A stretch of DNA of 64,000 nucleotides from Thalia democratica (Eukaryota). The position numbers and the translations under genes were made by a program. The stretch covers positions 29,698,001 to 29,762,000 of the forward strand of contig OZ241829.1 of NCBI GenBank assembly GCA_965202585.1. Reading direction: 5' to 3'. Positions 1 through 64,000 of this stretch are shown piece after piece. Within the stretch, counting starts at the first letter, position 1. The number at the start of each line of letters is the position of its first letter. The notes under the pieces are model-generated. The model searched no databases and was not told the origin of the DNA. It saw only the letters and a list, made by a program, of their open reading frames with translations.

Positions 1-1014
1 AAGCTGAACAAGTTATCAAAGTAAAACACTCGTAACTTTTTAGAATTAGAAAGCGAGTTTTTAAAGTTTTTGGTTTTATCAAACTTAGCCAGAAACTTTT
101 TTATTTAATAGTCATCTATTATTACACAAAATTAAAACTGTATATGTTTCAGAAATTTATAATTTCTAAATCTACTTATTAAAATACTGTTTTAAAAAAC
201 TTAGCATTCTTAGATTTCAATTTGCTTTTACATTACTACTGGCAGATTCTTACTAGTAGTCCCAAGTTGTGTTGCTGAAATTTGAATTACCTTACCTAAC
301 AGCTCTAAAACTTAAATGAAATAGTTTTTTTTATAATTATATTCAATTTCTTCTATACTGCTAAGAATTTATTAAGTAAGCCTATATAAATAGTATATCC
401 ATTTTAAAATTAAAATTTTATTTTCAAGATATGATTCATTTAAGTTTTTATAACAATTTGAATTGTAAGATTTCAAATGTCGAAATTTAACTGTCAAGTA
501 ATTTTATTTACAATATAATACGAAAAATCTAACGCTTAGTTAAGTAAGTATTTATAGTTATGCCGCAAAAACTGATAAATCTTTAACTAAACCCATACTT
601 AAAAATAAAAATCACTTAAAAAGTTCAAAGTTTGATAAAAGACTTATAAAACGCACAATTAAAGTTACCTAAGACTTGTAAATACATTTTAGTGGTAGTT
701 TCGTTGTTACAAACTTTTATTTTTAATTTAACTAGATTTTAAGTATACCTCAATTATTGTTTAATTTAGTTACCTTATATTTATGTAAAATGATACAATC
801 ACTACGATAGAAAAAGTGGTAATTTAAGTACAAAAACTTAATATTGGAACAATAATTAATTCTAAAAATTATATTCTGCAGAAAGCTTAGATAATATAAT
901 CTTATAATCAATGTTTATAGATGTGAAATACCTCTAAACTTAGATACCTTAGTGTTGTATAAACTAACAAAAGTATTACAAGGAAAAAGTAAAAACAATT
1001 ATGTTAATACTTAC

Positions 1015-4000
1015 TCTTTAAGCATCTCATTGGGTTGGCTGTGTCGAAAGGTGGTGAAAGTGCTCCATTTTGGCAAGTTCTTTTTGGCACATCGGTCGAA
1101 AGGGAAGCATACCCTTCTGAACAGTTGTAAGTTGTACTTTGGCCATGATTAATCGGCGCTGCTGGATATGGCTGAGAGTTCGTTACAGTATGAAAATCAT
1201 TGCAATCTGAAATTATTTTAGTGCTTTGATCTTTAAATTTTTAAAGTATTTTTCAATATTGTTATTTGTTTTTACTTGCTGACTTATATGTGCAATATTC
1301 TAAAGTGCATATTATATTAAGATAGTTTTTTACGGTAAGATGGCGGTACTGATTACATTTATGTAATGAATTATGTAGCTTTAGAAGTTTTCAATATAAA
1401 ACTTTTGTATTCAAATAAGTTTTAATTACTGTTAAGACTTTAATTACGTTCTGTTCTTTAAGTTACCAAAAGTTACAGTAAAACTTCATTTGAAGCCGAA
1501 AAACTTTAGATTTTTAGACTATGAAAAACTTAACATTTTAGAAATATGAATTAAAACAAATTCCACTATGTTAGTGTTTTCAACTTACTTTGGTAACATA
1601 TGACTTCAGTATCTGGATTGAGCTCGCCGTCATTACAAGTTCTAGTATCGTCCCCGGTCAGTGTGTAGTTTTCATTGCATTCAAAAGTTACAGTTTCTGA
1701 AGAAATATAAACCGTCCTACCGTCTTTAGTATCACCGTTCGCAGGCTTGGTTATTGTGCACTCTGTTTATAACAGTACTTTGGTTTTAAAGTTTGTAGCA
1801 AACAATAATGCTTAAAAGCTATAATTTAAGATTTATATCAATTTTAATGAAATTTTGCAAGTCGAATTGAACTTCTAACAAACATGTTAAAACCTTTTTG
1901 TTTGATAAACTTGAATAAGTATAACTGAAGCTGAAACACTTTTATTAATTTTACAAAAAAAAAACACAAAGAAGTTAAAAAACCAAAAAATACTCTTATT
2001 TAAGTACCTTGTAGTTGAAAACATGAAAGAGGTTATTTAAAAAGTACAATTGCTTAGTACTACAATACAATGCAAAACAAGTATGTAAATAAAAAGCTTA
2101 TGTGCTAAAATTTTTAATTAAATAATAATTTCAATGTATATGATAAGTAAATTCAAAAAGTTATTAAGATAGAAGAAAGTTGAAGAATTTTATAACTCCT
2201 GCTTAAAAATAATTAGAATACTTAAGTTGTTTTAAACATCGTCCAATAGTATTTTTTTTCTTGATGGTTTGTATAACGAGTGTAGAACTTTAAAACAAAC
2301 CTTAGCTAAATTGTATCATTTCTAACCTTAAGTATTTGATGTTTGAAAGTTATATTCTGCAGAAAACTTAAATAATAATTATTCTATAATCAATTTTATT
2401 AGATGTGAAACATCTCTAAATTTAGGTACCTTAGTGCTGTATAAACTAACAAAAGTACTAAAGGAAAAAATAAAAACAGTTATGTTAATACTTACTCTTT
2501 AAGCAACTCATTGGGTTGGCTGTGTCGAAAGGTGGTGAAAGTGCTCCATTTTGGCAAGTTCTTTTTGGCACATCGGTCGAAAGGGAAGCATACCCTTCTG
2601 AACAGTTGTAAGTTGTACTTTGGCCATGATTAATCGGCGCTGCTGGATATGGCTTAGAGTTCGTTACAGTATGAAAATCATTGCAATCTGAAATTATTTT
2701 AGTGCTTTGATCTTTAAATTTTTAAAGTTTTTTTCAATATTGTTATTTGTTTTTACTTGCTGACGTATATGTGCAATATTCTAAAGTGCATATTATATTA
2801 GGATAATTTTTTACGGTAAGATGGCGGTACTGATTACATTTATGTAATGAATTATGTAGCTTTAGAAGTTTTCAATATAAAACTTGTGTATTCAAATAAG
2901 TTTTAATTACTGTTAGGACTTTAATTACGTTCTGTTCTTTAAGTTACCAAAAGTTACAGTAAAACTTCATTTGAAGCCGAAAAACTTTAGATTTTTAGAC
3001 TATGAAAAACTTAACATTTTAGAAATATAAATTAAAACAAATTCCACTATGTTAGTGTTTTCAACTTACTTTGGTAACATATGACTTCAGTATCTGGATT
3101 GAGCTCGCCGTCATTACAAGTTCTAGTATCGTCCCCGGTCAGTGTGTAGTTTTCATTGCATATAAAAGTTACAGTTTCTGAAGAAATATAAACCGTCCTA
3201 CCGTCTCGAGTATCACCGTTCGCAGGCTTGGTTATTGTGCACTCTGTTTATAACAGTACTTTGGTTTTAAAGTTTGTAGCAAACAATAATGCTTAAAAGC
3301 TATAATTTAAGATTTATATCAATTTTAATGAAATTTTGCAAGCCGAATTGAACTTCTAACAAACATGTTAAAACCTTTTTGTTTGATAAACTTGAATAAG
3401 TATAACTGAAGCTGAAACACTTTTATTAATTTTACAAAAAAAAAAACACAAAGAAGTTAAACAACCAAAAAATACTCTTATTTAAGTACCTTGTAGTTGA
3501 AAACATGAAAAAGGTTATTTAAAAAGTACAATTGCTTAGTACTACAATACAATGCAAAACAAGTATGTAAATAAAAAGCTTATGTGCTAAAATTTTCAAT
3601 TAAATAATAATTTCAATGTATATGATAAGTAAATTCAAAAAGTTATTAAGATAGAAGAAAGTTGAAGAATTTTATAACTCCTGCTTAAAAATAATTAGAA
3701 TACTTAAGTTGTTTTAAACATCGTCCAATAGTATTTTTTTTCTTGATGGTTTGTATAACGAGTGTAGAACTTTAAAACAAACCTTAGCTAAATTGTATCA
3801 TTTCTAACCTTAAGTATTTGATGTTTGAAAGTTATATTCTGCAGAAAACTTAAATAATAATTATTCTATAATCAATTTTATTAGATGTGAAACATCTCTA
3901 AATTTAGGTACCTTAGTGCTGTATAAACTAACAAAAGTACTAAAGGAAAAAATAAAAACAGTTATGTTAATACTTACTCTTTAAGCAACTCATTGGGTTG

Positions 4001-7000
4001 GCTGTGTCGAAAGGTGGTGAAAGTGCTCCATTTTGGCAAGTTCTTTTTGGCACATCGGTCGAAAGGGAAGCATACCCTTCTGAACAGTTGTAAGTTGTAC
4101 TTTGGCCATGATTAATCGGCGCTGCTGGATATGGCTGAGAGTTCGTTACAGTATGAAAATCATTGCAATCTGAAATTATTTTAGTGCTTTGATCTTTAAA
4201 TTTTTAAAGTTTTTTTCAATATTGTTATTTGTTTTTACTTGCTGACGTATATGTGCAATATTCTAAAGTGCATATTATATTAGGATAATTTTTTACGGTA
4301 AGATGGCGGTACTGATTACATTTATGTAATGAATTATGTAGCTTTAGAAGTTTTCAATATAAAACTTGTGTATTCAAATAAGTTTTAATTACTGTTAGGA
4401 CTTTAATTACGTTCTGTTCTTTAAGTTACCAAAAGTTACAGTAAAACTTCATTTGAATCCGAAAAACTTTAGATTTTTAGACTATGAAAAACTTAACATT
4501 TTAGAAATATAAATTAAAACAAATTCCACTATGTTAGTGTTTTCAACTTACTTTGGTAACATATGACTTCAGTATCTGGATTGAGCTCGCCGTCATTACA
4601 AGTTCTAGTATCGTCCCCGGTCAGTGTGTAGTTTTCATTGCATATAAAAGTTACAGTTTCTGAAGAAATATAAACCGTCCTACCGTCTTTAGTATCACCG
4701 TTCGCAGGCTTGGTTATTGTGCACTCTGTTTATAACAGTACTTTGGTTTTAAAGTTTGTAGCAAACAATAATGCTTAAAAGCTATAATTTAAGATTTATA
4801 TCAATTTTAATGAAATTTTGCAAGCCGAATTGAACTTCTAACAAACATGTTAAAACCTTTTTGTTTGATAAACTTGAATAAGTATAACTGAAGCTGAAAC
4901 ACTTTTATTAATTTTACAAAAAAAAAAACACAAAGAAGTTAAACAACCAAAAAATACTCTTATTTAAGTACCTTGTAGTTGAAAACATGAAAGAGGTTAT
5001 TTAAAAAGTACAATTGCTTAGTACTACAATACAATGCAAAACAAGTATGTAAATAAAAAGCTTATGTGCTAAAATTTTCAATTAAATAATAATTTCAATG
5101 TATATGATAAGTAAATTCAAAAAGTTATTAAGATAGAAGAAAGTTGAAGAATTTTATAACTCCTGCTTAAAAATAATTAGAATACTTAAGTTGTTTTAAA
5201 CATCGTCCAATAGTATTTTTTTTCTTGATGGTTTGTATAACGAGTGTAGAACTTTAAAACAAACCTTAGCTAAATTGTATCATTTCTAACCTTAAGTATT
5301 TGATGTTTGAAAGTTATATTCTGCAGAAAACTTAAATAATAATTATTCTATAATCAATTTTATTAGATGTGAAACATCTCTAAATTTAGGTACCTTAGTG
5401 CTGTATAAACTAACAAAAGTACTAAAGGAAAAAATAAAAACAGTTATGTTAATACTTACTCTTTAAGCAACTCATTGGGTTGGCTGTGTCGAAAGGTGGT
5501 GAAAGTGCTCCATTTTGGCAAGTTCTTTTTGGCACATCGGTCGAAAGGGAAGCATACCCTTCTGAACAGTTGTAAGTTGTACTTTGGCCATGATTAATCG
5601 GCGCTGCTGGATATGGCTGAGAGTTCGTTACAGTATGAAAATCATTGCAATCTGAAATTATTTTAGTGCTTTGATCTTTAAATTTTTAAAGTTTTTTTCA
5701 ATATTGTTATTTGTTTTTACTTGCTGACGTATATGTGCAATATTCTAAAGTGCATATTATATTAGGATAATTTTTTACGGTAAGATGGCGGTACTGATTA
5801 CATTTATGTAATGAATTATGTAGCTTTAGAAGTTTTCAATATAAAACTTGTGTATTCAAATAAGTTTTAATTACTGTTAGGACTTTAATTACGTTCTGTT
5901 CTTTAAGTTACCAAAAGTTACAGTAAAACTTCATTTGAAGCCGAAAAACTTTAGATTTTTAGACTATGAAAAACTTAACATTTTAGAAATATAAATTAAA
6001 ACAAATTCCACTATGTTAGTGTTTTCAACTTACTTTGGTAACATATGACTTCAGTATCTGGATTGAGCTCGCCGTCATTACAAGTTCTAGTATCGTCCCC
6101 GGTCAGTGTGTAGTTTTCATTGCATATAAAAGTTACAGTTTCTGAAGAAATATAAACCGTCCTACCGTCTTTAGTATCACCGTTCGCAGGCTTGGTTATT
6201 GTGCACTCTGTTTATAACAGTACTTTGGTTTTAAAGTTTGTAGCAAACAATAATGCTTAAAAGCTATAATTTAAGATTTATATCAATTTTAATGAAATTT
6301 TGCAAGCCGAATTGAACTTCTAACAAACATGTTAAAACCTTTTTGTTTGATAAACTTGAATAAGTATAACTGAAGCTGAAACACTTTTATTAATTTTACA
6401 AAAAAAAAAACACAAAGAAGTTAAACAACCAAAAAATACTCTTATTTAAGTACCTTGTAGTTGAAAACATGAAAGAGGTTATTTAAAAAGTACAATTGCT
6501 TAGTACTACAATACAATGCAAAACAAGTATGTAAATAAAAAGCTTATGTGCTAAAATTTTCAATTAAATAATAATTTCAATGTATATGATAAGTAAATTC
6601 AAAAAGTTATTAAGATAGAAGAAAGTTGAAGAATTTTATAACTCCTGCTTAAAAATAATTAGAATACTTAAGTTGTTTTAAACATCGTCCAATAGTATTT
6701 TTTTCTTGATGGTTTGTATAACGAGTGTAGAACTTTAAAACAAACCTTAGCTAAATTGTATCATTTCTAACCTTAAGTATTTGATGTTTGAAAGTTATAT
6801 TCTGCAGAAAACTTAAATAATAATTATTCTATAATCAATTTTATTAGATGTGAAACATCTCTAAATTTAGGTACCTTAGTGCTGTATAAACTAACAAAAG
6901 TACTAAAGGAAAAAATAAAAACAGTTATGTTAATACTTACTCTTTAAGCAACTCATTGGGTTGGCTGTGTCGAAAGGTGGTGAAAGTGCTCCATTTTGGC

Positions 7001-10000
7001 AAGTTCTTTTTGGCACATCGGTCGAAAGGGAAGCATACCCTTCTGAACAGTTGTAAGTTGTACTTTGGCCATGATTAATCGGCGCTGCTGGATATGGCTG
7101 AGAGTTCGTTACAGTATGAAAATCATTGCAATCTGAAATTATTTTAGTGCTTTGATCTTTAAATTTTTAAAGTTTTTTTCAATATTGTTATTTGTTTTTA
7201 CTTGCTGACGTATATGTGCAATATTCTAAAGTGCATATTATATTAGGATAATTTTTTACGGTAAGATGGCGGTACTGATTACATTTATGTAATGAATTAT
7301 GTAGCTTTAGAAGTTTTCAATATAAAACTTGTGTATTCAAATAAGTTTTAATTACTGTTAGGACTTTAATTACGTTCTGTTCTTTAAGTTACCAAAAGTT
7401 ACAGTAAAACTTCATTTGAATCCGAAAAACTTTAGATTTTTAGACTATGAAAAACTTAACATTTTAGAAATATAAATTAAAACAAATTCCACTATGTTAG
7501 TGTTTTCAACTTACTTTGGTAACATATGACTTCAGTATCTGGATTGAGCTCGCCGTCATTACAAGTTCTAGTATCGTCCCCGGTCAGTGTGTAGTTTTCA
7601 TTGCATATAAAAGTTACAGTTTCTGAAGAAATATAAACCGTCCTACCGTCTTTAGTATCACCGTTCGCAGGCTTGGTTATTGTGCACTCTGTTTATAACA
7701 GTACTTTGGTTTTAAAGTTTGTAGCAAACAATAATGCTTAAAAGCTATAATTTAAGATTTATATCAATTTTAATGAAATTTTGCAAGCCGAATTGAACTT
7801 CTAACAAACATGTTAAAACCTTTTTGTTTGATAAACTTGAATAAGTATAACTGAAGCTGAAACACTTTTATTAATTTTACAAAAAAAAAACACAAAGAAG
7901 TTAAACAACCAAAAAATACTCTTATTTAAGTACCTTGTAGTTGAAAACATGAAAGAGGTTATTTAAAAAGTACAATTGCTTAGTACTACAATACAATGCA
8001 AAACAAGTATGTAAATAAAAAGCTTATGTGCTAAAATTTTCAATTAAATAATAATTTCAATGTATATGATAAGTAAATTCAAAAAGTTATTAAGATAGAA
8101 GAAAGTTGAAGAATTTTATAACTCCTGCTTAAAAATAATTAGAATACTTAAGTTGTTTTAAACATCGTCCAATAGTATTTTTTTTCTTGATGGTTTGTAT
8201 AACGAGTGTAGAACTTTAAAACAAACCTTAGCTAAATTGTATCATTTCTAACCTTAAGTATTTGATGTTTGAAAGTTATATTCTGCAGAAAACTTAAATA
8301 ATAATTATTCTATAATCAATTTTATTAGATGTGAAACATCTCTAAATTTAGGTACCTTAGTGCTGTATAAACTAACAAAAGTACTAAAGGAAAAAATAAA
8401 AACAGTTATGTTAATACTTACTCTTTAAGCAACTCATTGGGTTGGCTGTGTCGAAAGGTGGTGAAAGTGCTCCATTTTGGCAAGTTCTTTTTGGCACATC
8501 GGTCGAAAGGGAAGCATACCCTTCTGAACAGTTGTAAGTTGTACTTTGGCCATGATTAATCGGCGCTGCTGGATATGGCTGAGAGTTCGTTACAGTATGA
8601 AAATCATTGCAATCTGAAATTATTTTAGTGCTTTGATCTTTAAATTTTTAAAGTTTTTTTCAATATTGTTATTTGTTTTTACTTGCTGACGTATATGTGC
8701 AATATTCTAAAGTGCATATTATATTAGGATAATTTTTTACGGTAAGATGGCGGTACTGATTACATTTATGTAATGAATTATGTAGCTTTAGAAGTTTTCA
8801 ATATAAAACTTGTGTATTCAAATAAGTTTTAATTACTGTTAGGACTTTAATTACGTTCTGTTCTTTAAGTTACCAAAAGTTACAGTAAAACTTCATTTGA
8901 ATCCGAAAAACTTTAGATTTTTAGACTATGAAAAACTTAACATTTTAGAAATATAAATTAAAACAAATTCCACTATGTTAGTGTTTTCAACTTACTTTGG
9001 TAACATATGACTTCAGTATCTGGATTGAGCTCGCCGTCATTACAAGTTCTAGTATCGTCCCCGGTCAGTGTGTAGTTTTCATTGCATATAAAAGTTACAG
9101 TTTCTGAAGAAATATAAACCGTCCTACCGTCTTTAGTATCACCGTTCGCAGGCTTGGTTATTGTGCACTCTGTTTATAACAGTACTTTGGTTTTAAAGTT
9201 TGTAGCAAACAATAATGCTTAAAAGCTATAATTTAAGATTTATATCAATTTTAATGAAATTTTGCAAGCCGAATTGAACTTCTAACAAACATGTTAAAAC
9301 CTTTTTGTTTGATAAACTTGAATAAGTATAACTGAAGCTGAAACACTTTTATTAATTTTACAAAAAAAAAAACACAAAGAAGTTAAACAACCAAAAAATA
9401 CTCTTATTTAAGTACCTTGTAGTTGAAAACATGAAAGAGGTTATTTAAAAAGTACAATTGCTTAGTACTACAATACAATGCAAAACAAGTATGTAAATAA
9501 AAAGCTTATGTGCTAAAATTTTCAATTAAATAATAATTTCAATGTATATGATAAGTAAATTCAAAAAGTTATTAAGATAGAAGAAAGTTGAAGAATTTTA
9601 TAACTCCTGCTTAAAAATAATTAGAATACTTAAGTTGTTTTAAACATCGTCCAATAGTATTTTTTTTCTTGATGGTTTGTATAACGAGTGTAGAACTTTA
9701 AAACAAACCTTAGCTAAATTGTATCATTTCTAACCTTAAGTATTTGATGTTTGAAAGTTATATTCTGCAGAAAACTTAAATAATAATTATTCTATAATCA
9801 ATTTTATTAGATGTGAAACATCTCTAAATTTAGGTACCTTAGTGCTGTATAAACTAACAAAAGTACTAAAGGAAAAAATAAAAACAGTTATGTTAATACT
9901 TACTCTTTAAGCAACTCATTGGGTTGGCTGTGTCGAAAGGTGGTGAAAGTGCTCCATTTTGGCAAGTTCTTTTTGGCACATCGGTCGAAAGGGAAGCATA

Positions 10001-13000
10001 CCCTTCTGAACAGTTGTAAGTTGTACTTTGGCCATGATTAATCGGCGCTGCTGGATATGGCTGAGAGTTCGTTACAGTATGAAAATCATTGCAATCTGAA
10101 ATTATTTTAGTGCTTTGATCTTTAAATTTTTAAAGTTTTTTTCAATATTGTTATTTGTTTTTACTTGCTGACGTATATGTGCAATATTCTAAAGTGCATA
10201 TTATATTAGGATAATTTTTTACGGTAAGATGGCGGTACTGATTACATTTATGTAATGAATTATGTAGCTTTAGAAGTTTTCAATATAAAACTTGTGTATT
10301 CAAATAAGTTTTAATTACTGTTAGGACTTTAATTACGTTCTGTTCTTTAAGTTACCAAAAGTTACAGCAAAACTTCATTTGAATCCGAAAAACTTTAGAT
10401 TTTTAGACTATGAAAAACTTAACATTTTAGAAATATAAATTAAAACAAATTCCACTATGTTAGTGTTTTCAACTTACTTTGGTAACATATGACTTCAGTA
10501 TCTGGATTGAGCTCGCCGTCATTACAAGTTCTAGTATCGTCCCCGGTCAGTGTGTAGTTTTCATTGCATATAAAAGTTACAGTTTCTGAAGAAATATAAA
10601 CCGTCCTACCGTCTTTAGTATCACCGTTCGCAGGCTTGGTTATTGTGCACTCTGTTTATAACAGTACTTTGGTTTTAAAGTTTGTAGCAAACAATAATGC
10701 TTAAAAGCTATAATTTAAGATTTATATCAATTTTAATGAAATTTTGCAAGCCGAATTGAACTTCTAACAAACATGTTAAAACCTTTTTGTTTGATAAACT
10801 TGAATAAGTATAACTGAAGCTGAAACACTTTTATTAATTTTACAAAAAAAAAAACACAAAGAAGTTAAACAACCAAAAAATACTCTTATTTAAGTACCTT
10901 GTAGTTGAAAACATGAAAGAGGTTATTTAAAAAGTACAATTGCTTAGTACTACAATACAATGCAAAACAAGTATGTAAATAAAAAGCTTATGTGCTAAAA
11001 TTTTCAATTAAATAATAATTTCAATGTATATGATAAGTAAATTCAAAAAGTTATTAAGATAGAAGAAAGTTGAAGAATTTTATAACTCCTGCTTAAAAAT
11101 AATTAGAATACTTAAGTTGTTTTAAACATCGTCCAATAGTATTTTTTTTCTTGATGGTTTGTATAACGAGTGTAGAACTTTAAAACAAACCTTAGCTAAA
11201 TTGTATCATTTCTAACCTTAAGTATTTGATGTTTGAAAGTTATATTCTGCAGAAAACTTAAATAATAATTATTCTATAATCAATTTTATTAGATGTGAAA
11301 CATCTCTAAATTTAGGTACCTTAGTGCTGTATAAACTAACAAAAGTACTAAAGGAAAAAATAAAAACAGTTATGTTAATACTTACTCTTTAAGCAACTCA
11401 TTGGGTTGGCTGTGTCGAAAGGTGGTGAAAGTGCTCCATTTTGGCAAGTTCTTTTTGGCACATCGGTCGAAAGGGAAGCATACCCTTCTGAACAGTTGTA
11501 AGTTGTACTTTGGCCATGATTAATCGGCGCTGCTGGATATGGCTGAGAGTTCGTTACAGTATGAAAATCATTGCAATCTGAAATTATTTTAGTGCTTTGA
11601 TCTTTAAATTTTTAAAGTTTTTTTCAATATTGTTATTTGTTTTTACTTGCTGACGTATATGTGCAATATTCTAAAGTGCATATTATATTAGGATAATTTT
11701 TTACGGTAAGATGGCGGTACTGATTACATTTATGTAATGAATTATGTAGCTTTAGAAGTTTTCAATATAAAACTTGTGTATTCAAATAAGTTTTAATTAC
11801 TGTTAGGACTTTAATTACGTTCTGTTCTTTAAGTTACCAAAAGTTACAGTAAAACTTCATTTGAATCCGAAAAACTTTAGATTTTTAGACTATGAAAAAC
11901 TTAACATTTTAGAAATATAAATTAAAACAAATTCCACTATGTTAGTGTTTTCAACTTACTTTGGTAACATATGACTTCAGTATCTGGATTGAGCTCGCCG
12001 TCATTACAAGTTCTAGTATCGTCCCCGGTCAGTGTGTAGTTTTCATTGCATATAAAAGTTACAGTTTCTGAAGAAATATAAACCGTCCTACCGTCTTTAG
12101 TATCACCGTTCGCAGGCTTGGTTATTGTGCACTCTGTTTATAACAGTACTTTGGTTTTAAAGTTTGTAGCAAACAATAATGCTTAAAAGCTATAATTTAA
12201 GATTTATATCAATTTTAATGAAATTTTGCAAGCCGAATTGAACTTCTAACAAACATGTTAAAACCTTTTTGTTTGATAAACTTGAATAAGTATAACTGAA
12301 GCTGAAACACTTTTATTAATTTTACAAAAAAAAAAACACAAAGAAGTTAAACAACCAAAAAATACTCTTATTTAAGTACCTTGTAGTTGAAAACATGAAA
12401 GAGGTTATTTAAAAAGTACAATTGCTTAGTACTACAATACAATGCAAAACAAGTATGTAAATAAAAAGCTTATGTGCTAAAATTTTCAATTAAATAATAA
12501 TTTCAATGTATATGATAAGTAAATTCAAAAAGTTATTAAGATAGAAGAAAGTTGAAGAATTTTATAACTCCTGCTTAAAAATAATTAGAATACTTAAGTT
12601 GTTTTAAACATCGTCCAATAGTATTTTTTTTCTTGATGGTTTGTATAACGAGTGTAGAACTTTAAAACAAACCTTAGCTAAATTGTATCATTTCTAACCT
12701 TAAGTATTTGATGTTTGAAAGTTATATTCTGCAGAAAACTTAAATAATAATTATTCTATAATCAATTTTATTAGATGTGAAACATCTCTAAATTTAGGTA
12801 CCTTAGTGCTGTATAAACTAACAAAAGTACTAAAGGAAAAAATAAAAACAGTTATGTTAATACTTACTCTTTAAGCAACTCATTGGGTTGGCTGTGTCGA
12901 AAGGTGGTGAAAGTGCTCCATTTTGGCAAGTTCTTTTTGGCACATCGGTCGAAAGGGAAGCATACCCTTCTGAACAGTTGTAAGTTGTACTTTGGCCATG

Positions 13001-15429
13001 ATTAATCGGCGCTGCTGGATATGGCTGAGAGTTCGTTACAGTATGAAAATCATTGCAATCTGAAATTATTTTAGTGCTTTGATCTTTAAATTTTTAAAGT
13101 TTTTTTCAATATTGTTATTTGTTTTTACTTGCTGACGTATATGTGCAATATTCTAAAGTGCATATTATATTAGGATAATTTTTTACGGTAAGATGGCGGT
13201 ACTGATTACATTTATGTAATGAATTATGTAGCTTTAGAAGTTTTCAATATAAAACTTGTGTATTCAAATAAGTTTTAATTACTGTTAGGACTTTAATTAC
13301 GTTCTGTTCTTTAAGTTACCAAAAGTTACAGTAAAACTTCATTTGAATCCGAAAAACTTTAGATTTTTAGACTATGAAAAACTTAACATTTTCGAAATAT
13401 AAATTAAAACAAATTCCACTATGTTAGTGTTTTCAACTTACTTTGGTAACATATGACTTCAGTATCTGGATTGAGCTCGCCGTCATTACAAGTTCTAGTA
13501 TCGTCCCCGGTCAGTGTGTAGTCTTCATTGCATATAAAAGTTACAGTTTCTGAAGAAATATAAACCGTCCTACCGTCTCGAGTATCACCGTTCGCAGGCT
13601 TGGTTATTGTGCACTCTGTTTATAACAGTACTTTGGTTTTAAAGTTTGTAGCAAACAATAATGCTAAAAAGATATAATTTAAAATTTATATTAATTTTAA
13701 TGAAATTTTGCAAGCCGATTTGAACTTCTAACAAACATGTTAAAACCTTTTTATTTGATAAATCTGGTCTAAAAGAGTTTTATTAAAGCTTGAATGTCAA
13801 TAAGTATAACTGAAGCTTAAATACTTTTACTAATTTTACAAAAAAAAAACCACTAAGAAGTGGGTAGCTTCAAATTTACACTACTGTTTTTGATTTACTT
13901 GAAAATCATGCAACTAATTTGCACATTTGCTGAGTCAGCAAAATGTTTTAAAAGCTTTTTTCAATTTTTTTCTATATTTATACCCTTAACTCTTAACTTT
14001 ACCCAAACATTGAAAAAAAATCAAAATTAAAGTTTTATTATTTAAATAAAAAAGTAAACAAGAAAAAAAAATCGCTGACTTATCAAATTTGCAAATTAGT
14101 TGCACGATTTTCAAGTAAGTCAAAAACAGTAGTGGAAATTTGAAGCTAACCAAAAGAAGTTTAACAACCAAAAAATACTCTTATTTAAGTACCTTGTAGT
14201 TGAAAACATGAAAGAGGTTATTTAAAAAGTACAATTGCTTAGTACTACAATACAATGCAAAACAAGTGTGTAAATAAAAAGCTTATGTGCTAAAATTTTC
14301 AATTAAATAATAATTTCAATGTATATGATAAGTAAATTCAAAAAGTCATTAAGATAGAAAAAAGTTGAAGAATTTTATAACTCCTGCTTGAAAATAATTA
14401 GAATACTTAAGTTGTTTTAAACATCGTCTAATAGTATTTTTTTTCTTGATGGTTTGTATAATGAATGTAGAACTTTAAAACAAACCTTAGCTAAAACTGT
14501 ATCATTTCTAACCTTAAGTATTTGATGTTTGAAAGTTATATTCTGCAGAAATCTTAAATAATAATTATTCTATAATCAATTTTATTAGATGTGAAACATC
14601 TCTAAATTTAGGTACCTTAGTGCTGTATAAACTAACAAAAGTACTAAAGGAAAAAATAAAAACAGTTATGTTAATACTTACTCTTTAAGCAACTCATTGG
14701 GTTGGCTGTGTCGAAAGGTGGTGAAAGTGCTCCATTTTGGCAAGTTCTTTTTGGCACATCGGTCGAAAGGGAAGCATACCCTTCTGAACAGTTGTAAGTT
14801 GTACTTTGGCCATGATTAATCGGCGCTGCTGGATATGGCTGAGAGTTCGTTACAGTATGAAAATCATTGCAATCTGAAATTATCTTAGTGCTTTGATCTT
14901 TAAATTTTTAAAGTTTTTTTCAATATTGTTATTTGTTTTTACTTGCTGACGTATATGTGCAATATTCTAAAGTGCATATTATATTAGGATAATTTTTTAC
15001 GGTAAGATGGCGGTACTGATCACATTTATGTAATGAATTATGTAGCTTTAGAAGTTTTCAATATAAAACTTGTGTATTCAAATAAGTTTTAATTACTGTT
15101 AGGACTTTAATTACGTTCTGTTCTTTAAGTTACCAAAAGTTACAGCAAAACTTCATTTGAAGTCTAAAAACTTTAGATTTTTAAACTTTGAAAAGCTTAA
15201 AATATTAGAAATATAATTTAAAACTAATTCCACTATGTTAGTGTTTTCAACTTACTTTGGTAACATATGACTTCAGTATCTGGATTGAGCTCGCCGTCAT
15301 TACAAGTTCTAGTATCGTCCCCGATCAGTGTGTAGTCTTCATCGCATACAAAAGTTACAGTTTCTGAAGAAATATAAACCGTCCTACCGTCTCGAGTATC
15401 ACCGTTCGCAGGCTTGGTTATTGTGCACT
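1015..15429 (-). CDS. 20 repeated sushi/CCP exons (10 x B-A pair, 122 aa per unit) of the left CCP gene
   Basis: A exons (192 nt, phase 1-1; NCNDFHTVTNSQPYPAAPINHGQSTTYNCSEGYASLSTDVPKRTCQNGALSPPFDTANPMSCLK): 1015-1206, 2496-2687, 3978-4169, 5460-5651, 6941-7132, 8422-8613, 9904-10095, 11386-11577, 12868-13059, 14682-14873. B exons (174 nt; KCTITKPANGDTKDGRTVYISSETVTFICNENYTLTGDDTRTCNDGELNPDTEVICYQ): 1589-1762, 3070-3243, 4552-4725, 6034-6207, 7515-7688, 8996-9169, 10478-10651, 11960-12133, 13442-13615, 15256-15429. All have cag acceptors, gtaag donors, 4 Cys and open frames. Confidence 0.93.
13862..14151. mobile_element. 290-bp MITE with about 78-bp TIRs and an imperfect 9-bp TSD (Mutator-like)
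   Basis: GGGTAGCTTCAAATTTACACTACTGTTTTTGA... is mirrored by ...TCAAAAACAGTAGTGGAAATTTGAAGCTAACC. The flanks CTAAGAAGT and AAAAGAAGT match the empty site CAAAGAAGT in the other units. Confidence 0.8.
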
Positions 15430-15879
15430 CTGTTTATAACAGTACTTTGGTTTTAAAGTTTGTAGCAAACAATAATGCTAAAAAGCTATAGTTTGTTTAT
15501 AAGTATTTTATATATTTATTTGATAATTTTACAAGCCATTATTAAATTTTTGAATCTTTAAGGCTTTAACTTTATGTATAACAAAAGATTATGTTTATAA
15601 AACTAAAAAAACTATACTAAAATGAAAGTTGTTGCTTGTTGATAATATAGTTCAAAACTTGGGAAACTTGGTAATTTTTACATATTGCAAATCATTTTCG
15701 TTATTTTGATTTATATATGTAATGACAATTATAAACAGGTACTCATTAAGAAATTTAAGTTTCCTCTCAAACTTACCTCTTGGACCAATCGTAGGCATTA
15801 AGAAAAAGAACGGCAAATAAAAAAACACAAGCACAGATGTTGAACTATCCAAGGAAACAGAAATAAACCTCAAACGAAC

Positions 15880-16071
15880 CTGGTATGCACTGCACGGCCG
15901 GATGCCATTTGCCGTCCACGCCGCAAGTGGAAGCACTCGAGCTCAGCCTGTGTTTTTCTTCGCAGGTCACCACAGCTTGGGTGCCGTTGAGGTAGACTCC
16001 TTCGCCCCGTTCGTTTTCGATCGCATAAGAAGACGATCTCGAGTTTTCGGGAGGAGAAAAGTCGTCGCATT
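15880..16071 (-). CDS. CCP exon 22, left gene
   Basis: ECDDFSPPENSRSSSYAIENERGEGVYLNGTQAVVTCEEKHRLSSSASTCGVDGKWHPAVQCIP; 192 nt, phase 1-1; frame not in the ORF track. Confidence 0.9.
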
Positions 16072-16342
16072 CTGTGATAATTACTTGCGCTTTGTACTTT
16101 GTTTTCGAGTAGCTAGTTATTTAAAAGTTTCCCTGCTGTTATCTGTACAATTGTGTTTTGTTCCAAAAAAGGTAGCTCGGTCGAAATGAATAAGGAGTTT
16201 GAAAAGTTCAATGAACACACTAATAAAACTATTATTGATTATTTTTTAACTGGTAACACAAAATTGTTCTAAACATTCAGACAAAAACTTGTTGACGAAA
16301 GCTTCAAACTATGAAACTGTGATCAAAACAATTTTTTTTTAC

Positions 16343-16543
16343 GTTTCAAGCAGATTGGGAAAGTTGTTGGTTCCCATCTAGCGCCTCTCTCGCACCCGAA
16401 CTCAACGTTGGAAACGTCGTCCAAATGGTAGCCTTCGAAGCAGGCGTAGTTCACTTTTGAAGATTTAATATCGCCGTTGTCCAGCCTTATTGTCTCTATA
16501 GCCGTTACTATCGAATTGTGAACATGTGGGGGATTTTCGCAAA
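16343..16543 (-). CDS. CCP exon 21, left gene
   Basis: VCENPPHVHNSIVTAIETIRLDNGDIKSSKVNYACFEGYHLDDVSNVEFGCERGARWEPTTFPICLK; 201 nt, phase 1-1. Confidence 0.9.
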
Positions 16544-16754
16544 CTGAAATAAATTAATCGTTTAACTTAATCGTGCTTTATGAGTATCTTTACAACTATT
16601 TATGATTTATTCAGAAAAGTATATATCCTTTTTTTTAAATAATTCTGATTTATCAAGCACAGAATTACAACATAAGCTACAAAAACTCCCCCGTCACAGC
16701 TGCATAAAATTTTTAACTACAACACCAAATTTAAGCTAGTAAGTTTGGGAACGG

Positions 16755-17210
16755 GTCTAAATTGCACGAAGATACTTTTCCACGAAGATAAATTGGCACG
16801 AGCAGATAAAATTGCACGATGACAATTTTGCATGGAGGGTCATATTTGCGAGCGAGTGAAAAAAATATACATATATAAAACAGAAAAATAAAAACTAAAA
16901 GATAAATTAATAAAACAATAAAAAAAGTTACATACCTAGGGTAAGGGTTAAGTTTAACTGTGATAGTAAAAGAAAAAAAAAATAAAAATTATTAAAGTAA
17001 AAAACAATAAATAAAAATAAAATTATTAAAAAGAAAAATAAGTTACCGACCGAGGGTAAGGGTTAGGGGTACAGTGAATGTAAAAAAAATAAATAAAAAT
17101 AAAAATTCAATACTTGCAAAATTGTCTACACGTGCAAAATTTTCTTCGTGCAAAAGTGTCTTCGTGCAATTTTGTGCCCTCGTGCAATTTTGTACGCTCG
17201 CGCAAAATGA
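16755..17210. mobile_element. Foldback/MITE-like element with modular inverted termini
   Basis: AAATTGCACGA modules at about 16760-16855 are inverted as TCGTGCAATTT modules at about 17114-17208. The A-rich centre carries two GGGTAAGGGTTA motifs. Confidence 0.7.
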
Positions 17211-17350
17211 TGATTATTTACAATAATGATACCACGTACAATTATGACAGCTACCGAGTTAGTTTTTTATATTATTGAAGTAACAATTAAACACAATCCA
17301 ACGCCACTTTTTTTCACTGCGCTCTAAAAACTACTAGTGTTGAAAGATAC

Positions 17351-17548
17351 CGGGCACGCATTTCGGCGCGGAAGCGAATCCCCAGGTCTCGTCTCTCTCA
17401 CAGGTGAGCTTCTTTGGCTGGCCATGTACTAAGCTGTAATCAGAAATGCATTGGTAAGTGACTTCGGTGCCGGTCCACAGTTCGCCTTCTACGTAGCTGG
17501 ATGAAACGCTCCAATCCACATTTTCGTCTTTTGGCGGGCTTTCACACT
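17351..17548 (-). CDS. CCP exon 20, left gene
   Basis: ECESPPKDENVDW...TYQCISDYSL...TCERDETWGFASAPKCVP; 198 nt, phase 1-1. Confidence 0.92.
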
Positions 17549-17774
17549 CTGGCATTGTTATAACGTTTGTAAATAGCTGATTGAAAACTCAACAACTATT
17601 GAAACTGATTGATAAGCTACATAACAGTTACTTTATTAGTGTCTTAAACCTTTTCATCAAAACTTTGCTATTATAAACGTAGATTGATATAAAAAATAAA
17701 AACTCAATTGGTAATAAGTTTTACTTTTTTTTGATCAGGCAGTGTGCAAAAAACAGATAGTTTGTAAATCATAC

Positions 17775-17975
17775 CTTTTATGCAAATAGGGTCTTCTGTC
17801 ATATTCCAATTTCCATCTGAGCACACAAACGCAGCGGTTTCATCACCGCCTTTGACAAAACTATAGTCGTCGTCACAAGCGTATTTGATGACATCCCCAC
17901 TTAAGTAACGTTCTTTTCTTGCTCTCTTCAAATCAATGGTTGTTGAATTGTATGGCTTCACAGGATTCGAACACT
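17775..17975 (-). CDS. CCP exon 19, left gene
   Basis: ECSNPVKPYNS...KYACDDDYSF...FVCSDGNWNMTEDPICIK; 201 nt. Confidence 0.92.
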
Positions 17976-18152
17976 CTAAAATAAAAAACTTGGTGAAATA
18001 AAATAATCAGTTAAATGAAAGGCCTATATTTAAATCAAACTAGTGAATTAAGTCGTATTTTGGTATAAGACATTATAAGAAAGTTTAAGACGTTTTGGGT
18101 GTTTTCTAAATAAGCAAAGATTAAGATTGTTTCATCAATAAGCTGTATAAAC

Positions 18153-18347
18153 TTTGTAGACACTTTGGTTCAATGTTCTTGGTGTAGTTCCATTCACCAT
18201 TCGATTGACAAACAAATTTCGAAGTTTCAGTTGAAAGATCATATTCTCCATTACACGTAAATGAAATTTCATCCCGATAAAGAAAGTGATCGGGTCTTTT
18301 AGTGCGAGAGTCAACATTTCCATTTAGTAAGCTTGGTTGAGGACATT
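18153..18347 (-). CDS. CCP exon 18, left gene
   Basis: ECPQPSLLNGNVDSRTKRPDHFLYRDEISFTCNGEYDLSTETSKFVCQSNGEWNYTKNIEPKCLQ; 195 nt; frame not in the ORF track. Confidence 0.9.
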
Positions 18348-19651
18348 CTAAAAAGTTGTTAGTATACTTTTACTGAAATTAGTTTTTGTAATCTAGTTAT
18401 GATGTAAATGTGAAAAATATTATCTCAAGCCTACATTAGATAAAAAAATTGTACAAAAATTTTAAAACTAGCAAAAATGGTTGGGAACTAAAGTTATGTA
18501 AGTGTAGTAATTTTATTTATTGTATATAAACTATAAATATATATATACTTGGTAGCAAACAAACCAAATATTAAAACATATTAGTTTTAGTAAATATTAG
18601 TAAAAATTAGTCTGAATAAAAGTTTTAAGTGTGCTAACAGTTTAAAAAAGCAATCGTCTGTACATAAAACGTGTTCTAGTACAAAAAAAGAAAAAACAAC
18701 GTTTTATTTAAAAAAAAACATGGTTTTAGTGGATACAAAGTACAAATTAATTTAAATAATACAACTGAAATTTGTTTAGTCTTTTTCAATAATTTAAGAT
18801 CATAGGTGGGTCACCTTGCTTTATACAAATCCATCTTAATTTATGGGGTTTTGTCTTAGCTTTTAGATACTTTTTACCGCATAACAAAACTCAAGTTAAC
18901 GTTTGAAATGAAACAAATTGACGTCGGTGAATTCAATAGGCTTCTTTATGTAAAGTACAAACTTAAAAGGTGGAAAAAACTGTTTGACTGAAGTTATACC
19001 TTCTTCTTAAATGTGAAACTAATCGTAAACAAGTATAAATAGTTTTTTTTATAGTTATAGATACAAATAAATAAATTTTTCAACTTGCTTTATTAAGGTA
19101 AACGTTTTATAGACTATCAATAAGTTAAAACGCTCAAAAAATTTTAAGTGACGTTCTACGATATAGACTTTATAATACTTAAGTAGTATTTGAATAACTC
19201 AATCATTAATTGCTAGTCTCGATCTCGCAGCTTTATTTTTGTAAACTACTATTCTGTATACCAATACTTAAAATTAGTAAGCTCTTTATTGTTATACGTT
19301 GTTAACTCCGTTTATTGACATGTTTTTATTTATTTATTTATATAATACTTACATCTTTTACGTTCATTGATGTTTTTATATTCCAACAAATGTACTTTGT
19401 TAAGATTTTTAAAAATAAAAGATCCTTCTTTACTGTTATTCTAAATTTTATTACCTCAACATATGATGTAGTTGTTATATTCTACAAAAAAATGAACCAT
19501 AGTTCAAACTTTAAGCTTATATATAAGAGAAGGTGTTGTTTTCGTAACAACAATGTCTTTGATTCTGAACGGCCACAACTCCAACAACCAAAAACACTTG
19601 AGGACTTTCTAACACGGAAAAATCCGTTAACATCTTTTTATAACAATTCAC

Positions 19652-19849
19652 CTTTGACGCATTCTCCAACGGAGTTGTCCAAACCGCTCTCGATGTCACA
19701 GTTTATGATCGGGTTTTCCGAATCGTAGGTGAACTCTGGATCGCACTCATACTCCACTTGCACGTCGATGGAGTGCGTCGCGTTTATCGGTTTAGAATTT
19801 CTCACGATTTTTCTCCCATTTTTAATTTCATCAGGCAGAGCTTCGCAGC
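19652..19849 (-). CDS. CCP exon 17, left gene
   Basis: GCEALPDEIKNG...VEYECDPEFTY...NCDIESGLDNSVGECVK; 198 nt. Confidence 0.9.
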
Positions 19850-20043
19850 CTACGACAAAACAGGTCATTTCAGTGTTTACATCATAATAGTACGAAACAA
19901 ACAGTTACAGTTGTACTAACAGAAACGATAAAAACTGACGGAAATAAAATGTTTTTTGCTAAAACTAAAAAATAAACTTTCATCAAAGACGGCGGCAGTT
20001 TGTGGTTTGAAAGAATTAGTAATTATTTATTTTATTTTATTTG

Positions 20044-20182
20044 AGGTATAAACAAAATAAAGATTACACATGTTTCAGACTTGAAGCTTTCGTTATTATA
20101 CTTATAAACTCCGTATAAGGAAGACTTAAAGTATAAAGCTTTCAGTCTGAAACATGTGTAAATTACTGTTTTGTTTATACCT
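20044..20182. mobile_element. Short hairpin-type MITE/inverted repeat in an intron
   Basis: AGGTATAAACAAAA...TACACATGTTTCAGACTTGAAGCTTT is mirrored by AAAGCTTTCAGTCTGAAACATGTGTA...TTTTGTTTATACCT. Confidence 0.7.
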
Positions 20183-20333
20183 GAAACATATGTTTCTCTA
20201 TTAAGCACATAGAGCTACAAACTAAAACAAAACAACATGACATATACTTAACCACATTCAAATATACCTTACTTTAGTATTCGGGCACGTTTTAACCCTT
20301 TTAGAAAAGTTTACTTTCCTACCGAAAACTTAC

Positions 20334-20549
20334 TTCTCGCGCACGATCCGACGGCACCGACCGGATCCGACGTCCACACTCCGGTGTCTCCGCACACTTT
20401 GCCAACGAAATTAGCAGGCGTCATGGTCAAGTTGTCGCGGCAAGTGTAGCTGACTCGGGTGCCGGGGTAGTAGGAGCCCTCGTGCACCCATGTTACCACG
20501 CGGTCAGCGTTTTCCACGACTGGAATCGCATCGGCCATACACTGGTGAA
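20334..20549 (-). CDS. CCP exon 16, left gene
   Basis: VHQCMADAIPVVENAD...SYTCRDNLTM...VCGDTGVWTSDPVGAVGSCAR; 216 nt. Confidence 0.9.
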
Positions 20550-20794
20550 CTGCAAAATTTGGTTTTTGAATAGGGTCGTAGGTGCTGGGAAAAGAATATT
20601 AGTGAACAGAGCAAAAAAAAAGCAAGTTTGTTTTTAATCTGTACTGTAGACAACCTGATTAAAAAAATTCTATTCCGTCAGTCATCTTGTAATATACACA
20701 AAATTTTTTAAAGTCAAAATGCGATTTAGATAAGTTTTAATTTAATACTAATTTAAGTTCCTTATACTTATTTTACGTTTACAAGCTTGAAAAC

Positions 20795-20989
20795 CAGAGA
20801 AGCAGTCTCCAAGATCGCCTTGCCAAGAACCATCTTCAGTGCACTGGATCGTGTCATCGCCTTCTGGTTTCATCTCGTACTCGTTATCGCAACGGTAAGT
20901 GGCAACAGCACCAACAGTATGTTGAGTGTCTGACAGGCTTTCAGATATGGAATAATCTGCATTCTTCCTGTTTTCAGGTTTGCCGCAGT
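20795..20989 (-). CDS. CCP exon 15, left gene
   Basis: CGKPENRKNADYSISESLSDTQHTVGAVATYRCDNEYEMKPEGDDTIQCTEDGSWQGDLGDCFS; 195 nt; not in the ORF track. Confidence 0.9.
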
Positions 20990-21682
20990 CTGAAATTCAG
21001 TAACGTAAAACAATATACATAAGGGACATTGTTTCGTACTATATATTATATAAAGCCGGGTTTAGATATTGGGTAAAAAGTAAAAATTAACGTTTTTTGG
21101 ACTTCAAAAACATTGTATTACTACAAACAAATAGACCTAAATAAAAACAAAACTTACACTATTTAAAACTAAACTAAACTGTTTACTATAACTAACATTG
21201 TAGTTTAATAAAACAATCTTGTTTTTTTATAGTATTTAAGATTCTAGTTATAAAATGTTGTGATAAAGTTTTAAAATGCGTAAATTCTCAAAATAAATAT
21301 ACCAAAAAAAAGATTCAACGCTAAAAGGCCGTTTGTAGGATTATTACGACAAGTAATTACATCATGGTGAAGTGCATGGTGTGTTCTATATTAAAAAACC
21401 ATCGTTTTAAAACACAACTACTTTAACTACTCAAGTTCCACGGTTTTAAACTAAATGGTAGTAGTTTTTAATTTTAAATAAAACTGATTGTGTCGTGATG
21501 CTTATTATAATAACAGTATATACTATACATACAATACATTCATTTTTCAAATATTATAATTATTAAATAGCCTGCGGTCTCACTTACGTTATCAGTTACA
21601 ATATTTAAAAACTGTTGGTTTTATATAAAACTTTTGCATACTTAATTTTCTCGCTTTCCAAACTAGCTATCAATTCACTTAC

Positions 21683-21886
21683 GCCTCACACACTCTGGAA
21701 GCGAAGGCTCAAACTGCCCGTTGATGCAGTTCAACACAGCCGTCGAGTCCGGATGGATCACGAATCCGTTGTTGCACGAATATTCAACCTGGAAAACTGC
21801 TTTCGCTGGACCGGTTTCAGTGTCTATCATCTCGTACAAAGGAGTGGTGAAGTATCCATTTTTGATTTCTTCCGGATCGCCGCAAT
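21683..21886 (-). CDS. CCP exon 14, left gene
   Basis: CGDPEEIKNGYFTTP...VEYSCNNGFVIHPDSTAVLNCINGQFEPSLPECVR; 204 nt; gtaagt donor. Confidence 0.9.
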
Positions 21887-22754
21887 CTTAAAGTGAAGCA
21901 GTGATGGTTTATATATAAAAATAAAGTTTAGTTAGCTAAAACGTTTTGAACTTTTTTAGTGTTGTATGAGAACACAGCTTAATAAAACTTAGTTTACACA
22001 ACTTTTGTTTGTATCAACAGTAGTAAGTGTAGGTAGGGAAGTTTTTTAATAGTAAACTAGCTTGAGCTTGTACACAGATACACTTTACCTGTTATTGACG
22101 CGTTTGATAGGTTTGCAGTAGGTGAAACGATTAAGATGTAGCATTTTAATACTTAAAACTATGACAAACGTTAAAGTTCTATACTACCTTACGATGAGGT
22201 TTTATCAAGTAAGTTAACCCAAAAAGTTCTTAAATGCTTAATATAATATTAAAAAACGTTGAAAGACAGTAAAGTCTTAACGTTTAATTTAGAATAAGCT
22301 GGCTTTAAATTTACTTATTTTCAAAACCGTTATTTATTTGTTTTTGTTGAAAGTCTGGAGTCAGAGAAATTCAGAAAATTAAAAACATTGTGTACTAAAT
22401 TTTAGCTACATTAATATATTCATGCACTATTCGGTATGTCTTTCAATTTTTGCATGACATAAAGTATTTTTTTACTTTTATTCAGTCATCAACAAAAATA
22501 AATATAGAATAAAAGAGCTATACTGTTATTTACAACTATCTTTAATTTTTTGGTAGTTTTTAAGTAGTTGTGTCACCAGAAACGTGTATTCCATAAAACT
22601 AAAAGCTTTTGATGTTACAACACAAACCTAAAAACTGACTTTTAGCAATAATGTAACAAGGACTTTTCAAAAGTCCGTTCTTACAGCTCAACTAAGTAAG
22701 TTGACTTAGTTACCGTAGCTTAAAAGTGTTCATTGTAAACAAACAAATTCTAAC

Positions 22755-22955
22755 ATTTAACACAATGAGGCGGGGTAATGTCCCATTCTCCATTTTGCAA
22801 ACACTCAGCAGAGTTTTTATTTGAGCTGCTGATAACATAGTTGTCGCTGCAAGTGAACTTGACAATCGTACCGCTGTACTGGTTGTCGCTTTCCGCACCA
22901 TTTACTTTCATAACTTTGAGGTTCAAGCCCTCAGTAGCAATGATGCTTTTACATT
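22755..22955 (-). CDS. CCP exon 13, left gene
   Basis: ECKSIIATEGL...KFTCSDNY...ECLQNGEWDITPPHCVK; 201 nt. Confidence 0.92.
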
Positions 22956-23327
22956 CTGGAACAATTTTCAATATTTATGTTTGTTTTATTGTAAATTTTA
23001 CTTTGCAGTTTTTTAGGTTATAAAGAATACGCATCTAAAAAAATAAAACAACTTTATAAACAGTTAAGTTTAAATAAATCAATTAAAGGACAGCTACCTA
23101 TTTTAATTTTTGCCAAATTTAGCAAATTAGTTGTTGATTTTTATTTGTAGAAATAAGCCTAACTTTATTACTTATATGTCTTCATTGGGTTTGCGCATTG
23201 AAACTTCTAAAACATACATTTTTACTAAAAATTTTGGGTATAATAAAACAACATAAATGCTTTGAGATCCACAAAGATTCAAATTTCATTTATTAAAACA
23301 AGTTTTTATGAAAAATTAATTAGTTAC

Positions 23328-23531
23328 CTTTTAAGCAATCAAAACCACTTTTCTTCCAAGACCCTTCGTTCGTGCAGTAATGAGTGTTATCAGCAGACTC
23401 GGGTACCAGCGTGTACGGTGCTGCGCAATCGTAAGACACTTTGATTTCAACCTCCTCATCACTCCCATACACAGTCAGCTTGTCGAGGACAGTTTTCAAT
23501 GTGTTTGGCACAACCTGGGACGCACCGCAGT
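23328..23531 (-). CDS. CCP exon 12, left gene
   Basis: DCGASQVVPNTL...SYDCAAPYTL...YCTNEGSWKKSGFDCLK; 204 nt. Confidence 0.9.
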
Positions 23532-23676
23532 CTGTGAAGGACAGTTAGTTTTAAACCAGAGCTTACTTGAAGACAAGGTCTGCAGTCCGTTTTATAAAGT
23601 CTAATTTTTCAAATTAAGTTTTAGAAATGTAGAAATTAAGATGTAAACATCGGCGAAGCAGTGGCATAAAGTTCAC

Positions 23677-23865
23677 CTGGGTAGCAGACGAATGGACTCC
23701 ACGAGCCGTCAACGCCACAAGTCGAGCTTGAAGTGTTGGTGACAAAGTTGTTGGTGCAGGCGTAGCTCACTTCCGTGCCGTTCAGGAAAACGCCCGACCT
23801 TTCGTTTTTGTATTCGTACGCGTGAGTTCCGTCGGAGTTGTTGACACTCGGTACATCATCACATT
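23677..23865 (-). CDS. CCP exon 11, left gene
   Basis: ECDDVPSVNNSDGTHAYEYKNERSGVFLNGTEVSYACTNNFVTNTSSSTCGVDGSWSPFVCYP; 189 nt; not in the ORF track. Confidence 0.9.
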
Positions 23866-23977
23866 CTTGTATAATAAAATTGTAATACTATTGTTGATTT
23901 TTTAATCAATTTTAATTCTAAATAATTAATGAAAAAATCATCACAGCTCAAAGTTAATAACGTTTACTTTCGAATAC

Positions 23978-24181
23978 CTTTTATGCAGAAAAGTTTTGTC
24001 TTGGTCACCCATTTTGCTCCCAACTCACACACATACGTTCCATTAGCAAACTCATCGCTGAAATGGTAACCTTCTGTGCAACTGTATTCAACGACACTGT
24101 CGATTACGCTTCCGTTTGCTAGCCTTGTAGAACTTATGAGAGTCCAATTTGCGTTTTTTAAGACTGGTGGTACCAGGCAAA
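23978..24181 (-). CDS. CCP exon 10, left gene
   Basis: VCLVPPVLKNANW...VEYSCTEGYHF...VCELGAKWVTKTKLFCIK; 204 nt. Confidence 0.92.
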
Positions 24182-24478
24182 CTGGAAAGTTTACAAAACT
24201 ATGTTGTAAGTTTGAAATCATAGATAAGTGTGTATTCTTTAAAGCGTTTTATGAGTTTTTAAGATGTATACAGTTAGTAAACTACTAACAACTAAAATTT
24301 CAAAATTGATGTATAAAAGCTAAGAAAAATAACTTATTATTTTAAGATGAATGTAATGAGTTGAATAAGCATACTTCAAGCTTTATTACAACTGACTGAA
24401 AAATTATAAATTCATCTTGTACAAAACTGCGCATTATTTATAAGCAATGCACAAAGCACCATCAAAGAAAACACCAAC

Positions 24479-24676
24479 TTGGAGCACATTGAGGAGCGCG
24501 GCCGAAGTCCCAATTTCCGTCACCGCCGCAAGTCAGTTGCTCGGGTTCGCCCCATTTGAGACTGTGGGAGGGATCGCAAGTGTAGCTCACCGTTGTTCCG
24601 CTCCAAAACTCGCCGTTCACGTGGCTGAAGGTTGTGTGCCAAGTCACCTTGCTTCCGTCGTATGGCTGAGGGCACT
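24479..24676 (-). CDS. CCP exon 9, left gene
   Basis: CPQPYDGSKVTW...SYTCDPSHSL...TCGGDGNWDFGRAPQCAP; 198 nt. Confidence 0.92.
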
Positions 24677-24929
24677 CTGTATCGGGCAGCGAGTAATAAG
24701 CTAGTGTAGAAGTAGAAGTAGTACAATTGTTATGCGTATTTCATATGCAATTATGATATAGTGCTTTTCTAAAGTTAAACCTTAAATAAATGTGATTTAT
24801 ACTTATTGTTCTCAAAAAAGAATGCATTCTAGAAAACGGTTTTCAATTGAAAAGTTTAGTTTTTACAGCTTATGCAATAGTTTATGCTGCTGTAGTTTAA
24901 AAACCAAAAATGTAAAAATGTCATTTTAC

Positions 24930-25130
24930 TTGTTATGCACGTAGGAGCCACAGAGATGTCCCAGCCACCTTCTGAGCACTCATAAGTGTAGTCGGCCGAG
25001 CTACCACCACTGAAAGTGTAGTTCTCGATGCAAGAATACCTGTAAGCGTCGCCTTCGAGGTAAATGTCTTCACGAGCCTGACGCTCAGGTACGACGGTTC
25101 CGTATGGTATGGTTTCGGGGCTCGGGCAAG
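24930..25130 (-). CDS. CCP exon 8, left gene
   Basis: ACPSPETIPYGTVVPERQAREDIYLEGDAYRYSCIENYTFSGGSSADYTYECSEGGWDISVAPTCIT; 201 nt; the ORF track shows a different frame. Confidence 0.9.
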
Positions 25131-25707
25131 CTTGATTGAAAGCAAGGTTGAAAGAAGTGACATTTTTTACAAGGCTTTTGAAGTAATAAGTAAGTTGTGG
25201 TAAAAATATTAGTTTTTAAACATTGAAGTCCTCGGAAATTTTAAGTTTTTTGTTGAACACCTTGTACAAAAGAAACATAATACATACCGTTTTGAAGTAA
25301 AATTTAGTACTTTCGTTATAACTAAAAAAAAATTAAATGTATTGAGAATTGTAAAGTAAAGATGTTTATAAAGTTAACTTTTTAATAAATGTTGGCTTTA
25401 AGATAAATTCTAATTTTTTCGCAACGTCATAAAATTTTTATTCAATTAAATGTGCACAAATGCACTTTTTAAGTAATACTGTTACTAAATAAAAACAAGT
25501 TAACAACAGTATGACAAAAAAGTTTTATATAAAACAGTTCCGTAACATTTTAGCTTCATACACAAAATCAGCTCTTTTAAGTTGTACGAGATAATTTGTT
25601 GTGGAAACAATTTCATATATGAATCAAAGTTTCAATTAAAAGCCTGAAATTTAAAAGTTTTAAGATCAGGTTCCGTTTAGCATATCAATTATATATAAAA
25701 ATTAAAC

Positions 25708-25905
25708 CGTTGAGACACGCGGGTACGGAGGAGTTGGTTATTCCGTTTTCCTTGCACTCAACAATGGAAAGACGAGGGTAATTCATGTGATAGCCTTCTT
25801 CGCAAGAAAATGTTGACAAAGTCCCGGATACATGGTTTGTTGTGTCATCTACTATTGGGCGAGTGTCTATTATTAGACCAGGCCTCGAGACGATGTTTAG
25901 GCATG
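25708..25905 (-). CDS. CCP exon 7, left gene
   Basis: CLNIVSRPGL...TFSCEEGYHM...ECKENGITNSSVPACLN; 198 nt. Confidence 0.9.
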
Positions 25906-26523
25906 CTGTAGAAAACATTTTCGGTTTTATAAGTTTGATATATGCTTGAAAGTTAACCGTGACTTAAAATAACGCATACTAGTCTTGAAAAGCTTTTGCA
26001 AAACCATTTAGTCCCATACGAAACACTTATTTTAGTTTTTTCACCGTAATTGAACTGAAGTTGCAGAAATAGTTGTATTTTAATTTTATTCAAAGTTGGT
26101 AAACTTAGTATTTAAAGTAAACTTCTATAGAAATGTTTAACTTATAGTTTTTCGTGTATTATTAGTAAACTTCAATGCTTTACCTTCACTCAAAGTTTAA
26201 CTTTTAAATAAGTTTTAAACATTTTTCTTTATTTTTAATAAATAGTAAACAAGTAAAACGTAATTTGAAGTTATTATTTACTTTAAACTGCCTGTGTACT
26301 TACATATAGAAAACATAACTTTTTTACTAAGATAAGTTCTTGTATTTATACTGTTGCGAAAAAAAAGTATCCTTAAAAAATTCCAAAACTTTATAATAGG
26401 TTTTAAATGTTATGAAATAAAATATACTGTAAACATTTTTTACTCATCAAAACTTTAAATTTTTTTATAGCTGAATTAATTTTGAAAAGTAATTTTACAA
26501 GTGAAAAAGCGCTCATAACTTAC

Positions 26524-26724
26524 GTTTAATGCATTGAACTTTATCAAAAGTCCACGATGAATTAAAATGGCAAGTAGCTTCTACAGAAGCTTCTTTGGTA
26601 TGCACATTGTAGTAACCTTCTTCACACCTGATTTCAACAGCGGATATGAATCGAGCCGACCAAATACCGTCAAAATATTTAGTTGCTTTTATGATAGAGT
26701 TTGGAAAGTATAACGGTCCACAAA
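26524..26724 (-). CDS. CCP exon 6, left gene
   Basis: VCGPLYFPNSIIKATKYFDGIWSARFISAVEIRCEEGYYNVHTKEASVEATCHFNSSWTFDKVQCIK; 201 nt; not in the ORF track. Confidence 0.88.
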
Positions 26725-26907
26725 CTTCAAAAGTTTAGTAAACAAAGTGAGATTTTATTTTTAACATATTTGTTAGATAGTTGCCTTAAAATATGTTGAT
26801 TGATTTAAACGATTAGTTTATTCTCTATATATGCATATTAATAGCTTCAAGTTTATTTTTCAGCAAACTTTAAACAAAAAATCTCAAGCTCAGCAAAATT
26901 TGCAAAC

Positions 26908-27108
26908 CTGGAAAGCATAAAACTTTCGGAGACCATTTCCCATTGGTGCCGCATGTGGTCTCGTTGCCTACTTGCTCGTACTTATCATTGCAAACGTACC
27001 GAACGACTGACCCAGTTGCCACTCGCAAGTCAGGACTTGTTGTTACGACGTCCAAAGACACAGGTTGGTAAGGCGCACTGTTTTCTACAGTCGGTATTTC
27101 GTCGCATA
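26908..27108 (-). CDS. CCP exon 5, left gene
   Basis: CDEIPTVENSAPY...RYVCNDKYEQVGNETTCGTNGKWSPKVLCFP; 201 nt. Confidence 0.92.
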
Positions 27109-27686
27109 CTGTTGTGCAAAAAAAATATAAGGTTTTGACCTAAAAGGCTTGATATTGAATTTTAGTTATAGACGATTTCAGTTTCGTCTTGTTTCATTAA
27201 AAACTGTGTTAATTGTTAGAGCTAAAAACTTAAGATAAAACGCAGTGACTTACGAATTACACTGCTTATGATAGTTATTAAATAGTGTCTTTAGTTTGGT
27301 AGTATGTTTTTTGTTTACAGCTTTGTAAAAGTTTTATTAAAGAGTATAAAAGCTTCAGTTTTTAATTTTAAGGTTATAGTTAGTTGTGAAGGTTTAAAAC
27401 TGTTAAATTCTGATTATGTAAGCTATATAAAAGCTAAAGCAGTTGTGATTTTCACCTTATTGATAAAATGTTTAATTCTAAAAACAAACAAATAAACTTA
27501 TCTAACTAAAACCATTCAACGATTTCTAAAACAGTGAAGGGCTGAGCATAAGGAAACTCTATGTTTCTTATTTATCTCTAAAAACATAACTTCTAAATTG
27601 ACAACTTTGAAAATTGTTTAAACTACTTTTTTTCATAGAGCGAAACTTTCAAACTATTATGAAAAGCATCAGTGTTCACAACTGAC

Positions 27687-27887
27687 ATTTAAAGCACTCG
27701 GGACGAGCTTCCTCGGCCCAGCCTTCCTCGTATGTGCACGTCAAGGAAGGACTCGCTCCCTCCTTCATCGAGTATCCGCGGTGGCAGAAGTAGTTCACTT
27801 GCATCATCAGCACGATCCTGTCGTCGGACAACGTGTACTCCCCTCTCCGTCCGTCGGCGTTCGGTACATGAGGCGGAACCAAGCAAG
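27687..27887 (-). CDS. CCP exon 4, left gene
   Basis: TCLVPPHVPNADG...NYFCHRGYSM...TCTYEEGWAEEARPECFK; 201 nt. Confidence 0.92.
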
Positions 27888-27961
27888 CTAGAGATTTGTT
27901 TGTTTGAAAATATCACACTCAAAACCGCAACAAAACGTGTAAGTAGGGAAAGTTGACGAAC

Positions 27962-28159
27962 TTTGAACGCACCAAGGTGCGGTCTCTATGTTCCACGTTC
28001 CGTCTTGCCGACACTTGCGAGTGCTGACTTCGCCTTTGGCTAGGGAGAACTTGTCGTTGCACGTGTACACCACCCGCATGCCGGTCCAAAAAAAGTATTT
28101 TTCAAACAGGTATTCGGTCGTCCACGTGGAATAGTCTCCGTCGGGTGGCTTTGTGCATC
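27962..28159 (-). CDS. CCP exon 3, left gene
   Basis: GCTKPPDGDY...VYTCNDKFSL...KCRQDGTWNIETAPWCVQ; 198 nt. Confidence 0.92.
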
Positions 28160-28245
28160 CTTGCAATTATTATTTTTTATTAAAAGCAGGTAAATACTAT
28201 AACTTACATACATGCAAATGATAAGAAAATGGGCTAAAAGTTAAC

Positions 28246-28431
28246 CTCTAATGTTCCCGTCGGGACATATTGGTTTTCTTTTCCAGCCGTCATCTCCACA
28301 CTCAACAGTACCAATGAAATCATAAGGCACTGAATATTTACACTTGTATTTCACAACATCACCGATATCATAGCTTGATTTAATTTGGCCGGTGTAGTTG
28401 CCGTTTGTTAGCGGAGGAGGATCCGTGCAAT
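28246..28431 (-). CDS. CCP exon 2, left gene
   Basis: CTDPPPLTNGNY...KYKCKYSVPYDFIGTVECGDDGWKRKPICP; 186 nt. Confidence 0.9.
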
Positions 28432-28582
28432 CTGGTGTGTTTGTGTTAAGCAAGTGAAATCCTTGAACATAACAGCTTTATAGCATGAGCAGAACAATTT
28501 TAAATGTTACATCTTAAAATAGATAGTGCAAAAATCAATCAAAAGTATGTTTTTAAAAATATAAAAGTAAAGAAGTACCGAC

Positions 28583-28771
28583 ATGAGATGCATTTCGGGT
28601 AACTTTTTCCGGAATCCCAAGTAAAGTTTCCGTTTTCGTTGCACACGACATACTCGGATGAGTTTGGATGGATTCTAAACCCCTGATCACACTCCAGCAT
28701 GAATTTAGAGCCGTATATTGGTTCTGGTGGACCGACAAACAATCCATGTTCCAACTTTGGTGGTTCGCAGA
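28583..28771 (-). CDS. CCP exon 1, left gene
   Basis: CEPPKLEHGLF...MLECDQGFRI...VCNENGNFTWDSGKSYPKCIS; 189 nt, phase 1-1. Confidence 0.92.
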
Positions 28772-29786
28772 CTGATGATAAAACAATTTTCAGTAAGAAA
28801 AAAATAGTGCTTAATCGACTTTTTAAAGTGCTGTTTCTTATTAGATGCAAGTAAGAAAGTATGGTTTGTAAATAAAATGTTAAAGATATAGTTCAAAACC
28901 TTATTTTTCAAGAAAAAAAACGTATCTAATGTTTTACTTATTTTTAAATTGATGTAACGCTTAAGTTTATAAAATTCATCAGTTTTTATTTCTTACATGT
29001 GCGTGAGATTTATTTCTGTTCAAAAATTTTAAGTTATTTATTTTTAAGATTGCAGATAGGTCAGAATACTTTAGAGAAGTCCTCTGGTGAAAACAATGCG
29101 AGAAATGTTTTTATACAAACTGGATTTTATTCATAAGTTATTATCTGAATTATAAAGTATTTCTTTAAAGTTTCAAACATATTTAAAATGTTGAATATAT
29201 GTTTAAAGTTGCACAGATATAGTGGTAAAAAGTACTCTCTTGGAATTTTTTACCATCAAAAAACATTAAAAAAAAAACTATTTTTCATGAACAAAAATTG
29301 TCTTTTTAGTACTTAATTTCTGTACTTGTAAATACTTTCTAAGAAGTTATTTTTTTATTTAAGTTTTGAAGACCTACGATTTTTAATTGAAACTTTTATA
29401 AAGAGTTTTAGAAATAATTTGAGAATTATTATATAAAATATGTCTAGTATTACTTTTAATTCTTTTTTTAAGTAACTTTGCTGTTAATTTTAAGTTTTCC
29501 AGAAGCCATAAATTCTAACATTTTTAAAACATCACAGATCTAAATGAAAACAACCTTTTAAAAATAAGCATATTCAGTATGTTCTAACAAAATTAGAAGG
29601 AAATAAATACTTTTCTGATGTTAAGATTGAAAGTATTTTATAAAAAAAATAAAAACTACATATTTTCAAGGTTAAATTTTTTAATTAAACAAATTTTACA
29701 CAGCTATTCTTTTTACTGCAGTTTTGTCCTGTATACAAGTTATATTTAATTCATTGTGACAATAAACATCAAATATCTTAACTTAC

Positions 29787-29838
29787 GCATAATGAACTGC
29801 CAGACTATACTGACTACATTGCAAGACGTGCACTGCAT
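29787..29838 (-). CDS. Candidate start exon of the CCP gene (partial signal-peptide-like sequence)
   Basis: AAAAATG then MQCTSCNVVSIVWQFIM, ending in phase 1 at a gtaagt donor, with an upstream tttgcag acceptor at 29859-29860. How it joins exon 1 is unresolved. Confidence 0.4.
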
Positions 29839-30645
29839 TTTTACTAACTTTTCTTGTTCTGCAAATTATTTTTTTTAAAGTTTTGTTTAACCTTAAGAAT
29901 TTGAATAAAAATAACATATAATGAAAAAATTTAGAATTTTAGTTTTACTGAAAAATAAGTGAGTGAACAAATAGGTTTATTTTTCATAAGCAATCAAATA
30001 GTTTTTACTTCTTAAAGAAAACTATACATTTTTATATCGATTTAACTAAGATTTAAATGGCTTACAAGCAATATTTTTCAAAAAACTTTAAGTTTTATAT
30101 TGTTATTTTGTAATTTTAATAGCATGTGCTTTGTTAATCTTGTCAACTGATTGTCACACTAAATTTATCAGGTGTAACTAATTTTAGATAACTATTAAAC
30201 TCTTCTTACATGTAAACTTTGCATAAACATTTTTAAAGTTGTAAATAAGTCCTATTAATCAAATATTACTCACTATGGTATATCTTGAAAACTTTGGTAA
30301 AACAATCTTTGGATTAACTTATCTTTAAAACTGTCTCATATCATTATACGTAAAACCTTATGCTATTAAGGTAGACAAGTTGTTTATTAAAAAGTAAAGT
30401 TTGTTTTTGTTTAAAAAAGCTATAACTTACTTTTTTGCAGCTTAGAAATTTTTTGATTTCACTAACTTCACAACTGCTAACTATTAAATCTTGAAAATTT
30501 GTGTTGTTTACTAAAAGCTTACATCTAGATGCAGTTTTTCTAAAGTTACGTCACAAAACTAGGAGCACTACACTCGATCTTTTCAAGATATTTTAGTTTA
30601 AAACTAGCTACACAAAATATTATTATCTTAATTATAAAATTAACT

Positions 30646-30720
30646 CAGGGGTCAACAGCTTTTTTTTGTGTAATGTGCCAATTTTCCGAGAAAAGTTGCT
30701 CGTGGGCCAAAAGCAAAAAG
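30646..30720 (+). mobile_element. Degenerate hAT/Charlie-like terminal remnant
   Basis: CAGGGGTCAACAGCTTTTTTTTGTGTAATGTGCCA resembles Charlie-type ends. No partner end was found. Confidence 0.3.
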
Positions 30721-31747
30721 TCTTCTACAGGCTGCAACTATTTCAATAAATGTTGTAGTAATTAAAAAATAAATATTTTAAGCTAAAGATGTTATAAAAA
30801 CTAAAATGACAAAGGACCAAGTGCCCAACGAATTATGCAATTAATTTGTAGCCATTGTAACTTAATTTATTAATTCCTAATTTGTTTTAAAACTGTTATC
30901 AAGGGATTACTTTAGTTGGTTAAGTTCTCATTCTAGAGTGACTTATTTATAAAAAGGAAATATTTAATTATATGTCTATCAAAAAATTAAATTGCCTGTC
31001 TGAAATAATGAAATTAACTTCTTAGTGTTCTTGTGAAAAATAATAAAACTGTATGTATCCACCTGCTCTTCAATATAATTATCATTCAAATAGTTTAAAA
31101 ATGTAAATACATGTTAACAAGGAATTCAAATCCTTCTCTAATGCAGTGCTTTACTTTCGCTTTGTTTATCTATTAATAAAATAATAAAAACGCTTCAATT
31201 ATTATGATATGTAAACTAGACTAGTTTCTAAAATAATTAAAAATGATCGTTTAATTAAATGGTTTTGCTAAAGTTATATTTTGTATTTAACTATATATTA
31301 TTCATGTTAACAAAATATAGTTTCCACAGAACTTTTTATATAAGTTGAAATGATTCTTATTAAATAAAAACATATGTTTTATTTTGAAAACTAAAACTTT
31401 TAAAGTATTTAAATTTCTGCACGCTGGTTCTTTTTTTACAAGTAAAAAGTTTTCAACAAAGGTCAACACTTTTCAGTCTAACAAATTAAATCAACGTAAT
31501 CGTTTGGGTTCTAATCTTTTAAAAGATATTATAGGCTAAAACAAATTATAAAAATGTTATTAATTTTCTTCCTGAAAAGTAAAGTTTAAAAGAAAGTACT
31601 TCATAAAAGTTATTGAGTTAAACTGTTTCAAAACTTTACAGTTTGTTCTTAAAGTCTTGTTGTTAAAGCTTTGTACACAAGTAAAATAAAAATATCTGTG
31701 TTATTAAGTTTTATCACAGACGGTATATTACTAATATTAATTCATAC

Positions 31748-34032
31748 CAGTGGCGTCGCGTGGTATTTTTTTTAGGTGGTGCAGAATTTAAAAAAAAATC
31801 CCCTTTTTTAAAACTCTTTTTTTATCTAAAATAAAGAACTTTTTCTACAACAATTACATTAAATTGCTAATGTAACTTGGGAAATTTTGTTTAAAAATAA
31901 AACATTTATTAAAAAAAAAAAAATATTTAAGAAAATAATTTTTTACAGATTTTAAAAATTCAATATATTTTTTTAGATATAGCTGGTCAAAGTCAAAGGC
32001 AATAAAAGGTTCCTTATGGGAGGCACAAACTAAAACAGCGCTTAAAAAAAATGTTTTACCCCCCCCCCCCCCCCCCCTTTTATGCCCTTAAAATCTACTT
32101 TAGAATTATTTGACTGAAATTATTTTATAAAGTTTTAATTTAACTACAACTCATCTTTTATCAATATAAAAAAATCATATTAACTTTTGGGATATGGTAA
32201 CTCACAGTCAGAGGTACAAAGGAATCCTTATTAATATAATATAAACTCAAACAAGTAATAAATCAAATCACTAAAATCATGTCTTTTTTTTTTATAAGAT
32301 GGCCTCAAAATCTTTAGATGTTTCTTTTATAAAAAAAACAAATTGCTGAAATAGATATTTGAAACACTAAGAAAAAAAAAGTTATAACAAAAGTTTTTTT
32401 TTGTATATATAAAAATATATATTGATACTTAAAAATTTAAAATTTCTCTTCAACAAAAGTAAACAAATTTTATAAAACTTAGGATGAAAAAGTTTGATAA
32501 AAACTGCTTTAAGAATGATGGAGAATATAGGTTTTCAGTAAAATTATATTCTTTTGCTGTTTTGATTTGCTCCTTATATAATAAATCATTGTACTCTCTG
32601 GCTTTGACCGGTTGTAACTAAAAGTTTAATTGGAAATTTCAAGTTTATTAAAGAGTAACTTTTAGCTTTTTGAAAAAGTTAAAATAAGAACAACATGTAA
32701 AAAAGTGCCTATAAACCTCCCCCCCCTTACCCCTCACTACTTTGCACTTATTTTTTTACAAACATTAAGACTTTTATTAACTTTTTTTCTAATTTTAATG
32801 TTTTTTTTTGGAGGTTTAAAATTCAATAGTTTAAAAGGGTATCTTTTCTTTATTTAATTTTAATATGTTTTTCATTTTGATGACAGTATTTTTCTCAGGA
32901 GCTCAATTTTTTTAAGTTTAGTTGGTGAGGCTGTTGAACTTTTAAAGAATTTTAAAGATAATTTATAAATTAGTAACCCTTATAGCAGTAAAAAATTGCT
33001 TAGTTAGTTTTCATGTGGCCATAGGGGTAAAACACTTATTTTTTAATTTTAGATAAGCTTGTTATTTTCAGAGTAAAAAACTAAAACTGCTTTAGTCAGC
33101 CTGAATATTTTTATAATTTGGTCTGTTTTAATTTATCTTGGGTCATCTTGAGTTTTTAACATTTCTAAGTTATCCTGATTATGAGGCAAGGCAACCATGT
33201 TTCAACAATTTTATCTAAAACTTTTGCTTTGTTTATGAAAAAATTAAACCAAAAGTCATATAAAGTAGACTAAATTTTCCTAAAATGTTAAACTACTCTA
33301 AGTAATCAAAGTTTCTAAGTTAAGGCTATTTACTTTATTTAAATATGTGACTGTTTCAATAATACTAGTTTTCATTTAATATAAGTCTAAATTATTTTTC
33401 TAGTGAACTAGAAGTTCTTTTTTTTTTTCAGAACTTAAACTTTACATTTAAATATAATTTAATTAAATATTTTATTAATTTTATGATAACAATAACAATT
33501 ATAATTAAGTTTATGTATGCAGATTAAAATAAAAAATCAAATTTCTTAGACTTTAGTGATTTAAGGTTCTTATCTTTTTTTTTTCAAAATATTTAATTCA
33601 TGACAAGTTTTGTTCTTTTATTGTCCAGTTTTAATAGAAGTGATCTGTTAAATTTAAAAAAACCATGTGGGTATATAAACTAAGTTTAATCCTTTGCAGT
33701 AGCTTAGCTTTGTTTTTATTTTATGTTTACAATAGCTTGTAGATGACACTTAAGCATGTCCTGTTTTAGGGAATTTTCAACTTAGTTTACTTACCGCAAG
33801 ATATTGATTTTGCGGTAATTCTTGAAGAAATTTTGCTTTTTTGAGTTCATTTGCGGCAGTCAGCTAAGAGTTTGCGGCAGTGAAGTGGGCAAAATGGTCG
33901 TTTTCAAAATTGGAGTTTTAAAAGAGATTTCGTTCTAAAACATAACGAAAACGCTACAGATACTTTTTTTTTTCTTACAAAATTTCAAGGTAGTGCAGTT
34001 GCGGCAGTGCAACACCCCACGCGACGCCCCTG
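31748..34032. mobile_element. Non-autonomous hAT DNA transposon, 2285 bp
   Basis: TIRs CAGTGGCGTCGCGTGG and CCACGCGACGCCCCTG; perfect 8-bp TSD ATTCATAC at 31740-31747 and 34033-34040; no transposase ORF. Confidence 0.92.
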
Positions 34033-34400
34033 ATTCATACTATTTACTTTTTAAACTTTGTAGAAAAAATTTGATTCTCAAACTAAAAACTAAAAGTGGT
34101 TTAAATTATATTTTGTGTAACAAATCTGAGTGTTTATATATTGCTTGCAACTTGAGTTTGATTGTGATTCTAATTTCTATCAAAAATAAATCGAAGGTTA
34201 AAAAAAAACAAGAAAAAATTAAGTTTTAAAAATAAATTTTAATAAAATTTTGTATTTATTTAAGTTTAATAATAGTTCTTTCAAATAAATTAATATTATT
34301 TAGTAAAATTAATACGGAAAAAGCGGTTAATTAGTATTTGAAAAAGTACACTTTGATACATTTCATGATTCTTTTTGTCAATAAAATTCGGTAAAAAAAC

Positions 34401-34474
34401 TTAAGGAAGGCTGAAAGCTTTTTTTATGAAAGGATTGTCTCTGTGTCTTCGCACAAAATCCGGACGTTTTCTTT
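34401..34474 (-). CDS. Possible alternative terminal exon of the lyase-like gene (basic tail)
   Basis: A strong tttttcacag acceptor; phase 1 gives ERKRPDFVRRHRDNPFIKKAFSLP* if spliced from a phase-1 donor at 34556 or 34538. Confidence 0.35.
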
Positions 34475-34512
34475 CTGTGAAAAAATAAAAAAATCGTTAT
34501 TAACTCACGTCT

Positions 34513-34700
34513 TTAAACGAGCACAAATTCAATCTGACCGTTGTATTCCAAATCACCAGTGAACTGCACGTCGTTTTGGTACTGGTGGTTGAAGTACTCG
34601 AACCTTTCGAGCGTGAACTCGTCGGCCGCCACAGTTTCCTTCTTGTATTCTTTGAACGACAGCTCGAACTTTGCCTTCACTCCGCTCGGGTTGTAAACTC
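34513..34700 (-). CDS. PL13-like domain, last exon (G-V-Y with the putative catalytic Tyr)
   Basis: GVYNPSGVKAKFELSFKEYKKETVAADEFTLERFEYFNHQYQNDVQFTGDLEYNGQIEFVLV*; completes the KF|GVY motif across the intron; internal phase-1 donors also exist. Confidence 0.8.
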
Positions 34701-35382
34701 CTTAAAAATACACGTGAGATGTGCAGGTATAAAGAAATGCAGTGACGAGGTTTTAAAAAGCTCAAAAAATAAAATGCAGCAGGGACACCAATAGCGTATC
34801 TGCTTTAAGAGATCTTAATCTAAAAAATGAATGGGGTTAAAAAATTATAAAAAAGCTATGATACTGTTTAAACGAATAAGAAAACTAATCTTAAAGATAT
34901 AAAGATTTTTATCGTTGTGTTAGTGTATAATAAAACTGTAAATTACTTTATTAAACACAAAAAAAATAAACAGAAAAACTTGATGTGCGTAGCAAAAAAT
35001 AGTTCAGTTTAGTTTATTTCGGTTTTATAAATTAATTCATAATTAGTTCAAATACAAAACTACTATTAAAAAAAAGTCTAATAACTCTGAAATAAGTGTG
35101 AATAGGCAACATTTTTTATCAAAAGTAAGTAAATATAAGCTGTAATAATTAATATTACTTTTATAATTATAACTAAACTTTTAAAAACTAAAATGTTCTC
35201 AAAACGGTAAGGTACGCATTTCACGTAAAGTACACACTTTTATATGGTTTCTTGGTGCGTACCCTACCAATGTCATTACTTTATTCGTTTTTAGATAAAT
35301 ACAAAATACAACCATGAGCTTTGTGACTAGTTTTTTTTTCAAAGCTGGTATTAATTGTTTCCAAACTTCTCGTGAAACCAAC

Positions 35383-35545
35383 CGAACTTAATGTAAGGAA
35401 CTCTCCCTTGCGCGTTTGCCCCGATAATAACCGGCAACTGATAATCGAGGTAAGAAGATTGCAGCTTGCCGTTAACTTTCAACTTCATTAAACCGTTCCA
35501 CGTTCGGATACCGGGGTCTCCAGTGCGACCGAGACGTTCCATTTC
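35383..35545 (-). CDS. PL13-like domain exon
   Basis: EMERLGRTGDPGIRTWNGLMKLKVNGKLQSSYLDYQLPVIIGANAQGRVPYIKF(G); phase 0-1; cf. heparinase I ILIGRNDEDGYYFKFG as recalled. Confidence 0.85.
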
Positions 35546-35829
35546 CTAGTTTAACTTTTAGCTATCATTTTAATGCTTGATGATAAACTTTAAACATTTT
35601 AATCTTCCTACTAGCTTAAGCTACTAGTATATAATTTCTCGTTAATTAGAAACTCTATAGACTTTATCTTATTTTATTAAAAAACAGGTCTAAAGTTCTT
35701 GTAAAAAACTTTCAATAATATTTTAATACAATTTGTTGCTTGTTTTTCATTTAAGTGACTGCACCTGAAATATCTAATACTTTATAAATTTCTAAGCTAG
35801 TTAAATTAAGTAAAAAAAAATCAAATAAC

Positions 35830-35934
35830 TTCATCTGTAAGGAGACCGTACTCGCCCCAATTTATAATCCACTCAAATTCAGTCCATTCCTGCTCTTCGA
35901 GAACATCTAGCGGAATTTCGTGAAGAATAATCGC
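35830..35934 (-). CDS. PL13-like domain exon
   Basis: AIILHEIPLDVLEEQEWTEFEWIINWGEYGLLTDE; phase 0-0; cf. TIAYKLPFADFPKDCWITFRVHIDWTVYG. Confidence 0.85.
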
Positions 35935-36223
35935 CTAAAAAAAAGAAAAAATAAAGAAAATATTTTTAGAAATAATAAAGAAATATCTTTTTAGCGTTTT
36001 ATGTTGAAAATAAAGTTTGAAACTAAGTTGAATTTCTTTTCGTTAGAACTTTTTAGAAAAACTTAACTCTAAATGGAAACAAGTCTGTCAATTTTAAATT
36101 TGCCCAGATATTATTATTTTACACAATAAACCCTTTTTTTTTGTTCTGATAAGATAAACTAGCAAAATGTTATGTAAGCTTAACTTTTAGTATAATATTT
36201 TAAAAACAAAGTGATAAAACAAC

Positions 36224-36339
36224 GTGTTGTTCGGCCCGACCGTCTTCAACGCACACAACTTTTTTCATCCCACTCATTCGGCACTTTCCTTCAGTTTTGA
36301 AGTACCTTTCGTCCGATCTTGCTGTCACTGTCAGCTTGC
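36224..36339 (-). CDS. PL13-like domain exon
   Basis: SKLTVTARSDERYFKTEGKCRMSGMKKVVCVEDGRAEQH; phase 1-0; cf. LFYIKANSDRKWLTDKDDRC. Confidence 0.83.
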
Positions 36340-37308
36340 CTGCAAGAGCAGTTTGTTGTAATTTAATTTTTACACGCTAGCCTAAAACAATAAAAATAAA
36401 TTGTTTACCAAAAAATTAAGCAGTGGTATGCTGTTCTATATAATTGTACACTTTTAAAAATGTTTCAAAAATCACATTATTACTAGTTTCAGCATCAAAA
36501 CATTTTCGTAATTTACCTTACATTAAGTTGTTTTGTAACGATATGTATATTCTGTTGTTTTTTTAAATGACCGCCTAGGGGCGTTAGATGATTGTTTATC
36601 AAATCACATAATAAAACTTTAATAGTTTTTGTTTTTACGCTCAGTTAGCCATAAGACCGTGCGGAGGGCACACCAAATTTAAGACTTTGAGACACCAATT
36701 GAACTTAAGAACTTTTTAATGATGTTCATTTTATAAGAACTTTATTTTATTTGTATTATTTTGTTGCATTGTGCTTAGTTTAGTCATCGTTGTGCATGAA
36801 GTACGACATATATTAAAACTCTGTATTACAAGTAAAACCTATTTTTGTATTTAAGATTGTGACATTCAGACAGTTTTAGAACGTTATTAAGAACATTTTT
36901 AGTTGTAGAATTTTGTGTCTACTTGTTGTGTTTATTTTCCCAGTTGTATTCTACTGATATAGTAGCTGCTCTATCACTTCTACTTTCTAGTTTCCATATT
37001 AATATTACTTTTTCAATAAACTCACTTCATTAAAGAAACTATACATATTAAGTTTATTACATATTTAATAGTTACTAAGTTAAACCTAATGAGTAAGGTA
37101 AATTCAGTAAAAGCCTTAAGAGCTAATCACTCAAAGCGTTCAGCTCAAAAAAGGGGACTTCCCCCAATTAAAAATAGTTCCTACCACTGGTTTAAGGCTA
37201 CAGTTTTACAAACAGAGTCATAGCTTATTTCGTATATAACTTCGTACACGTAAAAATCTAAAAATTGCAAACTAATTTCTATATTACATATCATTTCAAA
37301 CAACTAAC

Positions 37309-37389
37309 TCTTGTTCCTGTCGTAATGAACTGAAAGAAGGGGGTGTCCCCCTCTCTGAAAGCTTATTCGCTCCCCTCCCGCTTCGAAAC
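37309..37389 (-). CDS. PL13-like domain exon
   Basis: GFEAGGERISFQRGGHPLLSVHYDRNK; 81 nt, phase 1-1; cf. WLVEQGGYPPLAFGF. Confidence 0.83.
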
Positions 37390-37584
37390 CTGAACGCGTA
37401 GAATAATAATCAAATTAATCTGATTAACTTTTGTAGTTTCCTTAAAAGTTAACGTTTAGTATTTAATTTAGTATTAATACTAATAAACAGTTTCATACAC
37501 TATTTCAAAGATAAATTAAACACTTGTAAATAGACTTGAACATGGAGGCGATCACCACAAAAAAAATAGAAAAAAATCACCAAC

Positions 37585-37860
37585 CGGCCGCGTGCTCGCA
37601 CGGGAAATGGGAGCATCCCCTGAACAGCTCCTCATTGGTCAGCCGTATCGGAACGGGGTCTTCCCCCACGGTGATGACGCGAGGGTCGGGCGAGTTGTGC
37701 CACTGAGTGATCATCACCCGCCGCATGGCCGCTCCGGCCTCACCCGATTGGACGAGGTCTCTCAGTTTCATCTTGTACTTGTACACGTGGCTGGCGTGTC
37801 GCGTCATCGGCTCGTTGGCCGCCGGGCACAGCGTTTGGAGGAGGGGCGGCATGACCGGGC
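37585..37860 (-). CDS. PL13-like domain exon with QWH (putative catalytic His)
   Basis: SPVMPPLLQTLCPAANEPMTRHASHVYKYKMKLRDLVQSGEAGAAMRRVMITQWHNSPDPRVITVGEDPVPIRLTNEELFRGCSHFPCEHAA; 276 nt, phase 1-1; cf. ACPQG..YEFSVYIP..IFAQWHGMPDRTLVQTPQGEVKKLTVDEF. Confidence 0.88.
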
Positions 37861-38807
37861 CTGTGTGACGTAATAACGCTTGGGGTGATAATGTGTGACG
37901 TAAAATTTGTGTGGTAAGAATGGGTGATGTCTGATGAACAAACGAGTTTGATAAAATTTTGTTAACTTTAAATGACAGTGAAAATCTATATTGAAGATTG
38001 CTAATTTTTTTGTAACTGGTAGCAGGTGTGTTAAACATTGATTTTTTCATAATATTTAGTCAATACTTTTCTTGAAGTTTTGGAACTATTTGTTAGAATT
38101 TTAAGCAGTTTATTAAACTTATATCTTTTAATCATTTCTGCAATAAATCCAGTGAAAAATTTGATGAAATAGTTGTGAATAAAAACGTTTAGAGATGAGA
38201 TTGTAGAAGTATAACGACATATTTTCATACAAAAATTTTTCTAAACTTTAGCTTTTAAAACAGTTACAGCTAATGAAAAGTACATTAAAATAAAACTTAG
38301 ATAAACACTTTAATATTGAAAATTATTTCTCTATATCAATGGTCTTCAAGGCGTGCACATTTAGGTTAATTTGCTGTATATAAAAAAGTTACAATGGTTA
38401 AAAAAAATGCAAATGACGTTTTTTGTTTTTTTCTATGGGAAAAAGTTAATGATAACACAAACTAACAGTTTTTAGCACGTTATTCATATATTCTATCTCA
38501 TAAAACCAAAATAAATTCTTGTTCTTGATAACAACTTACATTTTAATAGTCTAGTTTGCAAATAATTTATTTTTCAGTAATTTAGTGTGCACAGTGTTTG
38601 AAAATATTAAAAACCAATGCTCTAGAGTCATTAAATGTTTACTTGACAACAACAAAAATTAAAAAGCTAAAATTGTTTTAAGGTATTAAAAATAAATTGA
38701 GAAGGTTTATTTAAAAGTTTTTAAACATTCAGTTTATAGTAGACGTTTTCTGATACTGTCGAAGTATCTGTTGAAAATAAAATAAATAATTTTAAAACAA
38801 AAAATAC

Positions 38808-38944
38808 TTTTTATAAGGAAATTGTTGTTTATATCATTGTTAGTGACGTTTTCTTTGAAATATTTTTCAGTTACAAAACACGTGCTGATCTCTATCCTGG
38901 ACTTTTCATCTTTTTTTTTATTATCCAAGTTGTCGTATACAAAC
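38808..38944 (-). CDS. PL13-like domain exon
   Basis: (R)FVYDNLDNKKKDEKSRIEISTCFVTEKYFKENVTNNDINNNFLIK; phase 2-1; cf. KGRAEFSYCYATSDDF. Confidence 0.8.
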
Positions 38945-39361
38945 CTAAAATAAATATGAAACTTTGCTTTTTTTACTCTAGTCGTTTAGCAGTCAAAAAC
39001 CGCTTACGTTTTTATTGAATTTTATATATCAACAAAACAAGTTTAAGCACAATAACTTTTTAAACAACTTTAAAATATTTGTATGATACCACGTTAGTTA
39101 ATTTTATAAAATTTTGGTTCTAAAACCTTTGAACATTTAATAGCTGTAAAAATGTCTACTCTTTTAAAGAGAAACAACATGAACAGCAACCAGTGAATTA
39201 AAGTTTTTACACACTACTACAATAGTTCTAGACATACTAATATAAACTAAGTTGAAAATAGTTATAATGTTTACAGTTTTTAGTTTTATAGGCTAAAAAT
39301 GAGAAAACTTGCACTTATAATCTATTCAGGTATAAGATATTTAAAACAAATGACGAAGTAC

Positions 39362-39479
39362 CTGTACTGATAGGAAGGTTCACTGTTTTCATTTATGGGA
39401 AAATACTTTTCAATGTAAAATTTTGTCTTTTTACTGTTTGAAATTTTCAGTAAAACAAAATTACCTGGAAGAACCTGTT
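39362..39479 (-). CDS. PL13-like domain, first exon
   Basis: EQVLPGNFVLLKISNSKKTKFYIEKYFPINENSEPSYQY(R); phase 1-2; cf. NQIIDGCWVAV...DGKPSYRF. Confidence 0.75.
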
Positions 39480-39681
39480 CTGTAAGTACATTAAATTTTT
39501 TTTTTTTGAAGAAACGTTCTTAGCTTTTTTGTTTTTTACGCCAAGTAATAAGTACACTTTATTTACAATCAGTAACATAATTTTTGATAAAAGTTTTAAA
39601 ATGCAATAATTGTAAAACATTTCTATAACTACATACGAAAATCCTACAAAGTTATCTCTTAGTTTCTGATTTACTTCAAAC

Positions 39682-39813
39682 CTTCCCTGACCAGTTTCAA
39701 GAACGGTCTCGATTTCGGCCACTTGTTGCAAGTGAAATTCGATGAGGCCGCCTTGAGACCGGTGCAGTCCCATATTTCACCAGATTTAGTTTTATTTCTC
39801 AACAGTTTAATAC
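39682..39813 (-). CDS. Linker exon between the EGF and lyase-like domains
   Basis: SIKLLRNKTKSGEIWDCTGLKAASSNFTCNKWPKSRPFLKLVRE; 132 nt, phase 1-1, open from the aaacag acceptor; the ORF track shows a different frame. Confidence 0.7.
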
Positions 39814-39940
39814 CTGTTTGCAAGGATTAGTAGATTAACTTTAAAAGAAAGCTAAAAAAAAACGTAAGTCAAATTAAAAGCGATCCTAGCTGTTTTTGTT
39901 TTAGAAAGATGGCTACTGTACGACTGGATAACCAATAACT

Positions 39941-40012
39941 GTGGTGTGAAACTCGATAACTAAAAGGTTTCTTCATACACCAGGTGCTTAAACCAGACTT
40001 TTTGGACGCTTT
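39941..40012. repeat. Short dispersed repeat, similar to 46035-46090
   Basis: Shared GTGGTGTG..ACTCGATAAC..AAA.GTTT.TTC.T.CAC.AGGT.CT.A core at both sites. Confidence 0.45.
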
Positions 40013-40457
40013 TTTTTTATCGTTTTATAACCAATATATACACACTGCCGTAGGGGATGTTCAACATCACTGGTTAAAAATATATACTACGGTCATCTAA
40101 AATGAATGCTGTAACAAATTAAACCTTATTTATAAATAAAAATTTTATATGTAAACAAAGTTGAGAACCTTAACAAAATATTTAACATTAAAAGAGTTTA
40201 GTTTGGGTTTTTGACATAAAGCAAGTTAAAAGAATATTCAATTTGTTTTTTACTTCTAACACAAAAGTACTACTTAAGTTTAAAAACCCTTTTATTAAAG
40301 TTTGTGTTAAACGCATACTGTGATTAAACTACTTTTACTTCTAAAGTAATATGCAATGGTCTTTTGTACAACTCTCTTCCTGAAACTTTGTTAACAAATG
40401 TAAAAAATAGTAACAGTTACCACATAAAATTTTTGCATGCAAAACAAACAAACTGAC

Positions 40458-40583
40458 TGCAACTCAACCCATCTCCTTGGAAACCAGGGTTGCACATACA
40501 CTTGTAATACTCCTTATTCTCGTAGTTGTATTTCAAGCAGTAAGCATCTGCGTGACAAAACTGACAAACGTCTTTTTCAAATC
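40458..40583 (-). CDS. EGF-like domain exon
   Basis: FEKDVCQFCHADAYCLKYNYENKEYYKCMCNPGFQGDGLSC: 6 Cys with a CxCxxGFxGDGxxC ending; 126 nt, phase 1-1. Confidence 0.9.
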
Positions 40584-41121
40584 CTGTATTTTAACAAATT
40601 CCCACGTGATGTAATTTTGATTATAATTTATTTTTGTACAGACAACAGATGTTTTTTTTTTTTGAAAAAAAAGTTAAATTGACAATAGTTGTATTGAAGC
40701 ATTAATTCTTTTTTTATTGTAACTTACTTTTTTGACAACATGTTTTACCAAATCTAAAAACAGTAACGAGTATAAATTTCTGGTTTTAAGATGTTGACAT
40801 TTCAGAAAACATGAGTTATAATTTAGTAATTGTTCAGTAGCTTTGTAAATTTTGACACTAAACAACTGTATAATAATAAATATTAAAAAAATACATAATT
40901 TGTGTTACATTAGTGTGCTACATAAACAGTTATTGTAAAGTTATTGCAAGTTTAAATTAGTTGTTGTGTAAAGTTTTCGTAAACATATTAACTGAACTAA
41001 CTTAGTTTTTTAATTTTATTTCATAAATGTATGCTGTTTAAGGTTTATGTAAATACTTCAGTAATACTATAAAACTTATTATGCTTAAATAAATATATTA
41101 CACAAAAAAGCAAAGAACTAC

Positions 41122-41219
41122 TAGTTATTTTAAATCCTTTGGTTTCGTCATTTAAGCAAAAACCATCGACTTCATAGGTTTCACACTTGTCTTCTCTACC
41201 ACCAAAAGCTAGGGTTGAA
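41122..41219 (-). CDS. Candidate N-terminal exon of the EGF-lyase gene
   Basis: STLAFGGREDKCETYEVDGFCLNDETKGFKIT after a ttttaatag acceptor. The donor is weak (gtagtt) and the upstream ATG exon was not found. Confidence 0.45.
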
Positions 41220-41892
41220 CTATTAAAATAAAAAACACATTTTAATTATCAAAATATTTTGATTTAAGAAAAAACAAAAAACAGTTATATAATACAAATA
41301 TAGTTATATAGTATAAATAAAACAGTTATATAATAGTTTAAAATTCCTAACATATAGTTTTTCAACAATAATTAATCAACTTAAAAAATAATACATACTT
41401 AAAAAATCTTTTAAGTCAATTAGTTAAAGTCATTTCAAATAGAGACCTCAAATCTATACTCTTTTAAAGTCAAAAAATATATTCTGAAATAAAAACCTTA
41501 ATGTTTATCAAGACTTTTCAATTATACAGTCTAAACAAGTTATAACAAAAATCTGTCAAATAAATATCTTTCAAATTAATATTTTATTCGCTATGCCAAG
41601 AAAACTTTTATATGTATTCCATTCAAAAAAAAAACTTCCTTCGTAGAAACGGACTTGTTTATGTATACATTAACTTATTGAAAATAATTTAAGGAGTGTT
41701 TTTTCTACAAATAAACTTCAGTTTCTTTTTTAATATTCAAGTAAATATAAGTTAAAAATAATTAAGTTCTGTTAAACGCAATTCCGTTGATGTAATAAAC
41801 TGAAACCTTATGTTTAAGTTTATCGTAAGATTGATTGTATTTATCAAATTTTACCCATCGTGTGTAGTCTATATAGTACTAATACTTAGTAG

Positions 41893-44498
41893 CAGTGGCG
41901 TAGCGTGGTATTTTGGTCAGGGGGTGCGCAAGTTTTTTCTCAAAAAATCCTCTAATTTAAAACTTCTGGGCCGCAAATTTTTCGAAGTCAATTTTCTCGG
42001 AAATTTAAAAAAATACTAAAAATCTATCTCCTACTTCATTTTTCAAGCAACCTTCTTCAAATTAAAAAAATAATTTCTTACGTTACAAGAAAAAAACGTT
42101 ACTTATGAATTAAGATAATTAAAAAAAAAAGTCTTTTTTTTTCAGAAAAAATATATTTTACTACAAATTTTTTAATTCACAAGTAATGTTTTTTTTATTG
42201 TATAAAGATTAAACTGTTAAAGTTTGAAGAAGATTTCTAGAAAAATGTAGGAGGAGATAGATTTTAAACAAACTAGCCTTTTTCGCTGTTTTAGTTTTCC
42301 CTTCCAATAGGTAACCTATTATGCGGCCCGACTTTGACTGGTCATATCTCAAAAAATAATTAGAACTTTTGAAAAGAATAAAAAGAATCTTAAAGCTTAA
42401 AAAAATCTTTCAAATAAGATCAACTTCTAAAAAACATGGCTTACCCCCCTCCCCTATGGCCTCAAACTACAAATAAATAATCAACTAGTATAACAATTAA
42501 CACCTCAAAACATTTTTCTCTGTGCAATTTCTAAATAATGTTCAATACCCATTTTATATCAACAAAAAAGAATTGTATTAAACTCAAAATAACTCATACT
42601 TTTAGTTTGTTGCAGCTTTTAATATACTATCTTTATCTTTTATATAAAAATGTTAAATCTTCAGTACTAAAATTGTAAATTTTAAATCTATAATTTTTTT
42701 GTAGGAGAAATCTAAAGAGCTAGTTTTTTTTTTTCAACTTCTACATTTTTACCTATATTACAATATAAAACTGTAAAAATAAATCTTAATAAATGAAGAA
42801 AATCTGAAATATAAACATAAAACCTTCATACCACTTGAACTGCAGTCTTGAGTAATAGCAATATCTGGTATTGGTCTGCTATTTTTCAATTCAAGCTTTT
42901 GAAATTCAGATAATTTTCCTACCTGACATATTTTTAGACTTGCAAAATTTCATACAATATTACTTTGCACATTTTAGAAAATAATAATCTAAAAAATAAT
43001 GAAAACAAATGTTTACTTTTTCTTTAATATTATAAAACATATTTTACAAAAAAAAAAAACAAAAAAAAAACTTTAAAGATATCAGGGTTGCCTTGCCACT
43101 CTTTGAGTCAAAATAACTGTCCTGACCCTGAGCTAGTTTAAAAATGTCATAAGTCATCATAAGCATTTTAAATTCTATTACAGAATTTTTTTATTGTTTT
43201 CAAACTAATAGAAACTAAGCTTTATAACAAAGCTTTTAAAACCAATAAATCTACCCTGAGTAAAAAAAATAATAATTCTATCCTTAGTCAGCCTGAGCTT
43301 AAAAATACTTAAAAAATTCTGAGTTATCATGATTTTTACTGAGTCATACTAAAGTTTTCCAAAACTTCATAAAATCCTGAGTTATCCTGAGTGTGTGGAA
43401 GGATTTTACTAAATGTTTCTGATACAAAACAAAATGTTTGAAAGATAATTTTTTTAAGGTCAACTTTTTCAATGCTTTTAAAATTCACAAGAAGTATAAT
43501 TTTTCACTTATCTTTAAGTCAGTTTTTCTAAGATCTCTAGAGAAAAGCATTTTTAAATACTACAAACAGTTGGTAGAAAGAAATTTTTTTTAAATATCAT
43601 TTAAAATTTGATTTAAAACAAATAAATTTTAATTTAAAACTAATCAACTATGTCTTTTAGAGTAAAAATTGATTGTAAAAATTTTGTTTTACAGTTGCTA
43701 TAAATTCATTCATGATGTGACTAAAGAAATTTTAAAATTACTTGCTACAAAAATTGATTAATCTTTAAACTTTATGGCTGATAAAATAACAAAGTTTGAT
43801 TTGTTTGTTATCTTAATAAAAAAAAATACTTTAAAAAAAAATTTTAAGTTTAGGTAATTTAAACAATACTTTTTGTATAGTGAGATTAAAACTGTAATCA
43901 CAGTATGAACTGTTTGTTTATCATTTTTTTTATTTTATTTTTTTATTGGTTTCTGTTTTTTTTATTTTTCTTTTAAATTATGTTGTTAATATTTTTTATT
44001 CTTATTATAAATTAGTTTTTATTTATTAGCAGTTGTTTATTGCTATTTTTACTACAGTTTGTTTATTCTTGAATCATTATCACTATAAAACAGGTTTAGC
44101 TTTATGGTTTGTTAACAAAATGTTTGCATTTGTCCTTATAAAAAACCAGTCATAAGGTTATACTACTGCGGTGCACTAACTAGTTGCGTACTGTTTGAGT
44201 CTAAATTCTTATGAAGTTAATGAAGTTAAAAAAATTTTCCTTATGGAGTTTTTCATCAACATCGGTGCGCATTTGCAATTACGCACCGAATCAGTATACT
44301 GGGTAATTTCCCTAACTTGTCACTTATTGGTATTCGAAGTTTCGTTTTACTTTTCGAATAGTAGAAAAACATAGTTGAAAAAAGGCAAATTAAGCAAAAA
44401 AAAAACAATAAAGGATAAAGATACTGCATTTTTTTTTTACTTATTTTTTTTTGGGGTGGCACGCATGCGCCAGCGTCCCTCCCAACGCTACGCCCCTG
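41893..44498. mobile_element. Non-autonomous hAT DNA transposon, 2606 bp
   Basis: TIRs CAGTGGCGTAGCGT and ACGCTACGCCCCTG; perfect 8-bp TSD CTTAGTAG at 41885-41892 and 44499-44506; no transposase ORF. Confidence 0.92.
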
Positions 44499-45150
44499 CT
44501 TAGTAGTATGTATAAAAATAATATTACTGTGCTCAAAAATAATAATTTTTTAGCATTTAATTTAACTACTTATTATTAGCATTACTTAATTATTAGAATC
44601 TACTTTTAGAATTTACGATTATTTTGTTTAACTTTTATTTTTCAGGTTTAAATTGTAACTGAATATCCTTTAAAGGGTGAAACTTAGTTTTGAAACTAAA
44701 AATCTTTAATAATTAATTTTGTACTAAATACATGTAATAAATGTTCAATACTTAATATTTTTCAAACTTTTTTTTTTAAATTTTGAGAATTCTAAAATGC
44801 GTAACTAAAGGAGAGTGCGTAACCAAAGGAGCGCGTAGATTCGCGAGAGGTGACTGTACTAAGGTTTTACATAAAAGAAAACAGGAAGTAAACATTACAA
44901 TTTATTTTGATAAAAATACACAACTGATTATAAAGTTCTAAAGTTTAAAAAAATTATATTTTTTATACTCGCCAAATTTTACATTACAAATTGTTAAAGC
45001 TTAAAATTGGTTTTAAACTTATCATACATTAACGCTTGGCTTAATTGATAAACTTGAGTTCTCAAGTTCTTTGTAGTGAAGTTAAGTAAAAACAAAACAA
45101 AGGTAAACTCTTATAATTTATTACTTTATGTACTACATGTAAAAAAGCAT

Positions 45151-45156
45151 TTTATT
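45151..45156 (-). terminator. Candidate poly(A) signal of the right CCP gene
   Basis: AATAAA on the minus strand about 290 nt past the stop at 45447; such hexamers are common in AT-rich DNA. Confidence 0.3.
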
Positions 45157-45446
45157 AATTTGTTTTTGTTAAAATTAATCTTTCGAATTAAAAAAAGTAA
45201 AAAAAAACATGCAGAACGGTTACAAAGTCACAGAAGACACCCAAATATATGTGCCTTGACAGCATGGTGCACAGTTTGCATAAGTCATATTTAGGTAAAG
45301 TAACTTAATCAAATTTTGTTTTAAGAAAAGGTATAAAGACTTTAAATAATTGATCAGTTAACTGAAAACGTTTAGTCGCCTAAAGTTTCAGGCTGGTGTC
45401 AGTAAAAAATTAAACAATTAACTTAATGAATGCTTTTAGTGATAGT

Positions 45447-45584
45447 CTAGCAATGGAAAAGCTCAAATCGCAAGGTCCATTGTAGATAGTGTGTTACCAA
45501 AGTGATTCGAAAATATCTTGCAGTAACTGGCACTGGTAGCCTATTGATATGAGGCGTGTCATAGTGTTTATTTGCCATAAAAAT
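45447..45584 (-). CDS. Terminal exon of the right CCP gene; end of the F5/8 type C domain and TAG stop
   Basis: IFMANKHYDTPHINRLPVPVTARYFRITLVTHYLQWTLRFELFHC*, matching the discoidin P..ARY.R....LR.EL.C ending; phase-0 acceptor. Confidence 0.9.
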   Translation of the reverse strand: MFMANKHYDTPHINRLPVPVTARYFRITLVTHYLQWTLRFELFHC

Positions 45585-47045
45585 CTACAAAATATTTACT
45601 TTAGTAAATTTACAAATACAAAATAATTAAGAGTTATTGCTAAAAACTAATTGATTTTTAACATACGTTTATTAAGTATGATTTGACCATTTTTTTTATC
45701 AGTTTCAACAAAACGGGTTGTTAACCAGATTTCGAATTTTTAACAAATTATTTTCACCTCGTAATAAAAAAGTTGCATAGTACTAGGAGCAAAAACAATC
45801 AAATATTAGGTAAAGTAAAGTGGTTTATGAAAACTAAAGTTGTTTTTACGAATAAAAATAATCTCTTACCAATAAAAGTATATATCACCGTTTTAAGTCA
45901 AATTTTTTTTTAGTCATATCAAACCCAAAAACGTGTTGTAGCTGGTGTAGGTTAGTTTACATTTACAGTAAAAATCTTTTTGACTTAGTTATGTAAGTTA
46001 ATTTGTCCTGGACAAGACGTTAAAGTGTATCCAAGTGGTGTGCGACTCGATAACCGAAATGTTTTTTCGTGCACTAGGTCCTAATATTTTGTGTGCTTTT
46101 TGTCGTTCAATAAACAATAATAATAGAAAGTTAAGCTAATAAAACTAGTAAAAAGCGTTCAAATGTCACTGTTCTTTTAAAATTTTTGGTGAAAATATAA
46201 AAACATGCTTGCAATTTACATATCCAATTCCCTAATTTTAATGCTAAGTTATTTATGATTGCGTTTTAGGATTACACGATGTAGAAATGTTGATGGCAGT
46301 TCTCTAGTAATCATTATGAAGAAATAGTATGAATAGAGATATTTTTAGTAACTTTACTAAAACTTACAAATATTTTTTTGTGATGAAAAAAAGAGGTGAT
46401 ACAATATTTTACTCGTTTTTATTCTTGCTATATACAATCTTAATTTTTTGTCTGTCTATTTAAATACTTTAGATAGTAAAAAAAAAAGTTCACTTTAATA
46501 GGTTGACAACAAAGTATAAGTACATTAAGCAAGAAAACAAAATTGACGTTTTCTTAATAACAAGAATCTTCATTTAAAAAACAAAGTATCCTTTTTCTTG
46601 ATTAAAAAATAAAATTAAAGAAATAATAAAACTGAAACTGGTTTAAAATATTTTTTATTCAAGACAATGCTGTAGAAATTTGAAGTATTCTTTTATAATT
46701 GGAATAAAAATATTTTTTAGGATTTCAAACACATATACCATAAAAACTTGAATTAGTATTTTTTGATTTTACCGGGAATTAAAGATCATCTAAACTATTT
46801 TTTTTGTATTTTTGACATATTAAATGTCTTTTAGACATAAGCTGCTTTGATATCCCATCTTTTATATTCTACGAATAAACTTTTAACATATGCGCCAAAT
46901 ACTTATTTGATAAATTTAAAATTCTCTATGAAATTTAGATAACGTTTGAAAAACTTTTAGTTTTGTTTGCAATAACGAACAAGTCAAAAAATAAATTCGT
47001 TTAGATTTGAAAAAAACTAGAAAAATAAGAACGTTTTAAACTTAC

Positions 47046-47206
47046 AACAATTTTTCCACTTCCGTCAACTACATTTTGTAATTCGTCTTCAGAGTTAGTT
47101 TTATACTGGCAAGAATAAGAAGTCGTATATGGATTTTTACCTCTTCCCTGCGTTGCAACTTTGTGAATTGTTCTTTCTAATACAAGGTCTACTTGAATCC
47201 ATTTCT
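47046..47206 (-). CDS. F5/8 type C (discoidin) exon 2
   Basis: EKWIQVDLVLERTIHKVATQGRGKNPYTTSYSCQYKTNSEDELQNVVDGSGKIV; WIQVDL and ATQGR motifs; phase 1-0. Confidence 0.92.
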
Positions 47207-47548
47207 CTTTTAGGGATGTTTTAAGTTAGTGAAAAAATGCATTGAAATATCACTAACAACTAATAAAAGCAGTGTTTACTTAAAAGAAGATAAAACATCA
47301 CTAATATTATATTGAATGGTATATTTGTTCCCAGTTACAAAAAAACATAATTTCCAACGTTACATAGTAAATGCCGTAGCTTTTAAAGTTAAGTTTAAAC
47401 CGTTTTTTAGAAAAATACTCAAATTCCGTATTGAATGTAGGTATTCAAAATATTTTCTTTTAGAAAAAGTAGCCGTAAGTTTTTTTTTTCGATCTAAAAG
47501 CACTGTATGAAAATCGAAAACCTGATTGAATGAGAAAAGTGCGCTAAC

Positions 47549-47737
47549 CTGGAGCTCGATGAAAAATGGTCCAAGCGAATGGTTCAAATTCGAACAGTCG
47601 AGCAAACTGCGGACCAAACCTGCATTTTGTTGGCGTTTCTTCGTAACAATCGTCGACATCGTCGTAAGCGTAACCGCTTGCAGTCACTTGGCTGTTGGTG
47701 ATGGTGCCGCTGGTCATTCCCAAACCGCACGCTTCAA
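47549..47737 (-). CDS. F5/8 type C (discoidin) exon 1
   Basis: VEACGLGMTSGTITNSQVTASGYAYDDVDDCYEETPTKCRFGPQFARLFEFEPFAWTIFHRAP; LGMxSGxI..SQxTAS and ARL..AW motifs. Confidence 0.92.
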
Positions 47738-48076
47738 CTGTGATTTTTGGTGTGAGTTCAGCTTTACTGGTTCAACTTAGAAACTGCTTGTTTTTAAAAG
47801 TTTAGCTTTTTTTGTCAAGGGCTCTGAGGTTTTATAGTTCATGTGTGGTACAACGACAAGTTTTTTCTCGTAGCCCGTTTTAACAAGTGGTCTAAAGTGA
47901 CTTATTGTATAAAATTAAAATCACATAACATCACTCACGTAAAACGACTTAAACGCTTTGCAAAGCAAACCACATGGTTTCAAGTTGTCTACAATAACAA
48001 AACGTCTCTCAAAAGTACTGACGATACTAATTCTTACTTGATAATGAAATTTTTGAACATAAAAATATTAACCGAC

Positions 48077-48313
48077 CTTCGGCCTTAACGGCGGCTCTGT
48101 CGCACCCCGGGGGGTTCACCCAATCTCCAAGCCCGGGATTTTCTTCGGTCACATTGCACTGGGCAATTCCGCTGCTCACTGTTTTATCGCAAAACTTGGA
48201 GCTTTCGCAAACAAAGTCAAACTCCTCCGTGCTCACGTACTTTCCCGGTACCACGACGGGATCTCTCGGTGTTAAAGTGTCCAGGCACAAGGAGTACTGC
48301 AAGTCCGGACACT
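48077..48313 (-). CDS. CCP-like exon with 6 Cys, right gene
   Basis: ECPDLQYSLCLDTL...FDFVCESSKFCDKTVSSGIAQCNVTEENPGLGDWVNPPGCDRAAVKAE; 237 nt, phase 1-1. Confidence 0.85.
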
Positions 48314-48632
48314 CTGTCGCGTTAAATTTCAGTACACTTCAGTTGCCTGAGCGGACGCACAAAAATAGTTTGAAAACTAACGCATTAGATTAATGCCATA
48401 AAGTAGAAACGATTATAGCTGATACGTGTACAATAAACTTAAAATAAATACATTACACTATGTATTCTTTATTAGTGTTCCCTTTCTATTGTATTAATAT
48501 TTTAATCTGACTTGAAAGTGTTAAATAAATATTTTTCTCCGTTTTACGTATGCCATAAACCATTAAAAACAGAAAACAAAGCAGCTAAGTCATTATCAAC
48601 TTAAACTGAAACAAATGATATTGTTTTCATAC

Positions 48633-48833
48633 CTTTCACACATATAGGAGCCTCAGAACTACTCCATTGTCCGTCGTGGTCGCAAATGTTTATATTTGAA
48701 GAGCCTGGCCACACAACCAAGCCGTTTTTGCACCTGTACTCGACTACAGTGTTGGTCAGCATTCTACCATCCGCTTCACTGCTAGAAATGACAAAAAAAT
48801 CAGTTTCGTCGTTTTCTGGTAAATCTTGGCATT
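48633..48833 (-). CDS. CCP exon, right gene
   Basis: ECQDLPENDETDFFVISSSEADGRMLTNTVVEYRCKNGLVVWPGSSNINICDHDGQWSSSEAPICVK; 201 nt; not in the ORF track. Confidence 0.9.
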
Positions 48834-49413
48834 CTGTGTAAATAAGAGCTTTGATGAAAGCAGTTGTTATTTAAAAAAAATATGTTGCAGATGTCTCTTA
48901 CAGTTTTCAAACCGTGTAAAGTTTATAATTTGGATTTTAAAGAATATACACAATTTTTAAATTTTTTGTTACTATACACTAAAAGAAAGCTTTGAATAAA
49001 GAAGCAAATTTTTTTTTTAAGTTTTATATTTAAACCACAGCTTTGATATAATTAAAATTTTAGTTCTTAATCTTTTTAAACTTATCAAGCCAAAGAACTT
49101 AAAGTTTTCAATTATATAACTTTAAAATATAATTTACTATTAGGCTTTTTTGGTAAAAACTTAGACTATTTTATTTTATTGAATTACAAAATAAAACTGT
49201 GCTTCGGTTGTCAAGTCTAAAAAAAAGTGCTATTTATAACGCTTGCCAAAATAACAGACTAGCAAAAACTTTAAGAGTGTAGCATAGACGTAAAATTTAA
49301 GAACTCAAACTCATTTGTTTAACACAGAAACTGTAGAAAAGTGAAAGGTTGTCTACCGTTTAATAGGATTTTCAATTAAAGAACACCTCTATTCAAAATT
49401 CAAAACATTGAAC

Positions 49414-49593
49414 CTTTAAGGCAGGCTGCGCGGTCCTTCCACCCCATCGTTGTGCACTCTATCCGTCCGGTGTCGGGCCGAGGTATGGCTCCCGGGTCGC
49501 ACGTGAACTCGACGGTTTCGCCGTGCGTGTACTTCTGATCCGCGTCGAAATGGTACTTTCCGTTGTGGAAGTCAGGAAGCGGACTCGGACAAT
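49414..49593 (-). CDS. CCP exon, right gene
   Basis: DCPSPLPDFHNGKY...EFTCDPGAIP...ECTTMGWKDRAACLK; 180 nt. Confidence 0.92.
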
Positions 49594-50266
49594 CTGTTCG
49601 AGTCATTCCATTCATTTATGCGAATAATTTACTTTTGTGTTATTGAGAACTTGAATTTTTATGATGGTTAGAATGATTTATTGTTTTTTTATAAATTTGT
49701 CAAAAACTAATCCGTAGAGAAGTGGAGTTAAAAAATTTATAATGTAGATGATTTAGTTTAGATTAAAGATTGCTTTCCAATTATTTTAAATACAAAGCCT
49801 AATTGTTTTTATGCACATGCAAACATAAATGATTCTATACATTAATAAAATTACTTTCAAAGTATAATAAAACTTTTAATATTATAATTGATGGCATATA
49901 TTACGAAATAATGAGAATAAATATATTATGAGAAATATTAAGTAAAAATAAAAACATGTTTTTTTTTTTGTTTTTAACACAAGTACAAAACACGTTTTTT
50001 TGATGTTTAAAAAAAACATCTTTTTCTAAACTTAAAATTTACAAATGTTTTAATTTTATAACAAACTGTGATATGTAAAGCAGACAATTTTATTATATTA
50101 GTAACAATCATATTAATAATCATTTTTCAAACTATTTTAAATCTCACATTAGTTCTAAACGTGTTTTATTTTTTTCTTTGCAAACTTACCTTAGTTATAT
50201 GAAAAAAAAATCTTAAAATGTATAATCTTGTCAATGAAATTACGCCATTTTCAGTTTGAAACCTAC

Positions 50267-50395
50267 CGTCGTATACAAAATTTTTGTCTATTACGAGAGC
50301 ATTAAAGTTTCCATCGTATTTACATTCCGCCCAGCTCGGAACCGCAGCGTGTTCTGGAAATCTGCCAGTAAGTACAGCCCAAGATTCTGAGTTGC
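50267..50395 (-). CDS. ILEI/PANDER-like domain exon 3
   Basis: GNSESWAVLTGRFPEHAAVPSWAECKYDGNFNALVIDKNFVYD; the SWAxL motif fits the end of ILEI domains. Confidence 0.75.
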
Positions 50396-50460
50396 CTAAA
50401 AAAAAAACGATTTCACCAGGTTTGCCAGGAGTAATATTTTGAAGTAGGGCTTTTAAAAAC

Positions 50461-50632
50461 CTGGAAATAGTGTGCAGTCTTTCAAACGATCAATACCGAG
50501 TCTTCTCATAGTGTCAAACACCGGACCATCAGTGTTAATATTTTTCTCTGCGGCTGCTTGCCCACGTACTGTCATCATGATAATGTCCCCGTAACTTGAG
50601 TTATTTAATATAAAATCTGACATTCGTACAAT
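50461..50632 (-). CDS. ILEI/PANDER-like domain exon 2
   Basis: IVRMSDFILNNSSYGDIIMMTVRGQAAAEKNINTDGPVFDTMRRLGIDRLKDCTLFP; phase 0-1; fits the RLxDFL..GxIVLxxVxD..LG pattern. Confidence 0.8.
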
Positions 50633-51165
50633 CTGAAATTTAAGAACTAAATTGTATTTTGGTTTCTATGTCAAAAAGTGTAGATGATGTTTGGTATTTT
50701 TAGCATGTGTTTTCGTACAAGATGTTATAAAGTGTATAGTGTTAAACAATAATTAAATACTATTTTTCAGTTTAAAGCAAAAATTTTTTTTTCTAGCATG
50801 CTGTACAGAAGTTAGTACCTCATGTATTATTGTTATAACTTAGATTTCTAAATAATAAAAACTAAAATTAAGAAAGAGTAGTTTTTTTCTTATGGATTTG
50901 GATTTATGTAAATAATATAAAGTCTAAATACAATAAAGTTTATATAAAACCTTTCTAAAAATAAAAAACGGAAATTTCTGTTATACTTTTAGCTGCGTAA
51001 TTACAAAAATATTTCTAGAGTTATTAAACAAAGCTTCAACTCAGCGTGGAATATCTTAAAGTTATTTTACTGAATTAAATAAAAAAAGCTTCTAAAACAA
51101 AAACTCTAATTTTTGCTAAACCGTGCTTAAAGTCTGAAACAAAATTTATCAAAAAAAAACTGTAC

Positions 51166-51356
51166 ATGTTCGTGACCCCGGACAGTGTCAAACTTCATCG
51201 ATTGGATAGTTCTAGTAATTGGATCGAGTATGGCAACGCCGATTCCTCTGGTACTATCGCACAAATTGTTCCCACCCTTTTCAAACTTGATTACGCAATT
51301 CTGTCCCAAAGCATTCGTGTCATATCCTCGTGATAAGCCATAAGCATACAACTCAG
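51166..51356 (-). CDS. ILEI/PANDER-like (GG-type lectin fold) domain exon 1
   Basis: TELYAYGLSRGYDTNALGQNCVIKFEKGGNNLCDSTRGIGVAILDPITRTIQSMKFDTVRGHEH; RGIxVAxLD..FDT motif. Confidence 0.8.
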
Positions 51357-51431
51357 CTGAAATTGAAGCATTTAAACAGTTACGTTTCGCGTTTACGTTT
51401 TCTGCTTGTGCCTGTATAACAGCTAGCTTAC

Positions 51432-51632
51432 TTGGCTCGCAGACCGGGGGCTCAGTGTGATCCCAGGTACCATCATCTTGACAGGTTATTTCTTCCGGAT
51501 ACTCGCCAGCCATTTCGTGAAACTTGTCGCACTCGTAGCTGTGCACAGTTGTTCCGGGTAACCAAACTTCATCGGCTGTTTCGTATGTAACTTGGTACTT
51601 CGAATAACCGGTTGTGGGTGGGTCTGGACAAA
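51432..51632 (-). CDS. CCP exon, right gene
   Basis: CPDPPTTGYSKY...SYECDKFHEM...TCQDDGTWDHTEPPVCEP; 201 nt; gtaagc donor. Confidence 0.92.
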
Positions 51633-52342
51633 CTGTGTTAAACAGCATGGTTTTAACGCTCTTTTTTGTTGAGTTTTGTAGACAAAACTTTGCTTAGTTT
51701 GAAGAATTTCAACTCATAGTTTTATAAAATCCTAAAATTTTTCATTTTAAAAAATTAAAAATTGTTTAAAGAGACGCTGGTTTTCGTTTGGTGTTAAGCT
51801 TTAAAAGTTATTTATTCTGGATAAGTTACTTTGTCCGATAAAATTGATATACACTGTTGAAATTTTGCGAAAATTAGGTACTTTTAATATTTTATCTTTA
51901 TTATGAATACTTTTTTATGATTTTTGTTTGTTACCTACAAAATAAATATAAATAAAAAAGAAGCAGATTATTTGTGTAAACAAACGTTAAGATTAAAACT
52001 ATAAATTATTCATTATCACTTAAAGTTTAGTTACAAATGTAAAATTTAAGTTCAAGGAACAAACTATAAACACCTTAAGTTATAAAAGTCATTTAAGATT
52101 TTGACAATTGCTACATTTTTGATCTTTAAAGTATTTAGTTTTAATGCACAAACTAAGATGTTTTGATAGTGTCAAAAATTGTTTTAATAAAAATCTTAAT
52201 ACTCTGACTCGGCTATCTTGTTAATTAGAAACATATTTAAGTTCATTAAACGAAAATTAACTGTACTTAAGAACCTTATTGTTGTATAAACAAGCTTTCT
52301 AATTCAGCAAACGTCGTTCTTACTGAAATTCATGTGACTTAC

Positions 52343-52513
52343 GCTTGGAACATTTAGCTTGCGCACCCCAACCGGTTTCTCCACACTCAATCACACCACT
52401 TAGTGGCCATGCTCCACTGTCGCATTTAAAACCAACGGTATCACCTTGAGCGTAGTTGCTTGAAAGTTCTTCGTCGTAGTCTCCGTTTGCAAATTCCGAT
52501 GGCTTTGAACACG
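52343..52513 (-). CDS. CCP exon, right gene
   Basis: CSKPSEFANGDY...GFKCDSGAWPLSGVIECGETGWGAQAKCSK; 171 nt. Confidence 0.92.
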
Positions 52514-52753
52514 CTGTAATGATCAAACAGTTGAGGGTTTGAGCAAACAAAGTTTGCCAGCAGTTAAATACGACCTTTTATTTTTGAAAAAGTCAATGCA
52601 AGAAAGACGTAAATGTAAGTCCGTAGTAAATAACTTTAGATAATAAAAGTAAGATGTCATTTAAATCACCTTCAATGAAAAAACAAACTAGTTAGGTCAC
52701 TAACTTTACCTTAACATAAGACAGATAAGCAGTATGAAATATACAGAACTGAC

Positions 52754-52954
52754 ATATAGGTACACAAGTAGCCAAATCTTCTGTTGACACGCTGAAGAGT
52801 CCACTTCCAAGGCACTCTGTAGAAAGTGCTTTAGAGTTTTCTCCGTGAGCAAAATACCCGGTATTGCATTCGTAACTCAAAGTAGTTCCTTCCGTAACAT
52901 ACTTTTCAGGATTATTGAAAGTTCCGTCAACTATCTCTGGCGGATCATTACAAA
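52754..52954 (-). CDS. CCP exon immediately after the array, right gene
   Basis: CNDPPEIVDGTF...SYECNTGYF...ECLGSGLFSVSTEDLATCVPI; 201 nt. Confidence 0.92.
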
Positions 52955-53983
52955 CTGAAATAATATTCAATAAGTTTTTAAGCTTTAATGACTAAAGACA
53001 AATTGATCATCAAATTAAAAACTAATGCTCTCCTCTTGATAATTTTTTTAATGCTTATTGTTTAATAAAGCTGAACAAGTTATCAAAGTAAAACACAAAA
53101 TTAAAACTGTATATGTTTCAGAAATTTATAATTTCTAAATCTACTTATTAAAATACTGTTTTAAAAAACTTAGCATTCTTAGATTTCAATTTGCTTTTAC
53201 ATTACTACTGGCAGATTCTTACTAGTAGTCCCAAGTTGTGTTGCTGAAATTTGAATTACCTTACCTAACAGCTCTAAAACTTAAATGAAATAGTTTTTTT
53301 TATAATTATATTCAATTTCTTCTATACTGCTAAGAATTTATTAAGTAAGCCTATATAAATAGTATATCCATTTTAAAATTAAAATTTTATTTTCAAGATA
53401 TGATTCATTTAAGTTTTTATAACAATTTGAATTGTAAGATTTCAAATGTCGAAATTTAACTGTCAAGTAATTTTATTTACAATATAATACGAAAAATCTA
53501 ACGCTTAGTTAAGTAAGTATTTATAGTTATGCCGCAAAAACTGATAAATCTTTAACTAAACCCATACTTAAAAATAAAAATCACTTAAAAAGTTCAAAGT
53601 TTGATAAAAGACTTATAAAACGCACAATTAAAGTTACCTAAGACTTGTTAATACATTTTAGTGGTAGTTTCGTTGTTACAAACTTTTATTTTTAATTTAA
53701 CTAGATTTTAAGTATACCTCAATTATTGTTTAATTTAGTTACCTTATATTTATGTAAAATGATACAATCACTACGATAGAAAAAGTGGTAATTTAAGTAC
53801 AAAAACTTAATATTGGAACAATAATTAATTCTAAAAATTATATTCTGCAGAAAGCTTAGATAATATAATCTTATAATCAATGTTTATAGATGTGAAATAC
53901 CTCTAAACTTAGATACCTTAGTGTTGTATAAACTAACAAAAGTATTACAAGGAAAAAGTAAAAACAATTATGTTAATACTTAC

Positions 53984-56900
53984 TCTTTAAGCAACTCATT
54001 GGGTTGGCTGTGTCGAAAGGTGGTGAAAGTGCTCCATTTTGGCAAGTTCTTTTTGGCACATCGGTCGAAAGGGAAGCATACCCTTCTGAACAGTTGTAAG
54101 TTGTACTTTGGCCATGATTAATCGGCGCTGCTGGATATGGCTGAGAGTTCGTTACAGTATGAAAATCATTGCAATCTGAAATTATTTTAGTGCTTTGATC
54201 TTTAAATTTTTAAAGTTTTTTTCAATATTGTTATTTGTTTTTACTTGCTGACTTATATGTGCAATATTCTAAAGTGCATATTATATTAAGATAGTTTTTT
54301 ACGGTAAGATGGCGGTACTGATTACATTTATGTAATGAATGTAATAGCTTTAGAAGTTTTCAATATAAAACTTTTGTTTTCAAATAAGTTTTAATTACTG
54401 TTAAGACTTTAATTACGTTCTGTTCTTTAAGTTACCAAAAGTTACAGTAAAACTTCATTTGAAGCCGAAAAACTTTAGATTTTTAGACTATGAAAAACTT
54501 AACATTTTAGAAATATGAATTAAAACAAATTCCACTATGTTAGTGTTTTCAACTTACTTTGGTAACATATGACTTCAGTATCTGGATTGAGCTCGCCGTC
54601 ATTACAAGTTCTAGTATCGTCCCCGGTCAGTGTGTAGTTTTCATTGCATTCAAAAGTTACAGTTTCTGAAGAAATATAAACCGTCCTACCGTCTTTAGTA
54701 TCACCGTTCGCAGGCTTGGTTATTGTGCACTCTGTTTATAACAGTACTTTGGTTTTAAAGTTTGTAGCAAACAATAATGCTTAAAAGCTATAATTTAAGA
54801 TTTATATCAATTTTAATGAAATTTTGCAAGCCGAATTGAACTTCTAACAAACATGTTAAAACCTTTTTGTTTGATAAACTTGAATAAGTATAACTGAAGC
54901 TGAAACACTTTTATTAATTTTACAAAAAAAAAACACAAAGAAGTTAAAAAACCAAAAAATACTCTTATTTAAGTACCTTGTAGTTGAAAACATGAAAGAG
55001 GTTATTTAAAAAGTACAATTGCTTAGTACTACAATACAATGCAAAACAAGTATGTAAATAAAAAGCTTATGTGCTAAAATTTTTAATTAAATAATAATTT
55101 CAATGTATATGATAAGTAAATTCAAAAAGTTATTAAGATAGAAGAAAGTTGAAGAATTTTATAACTCCTGCTTAAAAATAATTAGAATACTTAAGTTGTT
55201 TTAAACATCGTCTAATAGTATTTTTTTTCATGATGGTTTATATAACGAGTGTAGAACTTTAAAACAAACCTTAGCTAAATTGTATCATTTCTAACCTTAA
55301 GTATTTGATGTTTGAAAGTTATATTCTGCAGAAAGCTTAGATAATATAATCTTATAATCAATGTTTATAGATGTGAAATACCTCGAAACTTAGATACCTT
55401 AGTGTTGTATAAACTAACAAAAGTATTACAAGGAAAAAGTAAAAACAATTATGTTAATACTTACTCTTTAAGCAACTCATTGGGTTGGCTGTGTCGAAAG
55501 GTGGTGAAAGTGCTCCATTTTGGCAAGTTCTTTTTGGCACATCGGTCGAAAGGGAAGCATACCCTTCCGAACAGTTGTAAGTTGTACTTTGGCCATGATT
55601 AATCGGCGCTGCTGGATATGGCTGAGAGTTCGTTACAGTATGAAAATCATTGCAATCTGAAATTATTTTAGTGCTTTGATCTTTAAATTTTTAAAGTTTT
55701 TTTCAATATTGTTATTTGTTTTTACTTGCTGACTTATATGTGCAATATTCTAAAGTGCATATTATATTAAGATAGTTTTTTACGGTAAGATGGCGGTACT
55801 GATTACATTTATGTAATGAATGTAATAGCTTTAGAAGTTTTCAATATAAAACTTTTGTTTTCAAATAAGTTTTAATTACTGTTAAGACTTTAATTACGTT
55901 CTGTTCTTTAAGTTACCAAAAGTTACAGTAAAACTTCATTTGAAGCCGAAAAACTTTAGATTTTTAGACTATGAAAAACTTAACATTTTAGAAATATGAA
56001 TTAAAACAAATTCCACTATGTTAGTGTTTTCAACTTACTTTGGTAACATATGACTTCAGTATCTGGATTGAGCTCGCCGTCATTACAAGTTCTAGTGTCG
56101 TCCCCGGTCAGTGTGTAGTTTTCATTGCATTCAAAAGTTACAGTTTCTGAAGAAATATAAACCGTCCTACCGTCTTTAGTATCACCGTTCGCAGGCTTGG
56201 TTATTGTGCACTCTGTTTATAACAGTACTTTGGTTTTAAAGTTTGTAGCAAACAATAATGCTTAAAAGCTATAATTTAAGATTTATATCAATTTTAATGA
56301 AATTTTGCAAGCCGAATTGAACTTCTAACAAACATGTTAAAACCTTTTTGTTTGATAAACTTGAATAAGTATAACTGAAGCTGAAACACTTTTATTAATT
56401 TTACAAAAAAAAAAACACAAAGAAGTTAAAAAACCAAAAAATACTCTTATTTAAGTACCTTGTAGTTGAAAACATGAAAGAGGTTATTTAAAAAGTACAA
56501 TTGCTTAGTACTACAATACAATGCAAAACAAGTATGTAAATAAAAAGCTTATGTGCTAAAATTTTTAAATAAATAATAATTTCAATGTATATGATAAGTA
56601 AATTCAAAAAGTTATTAAGATAGAAGAAAGTTGAAGAATTTTATAACTCCTGCTTAAAAATAATTAGAATACTTAAGTTGTTTTAAACATCGTCTAATAG
56701 TATTTTTTTTCATGATGGTTTATATAACGAGTGTAGAACTTTAAAACAAACCTTAGCTAAATTGTATCATTTCTAACCTTAAGTATTTGATGTTTGAAAG
56801 TTATATTCTGCAGAAAACTTAAATAATAATTATTCTATAATCAATTTTATTAGATGTGAAACATCTCTAAATTTCGGTACCTTAGTGCTGTATAAACTAA

Positions 56901-59900
56901 CAAAAGTACTAAAGGAAAAAATAAAAACAGTTATGTTAATACTTACTCTTTAAGCAACTCATTGGGTTGGCTGTGTCGAAAGGTGGTGAAAGTGCTCCAT
57001 TTTGGCAAGTTCTTTTTGGCACATCGGTCGAAAGGGAAGCATACCCTTCTGAACAGTTGTAAGTTGTACTTTGGCCATGATTAATCGGCGCTGCTGGATA
57101 TGGCTGAGAGTTCGTTACAGTATGAAAATCATTGCAATCTGAAATTATTTTAGTGCTTTGATCTTTAAATTTTTAAAGTTTTTTTCAATATTGTTATTTG
57201 TTTTTACTTGCTGACTTATATGTGCAATATTCTAAAGTGCATATTATATTAAGATAGTTTTTTACGGTAAGATGGCGGTACTGATTACATTTATGTAATG
57301 AATGTAATAGCTTTAGAAGTTTTCAATATAAAACTTGTGTATTCAAATAAGTTTTAATTACTGTTAGGACTTTAATTACGTTCTGTTCTTTAAGTTACCA
57401 AAAGTTACAGTAAAACTTCATTTGAATCCGAAAAACTTTAGATTTTTAGACTATGAAAAACTTAACATTTTAGAAATATAAATTAAAACAAATTCCACTA
57501 TGTTAGTGTTTTCAACTTACTTTGGTAACATATGACTTCAGTATCTGGATTGAGCTGGCCGTCATTACAAGTTCTAGTATCGTCCCCGGTCAGTGTGTAG
57601 TTTTCATTGCATATAAAAGTTACAGTTTCTGAAGAAATATAAACCGTCCTACCGTCTTTAGTATCACCGTTCGCAGGCTTGGTTATTGTGCACTCTGTTT
57701 ATAACAGTACTTTGGTTTTAAAGTTTGTAGCAAACAATAATGCTTAAAAGCTATAATTTAAGATTTATATCAATTTTAATGAAATTTTGCAAGCCGAATT
57801 GAACTTCTAACAAACATGTTAAAACCTTTTTGTTTGATAAACTTGAATAAGTATAACTGAAGCTGAAACACTTTTATTAATTTTACAAAAAAAAAAACAC
57901 AAAGAAGTTAAAAAACCAAAAAATACTCTTATTTAAGTACCTTGTAGTTGAAAACATGAAAGAGGTTATTTAAAAAGTACAATTGCTTAGTACTACAATA
58001 CAATGCAAAACAAGTATGTAAATAAAAAGCTTATGTGCTAAAATTTTCAATTAAATAATAATTTCAATGTATATGATAAGTAAATTCAAAAAGTTATTAA
58101 GATAGAAGAAAGTTGAAGAATTTTATAACTCCTGCTTAAAAATAATTAGAATACTTAGTTGTTTTAAACATCGTCCAATAGTATTTTTTTTCTTGATGGT
58201 TTGTATAACGAGTGTAGAACTTTAAAACAAACCTTAGCTAAATTGTATCATTTCTAACCTTAAGTATTTGATGTTTGAAAGTTATATTCTGCAGAAAACT
58301 TAAATAATAATTATTCTATAATCAATTTTATTAGATGTGAAACATCTCTAAATTTAGGTACCTTAGTGCTGTATAAACTAACAAAAGTACTAAAGGAAAA
58401 AATAAAAACAGTTATGTTAATACTTACTCTTTAAGCAACTCATTGGGTTGGCTGTGTCGAAAGGTGGTGAAAGTGCTCCATTTTGGCAAGTTCTTTTTGG
58501 CACATCGGTCGAAAGGGAAGCATACCCTTCTGAACAGTTGTAAGTTGTACTTTGGCCATGATTAATCGGCGCTGCTGGATATGGCTGAGAGTTCGTTACA
58601 GTATGAAAATCATTGCAATCTGAAATTATTTTAGTGCTTTGATCTTTAAATTTTTAAAGTTTTTTTCAATATTGTTATTTGTTTTTACTTGCTGACGTAT
58701 ATGTGCAATATTCTAAAGTGCATATTATATTAGGATAATTTTTTACGGTAAGATGGCGGTACTGATTACATTTATGTAATGAATTATGTAGCTTTAGAAG
58801 TTTTCAATATAAAACTTGTGTATTCAAATAAGTTTTAATTACTGTTAGACTTTAATTACGTTCTGTTCTTTAAGTTACCAAAAGTTACAGTAAAACTTCA
58901 TTTGAATCCGAAAAACTTTAGATTTTTAGACTATGAAAAACTTAACATTTTAGAAATATAAATTAAAACAAATTCCACTATGTTAGTGTTTTCAACTTAC
59001 TTTGGTAACATATGACTTCAGTATCTGGATTGAGCTCGCCGTCATTACAAGTTCTAGTATCGTCCCCGGTCAGTGTGTAGTTTTCATTGCATTCAAAAGT
59101 TACAGTTTCTGAAGAAATATAAACCGTCCTACCGTCTTTAGTATCACCGTTCGCAGGCTTGGTTATTGTGCACTCTGTTTATAACAGTACTTTGGTTTTA
59201 AAGTTTGTAGCAAACAATAATGCTTAAAAGCTATAATTTAAGATTTATATCAATTTTAATGAAATTTTGCAAGCCGAATTGAACTTCTAACAAACATGTT
59301 AAAACCTTTTTGTTTGATAAACTTGAATAAGTATAACTGAAGCTGAAACACTTTTATTAATTTTACAAAAAAAAAAACACAAAGAAGTTAAAAAACCAAA
59401 AAATACTCTTATTTAAGTACCTTGTAGTTGAAAACATGAAAGAGGTTATTTAAAAAGTACAATTGCTTAGTACTACAATACAATGCAAAACAAGTATGTA
59501 AATAAAAAGCTTATGTGCTAAAATTTTCAATTAAATAATAATTTCAATGTATATGATAAGTAAATTCAAAAAGTTATTAAGATAGAAGAAAGTTGAAGAA
59601 TTTTATAACTCCTGCTTAAAAATAATTAGAATACTTAAGTTGTTTTAAACATCGTCCAATAGTATTTTTTTTCTTGATGGTTTGTATAACGAGTGTAGAA
59701 CTTTAAAACAAACCTTAGCTAAATTGTATCATTTCTAACCTTAAGTATTTGATGTTTGAAAGTTATATTCTGCAGAAAACTTAAATAATAATTATTCTAT
59801 AATCAATTTTATTAGATGTGAAACATCTCTAAATTTAGGTACCTTAGTGCTGTATAAACTAACAAAAGTACTAAAGGAAAAAATAAAAACAGTTATGTTA

Positions 59901-62470
59901 ATACTTACTCTTTAAGCAACTCATTGGGTTGGCTGTGTCGAAAGGTGGTGAAAGTGCTCCATTTTGGCAAGTTCTTTTTGGCACATCGGTCGAAAGGGAA
60001 GCATACCCTTCTGAACAGTTGTAAGTTGTACTTTGGCCATGATTAATCGGCGCTGCTGGATATGGCTGAGAGTTCGTTACAGTATGAAAATCATTGCAAT
60101 CTGAAATTATTTTAGTGCTTTGATCTTTAAATTTTTAAAGTTTTTTTCAATATTGTTATTTGTTTTTACTTGCTGACGTATATGTGCAATATTCTAAAGT
60201 GCATATTATATTAGGATAATTTTTTACGGTAAGATGGCGGTACTGATTACATTTATGTAATGAATTATGTAGCTTTAGAAGTTTTCAATATAAAACTTGT
60301 GTATTCAAATAAGTTTTAATTACTGTTAGGACTTTAATTACGTTCTGTTCTTTAAGTTACCAAAAGTTACAGTAAAACTTCATTTGAATCCGAAAAACTT
60401 TAGATTTTTAGACTATGAAAAACTTAACATTTTAGAAATATAAATTAAAACAAATTCCACTATGTTAGTGTTTTCAACTTACTTTGGTAACATATGACTT
60501 CAGTATCTGGATTGAGCTCGCCGTCATTACAAGTTCTAGTATCGTCCCCGGTCAGTGTGTAGTCTTCATTGCATATAAAAGTTACAGTTTCTGAAGAAAT
60601 ATAAACCGTCCTACCGTCTCGAGTATCACCGTTCGCAGGCTTGGTTATTGTGCACTCTGTTTATAACAGTACTTTGGTTTTAAAGTTTGTAGCAAACAAT
60701 AATGCTAAAAAGATATAATTTAAAATTTATATTAATTTTAATGAAATTTTGCAAGCCGATTTGAACTTCTAACAAACATGTTAAAACCTTTTTATTTGAT
60801 AAATCTGGTCTAAAAGAGTTTTATTAAAGCTTGAATGTCAATAAGTATAACTGAAGCTTAAATACTTTTACTAATTTTACAAAAAAAAAACCACTAAGAA
60901 GTGGGTAGCTTCAAATTTACACTACTGTTTTTGATTTACTTGAAAATCATTCAACTAATTTGCACATTTGCTGAGTCAGCAAAATGTTTTAAAAGCTTTT
61001 TTCAATTTTTTTCTATATTTATACCCTTAACTCTTAACTTTACCCAAACATTGAAAAAAAATCAAAATTAAAGTTTTATTATTTAAATAAAAAAGTAAAC
61101 AAGAAAAAAAAATCGCTGACTTATCAAATTTGCAAATTAGTTGCACGATTTTCAAGTAAGTCAAAAACAGTAGTGGAAATTTGAAGCTAACCAAAAGAAG
61201 TTTAACAACCAAAAAATACTCTTATTTAAGTACCTTGTAGTTGAAAACATGAAAGAGGTTATTTAAAAAGTACAATTGCTTAGTACTACAATACAATGCA
61301 AAACAAGTGTGTAAATAAAAAGCTTATGTGCTAAAATTTTCAATTAAATAATAATTTCAATGTATATGATAAGTAAATTCAAAAAGTCATTAAGATAGAA
61401 AAAAGTTGAAGAATTTTATAACTCCTGCTTGAAAATAATTAGAATACTTAAGTTGTTTTAAACATCGTCTAATAGTATTTTTTTTCTTGATGGTTTGTAT
61501 AATGAATGTAGAACTTTAAAACAAACCTTAGCTAAAACTGTATCATTTCTAACCTTAAGTATTTGATGTTTGAAAGTTATATTCTGCAGAAATCTTAAAT
61601 AATAATTATTTTATAATCAATTTCATTAGATGTCAAACACCTCTAAATTTAGGTACCTTAGTGTTGTGTAAACTATCATAAGTATTAAAGGAAAAAGTAA
61701 AAACAATTATGTTAATACTTACTCTTTAAGCAACTCATTGGGTTGGCTGTGTCGAAAGGTGGTGAAAGTGCTCCATTTTGGCAAGTTCTTTTTGGCACAT
61801 CGGTCGAAAGGGAAGCATACCCTTCTGAACAGTTGTAAGTTGTACTTTGGCCATGATTAATCGGCGCTGCTGGATATGGTTGAGAGTTCGTCACAGTATG
61901 AAAATAATTGCAATCTGAAATTATTTTAGTGCTTTGATCTTTAAATTTTTAAAGTATTTTTCAATATTGTTATTTTTTTTTACTTGCTGACATATATGTG
62001 CAATATTCTAAAGTGCATATTATATTAAGATAGTTTTTTACGGTAAGATGGCGGTACTGATCACATTTATGTAATGAATTATGTAGCTTTAGAAGTTTTC
62101 AATATAAAACTTGTGTATTCAAATAAGTTTTAATTACTGTTAGGACTTTAATTACGTTCTGTTCTTTAAGTTACCAAAAGTTACAGCAAAACTTCATTTG
62201 AAGTCTAAAAACTTTAGATTTTTAAACTTTGAAAAGCTTAAAATATTAGAAATATGAATTAAAACAAATTCCACTATGTTAGTGTTTTCAACTTACTTTG
62301 GTAACATATGACTTCAGTATCTGGATTGAGCTCGCCGTCATTACAAGTTCTAGTATCGTCCCCGATCAGTGTGTAGTCTTCATCGCATACAAAAGTTACA
62401 GTTTCTGAAGAAATATAAACCGTCCTACCGTCTTTAGTATCACCGTTCGCAGGCTTGGTTATTGTGCACT
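53984..62470 (-). CDS. 12 repeated CCP exons (6 x B-A pair), right gene
   Basis: A: 53984-54175, 55465-55656, 56947-57138, 58428-58619, 59909-60100, 61723-61914. B: 54558-54731, 56039-56212, 57521-57694, 59001-59174, 60483-60656, 62297-62470. All are open with intact splice sites. Confidence 0.93.
60903..61192. mobile_element. Second copy of the 290-bp Mutator-like MITE
   Basis: Same TIRs and same position as 13862-14151 (offset 47041). Confidence 0.8.
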
Positions 62471-62920
62471 CTGTTTATAACAGTACTTTGGTTTTAAAGT
62501 TTGTAGCAAACAATAATGCTAAAAAGCTATAGTTTGTTTATAAGTATTTTATATATTTATTTGATAATTTTACAAGCCATTATTAAATTTTTGAATCTTT
62601 AAGGCTTTAACTTTATGTATAACAAAAGATTATGTTTATAAAACTAAAAAAACTATACTAAAATGAAAGTTGTTGCTTGTTGATAATATAGTTCAAAACT
62701 TGGGAAACTTGGTAATTTTTACATATTGCAAATCATTTTCGTTATTTTGATTTATATATGTAATGACAATTATAAACAGGTACTCATTAAGAAATTTAAG
62801 TTTCCTCTCAAACTTACCTCTTGGACCAATCGTAGGCATTAAGAAAAAGAACGGCAAATAAAAAAACACAAGCACAGATATTGAACTATCCAAGGAAACA
62901 GAGATAAACCTCAAACGAAC

Positions 62921-63112
62921 CTGGTATGCACTGCACGGCCGGATGCCATTTGCCGTCCACGCCGCAAGTGGAAGCACTCGAGCTCAGCCTGTGCTTTTCT
63001 TCGCAGGTCACCACAGCTTGGGTGCCGTTGAGGTAGACTCCTTCGCCCCGTTCGTTTTCGATCGCATAAGAAGACGATCTCGAGTTTTCGGGAGGAGAAA
63101 AGTCGTCGCATT
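62921..63112 (-). CDS. CCP exon (paralogue of 15880-16071), right gene
   Basis: Same protein; one synonymous change seen (AAA to AAG). Confidence 0.9.
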
Positions 63113-63383
63113 CTGTGATAATTACTTGCGCTTTGTACTTTGTTTTCGAGTAGCTAGTTATTTAAAAGTTTCCCTGCTGTTATCTGTACAATTGTGTTTT
63201 GTTCCAAAAAAGGTAGCTCGGTCGAAATGAATAAGGAGTTTGAAAAGTTCAATGAACACACTAATAAAACTATTATTGATTATTTTTTAACTGGTAACAC
63301 AAAATTGTTCTAAACATTCAGACAAAAACTTGTTGACGAAAGCTTCAAACTATGAAACTGTGATCAAAACAATTTTTTTTTAC

Positions 63384-63584
63384 GTTTCAAGCAGATTGGG
63401 AAAGTTGTTGGTTCCCATCTAGCGCCTCTCTCGCACCCGAACTCAACATTGGAAACGTCGTCCAAATGGTAGCCTTCGAAGCAGGCGTAGTTCACTTTTG
63501 AAGATTTAATATCGCCGTTGTCCAGCCTTATTGTCTCTATAGCCGTTACTATCGAATTGTGAACATGTGGGGGATTTTCGCAAA
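63384..63584 (-). CDS. CCP exon (paralogue of 16343-16543), right gene
   Basis: Same protein; one synonymous change seen (AAC to AAT). Confidence 0.9.
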
Positions 63585-63795
63585 CTGAAATAAATTAATT
63601 GTTTAACTTAATCGTGCTTTATGAGTATCTTTACAACTATTTATGATTTATTCAGAAAAGTATATATCCTTTTTTTAAAATAATTCTGATTTATCAAGCA
63701 CAGAATTACAACATAAGCTACGAAAACTCCCCCGACACAGCTGTATAAAATTTTTAACTACAACACCAAATTTAAGCTAGTAAGTTTGGGAACGG

Positions 63796-64000
63796 GTCAA
63801 AATTGCACGAAGATACTTTTCCACGAAGATAAATTGGCACGAGCAGATAAAATTGCACGATGACAATTTTGCATGGAGGGTCATATTTGCGAGCGAGTGA
63901 AAAAAATATACATATATAAAACAGAAAAATAAAAACTAAAAGATAAATTAATAAAACAATAAAAAAAGTAACATACCTAGGGTAAGGGTTAAGGTTAACT
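63796..64000. mobile_element. Left part of the foldback element copy (paralogue of 16755 onward), cut by the window edge
   Basis: AAATTGCACGA modules and GGGTAAGGGTTAAGG at the window end. Confidence 0.65.

Follow-up and report, generated by a model that had tools for sequence, protein, structure and literature searches.

A three-unit tandem array in Thalia democratica pairs giant CCP-module genes with polysaccharide-lyase-like neighbours

The DNA considered here is a window of 64,000 nt from Thalia democratica (GCA_965202585.1, contig OZ241829.1, positions 29,698,001-29,762,000 of the forward strand), which was analysed together with neighbouring off-window DNA. Positions are numbered 1-64,000, and negative numbers lie before the window. 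When the off-window DNA is added, the locus is a tandem array of three units (A, B and C) of ~53 kb each, with identities among the units of 94-99.9% by alignment. All genes are on the minus strand, and the order within each unit is an EGF and lyase-like gene followed by a giant CCP gene. Unit A is located before the window. The original prediction described a head-to-tail pair; the adjacency of the lyase-like gene and the giant is real, although the pair proves to be one unit of an array that extends off the window. The features are as follows.

1015-28771, minus strand: in-window part of giant B; CCP1-22 at 28771-15880 and ten B/A cassettes (20 CCP exons) at 15429-1015; 42 exons, all AG/GT and phase 1-1.
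29787-29838, minus strand: exon that may begin the coding sequence of giant B; 17 codons from an ATG, moderately hydrophobic core, phase-1 donor C/GTAAGT.
31742-34031, no strand: 2.3-kb stretch that units A and B carry between lyase gene and CCP1 and that unit C lacks; the B-C alignment breaks here.
34504-34545, minus strand: end of the lyase reading frame in unit B; possible phase-1 donor ACG/GTCAGA with exon end at 34539, TAA at 34518-34516, consensus donor GAC/GTGAGT 7 nt past the stop.
34516-40583, minus strand: EGF and polysaccharide-lyase-like gene of unit B; EGF exon 40583-40458 (phase 1-1, Pfam EGF_3 match), last exon 34700-34516.
41207-45446, no strand: junction of duplication units; 3' flank of giant C, a dispersed ~500-bp repeat at 44000-44500, and 41204-41881.
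41296-41353, minus strand: exon that may serve lyases A and B as a substitute first exon, with 19 hydrophobic codons and the phase-1 donor GTATTA.
45447-47737, minus strand: F5/8C (discoidin) domain of unit C; exons 47737-47549, 47206-47046 and 45584-45447, with the stop right after the last Cys.
48077-49593, minus strand: CCP26, CCP27 and an atypical Cys-rich CCP-like module of unit C (49593-49414, 48833-48633 and 48313-48077).
50267-51432, minus strand: ILEI/FAM3-like domain of unit C; 189 aa, exons 51432-51166, 50632-50461 and 50395-50267.
51433-52954, minus strand: CCP23, CCP24 and CCP25 of unit C; the CCP25 exon (51632-51166) also holds the start of the ILEI-like domain.
53984-64000, minus strand: in-window 5' part of giant C; CCP21-22 at 63584-62921 and six B/A cassettes at 62470-53984, with 20 more 5' exons beyond the window.

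Giant A equals giant B: each consists of 53 GT-AG exons that encode 3,424 aa, and the final one of its 48 CCP-type modules is atypical. Giant C is shorter, with 40 modules and 2,936 aa encoded by 45 exons. The reading frames of all three are intact. The joined exons of giant B span window positions 28771 to -7619 and make up 10,277 nt, or 3,424 codons, with zero internal stops. The chain begins with 22 unique CCP modules followed by ten B+A cassettes; the remainder, in the 7.6 kb before the window, consists of three CCP, an ILEI-like domain on three exons, three CCP, an F5/8C domain on three exons and the stop. This uninterrupted 53-exon chain confirms the predicted domain order of a CCP string, ILEI-like domain, three CCP, F5/8C and stop. 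The accompanying estimate of ~48 CCP for ten cassettes and 40 for six depended on the off-window parts of the gene copies matching, which they do at 99.9%.

The CCP exons obey a common rule: their AG and GT borders hug the outermost Cys residues, they are phase 1-1, and every length is a multiple of 3. The Cys pattern of the CCP module, which has four conserved Cys and usually a Trp in about 60 residues, is carried by 47 exons. Among the exons tested, CCP1, CCP25 and the B cassette exon scored above the Pfam Sushi (PF00084) cut-off, with the A cassette exon borderline (20.2 vs 20.7 bits). Pfam is silent on the 48th, CCP-like module (48313-48077), which has extra Cys residues. Each cassette combines a 174-nt B exon with a 192-nt A exon at a period of 1,482 bp, and 10, 10 and 6 copies occur in A, B and C respectively. 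The length of the giant is set by this homogenised two-exon cassette. A higher-order internal repeat is also present, as CCP8-11 resemble CCP19-22. No membrane anchor was found in the giant, as had been predicted: no 19-residue segment exceeds a Kyte-Doolittle mean of 1.19, and the last F5/8C Cys is the end of the protein. It contains 41 N-glycosylation sequons and has a pI of 4.7. The donor of the candidate start exon fits the phase-1 acceptor of CCP1, and 25 nt before its ATG there is an AG. This exon is identical in A, B and C, with four substitutions and a 4-nt indel in C over the 60 nt upstream of it; we tentatively regard it as a weak, putative signal peptide.

Two domains cap the distal end of the chain. 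The F5/8C domain is recognised by Pfam (PF00754) on two of its three exons: 31.3 bits for the second exon over profile positions 34-82, against a cut-off of 28.2, and 24.6 bits (E 3e-5) for the last exon over positions 87-127. Of the flanking Cys pair, one member opens exon 1 and the other closes the protein. F5/8C family members bind lipids or galactose-type glycans. The assignment of the other head as ILEI/FAM3-like is moderately supported. Using hhalign, the alignment of the ILEI-like family matched the PF15711-annotated, POMGNT1-type domain with P 0.016, and with P 0.001 once an ortholog was added. The match covers 104 colinear columns, and column shuffling attained the first score in 1 of 200 trials. 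The alignment keeps what we take to be the family motif positions (the RG-x-G-V-A-I strand, F-D-T, G-D-[IV]-I-x-M and the S-W-x-V-x-T-G region). Taken singly, the ILEI-like exons were unrecognised by Pfam, PDB profiles, a protein atlas and a search of 1.84 billion proteins. PF15711 itself matched no single ILEI-like exon of the giant and none of 13 paralog exons, the profile region being split over three exons. An HMM of another ILEI-like subfamily of the same genome likewise gave no match to the domain, and the predicted fold of its first exon alone was unusable (mean pLDDT 50). The three-exon structure is common to at least nine paralogs, and the 64-65-nt intron within the domain differs in length between units. 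The FAM3/ILEI fold binds GlcNAc and other sugars (PMC9802357).

The neighbouring gene of unit B includes, besides the EGF and last exons, coding segments at 39749-39676, 37876-37583, 36334-36258, 35934-35854 and 35515-35387. The lyase exons of the window, taken singly, gave no Pfam or PDB match, and no bacterial relatives of them were found. The genome contains only three matches to PF14099 (Polysacc_lyase; best whole-genome E 0.012), and these sit 2.2-3.3 kb downstream of three paralogs of the 98-residue lyase exon of the window, with spacing as in the window. Through these paralogs, the neighbour is indirectly identified as a putative polysaccharide-lyase-like gene of bacterial type. Lyase C has a good signal-peptide exon at window-equivalent 86931-86877 (off window), outside the duplicated unit and single-copy in 164 kb; units A and B are without it.

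Units A and B are 99.7-99.9% identical, and their coding sequences show zero synonymous and one non-synonymous difference in 4,173 bases. Such near-identity could indicate that the array is partly an assembly artefact, with A and B representing one locus, or two haplotypes, written twice. We consider this rather improbable, as the junctions are typical of true tandem duplication, with 41204-41881 of the internal junctions matching the flank after the last unit, and B is clearly unlike C (97.6% and 94.2% identity, 10 vs 6 cassettes and the 2.3-kb indel).

The arrangement of a lyase-like gene upstream of a giant is not confined to the array. Three diverged lyase paralogs elsewhere on C5 have a CCP1-like exon 10-20 kb downstream on the same strand (10 and 19.9 kb away at C5:17.96 Mb and C5:26.36/26.44 Mb), for which our arithmetic gives a chance expectation of ~5e-4 per locus. 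Given that the pair was duplicated as one unit, that both partners are constrained and that the lyase precedes a CCP1-like exon at two other places, the adjacency is non-random. However, the genome also contains at least 12 paralogous giants, in which a CCP1-like exon lies 13-44 kb upstream of an ILEI-like exon with no lyase match nearby. The giant is thus a member of a lineage-specific family of at least 12 similar genes, most without a lyase neighbour, and does not need the lyase.

Comparison of units B and C reveals purifying selection on both the stalk and the lyase. The pN/pS of CCP1-22 is 0.14, and that of the lyase is 0.08 over 318 codons (pS 0.065, pN 0.0053). The stalk is consequently not hypervariable between copies, which counts against a polymorphic receptor of the allorecognition type, one of the options originally raised. 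For the C-terminal part of the giant, an environmental ortholog (contig L046 of an ENA assembly) could be compared. All 11 C-terminal exons are present in the ortholog, with AG/GT sites kept and the same stop codon; alignment gaps are absent from the exons and occupy 8.2% of intron columns. Substitution divergence is higher in exons (9.35%) than in introns (6.4%). Both heads show relatively more amino-acid change than the neighbouring CCP modules, the ILEI-like domain being fastest, with dN/dS of 1.46 for ILEI-like, 0.95 for F5/8C and 0.37 for CCP26-28. The contrast with CCP26-28 is significant for the ILEI-like head only (Fisher P 0.0025), and its dN/dS above 1 does not differ significantly from neutrality (P 0.13).

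Each unit could encode two proteins or one. We favour, as a candidate, a two-gene model: the lyase terminates at an in-frame TAA in each of the three units, the lyase-less giants number at least 12, and the candidate GTAAGT start exon would provide the giant of every unit with its own beginning. In addition, the giants of A and B stay constrained although these units are without the lyase C signal-peptide exon. The alternative is a single gene, of which one isoform or more would unite the lyase with the CCP rod (signal peptide-EGF-lyase-CCP40-48-ILEI-F5/8C) and in which the form ending at the stop is a soluble lyase. The phase-compatible donor ACG/GTCAGA at 34539, seven codons before the lyase stop, makes a fused isoform possible: it is phase 1 like the CCP1 acceptor and would give GTC as the junction codon, 4 of the giant's 33 distinct donors are GTC donors, and GTCAGT is the donor of the EGF exon. 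Upstream of CCP1 no convincing signal-peptide exon was found, whereas that of lyase C is excellent, and both the joint duplication and the two diverged places where a lyase precedes a CCP1-like exon would also fit. Against this, the only consensus donor comes after the conserved stop, at least 12 closer paralogs of the giant are without a lyase, and A and B, lacking the lyase C signal-peptide exon, would also need a new first exon for a fusion. Overall, a fused isoform seems unlikely. A bolder version, which we regard as quite doubtful, is that lyase and rod are, or recently were, one gene, placing a lyase of bacterial descent on the N-terminus of a ~170-nm stalk with two lectin-type heads at the far end, and with the two donors flanking the stop switching between a free enzyme and a tethered one that seeks its target. 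Were fusion true, the two further, diverged loci where a CCP chain follows a lyase would mark a family of tethered glycan-cutting proteins.

As a whole, the data are best explained by a three-unit array with two separate genes per unit, specifying a secreted lectin-tipped rod and a lyase in the same compartment, a reading to which we assign a probability of about 0.5. Here the giant would start as a separate gene 3.4-5.7 kb downstream of the lyase-like gene, and its exclusively extracellular-type disulfide modules, absent anchor, sequons and low pI suggest that it is secreted. At 3-4 nm per CCP, it would form a rod of ~150-190 nm, whose two heads may bind carbohydrate ligands on particles, microbes, or the extracellular or mucus matrix. 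The giant would then act as a lectin-tipped tether or agglutinin rather than as a complement regulator. The lyase probably acts on acidic polysaccharides in the same extracellular compartment, and the two genes may be held together by co-duplication and possibly by shared regulation. A specificity of the pair for heparan sulfate or other sulfated glycans, suggested by analogy, is putative.

A purely structural role, in which the heads cross-link a polysaccharide scaffold of the coat or feeding mucus and the lyase remodels it, with no part in recognition or defence, would account for the large family, the tandem copies, the cassette-set length and an acidic, glycosylated, anchorless protein. 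Oikosins, which mix CCP with lectin domains thought to bind a cellulose scaffold (PMC3390340), offer a precedent. We nonetheless hold such a matrix component to be an improbable explanation, since heads that change faster than the stalk, together with exon divergence exceeding that of introns, are seen more often where changing ligands are recognised than in a fixed scaffold, and polymerisation domains (ZP, VWD) are absent. Far less probable is a complement regulator in the sense of factor H or CR1, whose CCP string would, by analogy, bind C3b-like fragments and self glycans to shield host surfaces. The long CCP strings, the CR1-like internal blocks and the homogenised cassette array are reminiscent of such proteins. 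In contrast to the CCP-only vertebrate regulators, however, the giant carries ILEI-like and discoidin heads in the same reading frame, the 1.84-billion-protein search returned only near-identical environmental copies of the locus as relatives, and the genome holds a dozen or more such giants.

If a secreted lectin-tipped rod beside a separate lyase is the correct reading, the locus would illustrate how shuffled phase-1 exons are assembled into very long extracellular rods in this animal lineage, how a homogenised exon-intron cassette tunes protein length, and how the rods are capped with different sugar-binding heads that evolve faster than the stalk. A filter-feeding relative of the chordates would then offer a concrete candidate for the recognition of particles, microbes or matrix. 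The co-duplicated and constrained lyase-like neighbour raises the question of whether a bacterially derived glycan-cutting enzyme has been recruited to, or fused with, the rod. Should the reading fail, the locus would represent another lineage-specific mosaic matrix protein.

The individual parts of the locus are familiar, and what appears new is their combination in one giant beside a lyase-like gene. In agreement with the original view that the architecture does not correspond to a named gene, neither the literature nor the 1.84 billion proteins searched yielded a described family with the CCP-ILEI-CCP-F5/8C combination. Factor H recognises glycans and CR1 (CD35) is membrane-anchored. The giant resembles both in its CCP strings on phase 1-1 exons, its higher-order repeats and its array-set length, the last comparable to the long homologous repeats of CR1; it differs in combining 40-48 CCP with the ILEI-like and discoidin domains, in lacking an anchor, and in that sequence orthology was not found. 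The tunicate receptors of the fester/uncle fester and vCRL1 type are likewise membrane-anchored and show high CCP variability, unlike the giant, which has no hydrophobic segment, a constrained CCP1-22 (B vs C) and a single residue separating A from B. Oikosins, the house proteins of Oikopleura, are secreted tunicate matrix proteins of mixed CCP and lectin domains, but have few CCP and other partners, with no ILEI or F5/8C combination reported there (PMC3390340).

Among the single domains, the putative ILEI-like head gives a colinear profile match to the FAM3/ILEI superfamily, to which the stem domain of POMGNT1 belongs. That superfamily is known from small secreted proteins and from a glycosyltransferase stem, whereas the giant has the domain inserted into its CCP chain, and Pfam is silent on the single exons of the domain. 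Like coagulation factors V/VIII, MFG-E8/lactadherin and retinoschisin, the giant has F5/8C at its C-terminus, with a Cys pair joining the two ends of the domain; in those proteins F5/8C is paired with A domains or EGF, and in the giant with dozens of CCP. The link of the neighbour to bacterial heparinase I (PL13) and PF14099 runs through the paralogs of its exon that adjoin the only three PF14099 matches of the genome. In contrast to the bacterial enzyme, this neighbour is encoded in an animal genome, is split by introns, includes an EGF module and, in unit C, has a signal-peptide exon; its activity is putative. Close counterparts of the giant are its own paralogs, which have a CCP1-like exon upstream of an ILEI-like domain with the same three-exon structure; what distinguishes the giant of the window is its F5/8C end, its single ILEI-like domain, its 1,482-bp two-exon cassette and its place in a triplicated unit with a lyase-like gene.

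The window (G000:C5:29698001-29762000) is AT-rich (G+C about 28%) and holds no long open reading frame, its minus strand being rich in short cysteine-rich ORFs, a pattern that points to animal genes rich in introns. Because the genes have exons and introns of the animal kind, a bacterial or phage context was rejected. When 164 kb of the 802-Mb genome assembly (the window with 70 kb before it and 30 kb after it) was compared with itself, three tandem units of approximately 53 kb each were found, termed A (before the window), B and C. Each unit contains a lyase-like gene followed by a giant gene encoding a rod of CCP modules. The gene pair put forward in the original prediction is therefore present, as part of a three-unit array rather than as a single pair.

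Features of the array, in window coordinates
64000-45447, minus strand: 3' three fifths of the giant CCP gene of unit C, in the window
About 41350-34516, minus strand: lyase gene of unit B, in the window
28771-1, minus strand: 5' four fifths of the giant CCP gene of unit B, in the window
Window-equivalent 86877-86931 (G000:C5:29784877-29784931, in the DNA beyond the window end): signal-peptide exon of lyase C, off the window, single copy in the 164 kb

Units A and B are 99.7-99.9% identical, while B and C share 97.6% identity across the CCP gene and 94.2% across the lyase gene; a 2.3-kb stretch (31742-34031) is present in A and B and absent from C. The flank beyond the last unit matches 41204-41881, a segment located at the internal junctions, and the lyase-side homology of B and C ends at 41207. 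On this alignment evidence, the unit junctions look like those of a true tandem duplication. Between giant C and lyase B lies a dispersed repeat of approximately 500 bp (44000-44500), with thousands of candidate genome copies at 92-95% identity (a first look gave 2,747, of which 40 were scored), which is probably a young transposable element or SINE. Searches of 41000-45500 for Rfam families and tRNAs gave no match. Immediately upstream of the array, on the minus strand (window-equivalent 89990-92200), is a cytochrome P450-like gene, whose exons show P450 motifs, those of the I-helix and of the haem-binding Cys region.

The CCP exons of the giant were modelled as AG...GT exons of phase 1-1 whose start precedes the first Cys by a few residues at most (usually one) and whose end lies a few residues past the last, and every CCP exon proved compatible with this model; the non-CCP exons were derived from splice sites and frames. 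Giant B comprises 53 exons and 10,277 nt, giving 3,424 codons with one terminal stop, and giant A likewise, with giant C having 45 exons and 2,936 aa. The joined exons yield the order CCP1-22, ten or six repeats of a cassette with two CCP exons (B, A), CCP23-25, an ILEI-like domain, CCP26-28 and F5/8C, which bears out the architecture originally read from the sequence. Sushi and F5/8C were confirmed by Pfam, the final CCP-like module being atypical and without a Pfam score. The protein contains 204 Cys and 41 N-x-S/T sequons, has a pI of 4.66 and terminates at the last Cys of F5/8C. Its highest-scoring hydrophobic 19-residue stretch reaches only 1.19 and it therefore has no membrane span, as had been proposed from the lack of a hydrophobic anchor. 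A membrane receptor was accordingly rejected.

Within the supposedly unique part, CCP8-11 (24930-23677) and CCP19-22 (17975-15880) are reciprocal best matches module by module, with identities of 35, 43, 42 and 47%, which marks an old four-module block duplication. The CCP20-CCP21 intron contains a 115-bp tandem repeat (16884-17107; 1.9 copies, 78% matches). All 52 introns of giant B (28771 to -7619) begin with GT, and the +3 base among 33 distinct giant donors is A in 15, T in 12, C in 4 and G in 2, such that T or C occurs in 16 of the 33. The donor consensus is thus relaxed, which fits the loosened splice signals reported for tunicate genomes (PMC13326754).

The ILEI-like domain consists of 189 residues on three exons. 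Single-exon Pfam searches with these exons, and with the same exons of paralogs, gave no match, a silence that fits the splitting of the 90-position Pfam ILEI model across three exons. Genome paralogs carry the domain on matching three exons flanked by CCP exons, one of them also with F5/8C. A family alignment built from these paralogs was compared by hhalign with the ILEI region of a POMGNT1-type protein, a close relative of which carries the precomputed Pfam label PF15711. The two aligned in the expected register over 98 colinear columns (P 0.016; the score was attained by 1 of 200 column shuffles), and addition of the ortholog described below gave P 0.001 over 104 columns. The original ILEI call, on which Pfam was silent exon by exon, thereby gains moderate support from profile alignment as a putative ILEI/FAM3-type domain. 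An HMM built from the Pfam-positive ILEI exons of this genome did not match the domain, PDB profile searches with its first two exons returned only spurious designed repeat proteins, and a protein atlas search with the first exon gave no usable match. Among 1.84 billion representatives, this first exon matched an ORF of 96% identity in an environmental assembly from ENA and one short fragment, the other two matches being low-complexity false ones; an AlphaFold2 model of the exon alone (6 sequences) had a pLDDT of 50. Elsewhere in the genome, a POMGNT1-like gene (G000:C7:21655568-21657828) with an ILEI stem and a GT13 catalytic domain appears as one intronless open frame of at least 555 codons; close relatives of 653 aa are present in data from ENA, JGI and Logan.

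The gene found upstream of every giant has an EGF exon (Pfam EGF_3; phase 1-1) and several more exons, its reading frame closing at a TAA (34518-34516) in all three units. The original prediction named this gene a GAG lyase. Searched singly in Pfam, PDB sequences and the protein atlas, the window exons of the putative lyase domain gave no match, and neither bacterial genomes nor a homologous-protein search yielded relatives of single exons. The 98-residue exon does have 12 relatives in the genome, and the only three genome matches to PF14099 (Polysacc_lyase) each lie 2.2-3.3 kb downstream of such a relative, an offset equal to the spacing of the corresponding window exons. These paralogs lend indirect support to a lyase identity. 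Lyases B and C compared over 318 codons (pS 0.065, pN 0.0053, ratio 0.08) show that the gene is under constraint. The main lyase exon (37580-37900) has a G+C content far above its surroundings and is open in several frames on both strands; in a genome of 28% G+C, this would fit a foreign origin.

Approximately 1.5 kb upstream of the EGF exon, lyase C has an excellent signal-peptide exon of textbook form (Met, a Phe/Leu run, ending in K-T-N-G) with a GTGAGT phase-1 donor. The exon lies outside the duplicated unit, which begins downstream of it, so that lyases A and B need a different first exon, for which 41353-41296 is a candidate. Both are under purifying selection despite lacking the lyase C exon.

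Whether lyase and giant form one gene or two was considered at their junction. The CCP1 acceptor is of phase 1, and a 17-codon ATG exon (29838-29787), which has a phase-1 GTAAGT donor and does not differ between the units, is a candidate upstream partner, encoding a mediocre signal peptide. A fused isoform would instead use a candidate donor, ACG|GTCAGA at 34539, seven codons before the lyase stop, which would join lyase and rod in frame; the consensus GTGAGT just past the stop cannot yield a fusion protein. Donor strength is not decisive here; C occurs at +3 in 4 of the 33 distinct giant donors. Linkage or fusion is favoured by the duplication of the two as a pair. It is also favoured by the diverged lyase paralogs at C5:17.96 Mb and C5:26.36/26.44 Mb, which have CCP1-like exons (34-36% identical) on their own strand, 10 kb and 19.9 kb downstream, an adjacency for which we estimate a chance expectation of about 5e-4 per locus, given 39 such exons in 802 Mb. 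Against fusion, the lyase stop is conserved in all three units, and giants A and B remain constrained although their units lack the lyase C signal-peptide exon. In addition, in at least 12 giants paralogous to this one, a CCP1-like exon precedes an ILEI-like exon by 13-44 kb on the same strand, with no lyase match nearby. Searches for junction orthologs, using the CCP1 ORF in a homologous-protein search and CCP1 and the last lyase exon in metagenome scans, found none. We consider two genes the better reading, with a probability of roughly 0.7-0.75, and a fused lyase-rod isoform unlikely. Across C5:26.31-26.44 and C5:17.95-17.96 Mb, the lyase paralogs are followed within 10-20 kb by a CCP1-like exon on their own strand; two of these paralogs are 81 kb apart, hinting at a possible second tandem array of lyase and large CCP gene.

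The giant itself bears the marks of selection. Comparison of units B and C over 4,173 nt, in 21 of the 22 unique CCP exons, yields a pN/pS of 0.14 (pS 0.0237, pN 0.0034). An orthologous 9,064-bp contig (L046) from an environmental ENA assembly, with approximately 90% DNA identity to the locus, carries 11 of 11 C-terminal exons with AG/GT retained and an identical stop. Its alignment shows 0 gaps across 2,246 exon columns, against 8.2% gap columns for introns. Within the ILEI-like domain, the 64-65-nt intron changes length between units in steps that are not multiples of three. Low pN/pS, ortholog conservation and these intron steps together indicate a functional gene.

dN/dS against the ortholog
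ILEI-like: 1.46
F5/8C: 0.95
CCP23-25: 0.86
CCP26-28: 0.37

Substitution divergence from the ortholog is higher in exons (9.35%) than in introns (6.4%). The ILEI-like excess over neutrality is not significant (P 0.13), whereas its difference from the neighbouring CCP modules is (Fisher P 0.0025). As frames and splice sites are preserved, the pattern is suggestive of constraint on the stalk, with relaxed or diversifying selection acting on the putative binding heads.

CCP modules span 3-4 nm each, as is known from factor H and CR1, so that two domains from sugar- or lipid-binding families would sit at one end of a rod of approximately 150-190 nm. Because the modules are all of extracellular type, without an anchor, and these two domains lie at the rod end, we favour a secreted lectin-tipped tether or agglutinin, which may act in mucus or matrix. 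Binding of GlcNAc and other sugars is documented for FAM3C and for the POMGNT1 stem (PMC9802357). A complement regulator is less likely, and the original prediction is conjecture as regards both 'sulfated glycan' and 'defence'. The possible link to the lyase is the most interesting aspect of the locus. In a literature search, neither a CCP-ILEI-F5/8C protein nor an animal lyase of PL13 type was found described; the giant is a lineage-specific family member built of known parts in a novel variant. A serious rival to the tether is a purely structural role, since tunicate house proteins likewise combine CCP and lectin modules (PMC3390340).

Follow-up and report, generated by a model that had tools for sequence, protein, structure and literature searches.

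The most likely reading, as judged by comparison among gene copies, is that the lyase gene and its neighbour, which encodes a long chain of CCP repeats, are separate genes of an ordinary kind, both on the minus strand of the window. The window is a stretch of 64,000 nucleotides from Thalia democratica (contig OZ241829.1, positions 29,698,001 to 29,762,000), and all features described here lie on its minus strand. W denotes the window copy of the locus, C3 a sister copy, and P1, P2, P2b, P3, P4, P5 and P7 are lyase paralogues. A previous sequence-only reading had proposed three endings for the lyase, namely a stop reached by reading through, a small exon encoding a basic tail, and a fusion to the CCP chain, and had leaned to separate genes. 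Every sequence feature that it listed is present at the window locus, and its leaning agrees with the most likely arrangement. The stop-carrying terminal exon of the lyase and the separate ATG exon of the CCP gene are both conserved. The conservation pattern and the homology of these two small exons are seen directly in the gene copies.

The full spliced model of the lyase is an open frame of 425 residues. A profile built from 14 bacterial heparin lyase I sequences scored it at 29.6 bits (E 1.5e-8 for a database of 1000), and the best of 999 shuffles scored 6.7 bits against the same profile; the reference sequence L063 matches the heparin lyase I structures in the PDB at 714 bits. The alignment pairs QWH of the window protein with qwhG of the profile and KFGVY with kfGiY, motifs that fall where the catalytic His and Tyr of heparin lyase I lie. 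Significance against the bacterial enzymes was reached by the spliced model only. Single lyase exons matched nothing in Pfam, solved structures or the ESM Atlas, a six-sequence lyase exon profile found nothing for the lyase among solved structures, and pairwise tblastn of the bacterial enzymes against the gene region gave one weak exon match only. Pfam PF14099 was matched neither in an exon-by-exon six-frame search of the genome nor by single lyase exons.

The exon that precedes the last large one (35383..35545) is conserved in the paralogues and ends ...YIKFG at a phase-1 donor, gttggt; in the spliced model, joining YIKFG to VYNPSG restores the heparin lyase I motif FKFGIY. The last large exon (34557..34700) is an open frame that contains the end of the lyase domain (VYNPSG...FKEYKKE) and a 24-residue extension ending ...VQFT, and it is within this exon that the alignment with the bacterial heparin lyase I profile stops. 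A signal-peptide exon for the lyase was also sought in the duplicated unit (41250-40584), where none suits the phase-1 acceptor of the EGF exon.

If the last large exon is read through, its frame runs on to a TAA at 34515-34513. GT sites in phase 1 are present at 34556 (gtgatt) and 34538 (gtcaga), and a third GT site, gtgagt, lies at 34508, just past that TAA. Every one of the nine lyase loci examined in this genome retains a phase-1 donor where the window has 34556: W, C1, C3, P1, P2, P2b, P3, P4, P5 and P7 read ...T(G/S/A) directly before gt, and the P2b donor has the consensus form gtaagt. Past the donor the sequence is AT-rich, the frame closes after 0 to 23 codons at places that vary among the loci, and the loci are unalignable up to the small terminal exon that carries the stop. 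In the window the acceptor AG ends at 34475 and the terminal exon of 74 bases (34401..34474), preceded by a pyrimidine tract and AG, begins at 34474; it reads E-RKRPDFVRRHRDNPFIKKAFSLP up to the stop TAA at 34403-34401 (encoded by 34474-34401: ERKRPDFVRRHRDNPFIKKAFSLP, then stop).

A counterpart of this exon is found in the paralogues. P1 and P3/P4 have in common a block of 77 bases, 270-365 bases downstream, with 79% identity (59% at the protein level), an AG before it, a reading frame in phase with the donor and a stop at its end; their other downstream sequence is unalignable. P2b has a homologous terminal exon too. Tail position 7 is Phe in W, P1, P3, P2b and P5 and Leu in P7, and position 10 is Lys or Arg in W, P1, P3 and P2b. 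P5 and P7 have only weak tail candidates, and none was seen in P2. A 159-base similarity between P1 and P2, considered as a further conserved exon past the P1 tail exon, proved to be AT-rich and non-coding.

We infer that the lyase would be spliced from the conserved phase-1 donor at 34556 over an 82-base intron (34475..34556, gtgatt...cacag) to exon 34474-34401, which would add a net-basic tail of 24 residues and a stop codon. The proposed intron holds the GT sites at 34538 and 34508 and the in-frame TAA 34515-34513, which would be intronic and read only on intron retention. Introns of 86-150 bases occur nearby, and donors of the GTT and GTG type are normal at the window locus. The 3' flank of the lyase (34200..34400), probably 3' untranslated region, carries ATTAAA and AATAAA about 130-140 bases past the stop, signals that are common by chance in AT-rich DNA. 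With donor and terminal exon both present in paralogues, the second of the endings proposed earlier is supported as a conserved gene structure of the family, and it is probably the main form.

The divergence between W and C3 follows the same boundaries. The large exon 34557..34700 differs at 1 of 144 bases, synonymously, and the tail exon differs at 1 of 74, which is exon-like, with conservation collapsing directly past the stop. The 82 bases from donor to acceptor differ at 4 positions, which is intron-like, and the 3' flank of the lyase differs at 21 of 197 (10.7%), with indels in addition. The comparison of exons with the 82 bases gives a Fisher p of 0.05, based on very few substitutions, and that of all proposed exons (3/459) with all proposed non-coding sequence (171/2791) gives p 1.6e-8.

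This pattern bears on the alternative in which the lyase retains the 82 bases and ends ...VQFTGDLEYNGQIEFVLV at TAA 34515-34513, leaving the "tail exon" untranslated. In W, C1 and C3 the frame does stay open over a further 13 codons, and all three keep the stop. However, the corresponding 42 bases show three differences from C3, including one amino-acid change, which is a neutral rate and compares with 1/74 for the tail exon. The stretch is more GC-rich than local introns, as is the proposed intron over its first 50 bases, but DLEYNGQIEFVLV is without counterpart in any paralogue, the frames close at scattered points past the donor, and the paralogues possess a downstream terminal exon. As a homologue of the paralogue tail exons, DLEYNGQIEFVLV was rejected, with only 2 of 12 residues matching. 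The donor gtgatt at 34556 has no strong consensus match, and a consensus gtgagt lies directly past the in-frame stop, which we counted against splicing to the tail exon. On balance, we consider the read-through form unlikely, and the stop at 34513, one of the endings put forward earlier, sits in intron-like sequence.

The donor at 34538 (gtcaga), suggested earlier as a second route to the basic tail, fares no better. A splice from it to 34474 would add GDLEYN before the tail; it is in frame, it starts with GT, and GTC donors are present elsewhere at the locus, for example at 28582 and 40457. However, the intron of 64 bases would be shorter than any inferred here (minimum 86), no paralogue has a donor at this offset, and between W and C3 the added codons change at a neutral rate. 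We regard this shorter intron as extremely unlikely.

The tail encoded after the splice from 34556 has 8 Lys/Arg and 3 Asp/Glu among its 24 residues, and its VRRHRD fits the XBBXBX pattern in both W and C3. The tail had been likened earlier to heparin-binding motifs, but the basic charge is not conserved: the paralogue tails range from net +4 to net -2, and that of P3 has 5 basic and 7 acidic residues. Because of this lack of conservation, the tail can be called no more than putatively heparin-binding. The conserved feature of the tail is the aromatic or hydrophobic residue at position 7, and instead of binding sugar chains the tail may therefore pack against the protein.

The CCP-chain gene would start about 4.5 kb beyond the lyase with its own first coding exon of 52 bases (29838-29787), which would encode a short hydrophobic N-terminus and be joined in phase 1 to 28771. 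This exon (29787..29838) reads MQCTSCNVVSIVWQFIM plus one base and ends at a phase-1 donor, gtaagt. An old paralogous CCP gene has an exon of the same length and phase, MTCAACSIIGFVWEILL, with donor gttagt, 330 bases before its first CCP exon. The residue pattern M.C..C.[VI][VI].[IF]VW.[FI][IL][ML] is common to both start exons despite many nucleotide changes, and no similarity was found upstream of the ATG at the paralogous locus. Between W and C3, none of the 52 bases differs, mismatches start just upstream of the ATG, and C3 has a 4-base deletion within 29839..29858. The latter segment is a probable 5' untranslated leader of the CCP gene that starts at an acceptor-like AG, a possible spliced-leader site, and trans-splicing might take place at 29858.

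The hydrophobic core of the CCP N-terminus (VVSIVWQFIML in W, IIGFVWEILLI in cluster 2) lies in each case directly before the first Cys of CCP1. No Lys or Arg precedes the core, and the Cys follows I-M-L or L-L-I, with no small residue among them. The N-terminus is probably a secretion signal, though not a textbook signal peptide. The ATG exon at 29787-29838, which had been offered as a candidate, is supported by the old paralogue; the remark that it lacks a clean signal peptide agrees with these residues, and the doubt over the exon itself was not upheld. The first CCP (Sushi) exon (28583..28771) is in phase 1 at both ends, begins (L)CEPPKLEHG and differs from C3 at 1 of 189 bases. The first three CCP exons match Pfam PF00084 (Sushi) with E values of 3.6e-7, 1.7e-6 and 8.9e-7 and 28.8-30.9 bits, above the curated cut-off of 20.7, and the orthologous first CCP exon in cluster 2 was found by tblastn with E 1.5e-13. 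At least 46 Sushi-type open frames are present on the minus strand of the window, which fits the earlier figure of about 48 CCP modules per chain.

The CCP exon at 28771 is 5785 bases from the donor at 34556, in line with the 5.8 kb or so estimated before, and the spacer between lyase and CCP gene is unconserved. It holds a non-autonomous hAT-like transposon insertion of 2285 bp (31748..34032), the element of 2.3 kb recognized in the sequence-only reading, which is confirmed by an 8-bp target duplication, inverted repeats and many copies. The duplication, GTATGAAT, lies at 34040-34033 and 31747-31740, and the terminal inverted repeats CAGGGGCGTCGCGTGG and CAGTGGCGTCGCGTGG match at 15 of 16 bases. 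C3 has the empty site. For the end of the element, the genome contains at least 1290 candidate copies, and the best 40 scored are 97-100% identical. By these sequence features the insertion is young and high-copy.

In a fusion, which might be either the principal form or a regulated isoform, the lyase exon would be spliced from the donor at 34556 (or 34538) to CCP exon 28771 or the 29858 acceptor, and the enzyme would stand in front of about 48 CCP modules. Donor and acceptor are both in phase 1, but this match is expected by chance because all CCP exons are phase 1-1. In three tandem units the two genes adjoin and share one orientation, and the same pairing is seen, 16.5 kb apart, in the old paralogous cluster 2; over about 15 kb downstream of six other lyase paralogues, however, no CCP exon is present. 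The CCP N-terminus is atypical as a signal peptide, yet the ATG exon of the CCP gene is kept in the old paralogue, and in C3 the 4-base indel, placed between the ATG and the acceptor at 29858, disrupts any frame through that exon. In addition, a stop-carrying terminal exon is conserved in the lyase family, and the unconserved spacer tolerated a 2.3-kb transposon. The comparison of gene copies revealed no conserved open coding path linking the two genes. Apart from phase compatibility and adjacency, we see nothing that supports the fusion proposed earlier, and we consider it very unlikely.

The lyase and the CCP gene have remained adjacent and co-oriented in two anciently separated clusters, so that a functional link between them is conceivable. 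Some transcripts, a minority, might bypass the tail exon and be spliced from 34556 to 28771; the sugar-chain-cutting enzyme would then sit on a stalk of about 48 CCP modules with a discoidin-type domain at its tip. Alternatively, the two genes might be co-transcribed and then resolved by trans-splicing at 29858. We judge such coupling very unlikely.

A search of sequencing runs with 6963 bases returned only three, probably DNA, and a query that long can hide small RNA. The 62-residue last lyase exon, searched against 1.84 billion representative proteins, returned one unrelated repetitive protein of 545 residues and no transcript-derived relative. A paper on gene transfer in tunicates (PMC13390645) mentions neither lyase nor heparin.

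With two separate genes as the most likely arrangement, the gene models at the locus are fixed, and the lyase would not form the front part of a giant CCP protein. Nothing about the junction is out of the ordinary; what is unusual is an animal family of PL13-like genes. The predicted animal heparin-lyase-like enzyme has at least 425 residues and comprises an EGF module, the lyase domain, the extension and a short tail. The comparison of gene copies shows the tail exon and the extension as ancestral to the animal lyase family and absent from the bacterial enzymes, and expression constructs and activity tests should therefore include both.

The elements of this locus resemble several known systems. 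Non-autonomous transposons of the hAT superfamily likewise have an 8-bp duplication, short inverted repeats starting with CAG and near-identical copies; the window copy has no long open frame and contains no transposase frame. Read-through ("conjoined") transcripts are known, and in tunicate operons genes with very short gaps are joined by spliced-leader trans-splicing. As in such operons, the lyase and the CCP gene are two co-oriented neighbours, and an acceptor-like AG precedes the downstream ATG by 20 bases, but the spacer measures 2.3-16.5 kb among the copies, which is far longer. Extracellular superoxide dismutase and VEGF165 are secreted proteins that bind heparan sulphate through a short basic tail at the C-terminus. 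The lyase tail of the window, as predicted from its DNA, is likewise short, separately encoded, net-positive and C-terminal, whereas the paralogue tails are not consistently basic. Finally, bacterial heparin lyase I (polysaccharide lyase family 13; for example from Bacteroides thetaiotaomicron, PDB 3IKW/3IMN) is colinear in alignment with the spliced protein predicted for the window. Unlike the bacterial gene, that of the window is interrupted by spliceosomal introns and has an EGF module in front. The bacterial enzymes end 19-22 residues after FKFGIY, whereas the window protein runs on for about 48 residues past that point, these being the 24-residue extension and the 24-residue tail on its own exon.

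The window is AT-rich animal DNA with many introns (approximately 24–35% G+C in 2-kb windows), and every gene discussed here lies on the minus strand. The lyase gene, at approximately 40.6–34.4 kb, is flanked on both sides by copies of a long CCP (Sushi)-exon gene; the upstream copy ends near 45.45 kb with a terminal F5/8-type-C (discoidin) domain, and the downstream copy begins at 28771. Together, lyase and CCP chain form a tandemly repeated unit. Copy C1 precedes the window copy (W) by 53.2 kb and is 99.7% identical to it over 9.2 kb; copy C3 follows W at a distance of 44.8 kb, with a non-coding identity of approximately 95%. The homology between W and C3 ends at approximately 41250, about 660 bases upstream of the EGF exon, and thus the duplicated unit starts there. 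No lyase signal-peptide exon of compatible phase was found within 41250–40584. A hydrophobic ATG exon candidate at 44351–44429 on the minus strand (MQYLYPLLFFFCLICLFSTMFFYYSK; phase-1 donor gtaaaa) could be the first exon of the lyase; it lies outside the part shared by W and C3, and such frames arise by chance in AT-rich DNA.

The sequence-only reading had left three endings open for the last large lyase exon (34700–34557), and all of the features that it listed were present in the window sequence: phase-1 GT sites at 34556 and 34538, an in-frame TAA at 34515–34513, an acceptor AG ending at 34475 and a small tail exon at 34474–34401 that encodes ERKRPDFVRRHRDNPFIKKAFSLP followed by a stop. 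A consensus gtgagt at 34508, directly after the TAA, was absent from its list. The comparison of gene copies, on which our verdict rests, indicates that the junction consists of ordinary gene boundaries. Splicing from 34556 to the tail exon is probably the main form, favored by a family-wide donor and terminal exon, while the evidence goes against the other two endings, read-through to the TAA and fusion of the lyase to the CCP chain. GTT begins four of the eight lyase donors and 9 of the 23 inferred CCP donors (minus-strand exon ends, window 15500–53100), an unusual feature of this region, and the hexamer gttggt occurs twice in the lyase gene (37584 and 35382). Introns of 86–150 bases are present nearby, and the splice signals provide no argument against the tail-exon reading.

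Six more distant loci in the same genome contain the large lyase exon (P1, P2, P3, P4, P5 and P7); a seventh, P6, is represented by a fragment alone, and P2b is a further copy adjoining P2. P1, P2 and P2b are arranged in tandem at C4:53732300-53771499, spaced approximately 13–19 kb from one another, and the intervening DNA lacks CCP exons. In all these loci the large exon ends at one place, with ...Q(H/F)T(G/S) ahead of a phase-1 GT, and the P2b donor at this place is the consensus gtaagt. Past the conserved donor, the paralogue sequences become AT-rich and can no longer be aligned, with stops closing the reading frames after 0, 0, 2, 10 or 23 codons, a pattern that appears intron-like rather than that of a conserved C-terminus. 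A single block of 77 bases is conserved between P1 and P3/P4 (79% identical, 270–365 bases downstream of the donor); it has an AG in front, a phase matching the donor and a stop at its end. The encoded tails are EKYKQQFNEKVFGK... in P1 and EKFKEEFNAKVFGEN... in P3/P4, the latter ending in R and a stop. P2b encodes MINQKDFFNKSYKKTQN and a stop, and weaker candidates, each closed by a stop, are found in P5 (KSHMRSFLKYAYNES) and P7 (AKYASQLIHYIRTGRKNEF). In P2, where the frame closes directly after the donor, no tail exon could be recognised. The tails of P1, P3/P4, P2b, P5 and P7 share with the window's ERKRPDFVRR a Phe or Leu at position 7, and most have Lys/Arg near position 10. These shared residues indicate that the small tail exon is an ancestral part of the lyase gene family, with 34474–34401 as its window counterpart.

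Divergence between W and C3 follows the same exon limits. The large exon carries one difference in 144 bases, a synonymous one, and the tail exon one in 74, against four in the 82 bases that separate donor and acceptor; in the 3′ flank there are 21 differences in 197 bases, and seven bases past the stop codon an 11-base indel interrupts the alignment. The Fisher p value was 0.05 for the two lyase exons against the 82 bases, and 1.6e-8 when every proposed exon was set against the whole of the proposed non-coding sequence (3/459 versus 171/2791). Read-through to the TAA, which would represent intron retention, is unlikely: its 42 extra bases alone contain three W/C3 changes, including one that alters an amino acid, and the scattered closing points of the unalignable paralogue frames argue against it as well.

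The first exon of the downstream CCP chain (28771–28583, minus strand) has a phase-1 acceptor, and Pfam Sushi scored above cut-off in the first three CCP exons. A 52-base ATG exon at 29838–29787 (minus strand), proposed earlier as a candidate without a clean signal peptide, shows no differences from C3 in its 52 bases. The 60 bases upstream contain mismatches and a 4-base deletion that falls downstream of the acceptor-like AG at 29858 but before the ATG; this stretch is therefore non-coding, and a lyase frame through the ATG exon would be broken in C3. An old paralogous cluster on the same chromosome (cluster 2, C5:26.31–26.36 Mb) contains P3 and, 16.5 kb downstream, a CCP chain colinear with that of the window. 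Its ATG exon is also exactly 52 bases, with a phase-1 donor, 330 bases before the first CCP exon. The start-exon peptides (MTCAACSIIGFVWEILL in cluster 2, MQCTSCNVVSIVWQFIM in the window) keep their residue pattern from the ATG on while the nucleotides differ widely, which is strong evidence that 29838–29787 represents the real start exon of the CCP gene. Its peptide is atypical, as the earlier reading had noted: it has neither a basic n-region nor small residues before the first Cys and is not a textbook signal peptide. The cluster 2 chain (C5:26311000-26361999) includes approximately 18 near-identical one-exon CCP cassettes of 598–600 bases each, and the isolated P6 fragment lies beyond its end on the opposite strand.

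The spacer between lyase and CCP gene measures 2.3 kb in C3, 4.5 kb in W and 16.5 kb in cluster 2; it is unconserved and tolerates a transposon. The 2.3-kb hAT element recognized in the sequence-only reading (34032–31748) is flanked by an 8-bp target duplication (GTATGAAT), its inverted repeats match at 15/16 positions, and the corresponding site in C3 is empty. The genome contains at least 1290 candidate copies, of which the best 40 scored were 97–100% identical over 183 bases. These features mark the element as hAT-like, non-autonomous and young. The insertion is common to W and C1, and thus the W/C1 duplication is later than the insertion. Fusion of the lyase to the CCP chain is highly unlikely, although it may occur as a rare isoform. 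The sole points in its favor are that the phases are compatible, as expected because all CCP exons are phase 1-1, and that the two genes are adjacent and co-oriented in both clusters. Against it stand the conserved stop-bearing terminal exon of the lyase family, the conserved start exon of the CCP gene, the unconserved spacer and six lyase paralogues with no CCP exon within approximately 15 kb downstream.

The tail in the window contains 8 Lys/Arg, 3 Asp/Glu and the XBBXBX motif VRRHRD, and it would be suited to binding sulphated sugar chains, tethering the lyase near its substrate. However, the basic charge is not constant, since the net charge of the paralogue tails ranges from basic to acidic. 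Conservation instead centers on position 7, which is aromatic or hydrophobic, and thus a structural role of the tail is equally possible.

Exon-by-exon searches for the lyase gave no match, and no true relative of its last exon was found among 1.84 billion representative proteins, so that set holds no transcript-derived protein. A search of sequencing runs with a 6963-base query, in which small RNA sets may be hidden, returned three runs holding 57–76% of its words; as the query is mostly non-coding, these are probably DNA runs. We collected bacterial genes with the motif YFKFGIY, one of whose proteins matched solved heparin lyase I structures with 714 bits, and combined 14 such proteins into a profile. 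The spliced lyase model of nine exons (40583–40458, 39813–39675, 38944–38808, 37860–37585, 36339–36224, 35934–35830, 35545–35383, 34700–34557 and 34474–34401) is open throughout, encodes 425 residues and matched this profile with 29.6 bits (E 1.5e-8; best of 999 shuffles, 6.7 bits), its QWH and KFGVY pairing with conserved motifs. The bacterial heparin lyase I enzymes end 19–22 residues after FKFGIY, whereas the window lyase continues for approximately 48 residues more, of which the large exon supplies a 24-residue extension and the terminal exon the 24-residue tail, and thus the splice at 34556 leaves the lyase fold uncut.

Follow-up and report, generated by a model that had tools for sequence, protein, structure and literature searches.

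The locus described here raises the question of how a gene whose main body resembles the bacterial enzyme heparin lyase I came to lie, interrupted by introns and headed by an EGF-like exon, in the genome of the tunicate Thalia democratica, and whether it still works there. The window analysed is a stretch of 64,000 nucleotides (contig OZ241829.1, positions 29,698,001 to 29,762,000), in which positions are counted from the first letter. No report of a heparin lyase I-type enzyme from animals was found in the literature. The explanation that we prefer, and hold to be somewhat better than an even chance, is that the locus would be a working spliced nuclear gene of the animal, of common ancestry with family PL13 in its main domain, that probably encodes an active lyase and goes back to a single ancient transfer from bacteria, followed by expansion.

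Gene structure

On the minus strand, each of the ten exons (Table 1) is preceded by AG and followed by GT. When they are spliced together and translated from the third base on, a single open frame of 479 codons closed by TAA results, and the phases of the nine introns, derived from the exon lengths, are 1, 1, 2, 1, 1, 1, 0, 0 and 1. Both the single ten-exon frame of about 480 codons and the seven phases within the lyase part (2, 1, 1, 1, 0, 0, 1) that the initial annotation had proposed are thereby confirmed. In the orthologue carried by two marine metagenome contigs (L208 and L209), exon 1 has 93% amino acid identity and both splice sites conserved, exon 2 has 85% amino acid identity (L208), the splice sites of exon 3 are conserved (L208), exon 9 has 95-96% nucleotide identity to both contigs with conserved splice sites, and exon 10 has about 90% amino acid identity (L209). 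Moreover, exon 2 shows zero differences from the tandem copy C and is weakly similar to an upstream exon of the paralogue L027. The exon 4 motif reads KSRLELSSCF in its paralogue version, and exons 6 and 7 are one fused exon in diverged paralogues.

Comparison among the copies indicates that the gene probably has one or more exons beyond exon 1 on its upstream side, among them an exon 0 absent from the initial annotation. Its frame is open and it is conserved in copy C and L208, the similarity to both ending at about 41207. With only 75% amino acid identity to L208 it is the weakest element of the gene model; its acceptor differs in the window copy, and a Pfam search with it gave no match. Neither a start codon nor a signal peptide was found at the 5' end of the gene, the exon 0 region included, and the 5' end of the model is incomplete. 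The protein would begin with at least one cysteine-containing exon followed by the EGF domain, which suggests that it is probably secreted or held at the cell surface.

Table 1. Features of the lyase-like gene, with positions in the window
Feature	Position	Strand	Description
Whole ten-exon gene	34513-40583	-	Window gene, Thalia democratica
Exon 0 (probable, extra, upstream)	41122..41208	-	87 nt, phase 1 at both ends; encodes ..FGGREDKCETYEVDGFCLNDETKGFKIT
Exon 1	40458..40583	-	EGF-like domain, six cysteines; AG/GT borders
Exon 2	39682..39813	-	Linker ending ..FTCNKWPKSRPFLKLVREE; start of heparinase I-aligned region; AG/GT borders
Exon 3	39362..39479	-	First strands of lyase-like domain; ..EPSYQY vs heparinase I KPSYRF
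Exon 4	38808..38944	-	KSRIEISTCF vs heparinase I KGRAEFSYCY; conserved Cys at residue 147
Exon 5	37585..37860	-	LCP..YKYKMKL and ITQWHNSPD; shortened thumb begins, with C-x4-C pair
Q223 (exon 5)	37703-37705	-	Counterpart of catalytic Gln149
H225 (exon 5)	37697-37699	-	Counterpart of catalytic His151
Exon 6	37309..37389	-	QRGGHPLL vs heparinase I EQGGYPPL; Gln274 in place of calcium-ligand Glu
Exon 7	36224..36339	-	TARSDERYF..KC vs heparinase I KANSDRKWLTDKDDRC
Exon 8	35830..35934	-	WTEFEWIINWGEYG vs heparinase I WITFRVHIDWTVYG
Exon 9	35383..35545	-	IIGANAQGRVPYIKF vs heparinase I LIGRNDEDGYYFKF; Ala408 in place of calcium-ligand Asp
Exon 10	34513..34700	-	G(V)YNPSG motif, then C-terminal tail absent from heparinase I; stop 34513-34515
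Y420 (exon 10)	34693-34695	-	Counterpart of catalytic Tyr357

Homology to heparin lyase I

Exon 1 matches the Pfam family EGF_3 (PF12947) with 30.6 bits at a cut-off of 28.5, and the domain formed by exons 3-10 shows homology to almost the entire length of heparin lyase I (PL13). The spliced protein obtains 29.4 bits from the heparinase I HMM and the best of 2000 shuffles 9.9 bits, so the match far exceeds chance, while the Vibrio-type PF14099 HMM reaches just 11.9 bits. In the opposite direction, an HMM of the animal family gives 50-66 bits with heparinase I, 9-25 bits with Vibrio-type lyases and less than 10 bits or nothing with other PF14099 members; among 27 PF14099 loci (401 Bacteroidota genomes) it matches only two, both true heparinase I ORFs. 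Alignment of the animal family with heparinase I by hhalign has a probability of 98.7% (E 1.5e-16, 315 columns) and spans residues 43-389 of the 392 in heparinase I. When profiles of single exon families were searched against the PDB, profile A5 (exon 6) found heparin lyase I with an E value of 1.3e-5 and in all of its top five hits, and the top four hits of profile A2 (exon 5) were heparin lyase I, aligned on QWH..PD at E about 0.3. None of the window exons searched singly against Pfam matched PF14099 (Polysacc_lyase, gathering cut-off 29.9 bits). The paralogue exons matched PF14099 only, colinearly with the model, at 13-26 bits (E 1.3e-5 to 0.07); the best of them, with 25.6 bits, lies under the cut-off, and a single paralogue exon homologous to exons 8 and 9 together covers positions 135-192 of the model (E 1.3e-5).

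The reference for the motif comparison was the ORF L053:604-1779, which is heparin lyase I of B. thetaiotaomicron (3IKW, 880 bits). It contains KPSYRF, GRAEFSYCY, ACPQG..YEFSVFI, FAQWHGMPD, EQGGYPPL, ANSDRKW, WITFRVHIDWTVYG and LIGRN..YYFKFGIY; the heparinase I motifs that the initial annotation had cited are thus real, and their alignment to the motifs of the window gene follows the order given there. The junction of an EGF exon with a PL13-like domain likewise stands, on the EGF_3 match, the HMM and hhalign results and the PDB profiles, together with the catalytic residues and the tree described below. Given the near full-length profile alignment, the main body would be a beta-jelly-roll domain that shares a common ancestor with bacterial heparin lyase I (CAZy PL13).

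Active site, thumb and calcium site

The catalytic residues of heparin lyase I are reportedly Gln149, His151 and Tyr357 in B. thetaiotaomicron numbering (the work of Han et al. in 2009), and in L053 the residues Q165 and H167, less a 16-residue offset, fall on 149 and 151. The window protein has Q223, H225 and Y420 as their counterparts, and every family member aligned shares the Gln, His and Tyr. In addition, the Q, H and D of exon 5 are invariant across the family, the Cys of the S-x-C-F motif is shared by all aligned members, on either side of deep splits in the family, and most paralogues have QFH instead of QWH. Since the residues of the heparinase I chemistry are kept, we propose an active polysaccharide lyase, in which the carboxylate of the uronate would be neutralised by Gln, with His and Tyr serving as base and acid, the predicted reaction being beta-elimination of a uronic-acid-containing glycan.

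In heparin lyase I of B. eggerthii, the thumb (residues 176-241) forms a basic substrate cleft, and the calcium site consists of the side chains of Glu240 and Asp364 and the carbonyls of Trp266 and Asn363 (PMC13714783). In the animal protein the alignment covers the thumb at its two ends only; some 45 lysine-rich residues are gone and a short Cys-x(3-4)-Cys loop takes their place. At the calcium site the animal protein has Gln for Glu, Ala for Asp and Tyr for Trp and retains the Asn; the ligand Glu survives only in the paralogue L025. With its reduced thumb and other residues in place of both acidic calcium ligands, the animal protein probably differs from the bacterial enzymes in substrate and calcium dependence, and heparin itself is doubtful as a substrate. 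The same changes could mean a loss of activity instead of an altered specificity.

Gene family and selection

The initial annotation had described one intron-containing animal gene; the animal gene with its introns is confirmed, while its singleness is not, since the window gene lies in a tandem set of three copies and belongs to a family of about 13-14 loci spread over four chromosome-sized contigs. Copy A is 99.88% identical over 6.7 kb. Copy C differs from the window gene by 1.7% in the exons, without any indel in the 1442 exonic bases compared, and by 4.1% plus 137 gapped positions in the introns, and its codon changes (16 synonymous, 8 non-synonymous) give a dN/dS of about 0.16 as estimated from the counts. 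Some family loci carry stop codons. In the orthologue on L208 and L209 all of exons 1-10 and all their splice dinucleotides are retained, with a nucleotide identity of 88-96% in the exons against about 76-78% in the flanking non-coding DNA; dS is 0.35 and dN 0.036, and the resulting dN/dS of 0.10 shows strong constraint and does not indicate its target. Of the 11 exon variants listed in DNA runs, 8 are synonymous. By these evolutionary tests the window gene is functional.

The introns 4|5, 5|6, 7|8 and 9|10, that is at least four positions, occur on both sides of the animal family's deepest division, and the EGF fusion is seen in the window-type subfamily only. The DNA flanking the gene has 24-30% GC, like the remainder of the window. 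The family is thus built into host chromosomes, resembles the host in its introns and composition and is subject to purifying selection, and the domestication suggested at the outset is supported by this selection and by the splice sites conserved in the orthologue.

Phylogeny and origin

In a tree whose bacterial sampling comprised two phyla and gut-metagenome heparinases chosen by exact motif, the animal clade (100/99) and the heparinase I clade (99/96) are well-supported sisters, with the other sampled PF14099 lyases outside; nesting of the animal clade within bacterial heparinase I was not seen among those sampled. As the animal clade is a sister group and not nested, and the branches are long (1.89 and 0.85 substitutions per site), the tree shows neither the direction of a transfer nor its donor. 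The horizontal transfer claimed in the initial annotation rests on distribution, not on nesting inside a bacterial clade. With exon-sized queries, no full-length eukaryotic relative was found in 3213 word-sharing candidates from 5.8 billion protein clusters, and a search of 1.84 billion representatives with exon 5 matched only two marine fragments; all other relatives found were pieces the size of an exon, on AT-rich contigs from marine metagenomes. Among bacteria PF14099 has a patchy distribution, occurring in 8 of 301 and 19 of 401 of the genomes sampled, and heparinase I adjoins SusD, PL8 and heparinase II/III genes in bacterial glycosaminoglycan-utilisation loci. Judged by these comparisons, an ancient transfer from bacteria is most likely the best reading of the family's origin. 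The family would have entered the animal lineage once, from a bacterium, and would then have gained introns, multiplied to its present number of loci and acquired the EGF exon in the window-type branch.

Alternative explanations

Since the nearest characterised relatives are bacterial, contamination of the assembly has to be considered, but it is refuted by the gene structure, with nine GT-AG introns and a lyase part fused to an EGF exon, and its probability is negligible given the host-like GC content of the flanks, the four chromosome-sized contigs and an identity to bacterial heparinase I of only about 21%. It is also highly improbable that the gene has no present function, either as a decaying or unexpressed relic or because the three nearly identical copies arose in the assembly. 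The exons occur in no RNA run and the splice junctions are read from DNA alone, copy A could be a collapsed or duplicated haplotype, and the stop codons in some loci and the differing exon 0 acceptor would fit decay; the low dN/dS against both the orthologue and copy C, exons free of indels, splice sites all conserved between species and mostly synonymous variants in the DNA runs nevertheless speak against it.

The origin and the activity leave more room for doubt. An old eukaryotic gene lost in most lineages, a source in another eukaryote or a virus, or a passage from eukaryotes to bacteria would agree with the sister rather than nested position and the low identity, and the intron positions common across the deepest animal split imply a long residence in eukaryotes; the exon-sized queries also limited the reach of the eukaryote searches. 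We regard such an origin as improbable in view of the empty result among the protein clusters, the two marine fragments as the only exon 5 matches, the ordinary bacterial setting of heparinase I and the diversity of PF14099 in bacteria. Less easily set aside, although still unlikely, is a heparinase I-derived module that no longer cuts and serves, attached to EGF, as a glycan-binding (lectin-like) or structural extracellular part, for example in the tunic, mucus nets or immunity. The replacement of both acidic calcium ligands and the deletion of most of the heparin-gripping basic thumb (roles as in PMC13714783) would suit it, as would QFH in most paralogues and an expansion of a size that is also typical of recognition proteins. 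The invariance of Gln, His, Tyr and the S-x-C-F Cys in the aligned members, however, would be unexpected for pure binding and leads us to keep to a probably active lyase.

Comparison with known systems

The closest known system is heparin lyase I of B. thetaiotaomicron (BT4675; 3IKW, 3ILR, 3IMN, 3INA) and B. eggerthii (9GRW), with which the animal protein is colinear over residues 43-389, sharing PSY, K-x-R-x-E-x-S-x-C, QWH..PD, GGYPPL, A-x-SD, W..W..YG and YFKFG-x-Y as well as the conserved Gln, His and Tyr, and of which the animal family is the sister in the tree. It differs in its low identity, in a thumb about 45 residues shorter with a Cys-x(3-4)-Cys loop instead, in calcium ligands changed from Glu/Asp to Gln/Ala, in an added N-terminal EGF domain and a C-terminal tail of about 45-60 residues, and in having at least nine introns and belonging to a multi-copy family in an animal genome. 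Other PF14099 proteins, such as the 274-residue lyase of Vibrio ishigakensis (L032) and the PF24517+PF14099 proteins of Verrucomicrobiota and Planctomycetota (P0027-P0034), share the superfamily and the QWH..PD and PYFK-x-GIY motifs, but they are without the thumb, GGYPPL and the ARSD segment, score far lower than heparinase I against the animal profile and branch outside the clade of the animal family and heparinase I.

Animal heparanase (GH79) is a hydrolase with a TIM-barrel fold. Its substrate class (heparan-sulfate-like glycans) may overlap with that of the window protein, and an extracellular location would be common to both; the sequences are unrelated, however, and the window protein would act by beta-elimination. 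The tunicate cellulose synthase CesA and GH6 genes are the classic case of transfer from bacteria to tunicates (PMC6523144, PMC7464555). The window gene would be a second case in which a bacterial enzyme acting on polysaccharides has become a tunicate gene that bears introns and is under selection; it differs in that its enzyme class is a lyase, not a synthase or hydrolase, and in that its family has been seen so far in the window genome and related marine metagenome contigs only.

Gene model and selection on the gene

The initial annotation had joined ten minus-strand exons into one open reading frame, and this model is borne out. In a mechanical check of the borders, with the strand read over 34400-40700, all ten exons are bordered by AG on the 5' side and GT on the 3' side, and the spliced sequence, read from its third base, forms a single open frame of 479 codons with the stop at 34513-34515. 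The intron phases derived from the exon lengths are 1,1,2,1,1,1,0,0,1, in which the seven introns of the lyase part (exons 3-10) give 2,1,1,1,0,0,1, the same series as annotated. The predicted EGF exon was also recovered, exon 1 being matched by Pfam EGF_3 with 30.6 bits, above the cut-off of 28.5. The three sequencing runs that contain the locus consist of genomic unitigs including the introns, without joints at the predicted exon borders; because the introns are present in them, these runs of unrecorded kind behave as DNA. Since only genomic runs contain the locus, the splicing of the gene was judged by evolutionary tests.

The genome (801.8 Mb, about 28% GC) has three tandem copies of the gene on contig C5, spaced about 53 kb and 45 kb apart. 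Over 6.7 kb copy A matches the window copy at 99.88% identity, which makes it uninformative for selection; it arose by a very recent duplication or else was duplicated in the assembly. Copy C has 94.6% identity to the window copy: in the 1442 exonic bases the difference is 1.7% with zero indels, while the non-coding sequence differs by 4.1% and has 137 gapped positions in addition; the codon changes comprise 16 synonymous and 8 non-synonymous ones. Moreover, a profile of one family exon matched exon-sized fragments in marine metagenomes, and an orthologue of the gene from a different organism is present on two contigs bearing such fragments (L208 and L209, both about 28% GC); in this orthologue exons 1-10 are complete and in the same order and every AG and GT dinucleotide is kept. 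The nucleotide identity of the orthologue to the window gene is 88-96% in the exons versus about 76-78% in the intron-including regions, and over 478 codons dS is 0.35 and dN is 0.036 (dN/dS = 0.10). Because the orthologue keeps the exons and the splice dinucleotides at this dN/dS, the comparison supports the reading that all ten exons, the EGF exon included, are parts of one selected coding gene.

A further conserved block upstream of exon 1 is probably an additional exon of the gene (exon 0, see the table), as judged from its open frame and its conservation; no start codon of the gene was found, even with exon 0 added. The acceptor of exon 0 reads ttttag followed by GTGG in copy C and the orthologue, and ttttgGTGG in the window copy, where an AG 6 nt upstream of the altered acceptor preserves the phase. 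Upstream of this acceptor, the window copy has no similarity to copy C or the orthologue.

Features in and around the window gene (G000, this genome; C1 and C5, its contigs; L205, a marine metagenome contig; plain numbers are window coordinates)
Feature	Position	Strand	Remark
Probable upstream exon (exon 0)	41122-41208	minus	Conserved open block; similarity to copy C and orthologue stops exactly there
Exon 0 acceptor	41207-41221		Altered in window copy
Rejected signal-peptide candidate	44351-44429	minus	Hydrophobic ATG exon
Last exon of upstream neighbour	45450-45578	minus	End of F5/8 type C domain
Tandem repeat arrays	865-15494 and 53093-62535		Flank the gene region
High-copy repeat, intron 6	36560-37360
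High-copy repeat, intron 1	about 39760-40160
Tandem copy L016	G000:C5:29677500-29687499
Tandem copy L017	G000:C5:29775500-29785499
Paralogue locus L021	3.3 Mb upstream
Interrupted exon 8+9	G000:C5:17960097-17960296
Interrupted exon 8+9	G000:C1:36246912-36247106
Interrupted exon 8+9	G000:C1:49159640-49160349
Protein kinase ORF	L205:730-1608		Intronless

Upstream, a neighbouring gene on the same strand has a last exon that codes for the C-terminal part of an F5/8 type C (discoidin) domain (PF00754, E = 3.4e-5); the stop codon directly after this domain separates the neighbour from the lyase gene. The F5/8 type C domain also occurs in some bacterial PF14099 proteins (P0039). Two arrays of a tandem repeat of about 1,481 bp, the copies of which are 95-99.5% alike, flank the gene region. 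The repeat looks like a non-coding macrosatellite, because there is one short ORF per unit and no Rfam family; neither Rfam nor Tandem Repeats Finder gave a match on the window, the period being too long for the latter. In addition, the contig depth summed over the three DNA runs rises from about 200 to 10,000-110,000 in intron 6 and to about 1,000-5,000 in intron 1, and these high-copy repeats are probably fragments of transposable elements.

Relationship to heparin lyase I

On the single window exons, which are too short, the EGF domain was the only Pfam match and PF14099 (Polysacc_lyase) was not found. The genome carries about 13-14 loci of the family, and in the diverged paralogues exons 6 and 7, and likewise exons 8 and 9, form one exon each; in these joined exons PF14099 is the sole Pfam match, colinear, with E values from 1.3e-5 to 0.07 that are under the cut-off. 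In three loci the normally single exon 8+9 has in-frame stops or split matches; these loci would probably be either pseudogenes or copies having additional introns. Against PDB, exon 5 alone gave no match and the profile of exon 8+9 had no heparinase among its matches. When the family profile of exon 5 was searched against 177,635 PDB sequences, the four best matches were all heparin lyase I (E about 0.3, aligned on Q-[WF]-H..PD), and so were the five best of the profile of exon 6+7 (E from 1.3e-5 to 3e-4, aligned on GGYPPL...A-x-SD).

For comparison, heparinase I (heparin lyase I) genes were picked from metagenome contigs by the motif FAQWHGMPD, one of which is the heparin lyase I of B. thetaiotaomicron (3IKW, 880 bits; PF14099, 96 bits). 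The other sets were a Vibrio PF14099 lyase with its relatives, the PF14099 loci from 301 genomes of Vibrio's phylum, and those from 401 genomes of the phylum to which a genome with heparinase I belongs, taken as Bacteroidota. On the spliced window protein the heparinase I HMM reached 29.4 bits, its match falling into two colinear segments over residues 85-421, whereas the best of 2000 shuffles had 9.9 bits; the Vibrio-type PF14099 HMM gave just 11.9 bits. In the other direction, heparinase I scored 50-66 bits with the profile of the animal family, Vibrio-type lyases 9-25 bits and the remaining PF14099 ORFs of Vibrio's phylum at most 9 bits. Among the Bacteroidota genomes sampled, this profile recognised only two of the 27 PF14099 loci, both being true heparinase I ORFs. 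Alignment of the animal family with heparinase I by hhalign had 98.7% probability and an E value of 1.5e-16 over 315 columns (heparinase I residues 43-389 of 392). By maximum likelihood, all animal sequences in the tree fall into a single clade (100/99), which is the starred sister of the heparinase I clade (99/96), and the Vibrio-type, PVC-type and other PF14099 proteins lie outside. The earlier assignment of the domain to PL13 is upheld by the HMM scores against shuffles, hhalign, the PDB profile matches and the tree, and these comparisons support a PL13-related domain, which is more specific than membership of the broad PF14099 family. NCBIfam has no heparinase I model, and the positive control was unmatched there as well; a query of the ESM Atlas with exon 5 returned no usable match. 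A gammaproteobacterial match (L031) was rejected as a glycosyltransferase, whose sole common feature is the chance string ISQWHNSPDP.

Origin and distribution

Bacterial contamination as the source of the gene is excluded by the nine GT-AG introns, the AT-rich flanks resembling the rest of the window, the fusion to EGF, the location of the family on four chromosome-sized contigs and the identity of only about 21% to bacterial heparinase I. At least four intron positions (4/5, 5/6, 7/8 and 9/10) are common to the window gene and the diverged paralogues, and the 6/7 and 8/9 introns are confined to the window type. The introns at the common positions therefore predate the diversification of the family, so that the event is likely to be an old one.

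A word-seeded profile search of 5.8 billion protein clusters (241-768 residues) returned bacterial proteins only. The searches for eukaryotic relatives used exon-sized queries, and in the phmmer search of 1.84 billion representatives with exon 5 the only real matches were two short marine fragments, the three top matches being spurious ones to repetitive bacterial surface proteins. Fragments on AT-rich marine metagenome contigs, Tara Oceans samples among them, are the sole eukaryote-like relatives. A 14-kb marine metagenome contig with a paralogue-type member of the family also carries an ORF for a protein kinase of 292 residues. Among the sampled bacteria, heparinase I-type genes are rare as well as patchy (2 of the 401 Bacteroidota genomes and 0 of the 301 in Vibrio's phylum) and lie in ordinary glycosaminoglycan-utilisation neighbourhoods. 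The proposal of horizontal transfer followed by domestication agrees with the introns, the selection and the lack of any eukaryotic match in the cluster search, and transfer from a bacterium into this animal lineage is the most economical reading. However, relative to the heparinases sampled the animal sequences hold a sister position instead of being nested, and the eukaryotic relatives were sought with exon-sized queries.

Proposed function and significance

As EGF domains are extracellular, the window protein would probably enter the secretory pathway. No signal peptide of the gene was found in the upstream scan; a hydrophobic ATG exon was considered as a candidate and rejected, as nothing supports it and AT-rich DNA yields such frames by chance. 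The animal family members differ by 60-70% in sequence, yet retain the full catalytic set; this retention, in an old family and under strong purifying selection, speaks for functioning beta-eliminases. We lean towards the view that the window-family proteins are active lyases of bacterial origin. Since the basic thumb and the calcium site are both lost, either the substrate would not be highly sulfated heparin and catalysis would be calcium-independent, or the proteins would be non-catalytic and bind glycans only; we regard the binding role as unlikely, for it would leave the retention of the catalytic set unaccounted for. For an active lyase, candidate roles would be digestion of dietary polyuronates or remodelling of the animal's own matrix.

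Glycosaminoglycan lyases are regarded as microbial enzymes, and the known breakdown of heparan sulfate in animals is by hydrolases. That view would be altered by an animal PL13-type family that is under selection, bears introns and has multiple copies, and such a family would also be a well-defined instance of a chordate relative capturing a bacterial gene. It is a real, if still tentative, possibility that pelagic tunicates, a chordate lineage, have an enlarged family of PL13-type eliminases that are active and were domesticated from bacteria. If so, animals would gain a lyase route to degrade or remodel heparan-like or other uronic-acid glycans, and this would be a second case, after cellulose synthase, of a bacterial polysaccharide enzyme entering tunicate biology. 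The enzyme family and the domestication of bacterial carbohydrate enzymes in animals are both already known; what appears new is that the heparinase I lineage has an animal branch in which the thumb is remodelled, the calcium ligands are missing, EGF has been fused and the family has expanded. The literature searched yielded no account of a PL13-type or PF14099 gene from a tunicate or any other animal, and the main text of a 2026 compendium of metazoan horizontal transfers mentions neither heparin nor tunicates. Furthermore, the family would supply naturally occurring variants of heparinase I whose thumb is remodelled and whose calcium site is missing, material of interest to enzyme engineering and to heparin analytics.

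Comparison with heparinase I

In the alignment with heparinase I, the animal family keeps PSY, K-S-R-x-E-x-S-x-C-F, the Cys of LCP, Y-x-Y, Q-[WF]-H..PD, GGYPPL (GGHPLL in the window copy), A-R-SD, W..EW.I.W.EYG, DPG and PY[FI]KFG[VI]Y. Q223 and H225 of the window protein lie in Q-[WF]-H..PD and Y420 in PY[FI]KFG[VI]Y; they are equivalent to Gln149, His151 and Tyr357 of heparinase I, as checked on an ORF of the B. thetaiotaomicron enzyme (L053), and the catalytic roles of these three residues were reportedly described by Han et al. in 2009. In contrast, the animal family lacks about 45 residues of the lysine-rich thumb and has a short Cys-x(3-4)-Cys loop in their place; in heparinase I of B. 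eggerthii the thumb comprises residues 176-241 (PMC13714783). The calcium ligands Glu240 and Asp364 are replaced by Gln and Ala, and EQGGYPPL is kept in the paralogue L025 only. Several sulfate-binding residues of heparinase I, which include Lys259 and Asn275 (PMC13714783), are not conserved either, these two among them. No EGF exon was found within 5 kb of the diverged paralogues. Unlike heparinase I, the animal proteins have an extra C-terminal tail, and the window-type copies bear the added EGF exon.

Follow-up and report, generated by a model that had tools for sequence, protein, structure and literature searches.

A multi-exon gene family of Thalia democratica related to bacterial heparin lyase I and encoding a putative extracellular lyase

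We describe a gene on the minus strand of a 64,000-nucleotide stretch of Thalia democratica DNA (contig OZ241829.1; the whole stretch is referred to as the window). The reading that we favour, to which we assign a probability of about 0.6, is that this is a spliced animal gene in which an EGF exon precedes a seven-exon PL13-type domain and which encodes a putative extracellular lyase. Comparisons of sequences and profiles establish that this domain is homologous to heparin lyase I, that its active-site residues correspond exactly to those of the bacterial enzyme and that the family as a whole conserves them. The gene product probably functions as an enzyme that cleaves sugar chains, of a kind that has not been described in animals.

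Gene model and location of the active-site residues

The gene model was built by hand on the minus strand on the basis of intron phases, GT/AG sites and conservation among paralogues. It comprises eight exons, across which the reading frame is unbroken and the phases are mutually consistent, and the spliced protein is 416 residues long. The sequencing runs that were found are of genomic DNA, and their contigs span the introns without splice joints. In what follows a slash within a sequence marks an exon boundary, and Bt-HepI numbering is used for bacterial residues unless stated otherwise.

The EGF-like exon (40458–40583, minus strand, as are all of the exons below) lies upstream of the lyase domain. 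It encodes six cysteines, is flanked by an AG acceptor and a GTCAGT donor of matching phase and scores 30.6 bits (E = 4e-7) with Pfam EGF_3, the cut-off of which is 28.5. This exon begins in phase 1, so that further 5' exons must exist; none was located beyond it. The lyase domain starts with exon N (39675–39813), which ends in CNKWPKSRPFLKLVREGL at a phase 2 donor, AA/GTAAAT, that fits exon A; it has weak counterparts in the paralogues L025 and L027.

Exon A (38808–38944) follows a ttttag acceptor that is conserved in the family and carries the motif KSRIEISTC. On aligning this motif with the bacterial TKGRAEFSYC, hhalign places Lys103, Glu107 and Cys111 on Lys81, Glu85 and Cys89, and Arg105 (38898–38896) on Arg83, a placement that hinges on the profile–profile alignment, as the single-sequence HMM match there amounts to only about 6 bits. 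The 3' end of the exon is most likely at 38808 (donor A/GTATTT), as judged from the paralogues, which close this exon at canonical phase 1 GTAAGT or GTGAGT donors; the choice does not move the named residues. A shorter exon ending directly after the cysteine at 38880 (donor T/GTTTTG) was considered and dropped, as the paralogues have GC at this point and their frame is conserved past it.

Exon B (37585–37860) encodes the QWH motif, followed by the initial half of the thumb, which is retained, and two cysteines spaced as C-x4-C (CSHFPC). Within it, Cys146 (37828–37826) corresponds to Bt Cys121, the equivalent of Cys135 in P. heparinus, Gln187-Trp188-His189 (37705–37697) to Gln149-Trp150-His151 and Asp193 (37687–37685) to the Ca2+ ligand Asp155. 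Exon C (36224–36339), which opens with KLTVTARSDERYF and was found by jackhmmer in 11 copies, contributes Ser235-Asp236, matching the invariant Ser244-Asp245, and Tyr239, which both hmmalign and hhalign put at the position of the Ca2+ ligand Trp248. Core jelly-roll strands are encoded by exon D (35830–35934; AIILHEIPLD...EWTEFEWIINWGEYG), in which Trp282, Trp291 and Tyr294 match the invariant Trp292, Trp301 and Tyr304; in most paralogues exons D and E are fused as one.

Exon E (35383–35545) ends in IGANAQGRVPYIKF plus a single G, with its donor G/GTTGGT lying within the codon for Gly355. Here Asn344 (35416–35414) is the counterpart of the Ca2+ ligand Asn345, Ala345 replaces Asp346 and the lysine of IKFG (35389–35387) is Lys353 in both the animal and the bacterial numbering; the hmmalign posterior is maximal across KFG.Y. 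The glycine codon of KFG/VY is split as G/GA over the intron between exons E and F (35383 plus 34700–34699). Exon F (34513–34700) resumes with (G)VYNPSG, carries Tyr357 (34695–34693), which hhalign aligns with the catalytic Tyr357, and adds a tail of about 55 residues past the bacterial C-terminus, conserved in the paralogues, before a TAA stop at 34515–34513. Some donors of the studied copy are weak (GTTGGT, GTTGTT and GTTATT).

The original prediction had located QWH and the key Tyr, Lys and Arg residues on separate exons. Their coordinates proved to be exact in this model, in which they occupy four exons (A, B, E and F). By a rough estimate, about one QWH is expected by chance when 64 kb are translated in six frames; the residue set goes beyond chance because the motifs follow one another in a single spliced frame, are kept in 13 copies and are matched to heparin lyase I.

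Relationship to heparin lyase I

A profile of the animal family aligned with a profile of 33 verified bacterial PL13 proteins (PF14099) with an hhalign probability of 98.6% (E = 1e-15, score 116) over 246 columns. The animal protein is thus collinear with heparin lyase I as represented by BT4675 of Bacteroides thetaiotaomicron (Bt; PDB entries 3IKW, 3ILR, 3IMN and 3INA) and by HepI of Pedobacter heparinus. Residues identical in the two are Lys81, Arg83, Glu85, Gln149, Trp150, His151, Pro154 and Asp155 in the first part of the alignment and Ser244, Asp245, Asn345, Tyr351, Lys353, Phe354, Gly355 and Tyr357 in the second; the cysteine equivalent to P. heparinus Cys135 and the initial half of the inserted thumb are also common to both. 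The alignment thereby sets animal residues on Arg83, Gln149/His151, Lys353 and Tyr357, in agreement with what had been proposed for the named residues. With hmmalign, the N-terminal half could not be placed.

Searches with sequences and with single-family models point the same way. The comparators were 87 motif-bearing bacterial ORFs, which are a motif-selected sample, and 4,564 decoy ORFs; the former match 3IKW (E = 1e-262), which confirms them as heparin lyase I, and score above the PF14099 cut-off. A phmmer search with the spliced model matched motif-bearing ORFs only and no decoys, and the outcome was the same with KFGVY masked. The animal-family HMM matched 42 of the 87 motif-bearing ORFs, with E values down to 6e-10, and in reverse the bacterial HMM recovered all of the animal models. 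When the family profile of exon B (alignment A1) was run against the PDB, the top four sequences were all heparin lyase I. Taken singly, the domain exons of the studied gene gave no meaningful match in Pfam or the PDB, the best single exons of paralogues reached 24 and 21.9 bits against the PF14099 gathering cut-off of 29.9 bits, and a profile of exons D and E did not find heparin lyase I in the PDB. When exon B was searched with HMMER, the matches were three bacterial surface proteins of repetitive sequence (DUF11 and lamin-tail repeats), which we discarded as compositional noise, and two short fragments (P0004 and P0005).

The jelly-roll fold and similar motifs raise the question of whether the protein is instead a relative of PL7-type alginate lyases (PF08787) and not of PL13. 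The two families can be confused at the motif level: an hhalign comparison with 27 PL7 domains does pair QIH with QWH and YFKAGNY with YIKFGVY, and the GVYN of the animal protein resembles the PL7 motif. That alignment, however, reaches a probability of only 9.7% (E = 3e-3, score 29), far below the PL13 values given above. PF08787 has no match in the animal genome at E values up to 10, whereas PF14099 has five weak ones, and no alginate lyase is listed among the PDB matches of the exon B profile. The phylogenetic tree likewise sets the animal proteins beside the heparinase I clade. A PL7 origin is the least probable of the readings that we considered, and we retain the assignment to PL13.

In this tree the animal family forms one clade (support 100/99), in line with a single origin, that is sister to the bacterial clade of long heparinase I sequences and apart from a group of short PF14099 proteins (96/94). 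Its limits are the length of the animal branch and the selection of the bacterial sequences by motif. The short proteins (about 260 residues; Alphaproteobacteria, Verrucomicrobia and others, such as L042 and L063; PF14099 E = 9e-44) also align with the animal family (hhalign 98.2%, E = 4e-14). They keep Q(W/F)H and KFGIY and have no full thumb. The insertion that follows QWH is entirely missing from them, in contrast to the animal protein, which retains its first half. We know of no functional characterization of these short proteins.

As to the roles of the residues, the histidine of QWH is at index 151 in the PDB chains, so that the numbering given for it in the original prediction was correct, and the heparin-bound entry 3INA carries a His-to-Ala substitution at exactly this index. 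A 2014 paper by Cordula and coworkers reportedly supports, to go by its title, a role for His151. We take Gln149, His151 and Tyr357 to be the catalytic residues of heparinase I, with a Tyr/His pair and with Gln proposed to neutralize the carboxylate. The assignment of roles thus rests on the 3INA mutant, on one paper title and on established knowledge.

Departures from the bacterial enzyme

Unlike the gene for heparin lyase I, the animal gene is eukaryotic and has seven or more spliceosomal introns, with an EGF exon ahead of the lyase domain; the proteins are only about 22% identical. Identity is not spread evenly: positions invariant in bacteria are kept at 23 of 61, compared with 30 of 185 elsewhere, so that conservation is concentrated there. 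The expectation that key residues had been kept while their flanks diverged is borne out by these counts.

The thumb is shortened. Some 52 bacterial residues (roughly 181–234) have no counterpart and only the first half, PDPRVITVGEDPVPIRLTNEELF, is present, the distal part being replaced by the short C-x4-C loop. Lost with the absent part are the lid residue Lys185, Glu222, which is a Ca2+ ligand, and the residues equivalent to Lys199 and His203 of P. heparinus. The Ca2+ site of heparin lyase I consists of Asp155, Glu222, Trp248, Asn345 and Asp346 (PMC6688311). In the animal protein this site is incomplete: it retains Asp155 and Asn345, has Tyr for Trp248 and Ala for Asp346, and is without the region of Glu222. 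A single paralogue, L033, retains GRND, the bacterial Ca2+ motif. The invariant bacterial residues Arg156, Lys241, Lys252, Arg255, Arg344 and Arg358 are all replaced. Because of the loss of the distal thumb and of two of the five Ca2+ ligands and the changes in the basic groove, the substrate preference and Ca2+ dependence probably differ from those of bacterial heparinase I.

These departures bear directly on the suggestion that the protein is a functional equivalent of heparinase I, that is, an endolyase that depends on Ca2+ and acts specifically on highly sulfated heparin. The catalytic residues and the equivalents of Arg83 and Lys353 are in place, the family is sister to the heparinase I clade and half of the thumb remains, all of which would suit such an enzyme. 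The incomplete Ca2+ site, the missing distal thumb and the many replaced basic residues would not, and the activity of BT4675 requires sulfation (PMC9067506), which presumably needs basic contacts of this kind. We consider strict equivalence unlikely and prefer a PL13-type lyase of altered preference.

Conservation, selection and origin of the family

The family numbers 13 or more members in this genome, three of them arranged in tandem and the other ten or more being diverged paralogues. Intron positions are common to paralogues on four chromosomes, and the G/GT donor of exon E has an identical position in all paralogues. The motif KSR(L/I)E(L/I)xxC occurs in 13 of 13 copies, with L034 reading KSRLGL. 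The Arg, Gln and His residues are kept in all copies, as is Lys353; in alignment A1 the Cys, Gln, His and Asp of exon B are invariant in 12 sequences, and G(V/I)YNPSG, including the tyrosine, is present in all 11 copies in which the last exon (F) was found.

A conserved protein need not be an enzyme. The domain could serve an extracellular EGF (possibly CCP) protein as a module that binds glycosaminoglycans or carbohydrates, with the 'catalytic' residues kept as sugar contacts. The loss of Glu222 and Lys185 together with the distal thumb, the Asp346 to Ala change and the replaced groove residues count in favour of such a module, the fusion to an EGF exon would be in keeping with it and a G/GTCAGA donor eight codons before the stop may lead into downstream exons. 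However, Gln, His and Tyr are jointly kept in every copy at about 35–45% protein identity and with saturated synonymous sites, and a need for all three is rare in binding alone. Of the Ca2+ ligands, Asp155 and Asn345 are retained as well. We regard a pure binding function as somewhat improbable, though one to be taken seriously, and continue with the lyase.

The studied gene is under purifying selection. Compared with its sister copy it shows 14 synonymous and six replacement changes (dN/dS = 0.11, P = 2.7e-6), with dS near the divergence of the introns; other pairs of paralogues give dN/dS values of 0.13–0.34, and of the 11 variants that independent DNA runs show in the exons, nine are synonymous. 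L034 (C5:17.96 Mb) is an example of decay within the same genome: against L029 its dN/dS is 1.07, and it has an in-frame stop upstream of the KSR motif and a broken D+E exon.

That paralogue is what would be expected if the gene were a pseudogene, bacterial contamination or an insert gained by horizontal transfer and now in decay, with the motifs as leftovers. For the studied copy this reading is already contradicted, and we consider it very unlikely: the eight-exon frame is intact, the low dN/dS speaks for selection rather than decay, as had been supposed, introns are common to the paralogues, the B–C intron holds a repeat with at least 727 copies genome-wide and DNA runs of two studies contain the gene. 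A search of Rfam gave no match in the deep intronic repeat. The word 'insert', used in the original prediction, is a misleading label, as the gene belongs to an old, multi-copy, intron-sharing family fused to an EGF exon.

A precedent for such a history is the tunicate cellulose synthase, a bacterial-type gene held via ancient horizontal transfer. It too is a carbohydrate-active gene of bacterial type that is now intron-bearing, multi-exon and fused to animal domains; unlike the PL13-type gene, it encodes a different class of enzyme.

Proposed activity and substrate

The EGF domain suggests an extracellular enzyme, and its substrate would be an acidic polysaccharide containing uronic acid, cut by β-elimination. 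As proposed for heparinase I, the Gln would neutralize the carboxylate and the Tyr/His pair would abstract and donate protons. With the distal half of the basic thumb gone, the Cys pair may cap the remainder.

Our leading guess for the substrate is a heparan sulfate- or heparin-like chain. Heparin and heparan sulfate are made by ascidians (PMC6627333). A fuller scenario, in which a single bacterial acquisition gave rise to a secreted PL13-type lyase family that expanded, was remodelled in its thumb, its Ca2+ site and by the EGF fusion and cleaves the animal's own heparin/heparan sulfate-like chains by β-elimination, is possible, and we put it forward tentatively.

Implications

The natural variants in this family, with a short thumb, a partial Ca2+ site and one bacterial-like paralogue, form a series with which the specificity of heparinase I could be probed; its determinants matter for how low-molecular-weight heparin is produced. 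To our knowledge, lyases of heparin and heparan sulfate occur in bacteria, animals using the hydrolase heparanase, and β-eliminative turnover of glycosaminoglycans is, as far as we know, confined to microbes. We found no paper on PL13 genes in animals in a literature search of incomplete coverage. If the reading preferred here is correct, the family would clearly exemplify the domestication, multiplication and re-engineering of a bacterial carbohydrate-active enzyme, and an animal PL13-type lyase maintained by selection would provide a second, mechanistically different route by which sulfated glycans may be remodelled in an animal.

Gene model

The window is AT-rich (GC about 27%) and is interspersed with short GC-rich blocks. 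Its contig is of chromosome scale, and the genome measures 800 Mb. On the minus strand these blocks make up a set of exons which are consistent in phase and bounded by AG acceptors and GT donors: an EGF exon (40583–40458) followed by exons N (39813–39675), A (38944–38808), B (37860–37585), C (36339–36224), D (35934–35830), E (35545–35383) and F (34700–34513), the last ending in a TAA stop. The spliced model contains 416 residues and is incomplete at its 5' end. The original prediction had put the key Arg, Gln-Trp-His, Lys and Tyr residues on separate exons, and the model agrees exactly: Arg105 (38898–38896) is in exon A, Gln187-Trp188-His189 (37705–37697) in exon B, Lys353 (35389–35387) in exon E and Tyr357 (34695–34693) in exon F, with the E/F intron interrupting the Gly codon between the last two. 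A run search found no RNA runs with these exons, the three runs examined being genomic; we infer the splicing, expression and 3' end of the gene.

We note that the donors at 37585, 36224, 35830 and 35383 are unusually weak (GTTGGT twice, GTTGTT and GTTATT), while the same junctions in paralogues have the more canonical GTAAGT, GTGAGT or GTCAGA. A possible phase-1 donor, G/GTCAGA, lies eight codons upstream of the TAA stop (34513–34545), and a canonical GTGAGT is found just past the stop. Given these candidate donors, and since exon F in the paralogues stops at ...QHT followed by a G/GT donor, the lyase domain may run on into downstream exons.

The exon upstream of the lyase domain encodes an EGF domain that scores above the Pfam cut-off, and the locus is present in DNA runs from two studies. 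In all paralogues the exon A acceptor occupies an identical position, as does the exon E donor that splits the Gly codon. The B–C intron holds a dispersed repeat in all three tandem copies; here it lies at 36900–37200, is about 285 bp long, has at least 727 candidate copies (87–89% identity) across all chromosomes and has no match in Rfam. Two introns contain stretches (36500–37300 and about 39900–40100) where reads pile up to an extreme depth, as high as about 90,000x.

Homology to heparin lyase I

Single exons gave no matches in Pfam or the PDB and, being too short, are uninformative about the family. With the longest exon as query, exhaustive HMMER searching yielded two short fragments from metagenomes and otherwise compositional noise alone. 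When a profile of the exon B family was compared with 177,635 PDB sequences, the top four were heparin lyase I (E about 0.09). Bacterial comparators were genes fetched by the motif (Y/F)FKFGIYR; among them, the ORF at bacterial locus L146 encodes the protein of PDB entry 3IKW (E 1e-262), and long bacterial forms as well as short ones score above the cut-off of PF14099, the Pfam model for the heparin lyase I family (PL13). The spliced model matched motif-bearing bacterial genes only and none of 4,564 decoy ORFs, a result unchanged when KFGVY was masked. The animal-family HMM recovered 42 motif-bearing bacterial genes (best E 6e-10), and in the reverse search the bacterial HMM recovered all animal models. 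The sole 'decoys' matched by the PL13 HMM were two adjacent ORFs at bacterial locus L128, over which a PL13 gene is split and is thus frameshifted or broken.

A common fold and similar motifs raise the question of whether the family is instead related to the PL7 alginate lyases. After exon-by-exon refinement, hhalign matched the animal family to bacterial PL13 with 98.6% probability (E 1e-15, 246 columns), whereas PL7 reached 9.7% (E 3e-3) against a PL13-versus-PL7 baseline of 2.1%. The PL7 Pfam model also has no match in this genome, and we reject this relationship; as judged from sequence comparison, the gene is a homologue of heparin lyase I. In a tree the nine non-redundant animal copies form one clade (support 100/99), which is sister to the heparinase I clade and separate from a group of short bacterial proteins that lack the thumb (96/94). 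This placement is provisional owing to the long animal branch and the motif-based sampling of bacteria.

Active-site residues

Roles have been proposed for both Gln149 and Tyr357 in heparinase I. Profile alignment with bacterial PL13, given here in the numbering of the Bacteroides thetaiotaomicron enzyme (Bt), equates Arg105 with Arg83, Gln187/Trp188/His189 with Gln149/Trp150/His151, Asp193 with the Ca2+ ligand Asp155, Asn344 with Asn345, Lys353 with Lys353, Tyr357 with Tyr357 and Cys146 with Bt Cys121, which corresponds to P. heparinus Cys135. Bt numbering was anchored on the PDB chains, where the His of QWH has index 151, in agreement with the original prediction. Compared with 3IMN, the heparin-bound 3INA carries a His-to-Ala change at this index, which shows that trapping the substrate required the loss of His151. 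Involvement of His and Tyr is also claimed in the title of Cordula et al. 2014.

The Arg motif and the Cys, Gln, His and Asp155-equivalent residues do not vary across the animal family, and exon F starts with G(V/I)YNPSG in each of the 11 copies in which it was found. The gene keeps 23 of the 61 positions invariant in bacterial PL13, compared with 30 of 185 other aligned positions.

Gene copies and selection

The gene (34513–40583) is one of three near-identical tandem copies of the EGF–lyase unit on C5, spaced 45–53 kb apart; the others are L023 (G000:C5:29676400-29686399) and L024 (G000:C5:29774300-29784299). There are also ten or more paralogues, about 40% identical, which are spread over four chromosomes. 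L023 is identical over the aligned exons (the exon B alignment starts at its second base), and therefore stems from a very recent duplication, from gene conversion or from a duplication in the assembly. Divergence from L024 is 1–3.5% per exon, with 14 synonymous and six replacement differences (dS 0.057, dN 0.006, dN/dS 0.11; binomial P against neutrality 2.7e-6); dS lies near the divergence measured for introns, 0.038. The gene is under purifying selection, as the original prediction had proposed. Older paralogue pairs have dN/dS values of 0.34 and 0.13, and in deeper pairs the protein is kept despite synonymous saturation. Independent genomic runs carry 11 exon variants, of which nine are synonymous and none falls at the named codons. 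An internal contrast is provided by paralogue L034 (G000:C5:17956500-17966499), which looks like a pseudogene: its dN/dS against paralogue L029 is 1.07, an in-frame stop lies just upstream of the KSR motif, KSRLGL replaces KSRLEL and the D+E exon is broken into two frames.

The earliest-branching and most bacterial-like paralogue, L033 (G000:C1:49155200-49165199), retains AQWHG and, alone among paralogues, the Ca2+ motif GRND. It shares the D/E intron with the gene under study, D and E being fused in the other paralogues. A fragment (P0005) from a Tara Oceans marine metagenome contig of 1068 bases (ENA ERZ908120; L185) shares 42% identity with exon B and resembles an exon of the paralogue type together with adjoining intron sequence; it follows from its source that the marine plankton sampled there includes a related animal.

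Departures from the bacterial enzyme

About 52 residues of bacterial heparinase I (roughly 181–234) are without counterpart in the animal protein. This stretch contains the lid Lys185, Glu222 (a Ca2+ ligand) and the residues corresponding to P. heparinus Lys199 and His203. Exactly at the point where the bacterial thumb is truncated there is a family-conserved C-x(2-4)-C pair, CSHFPC in this gene (about 37600–37620) and CDGVC, CAGKC or CDGFC in paralogues; the two cysteines may form a disulfide bond that closes off the shortened loop. Relative to Bt heparinase I, Asp346 is replaced by Ala and Trp248 by Tyr. The bacterial-invariant Arg156, Lys241, Lys252, Arg255, Arg344 and Arg358 are also substituted, and in the animal protein the Tyr exon is followed by a tail that is conserved and about 55 residues long.

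In our view, the encoded protein is likely to be catalytically competent, and the best reading of these sequence comparisons is of a remodelled, domesticated PL13-type lyase in which the handling of substrate would be altered.
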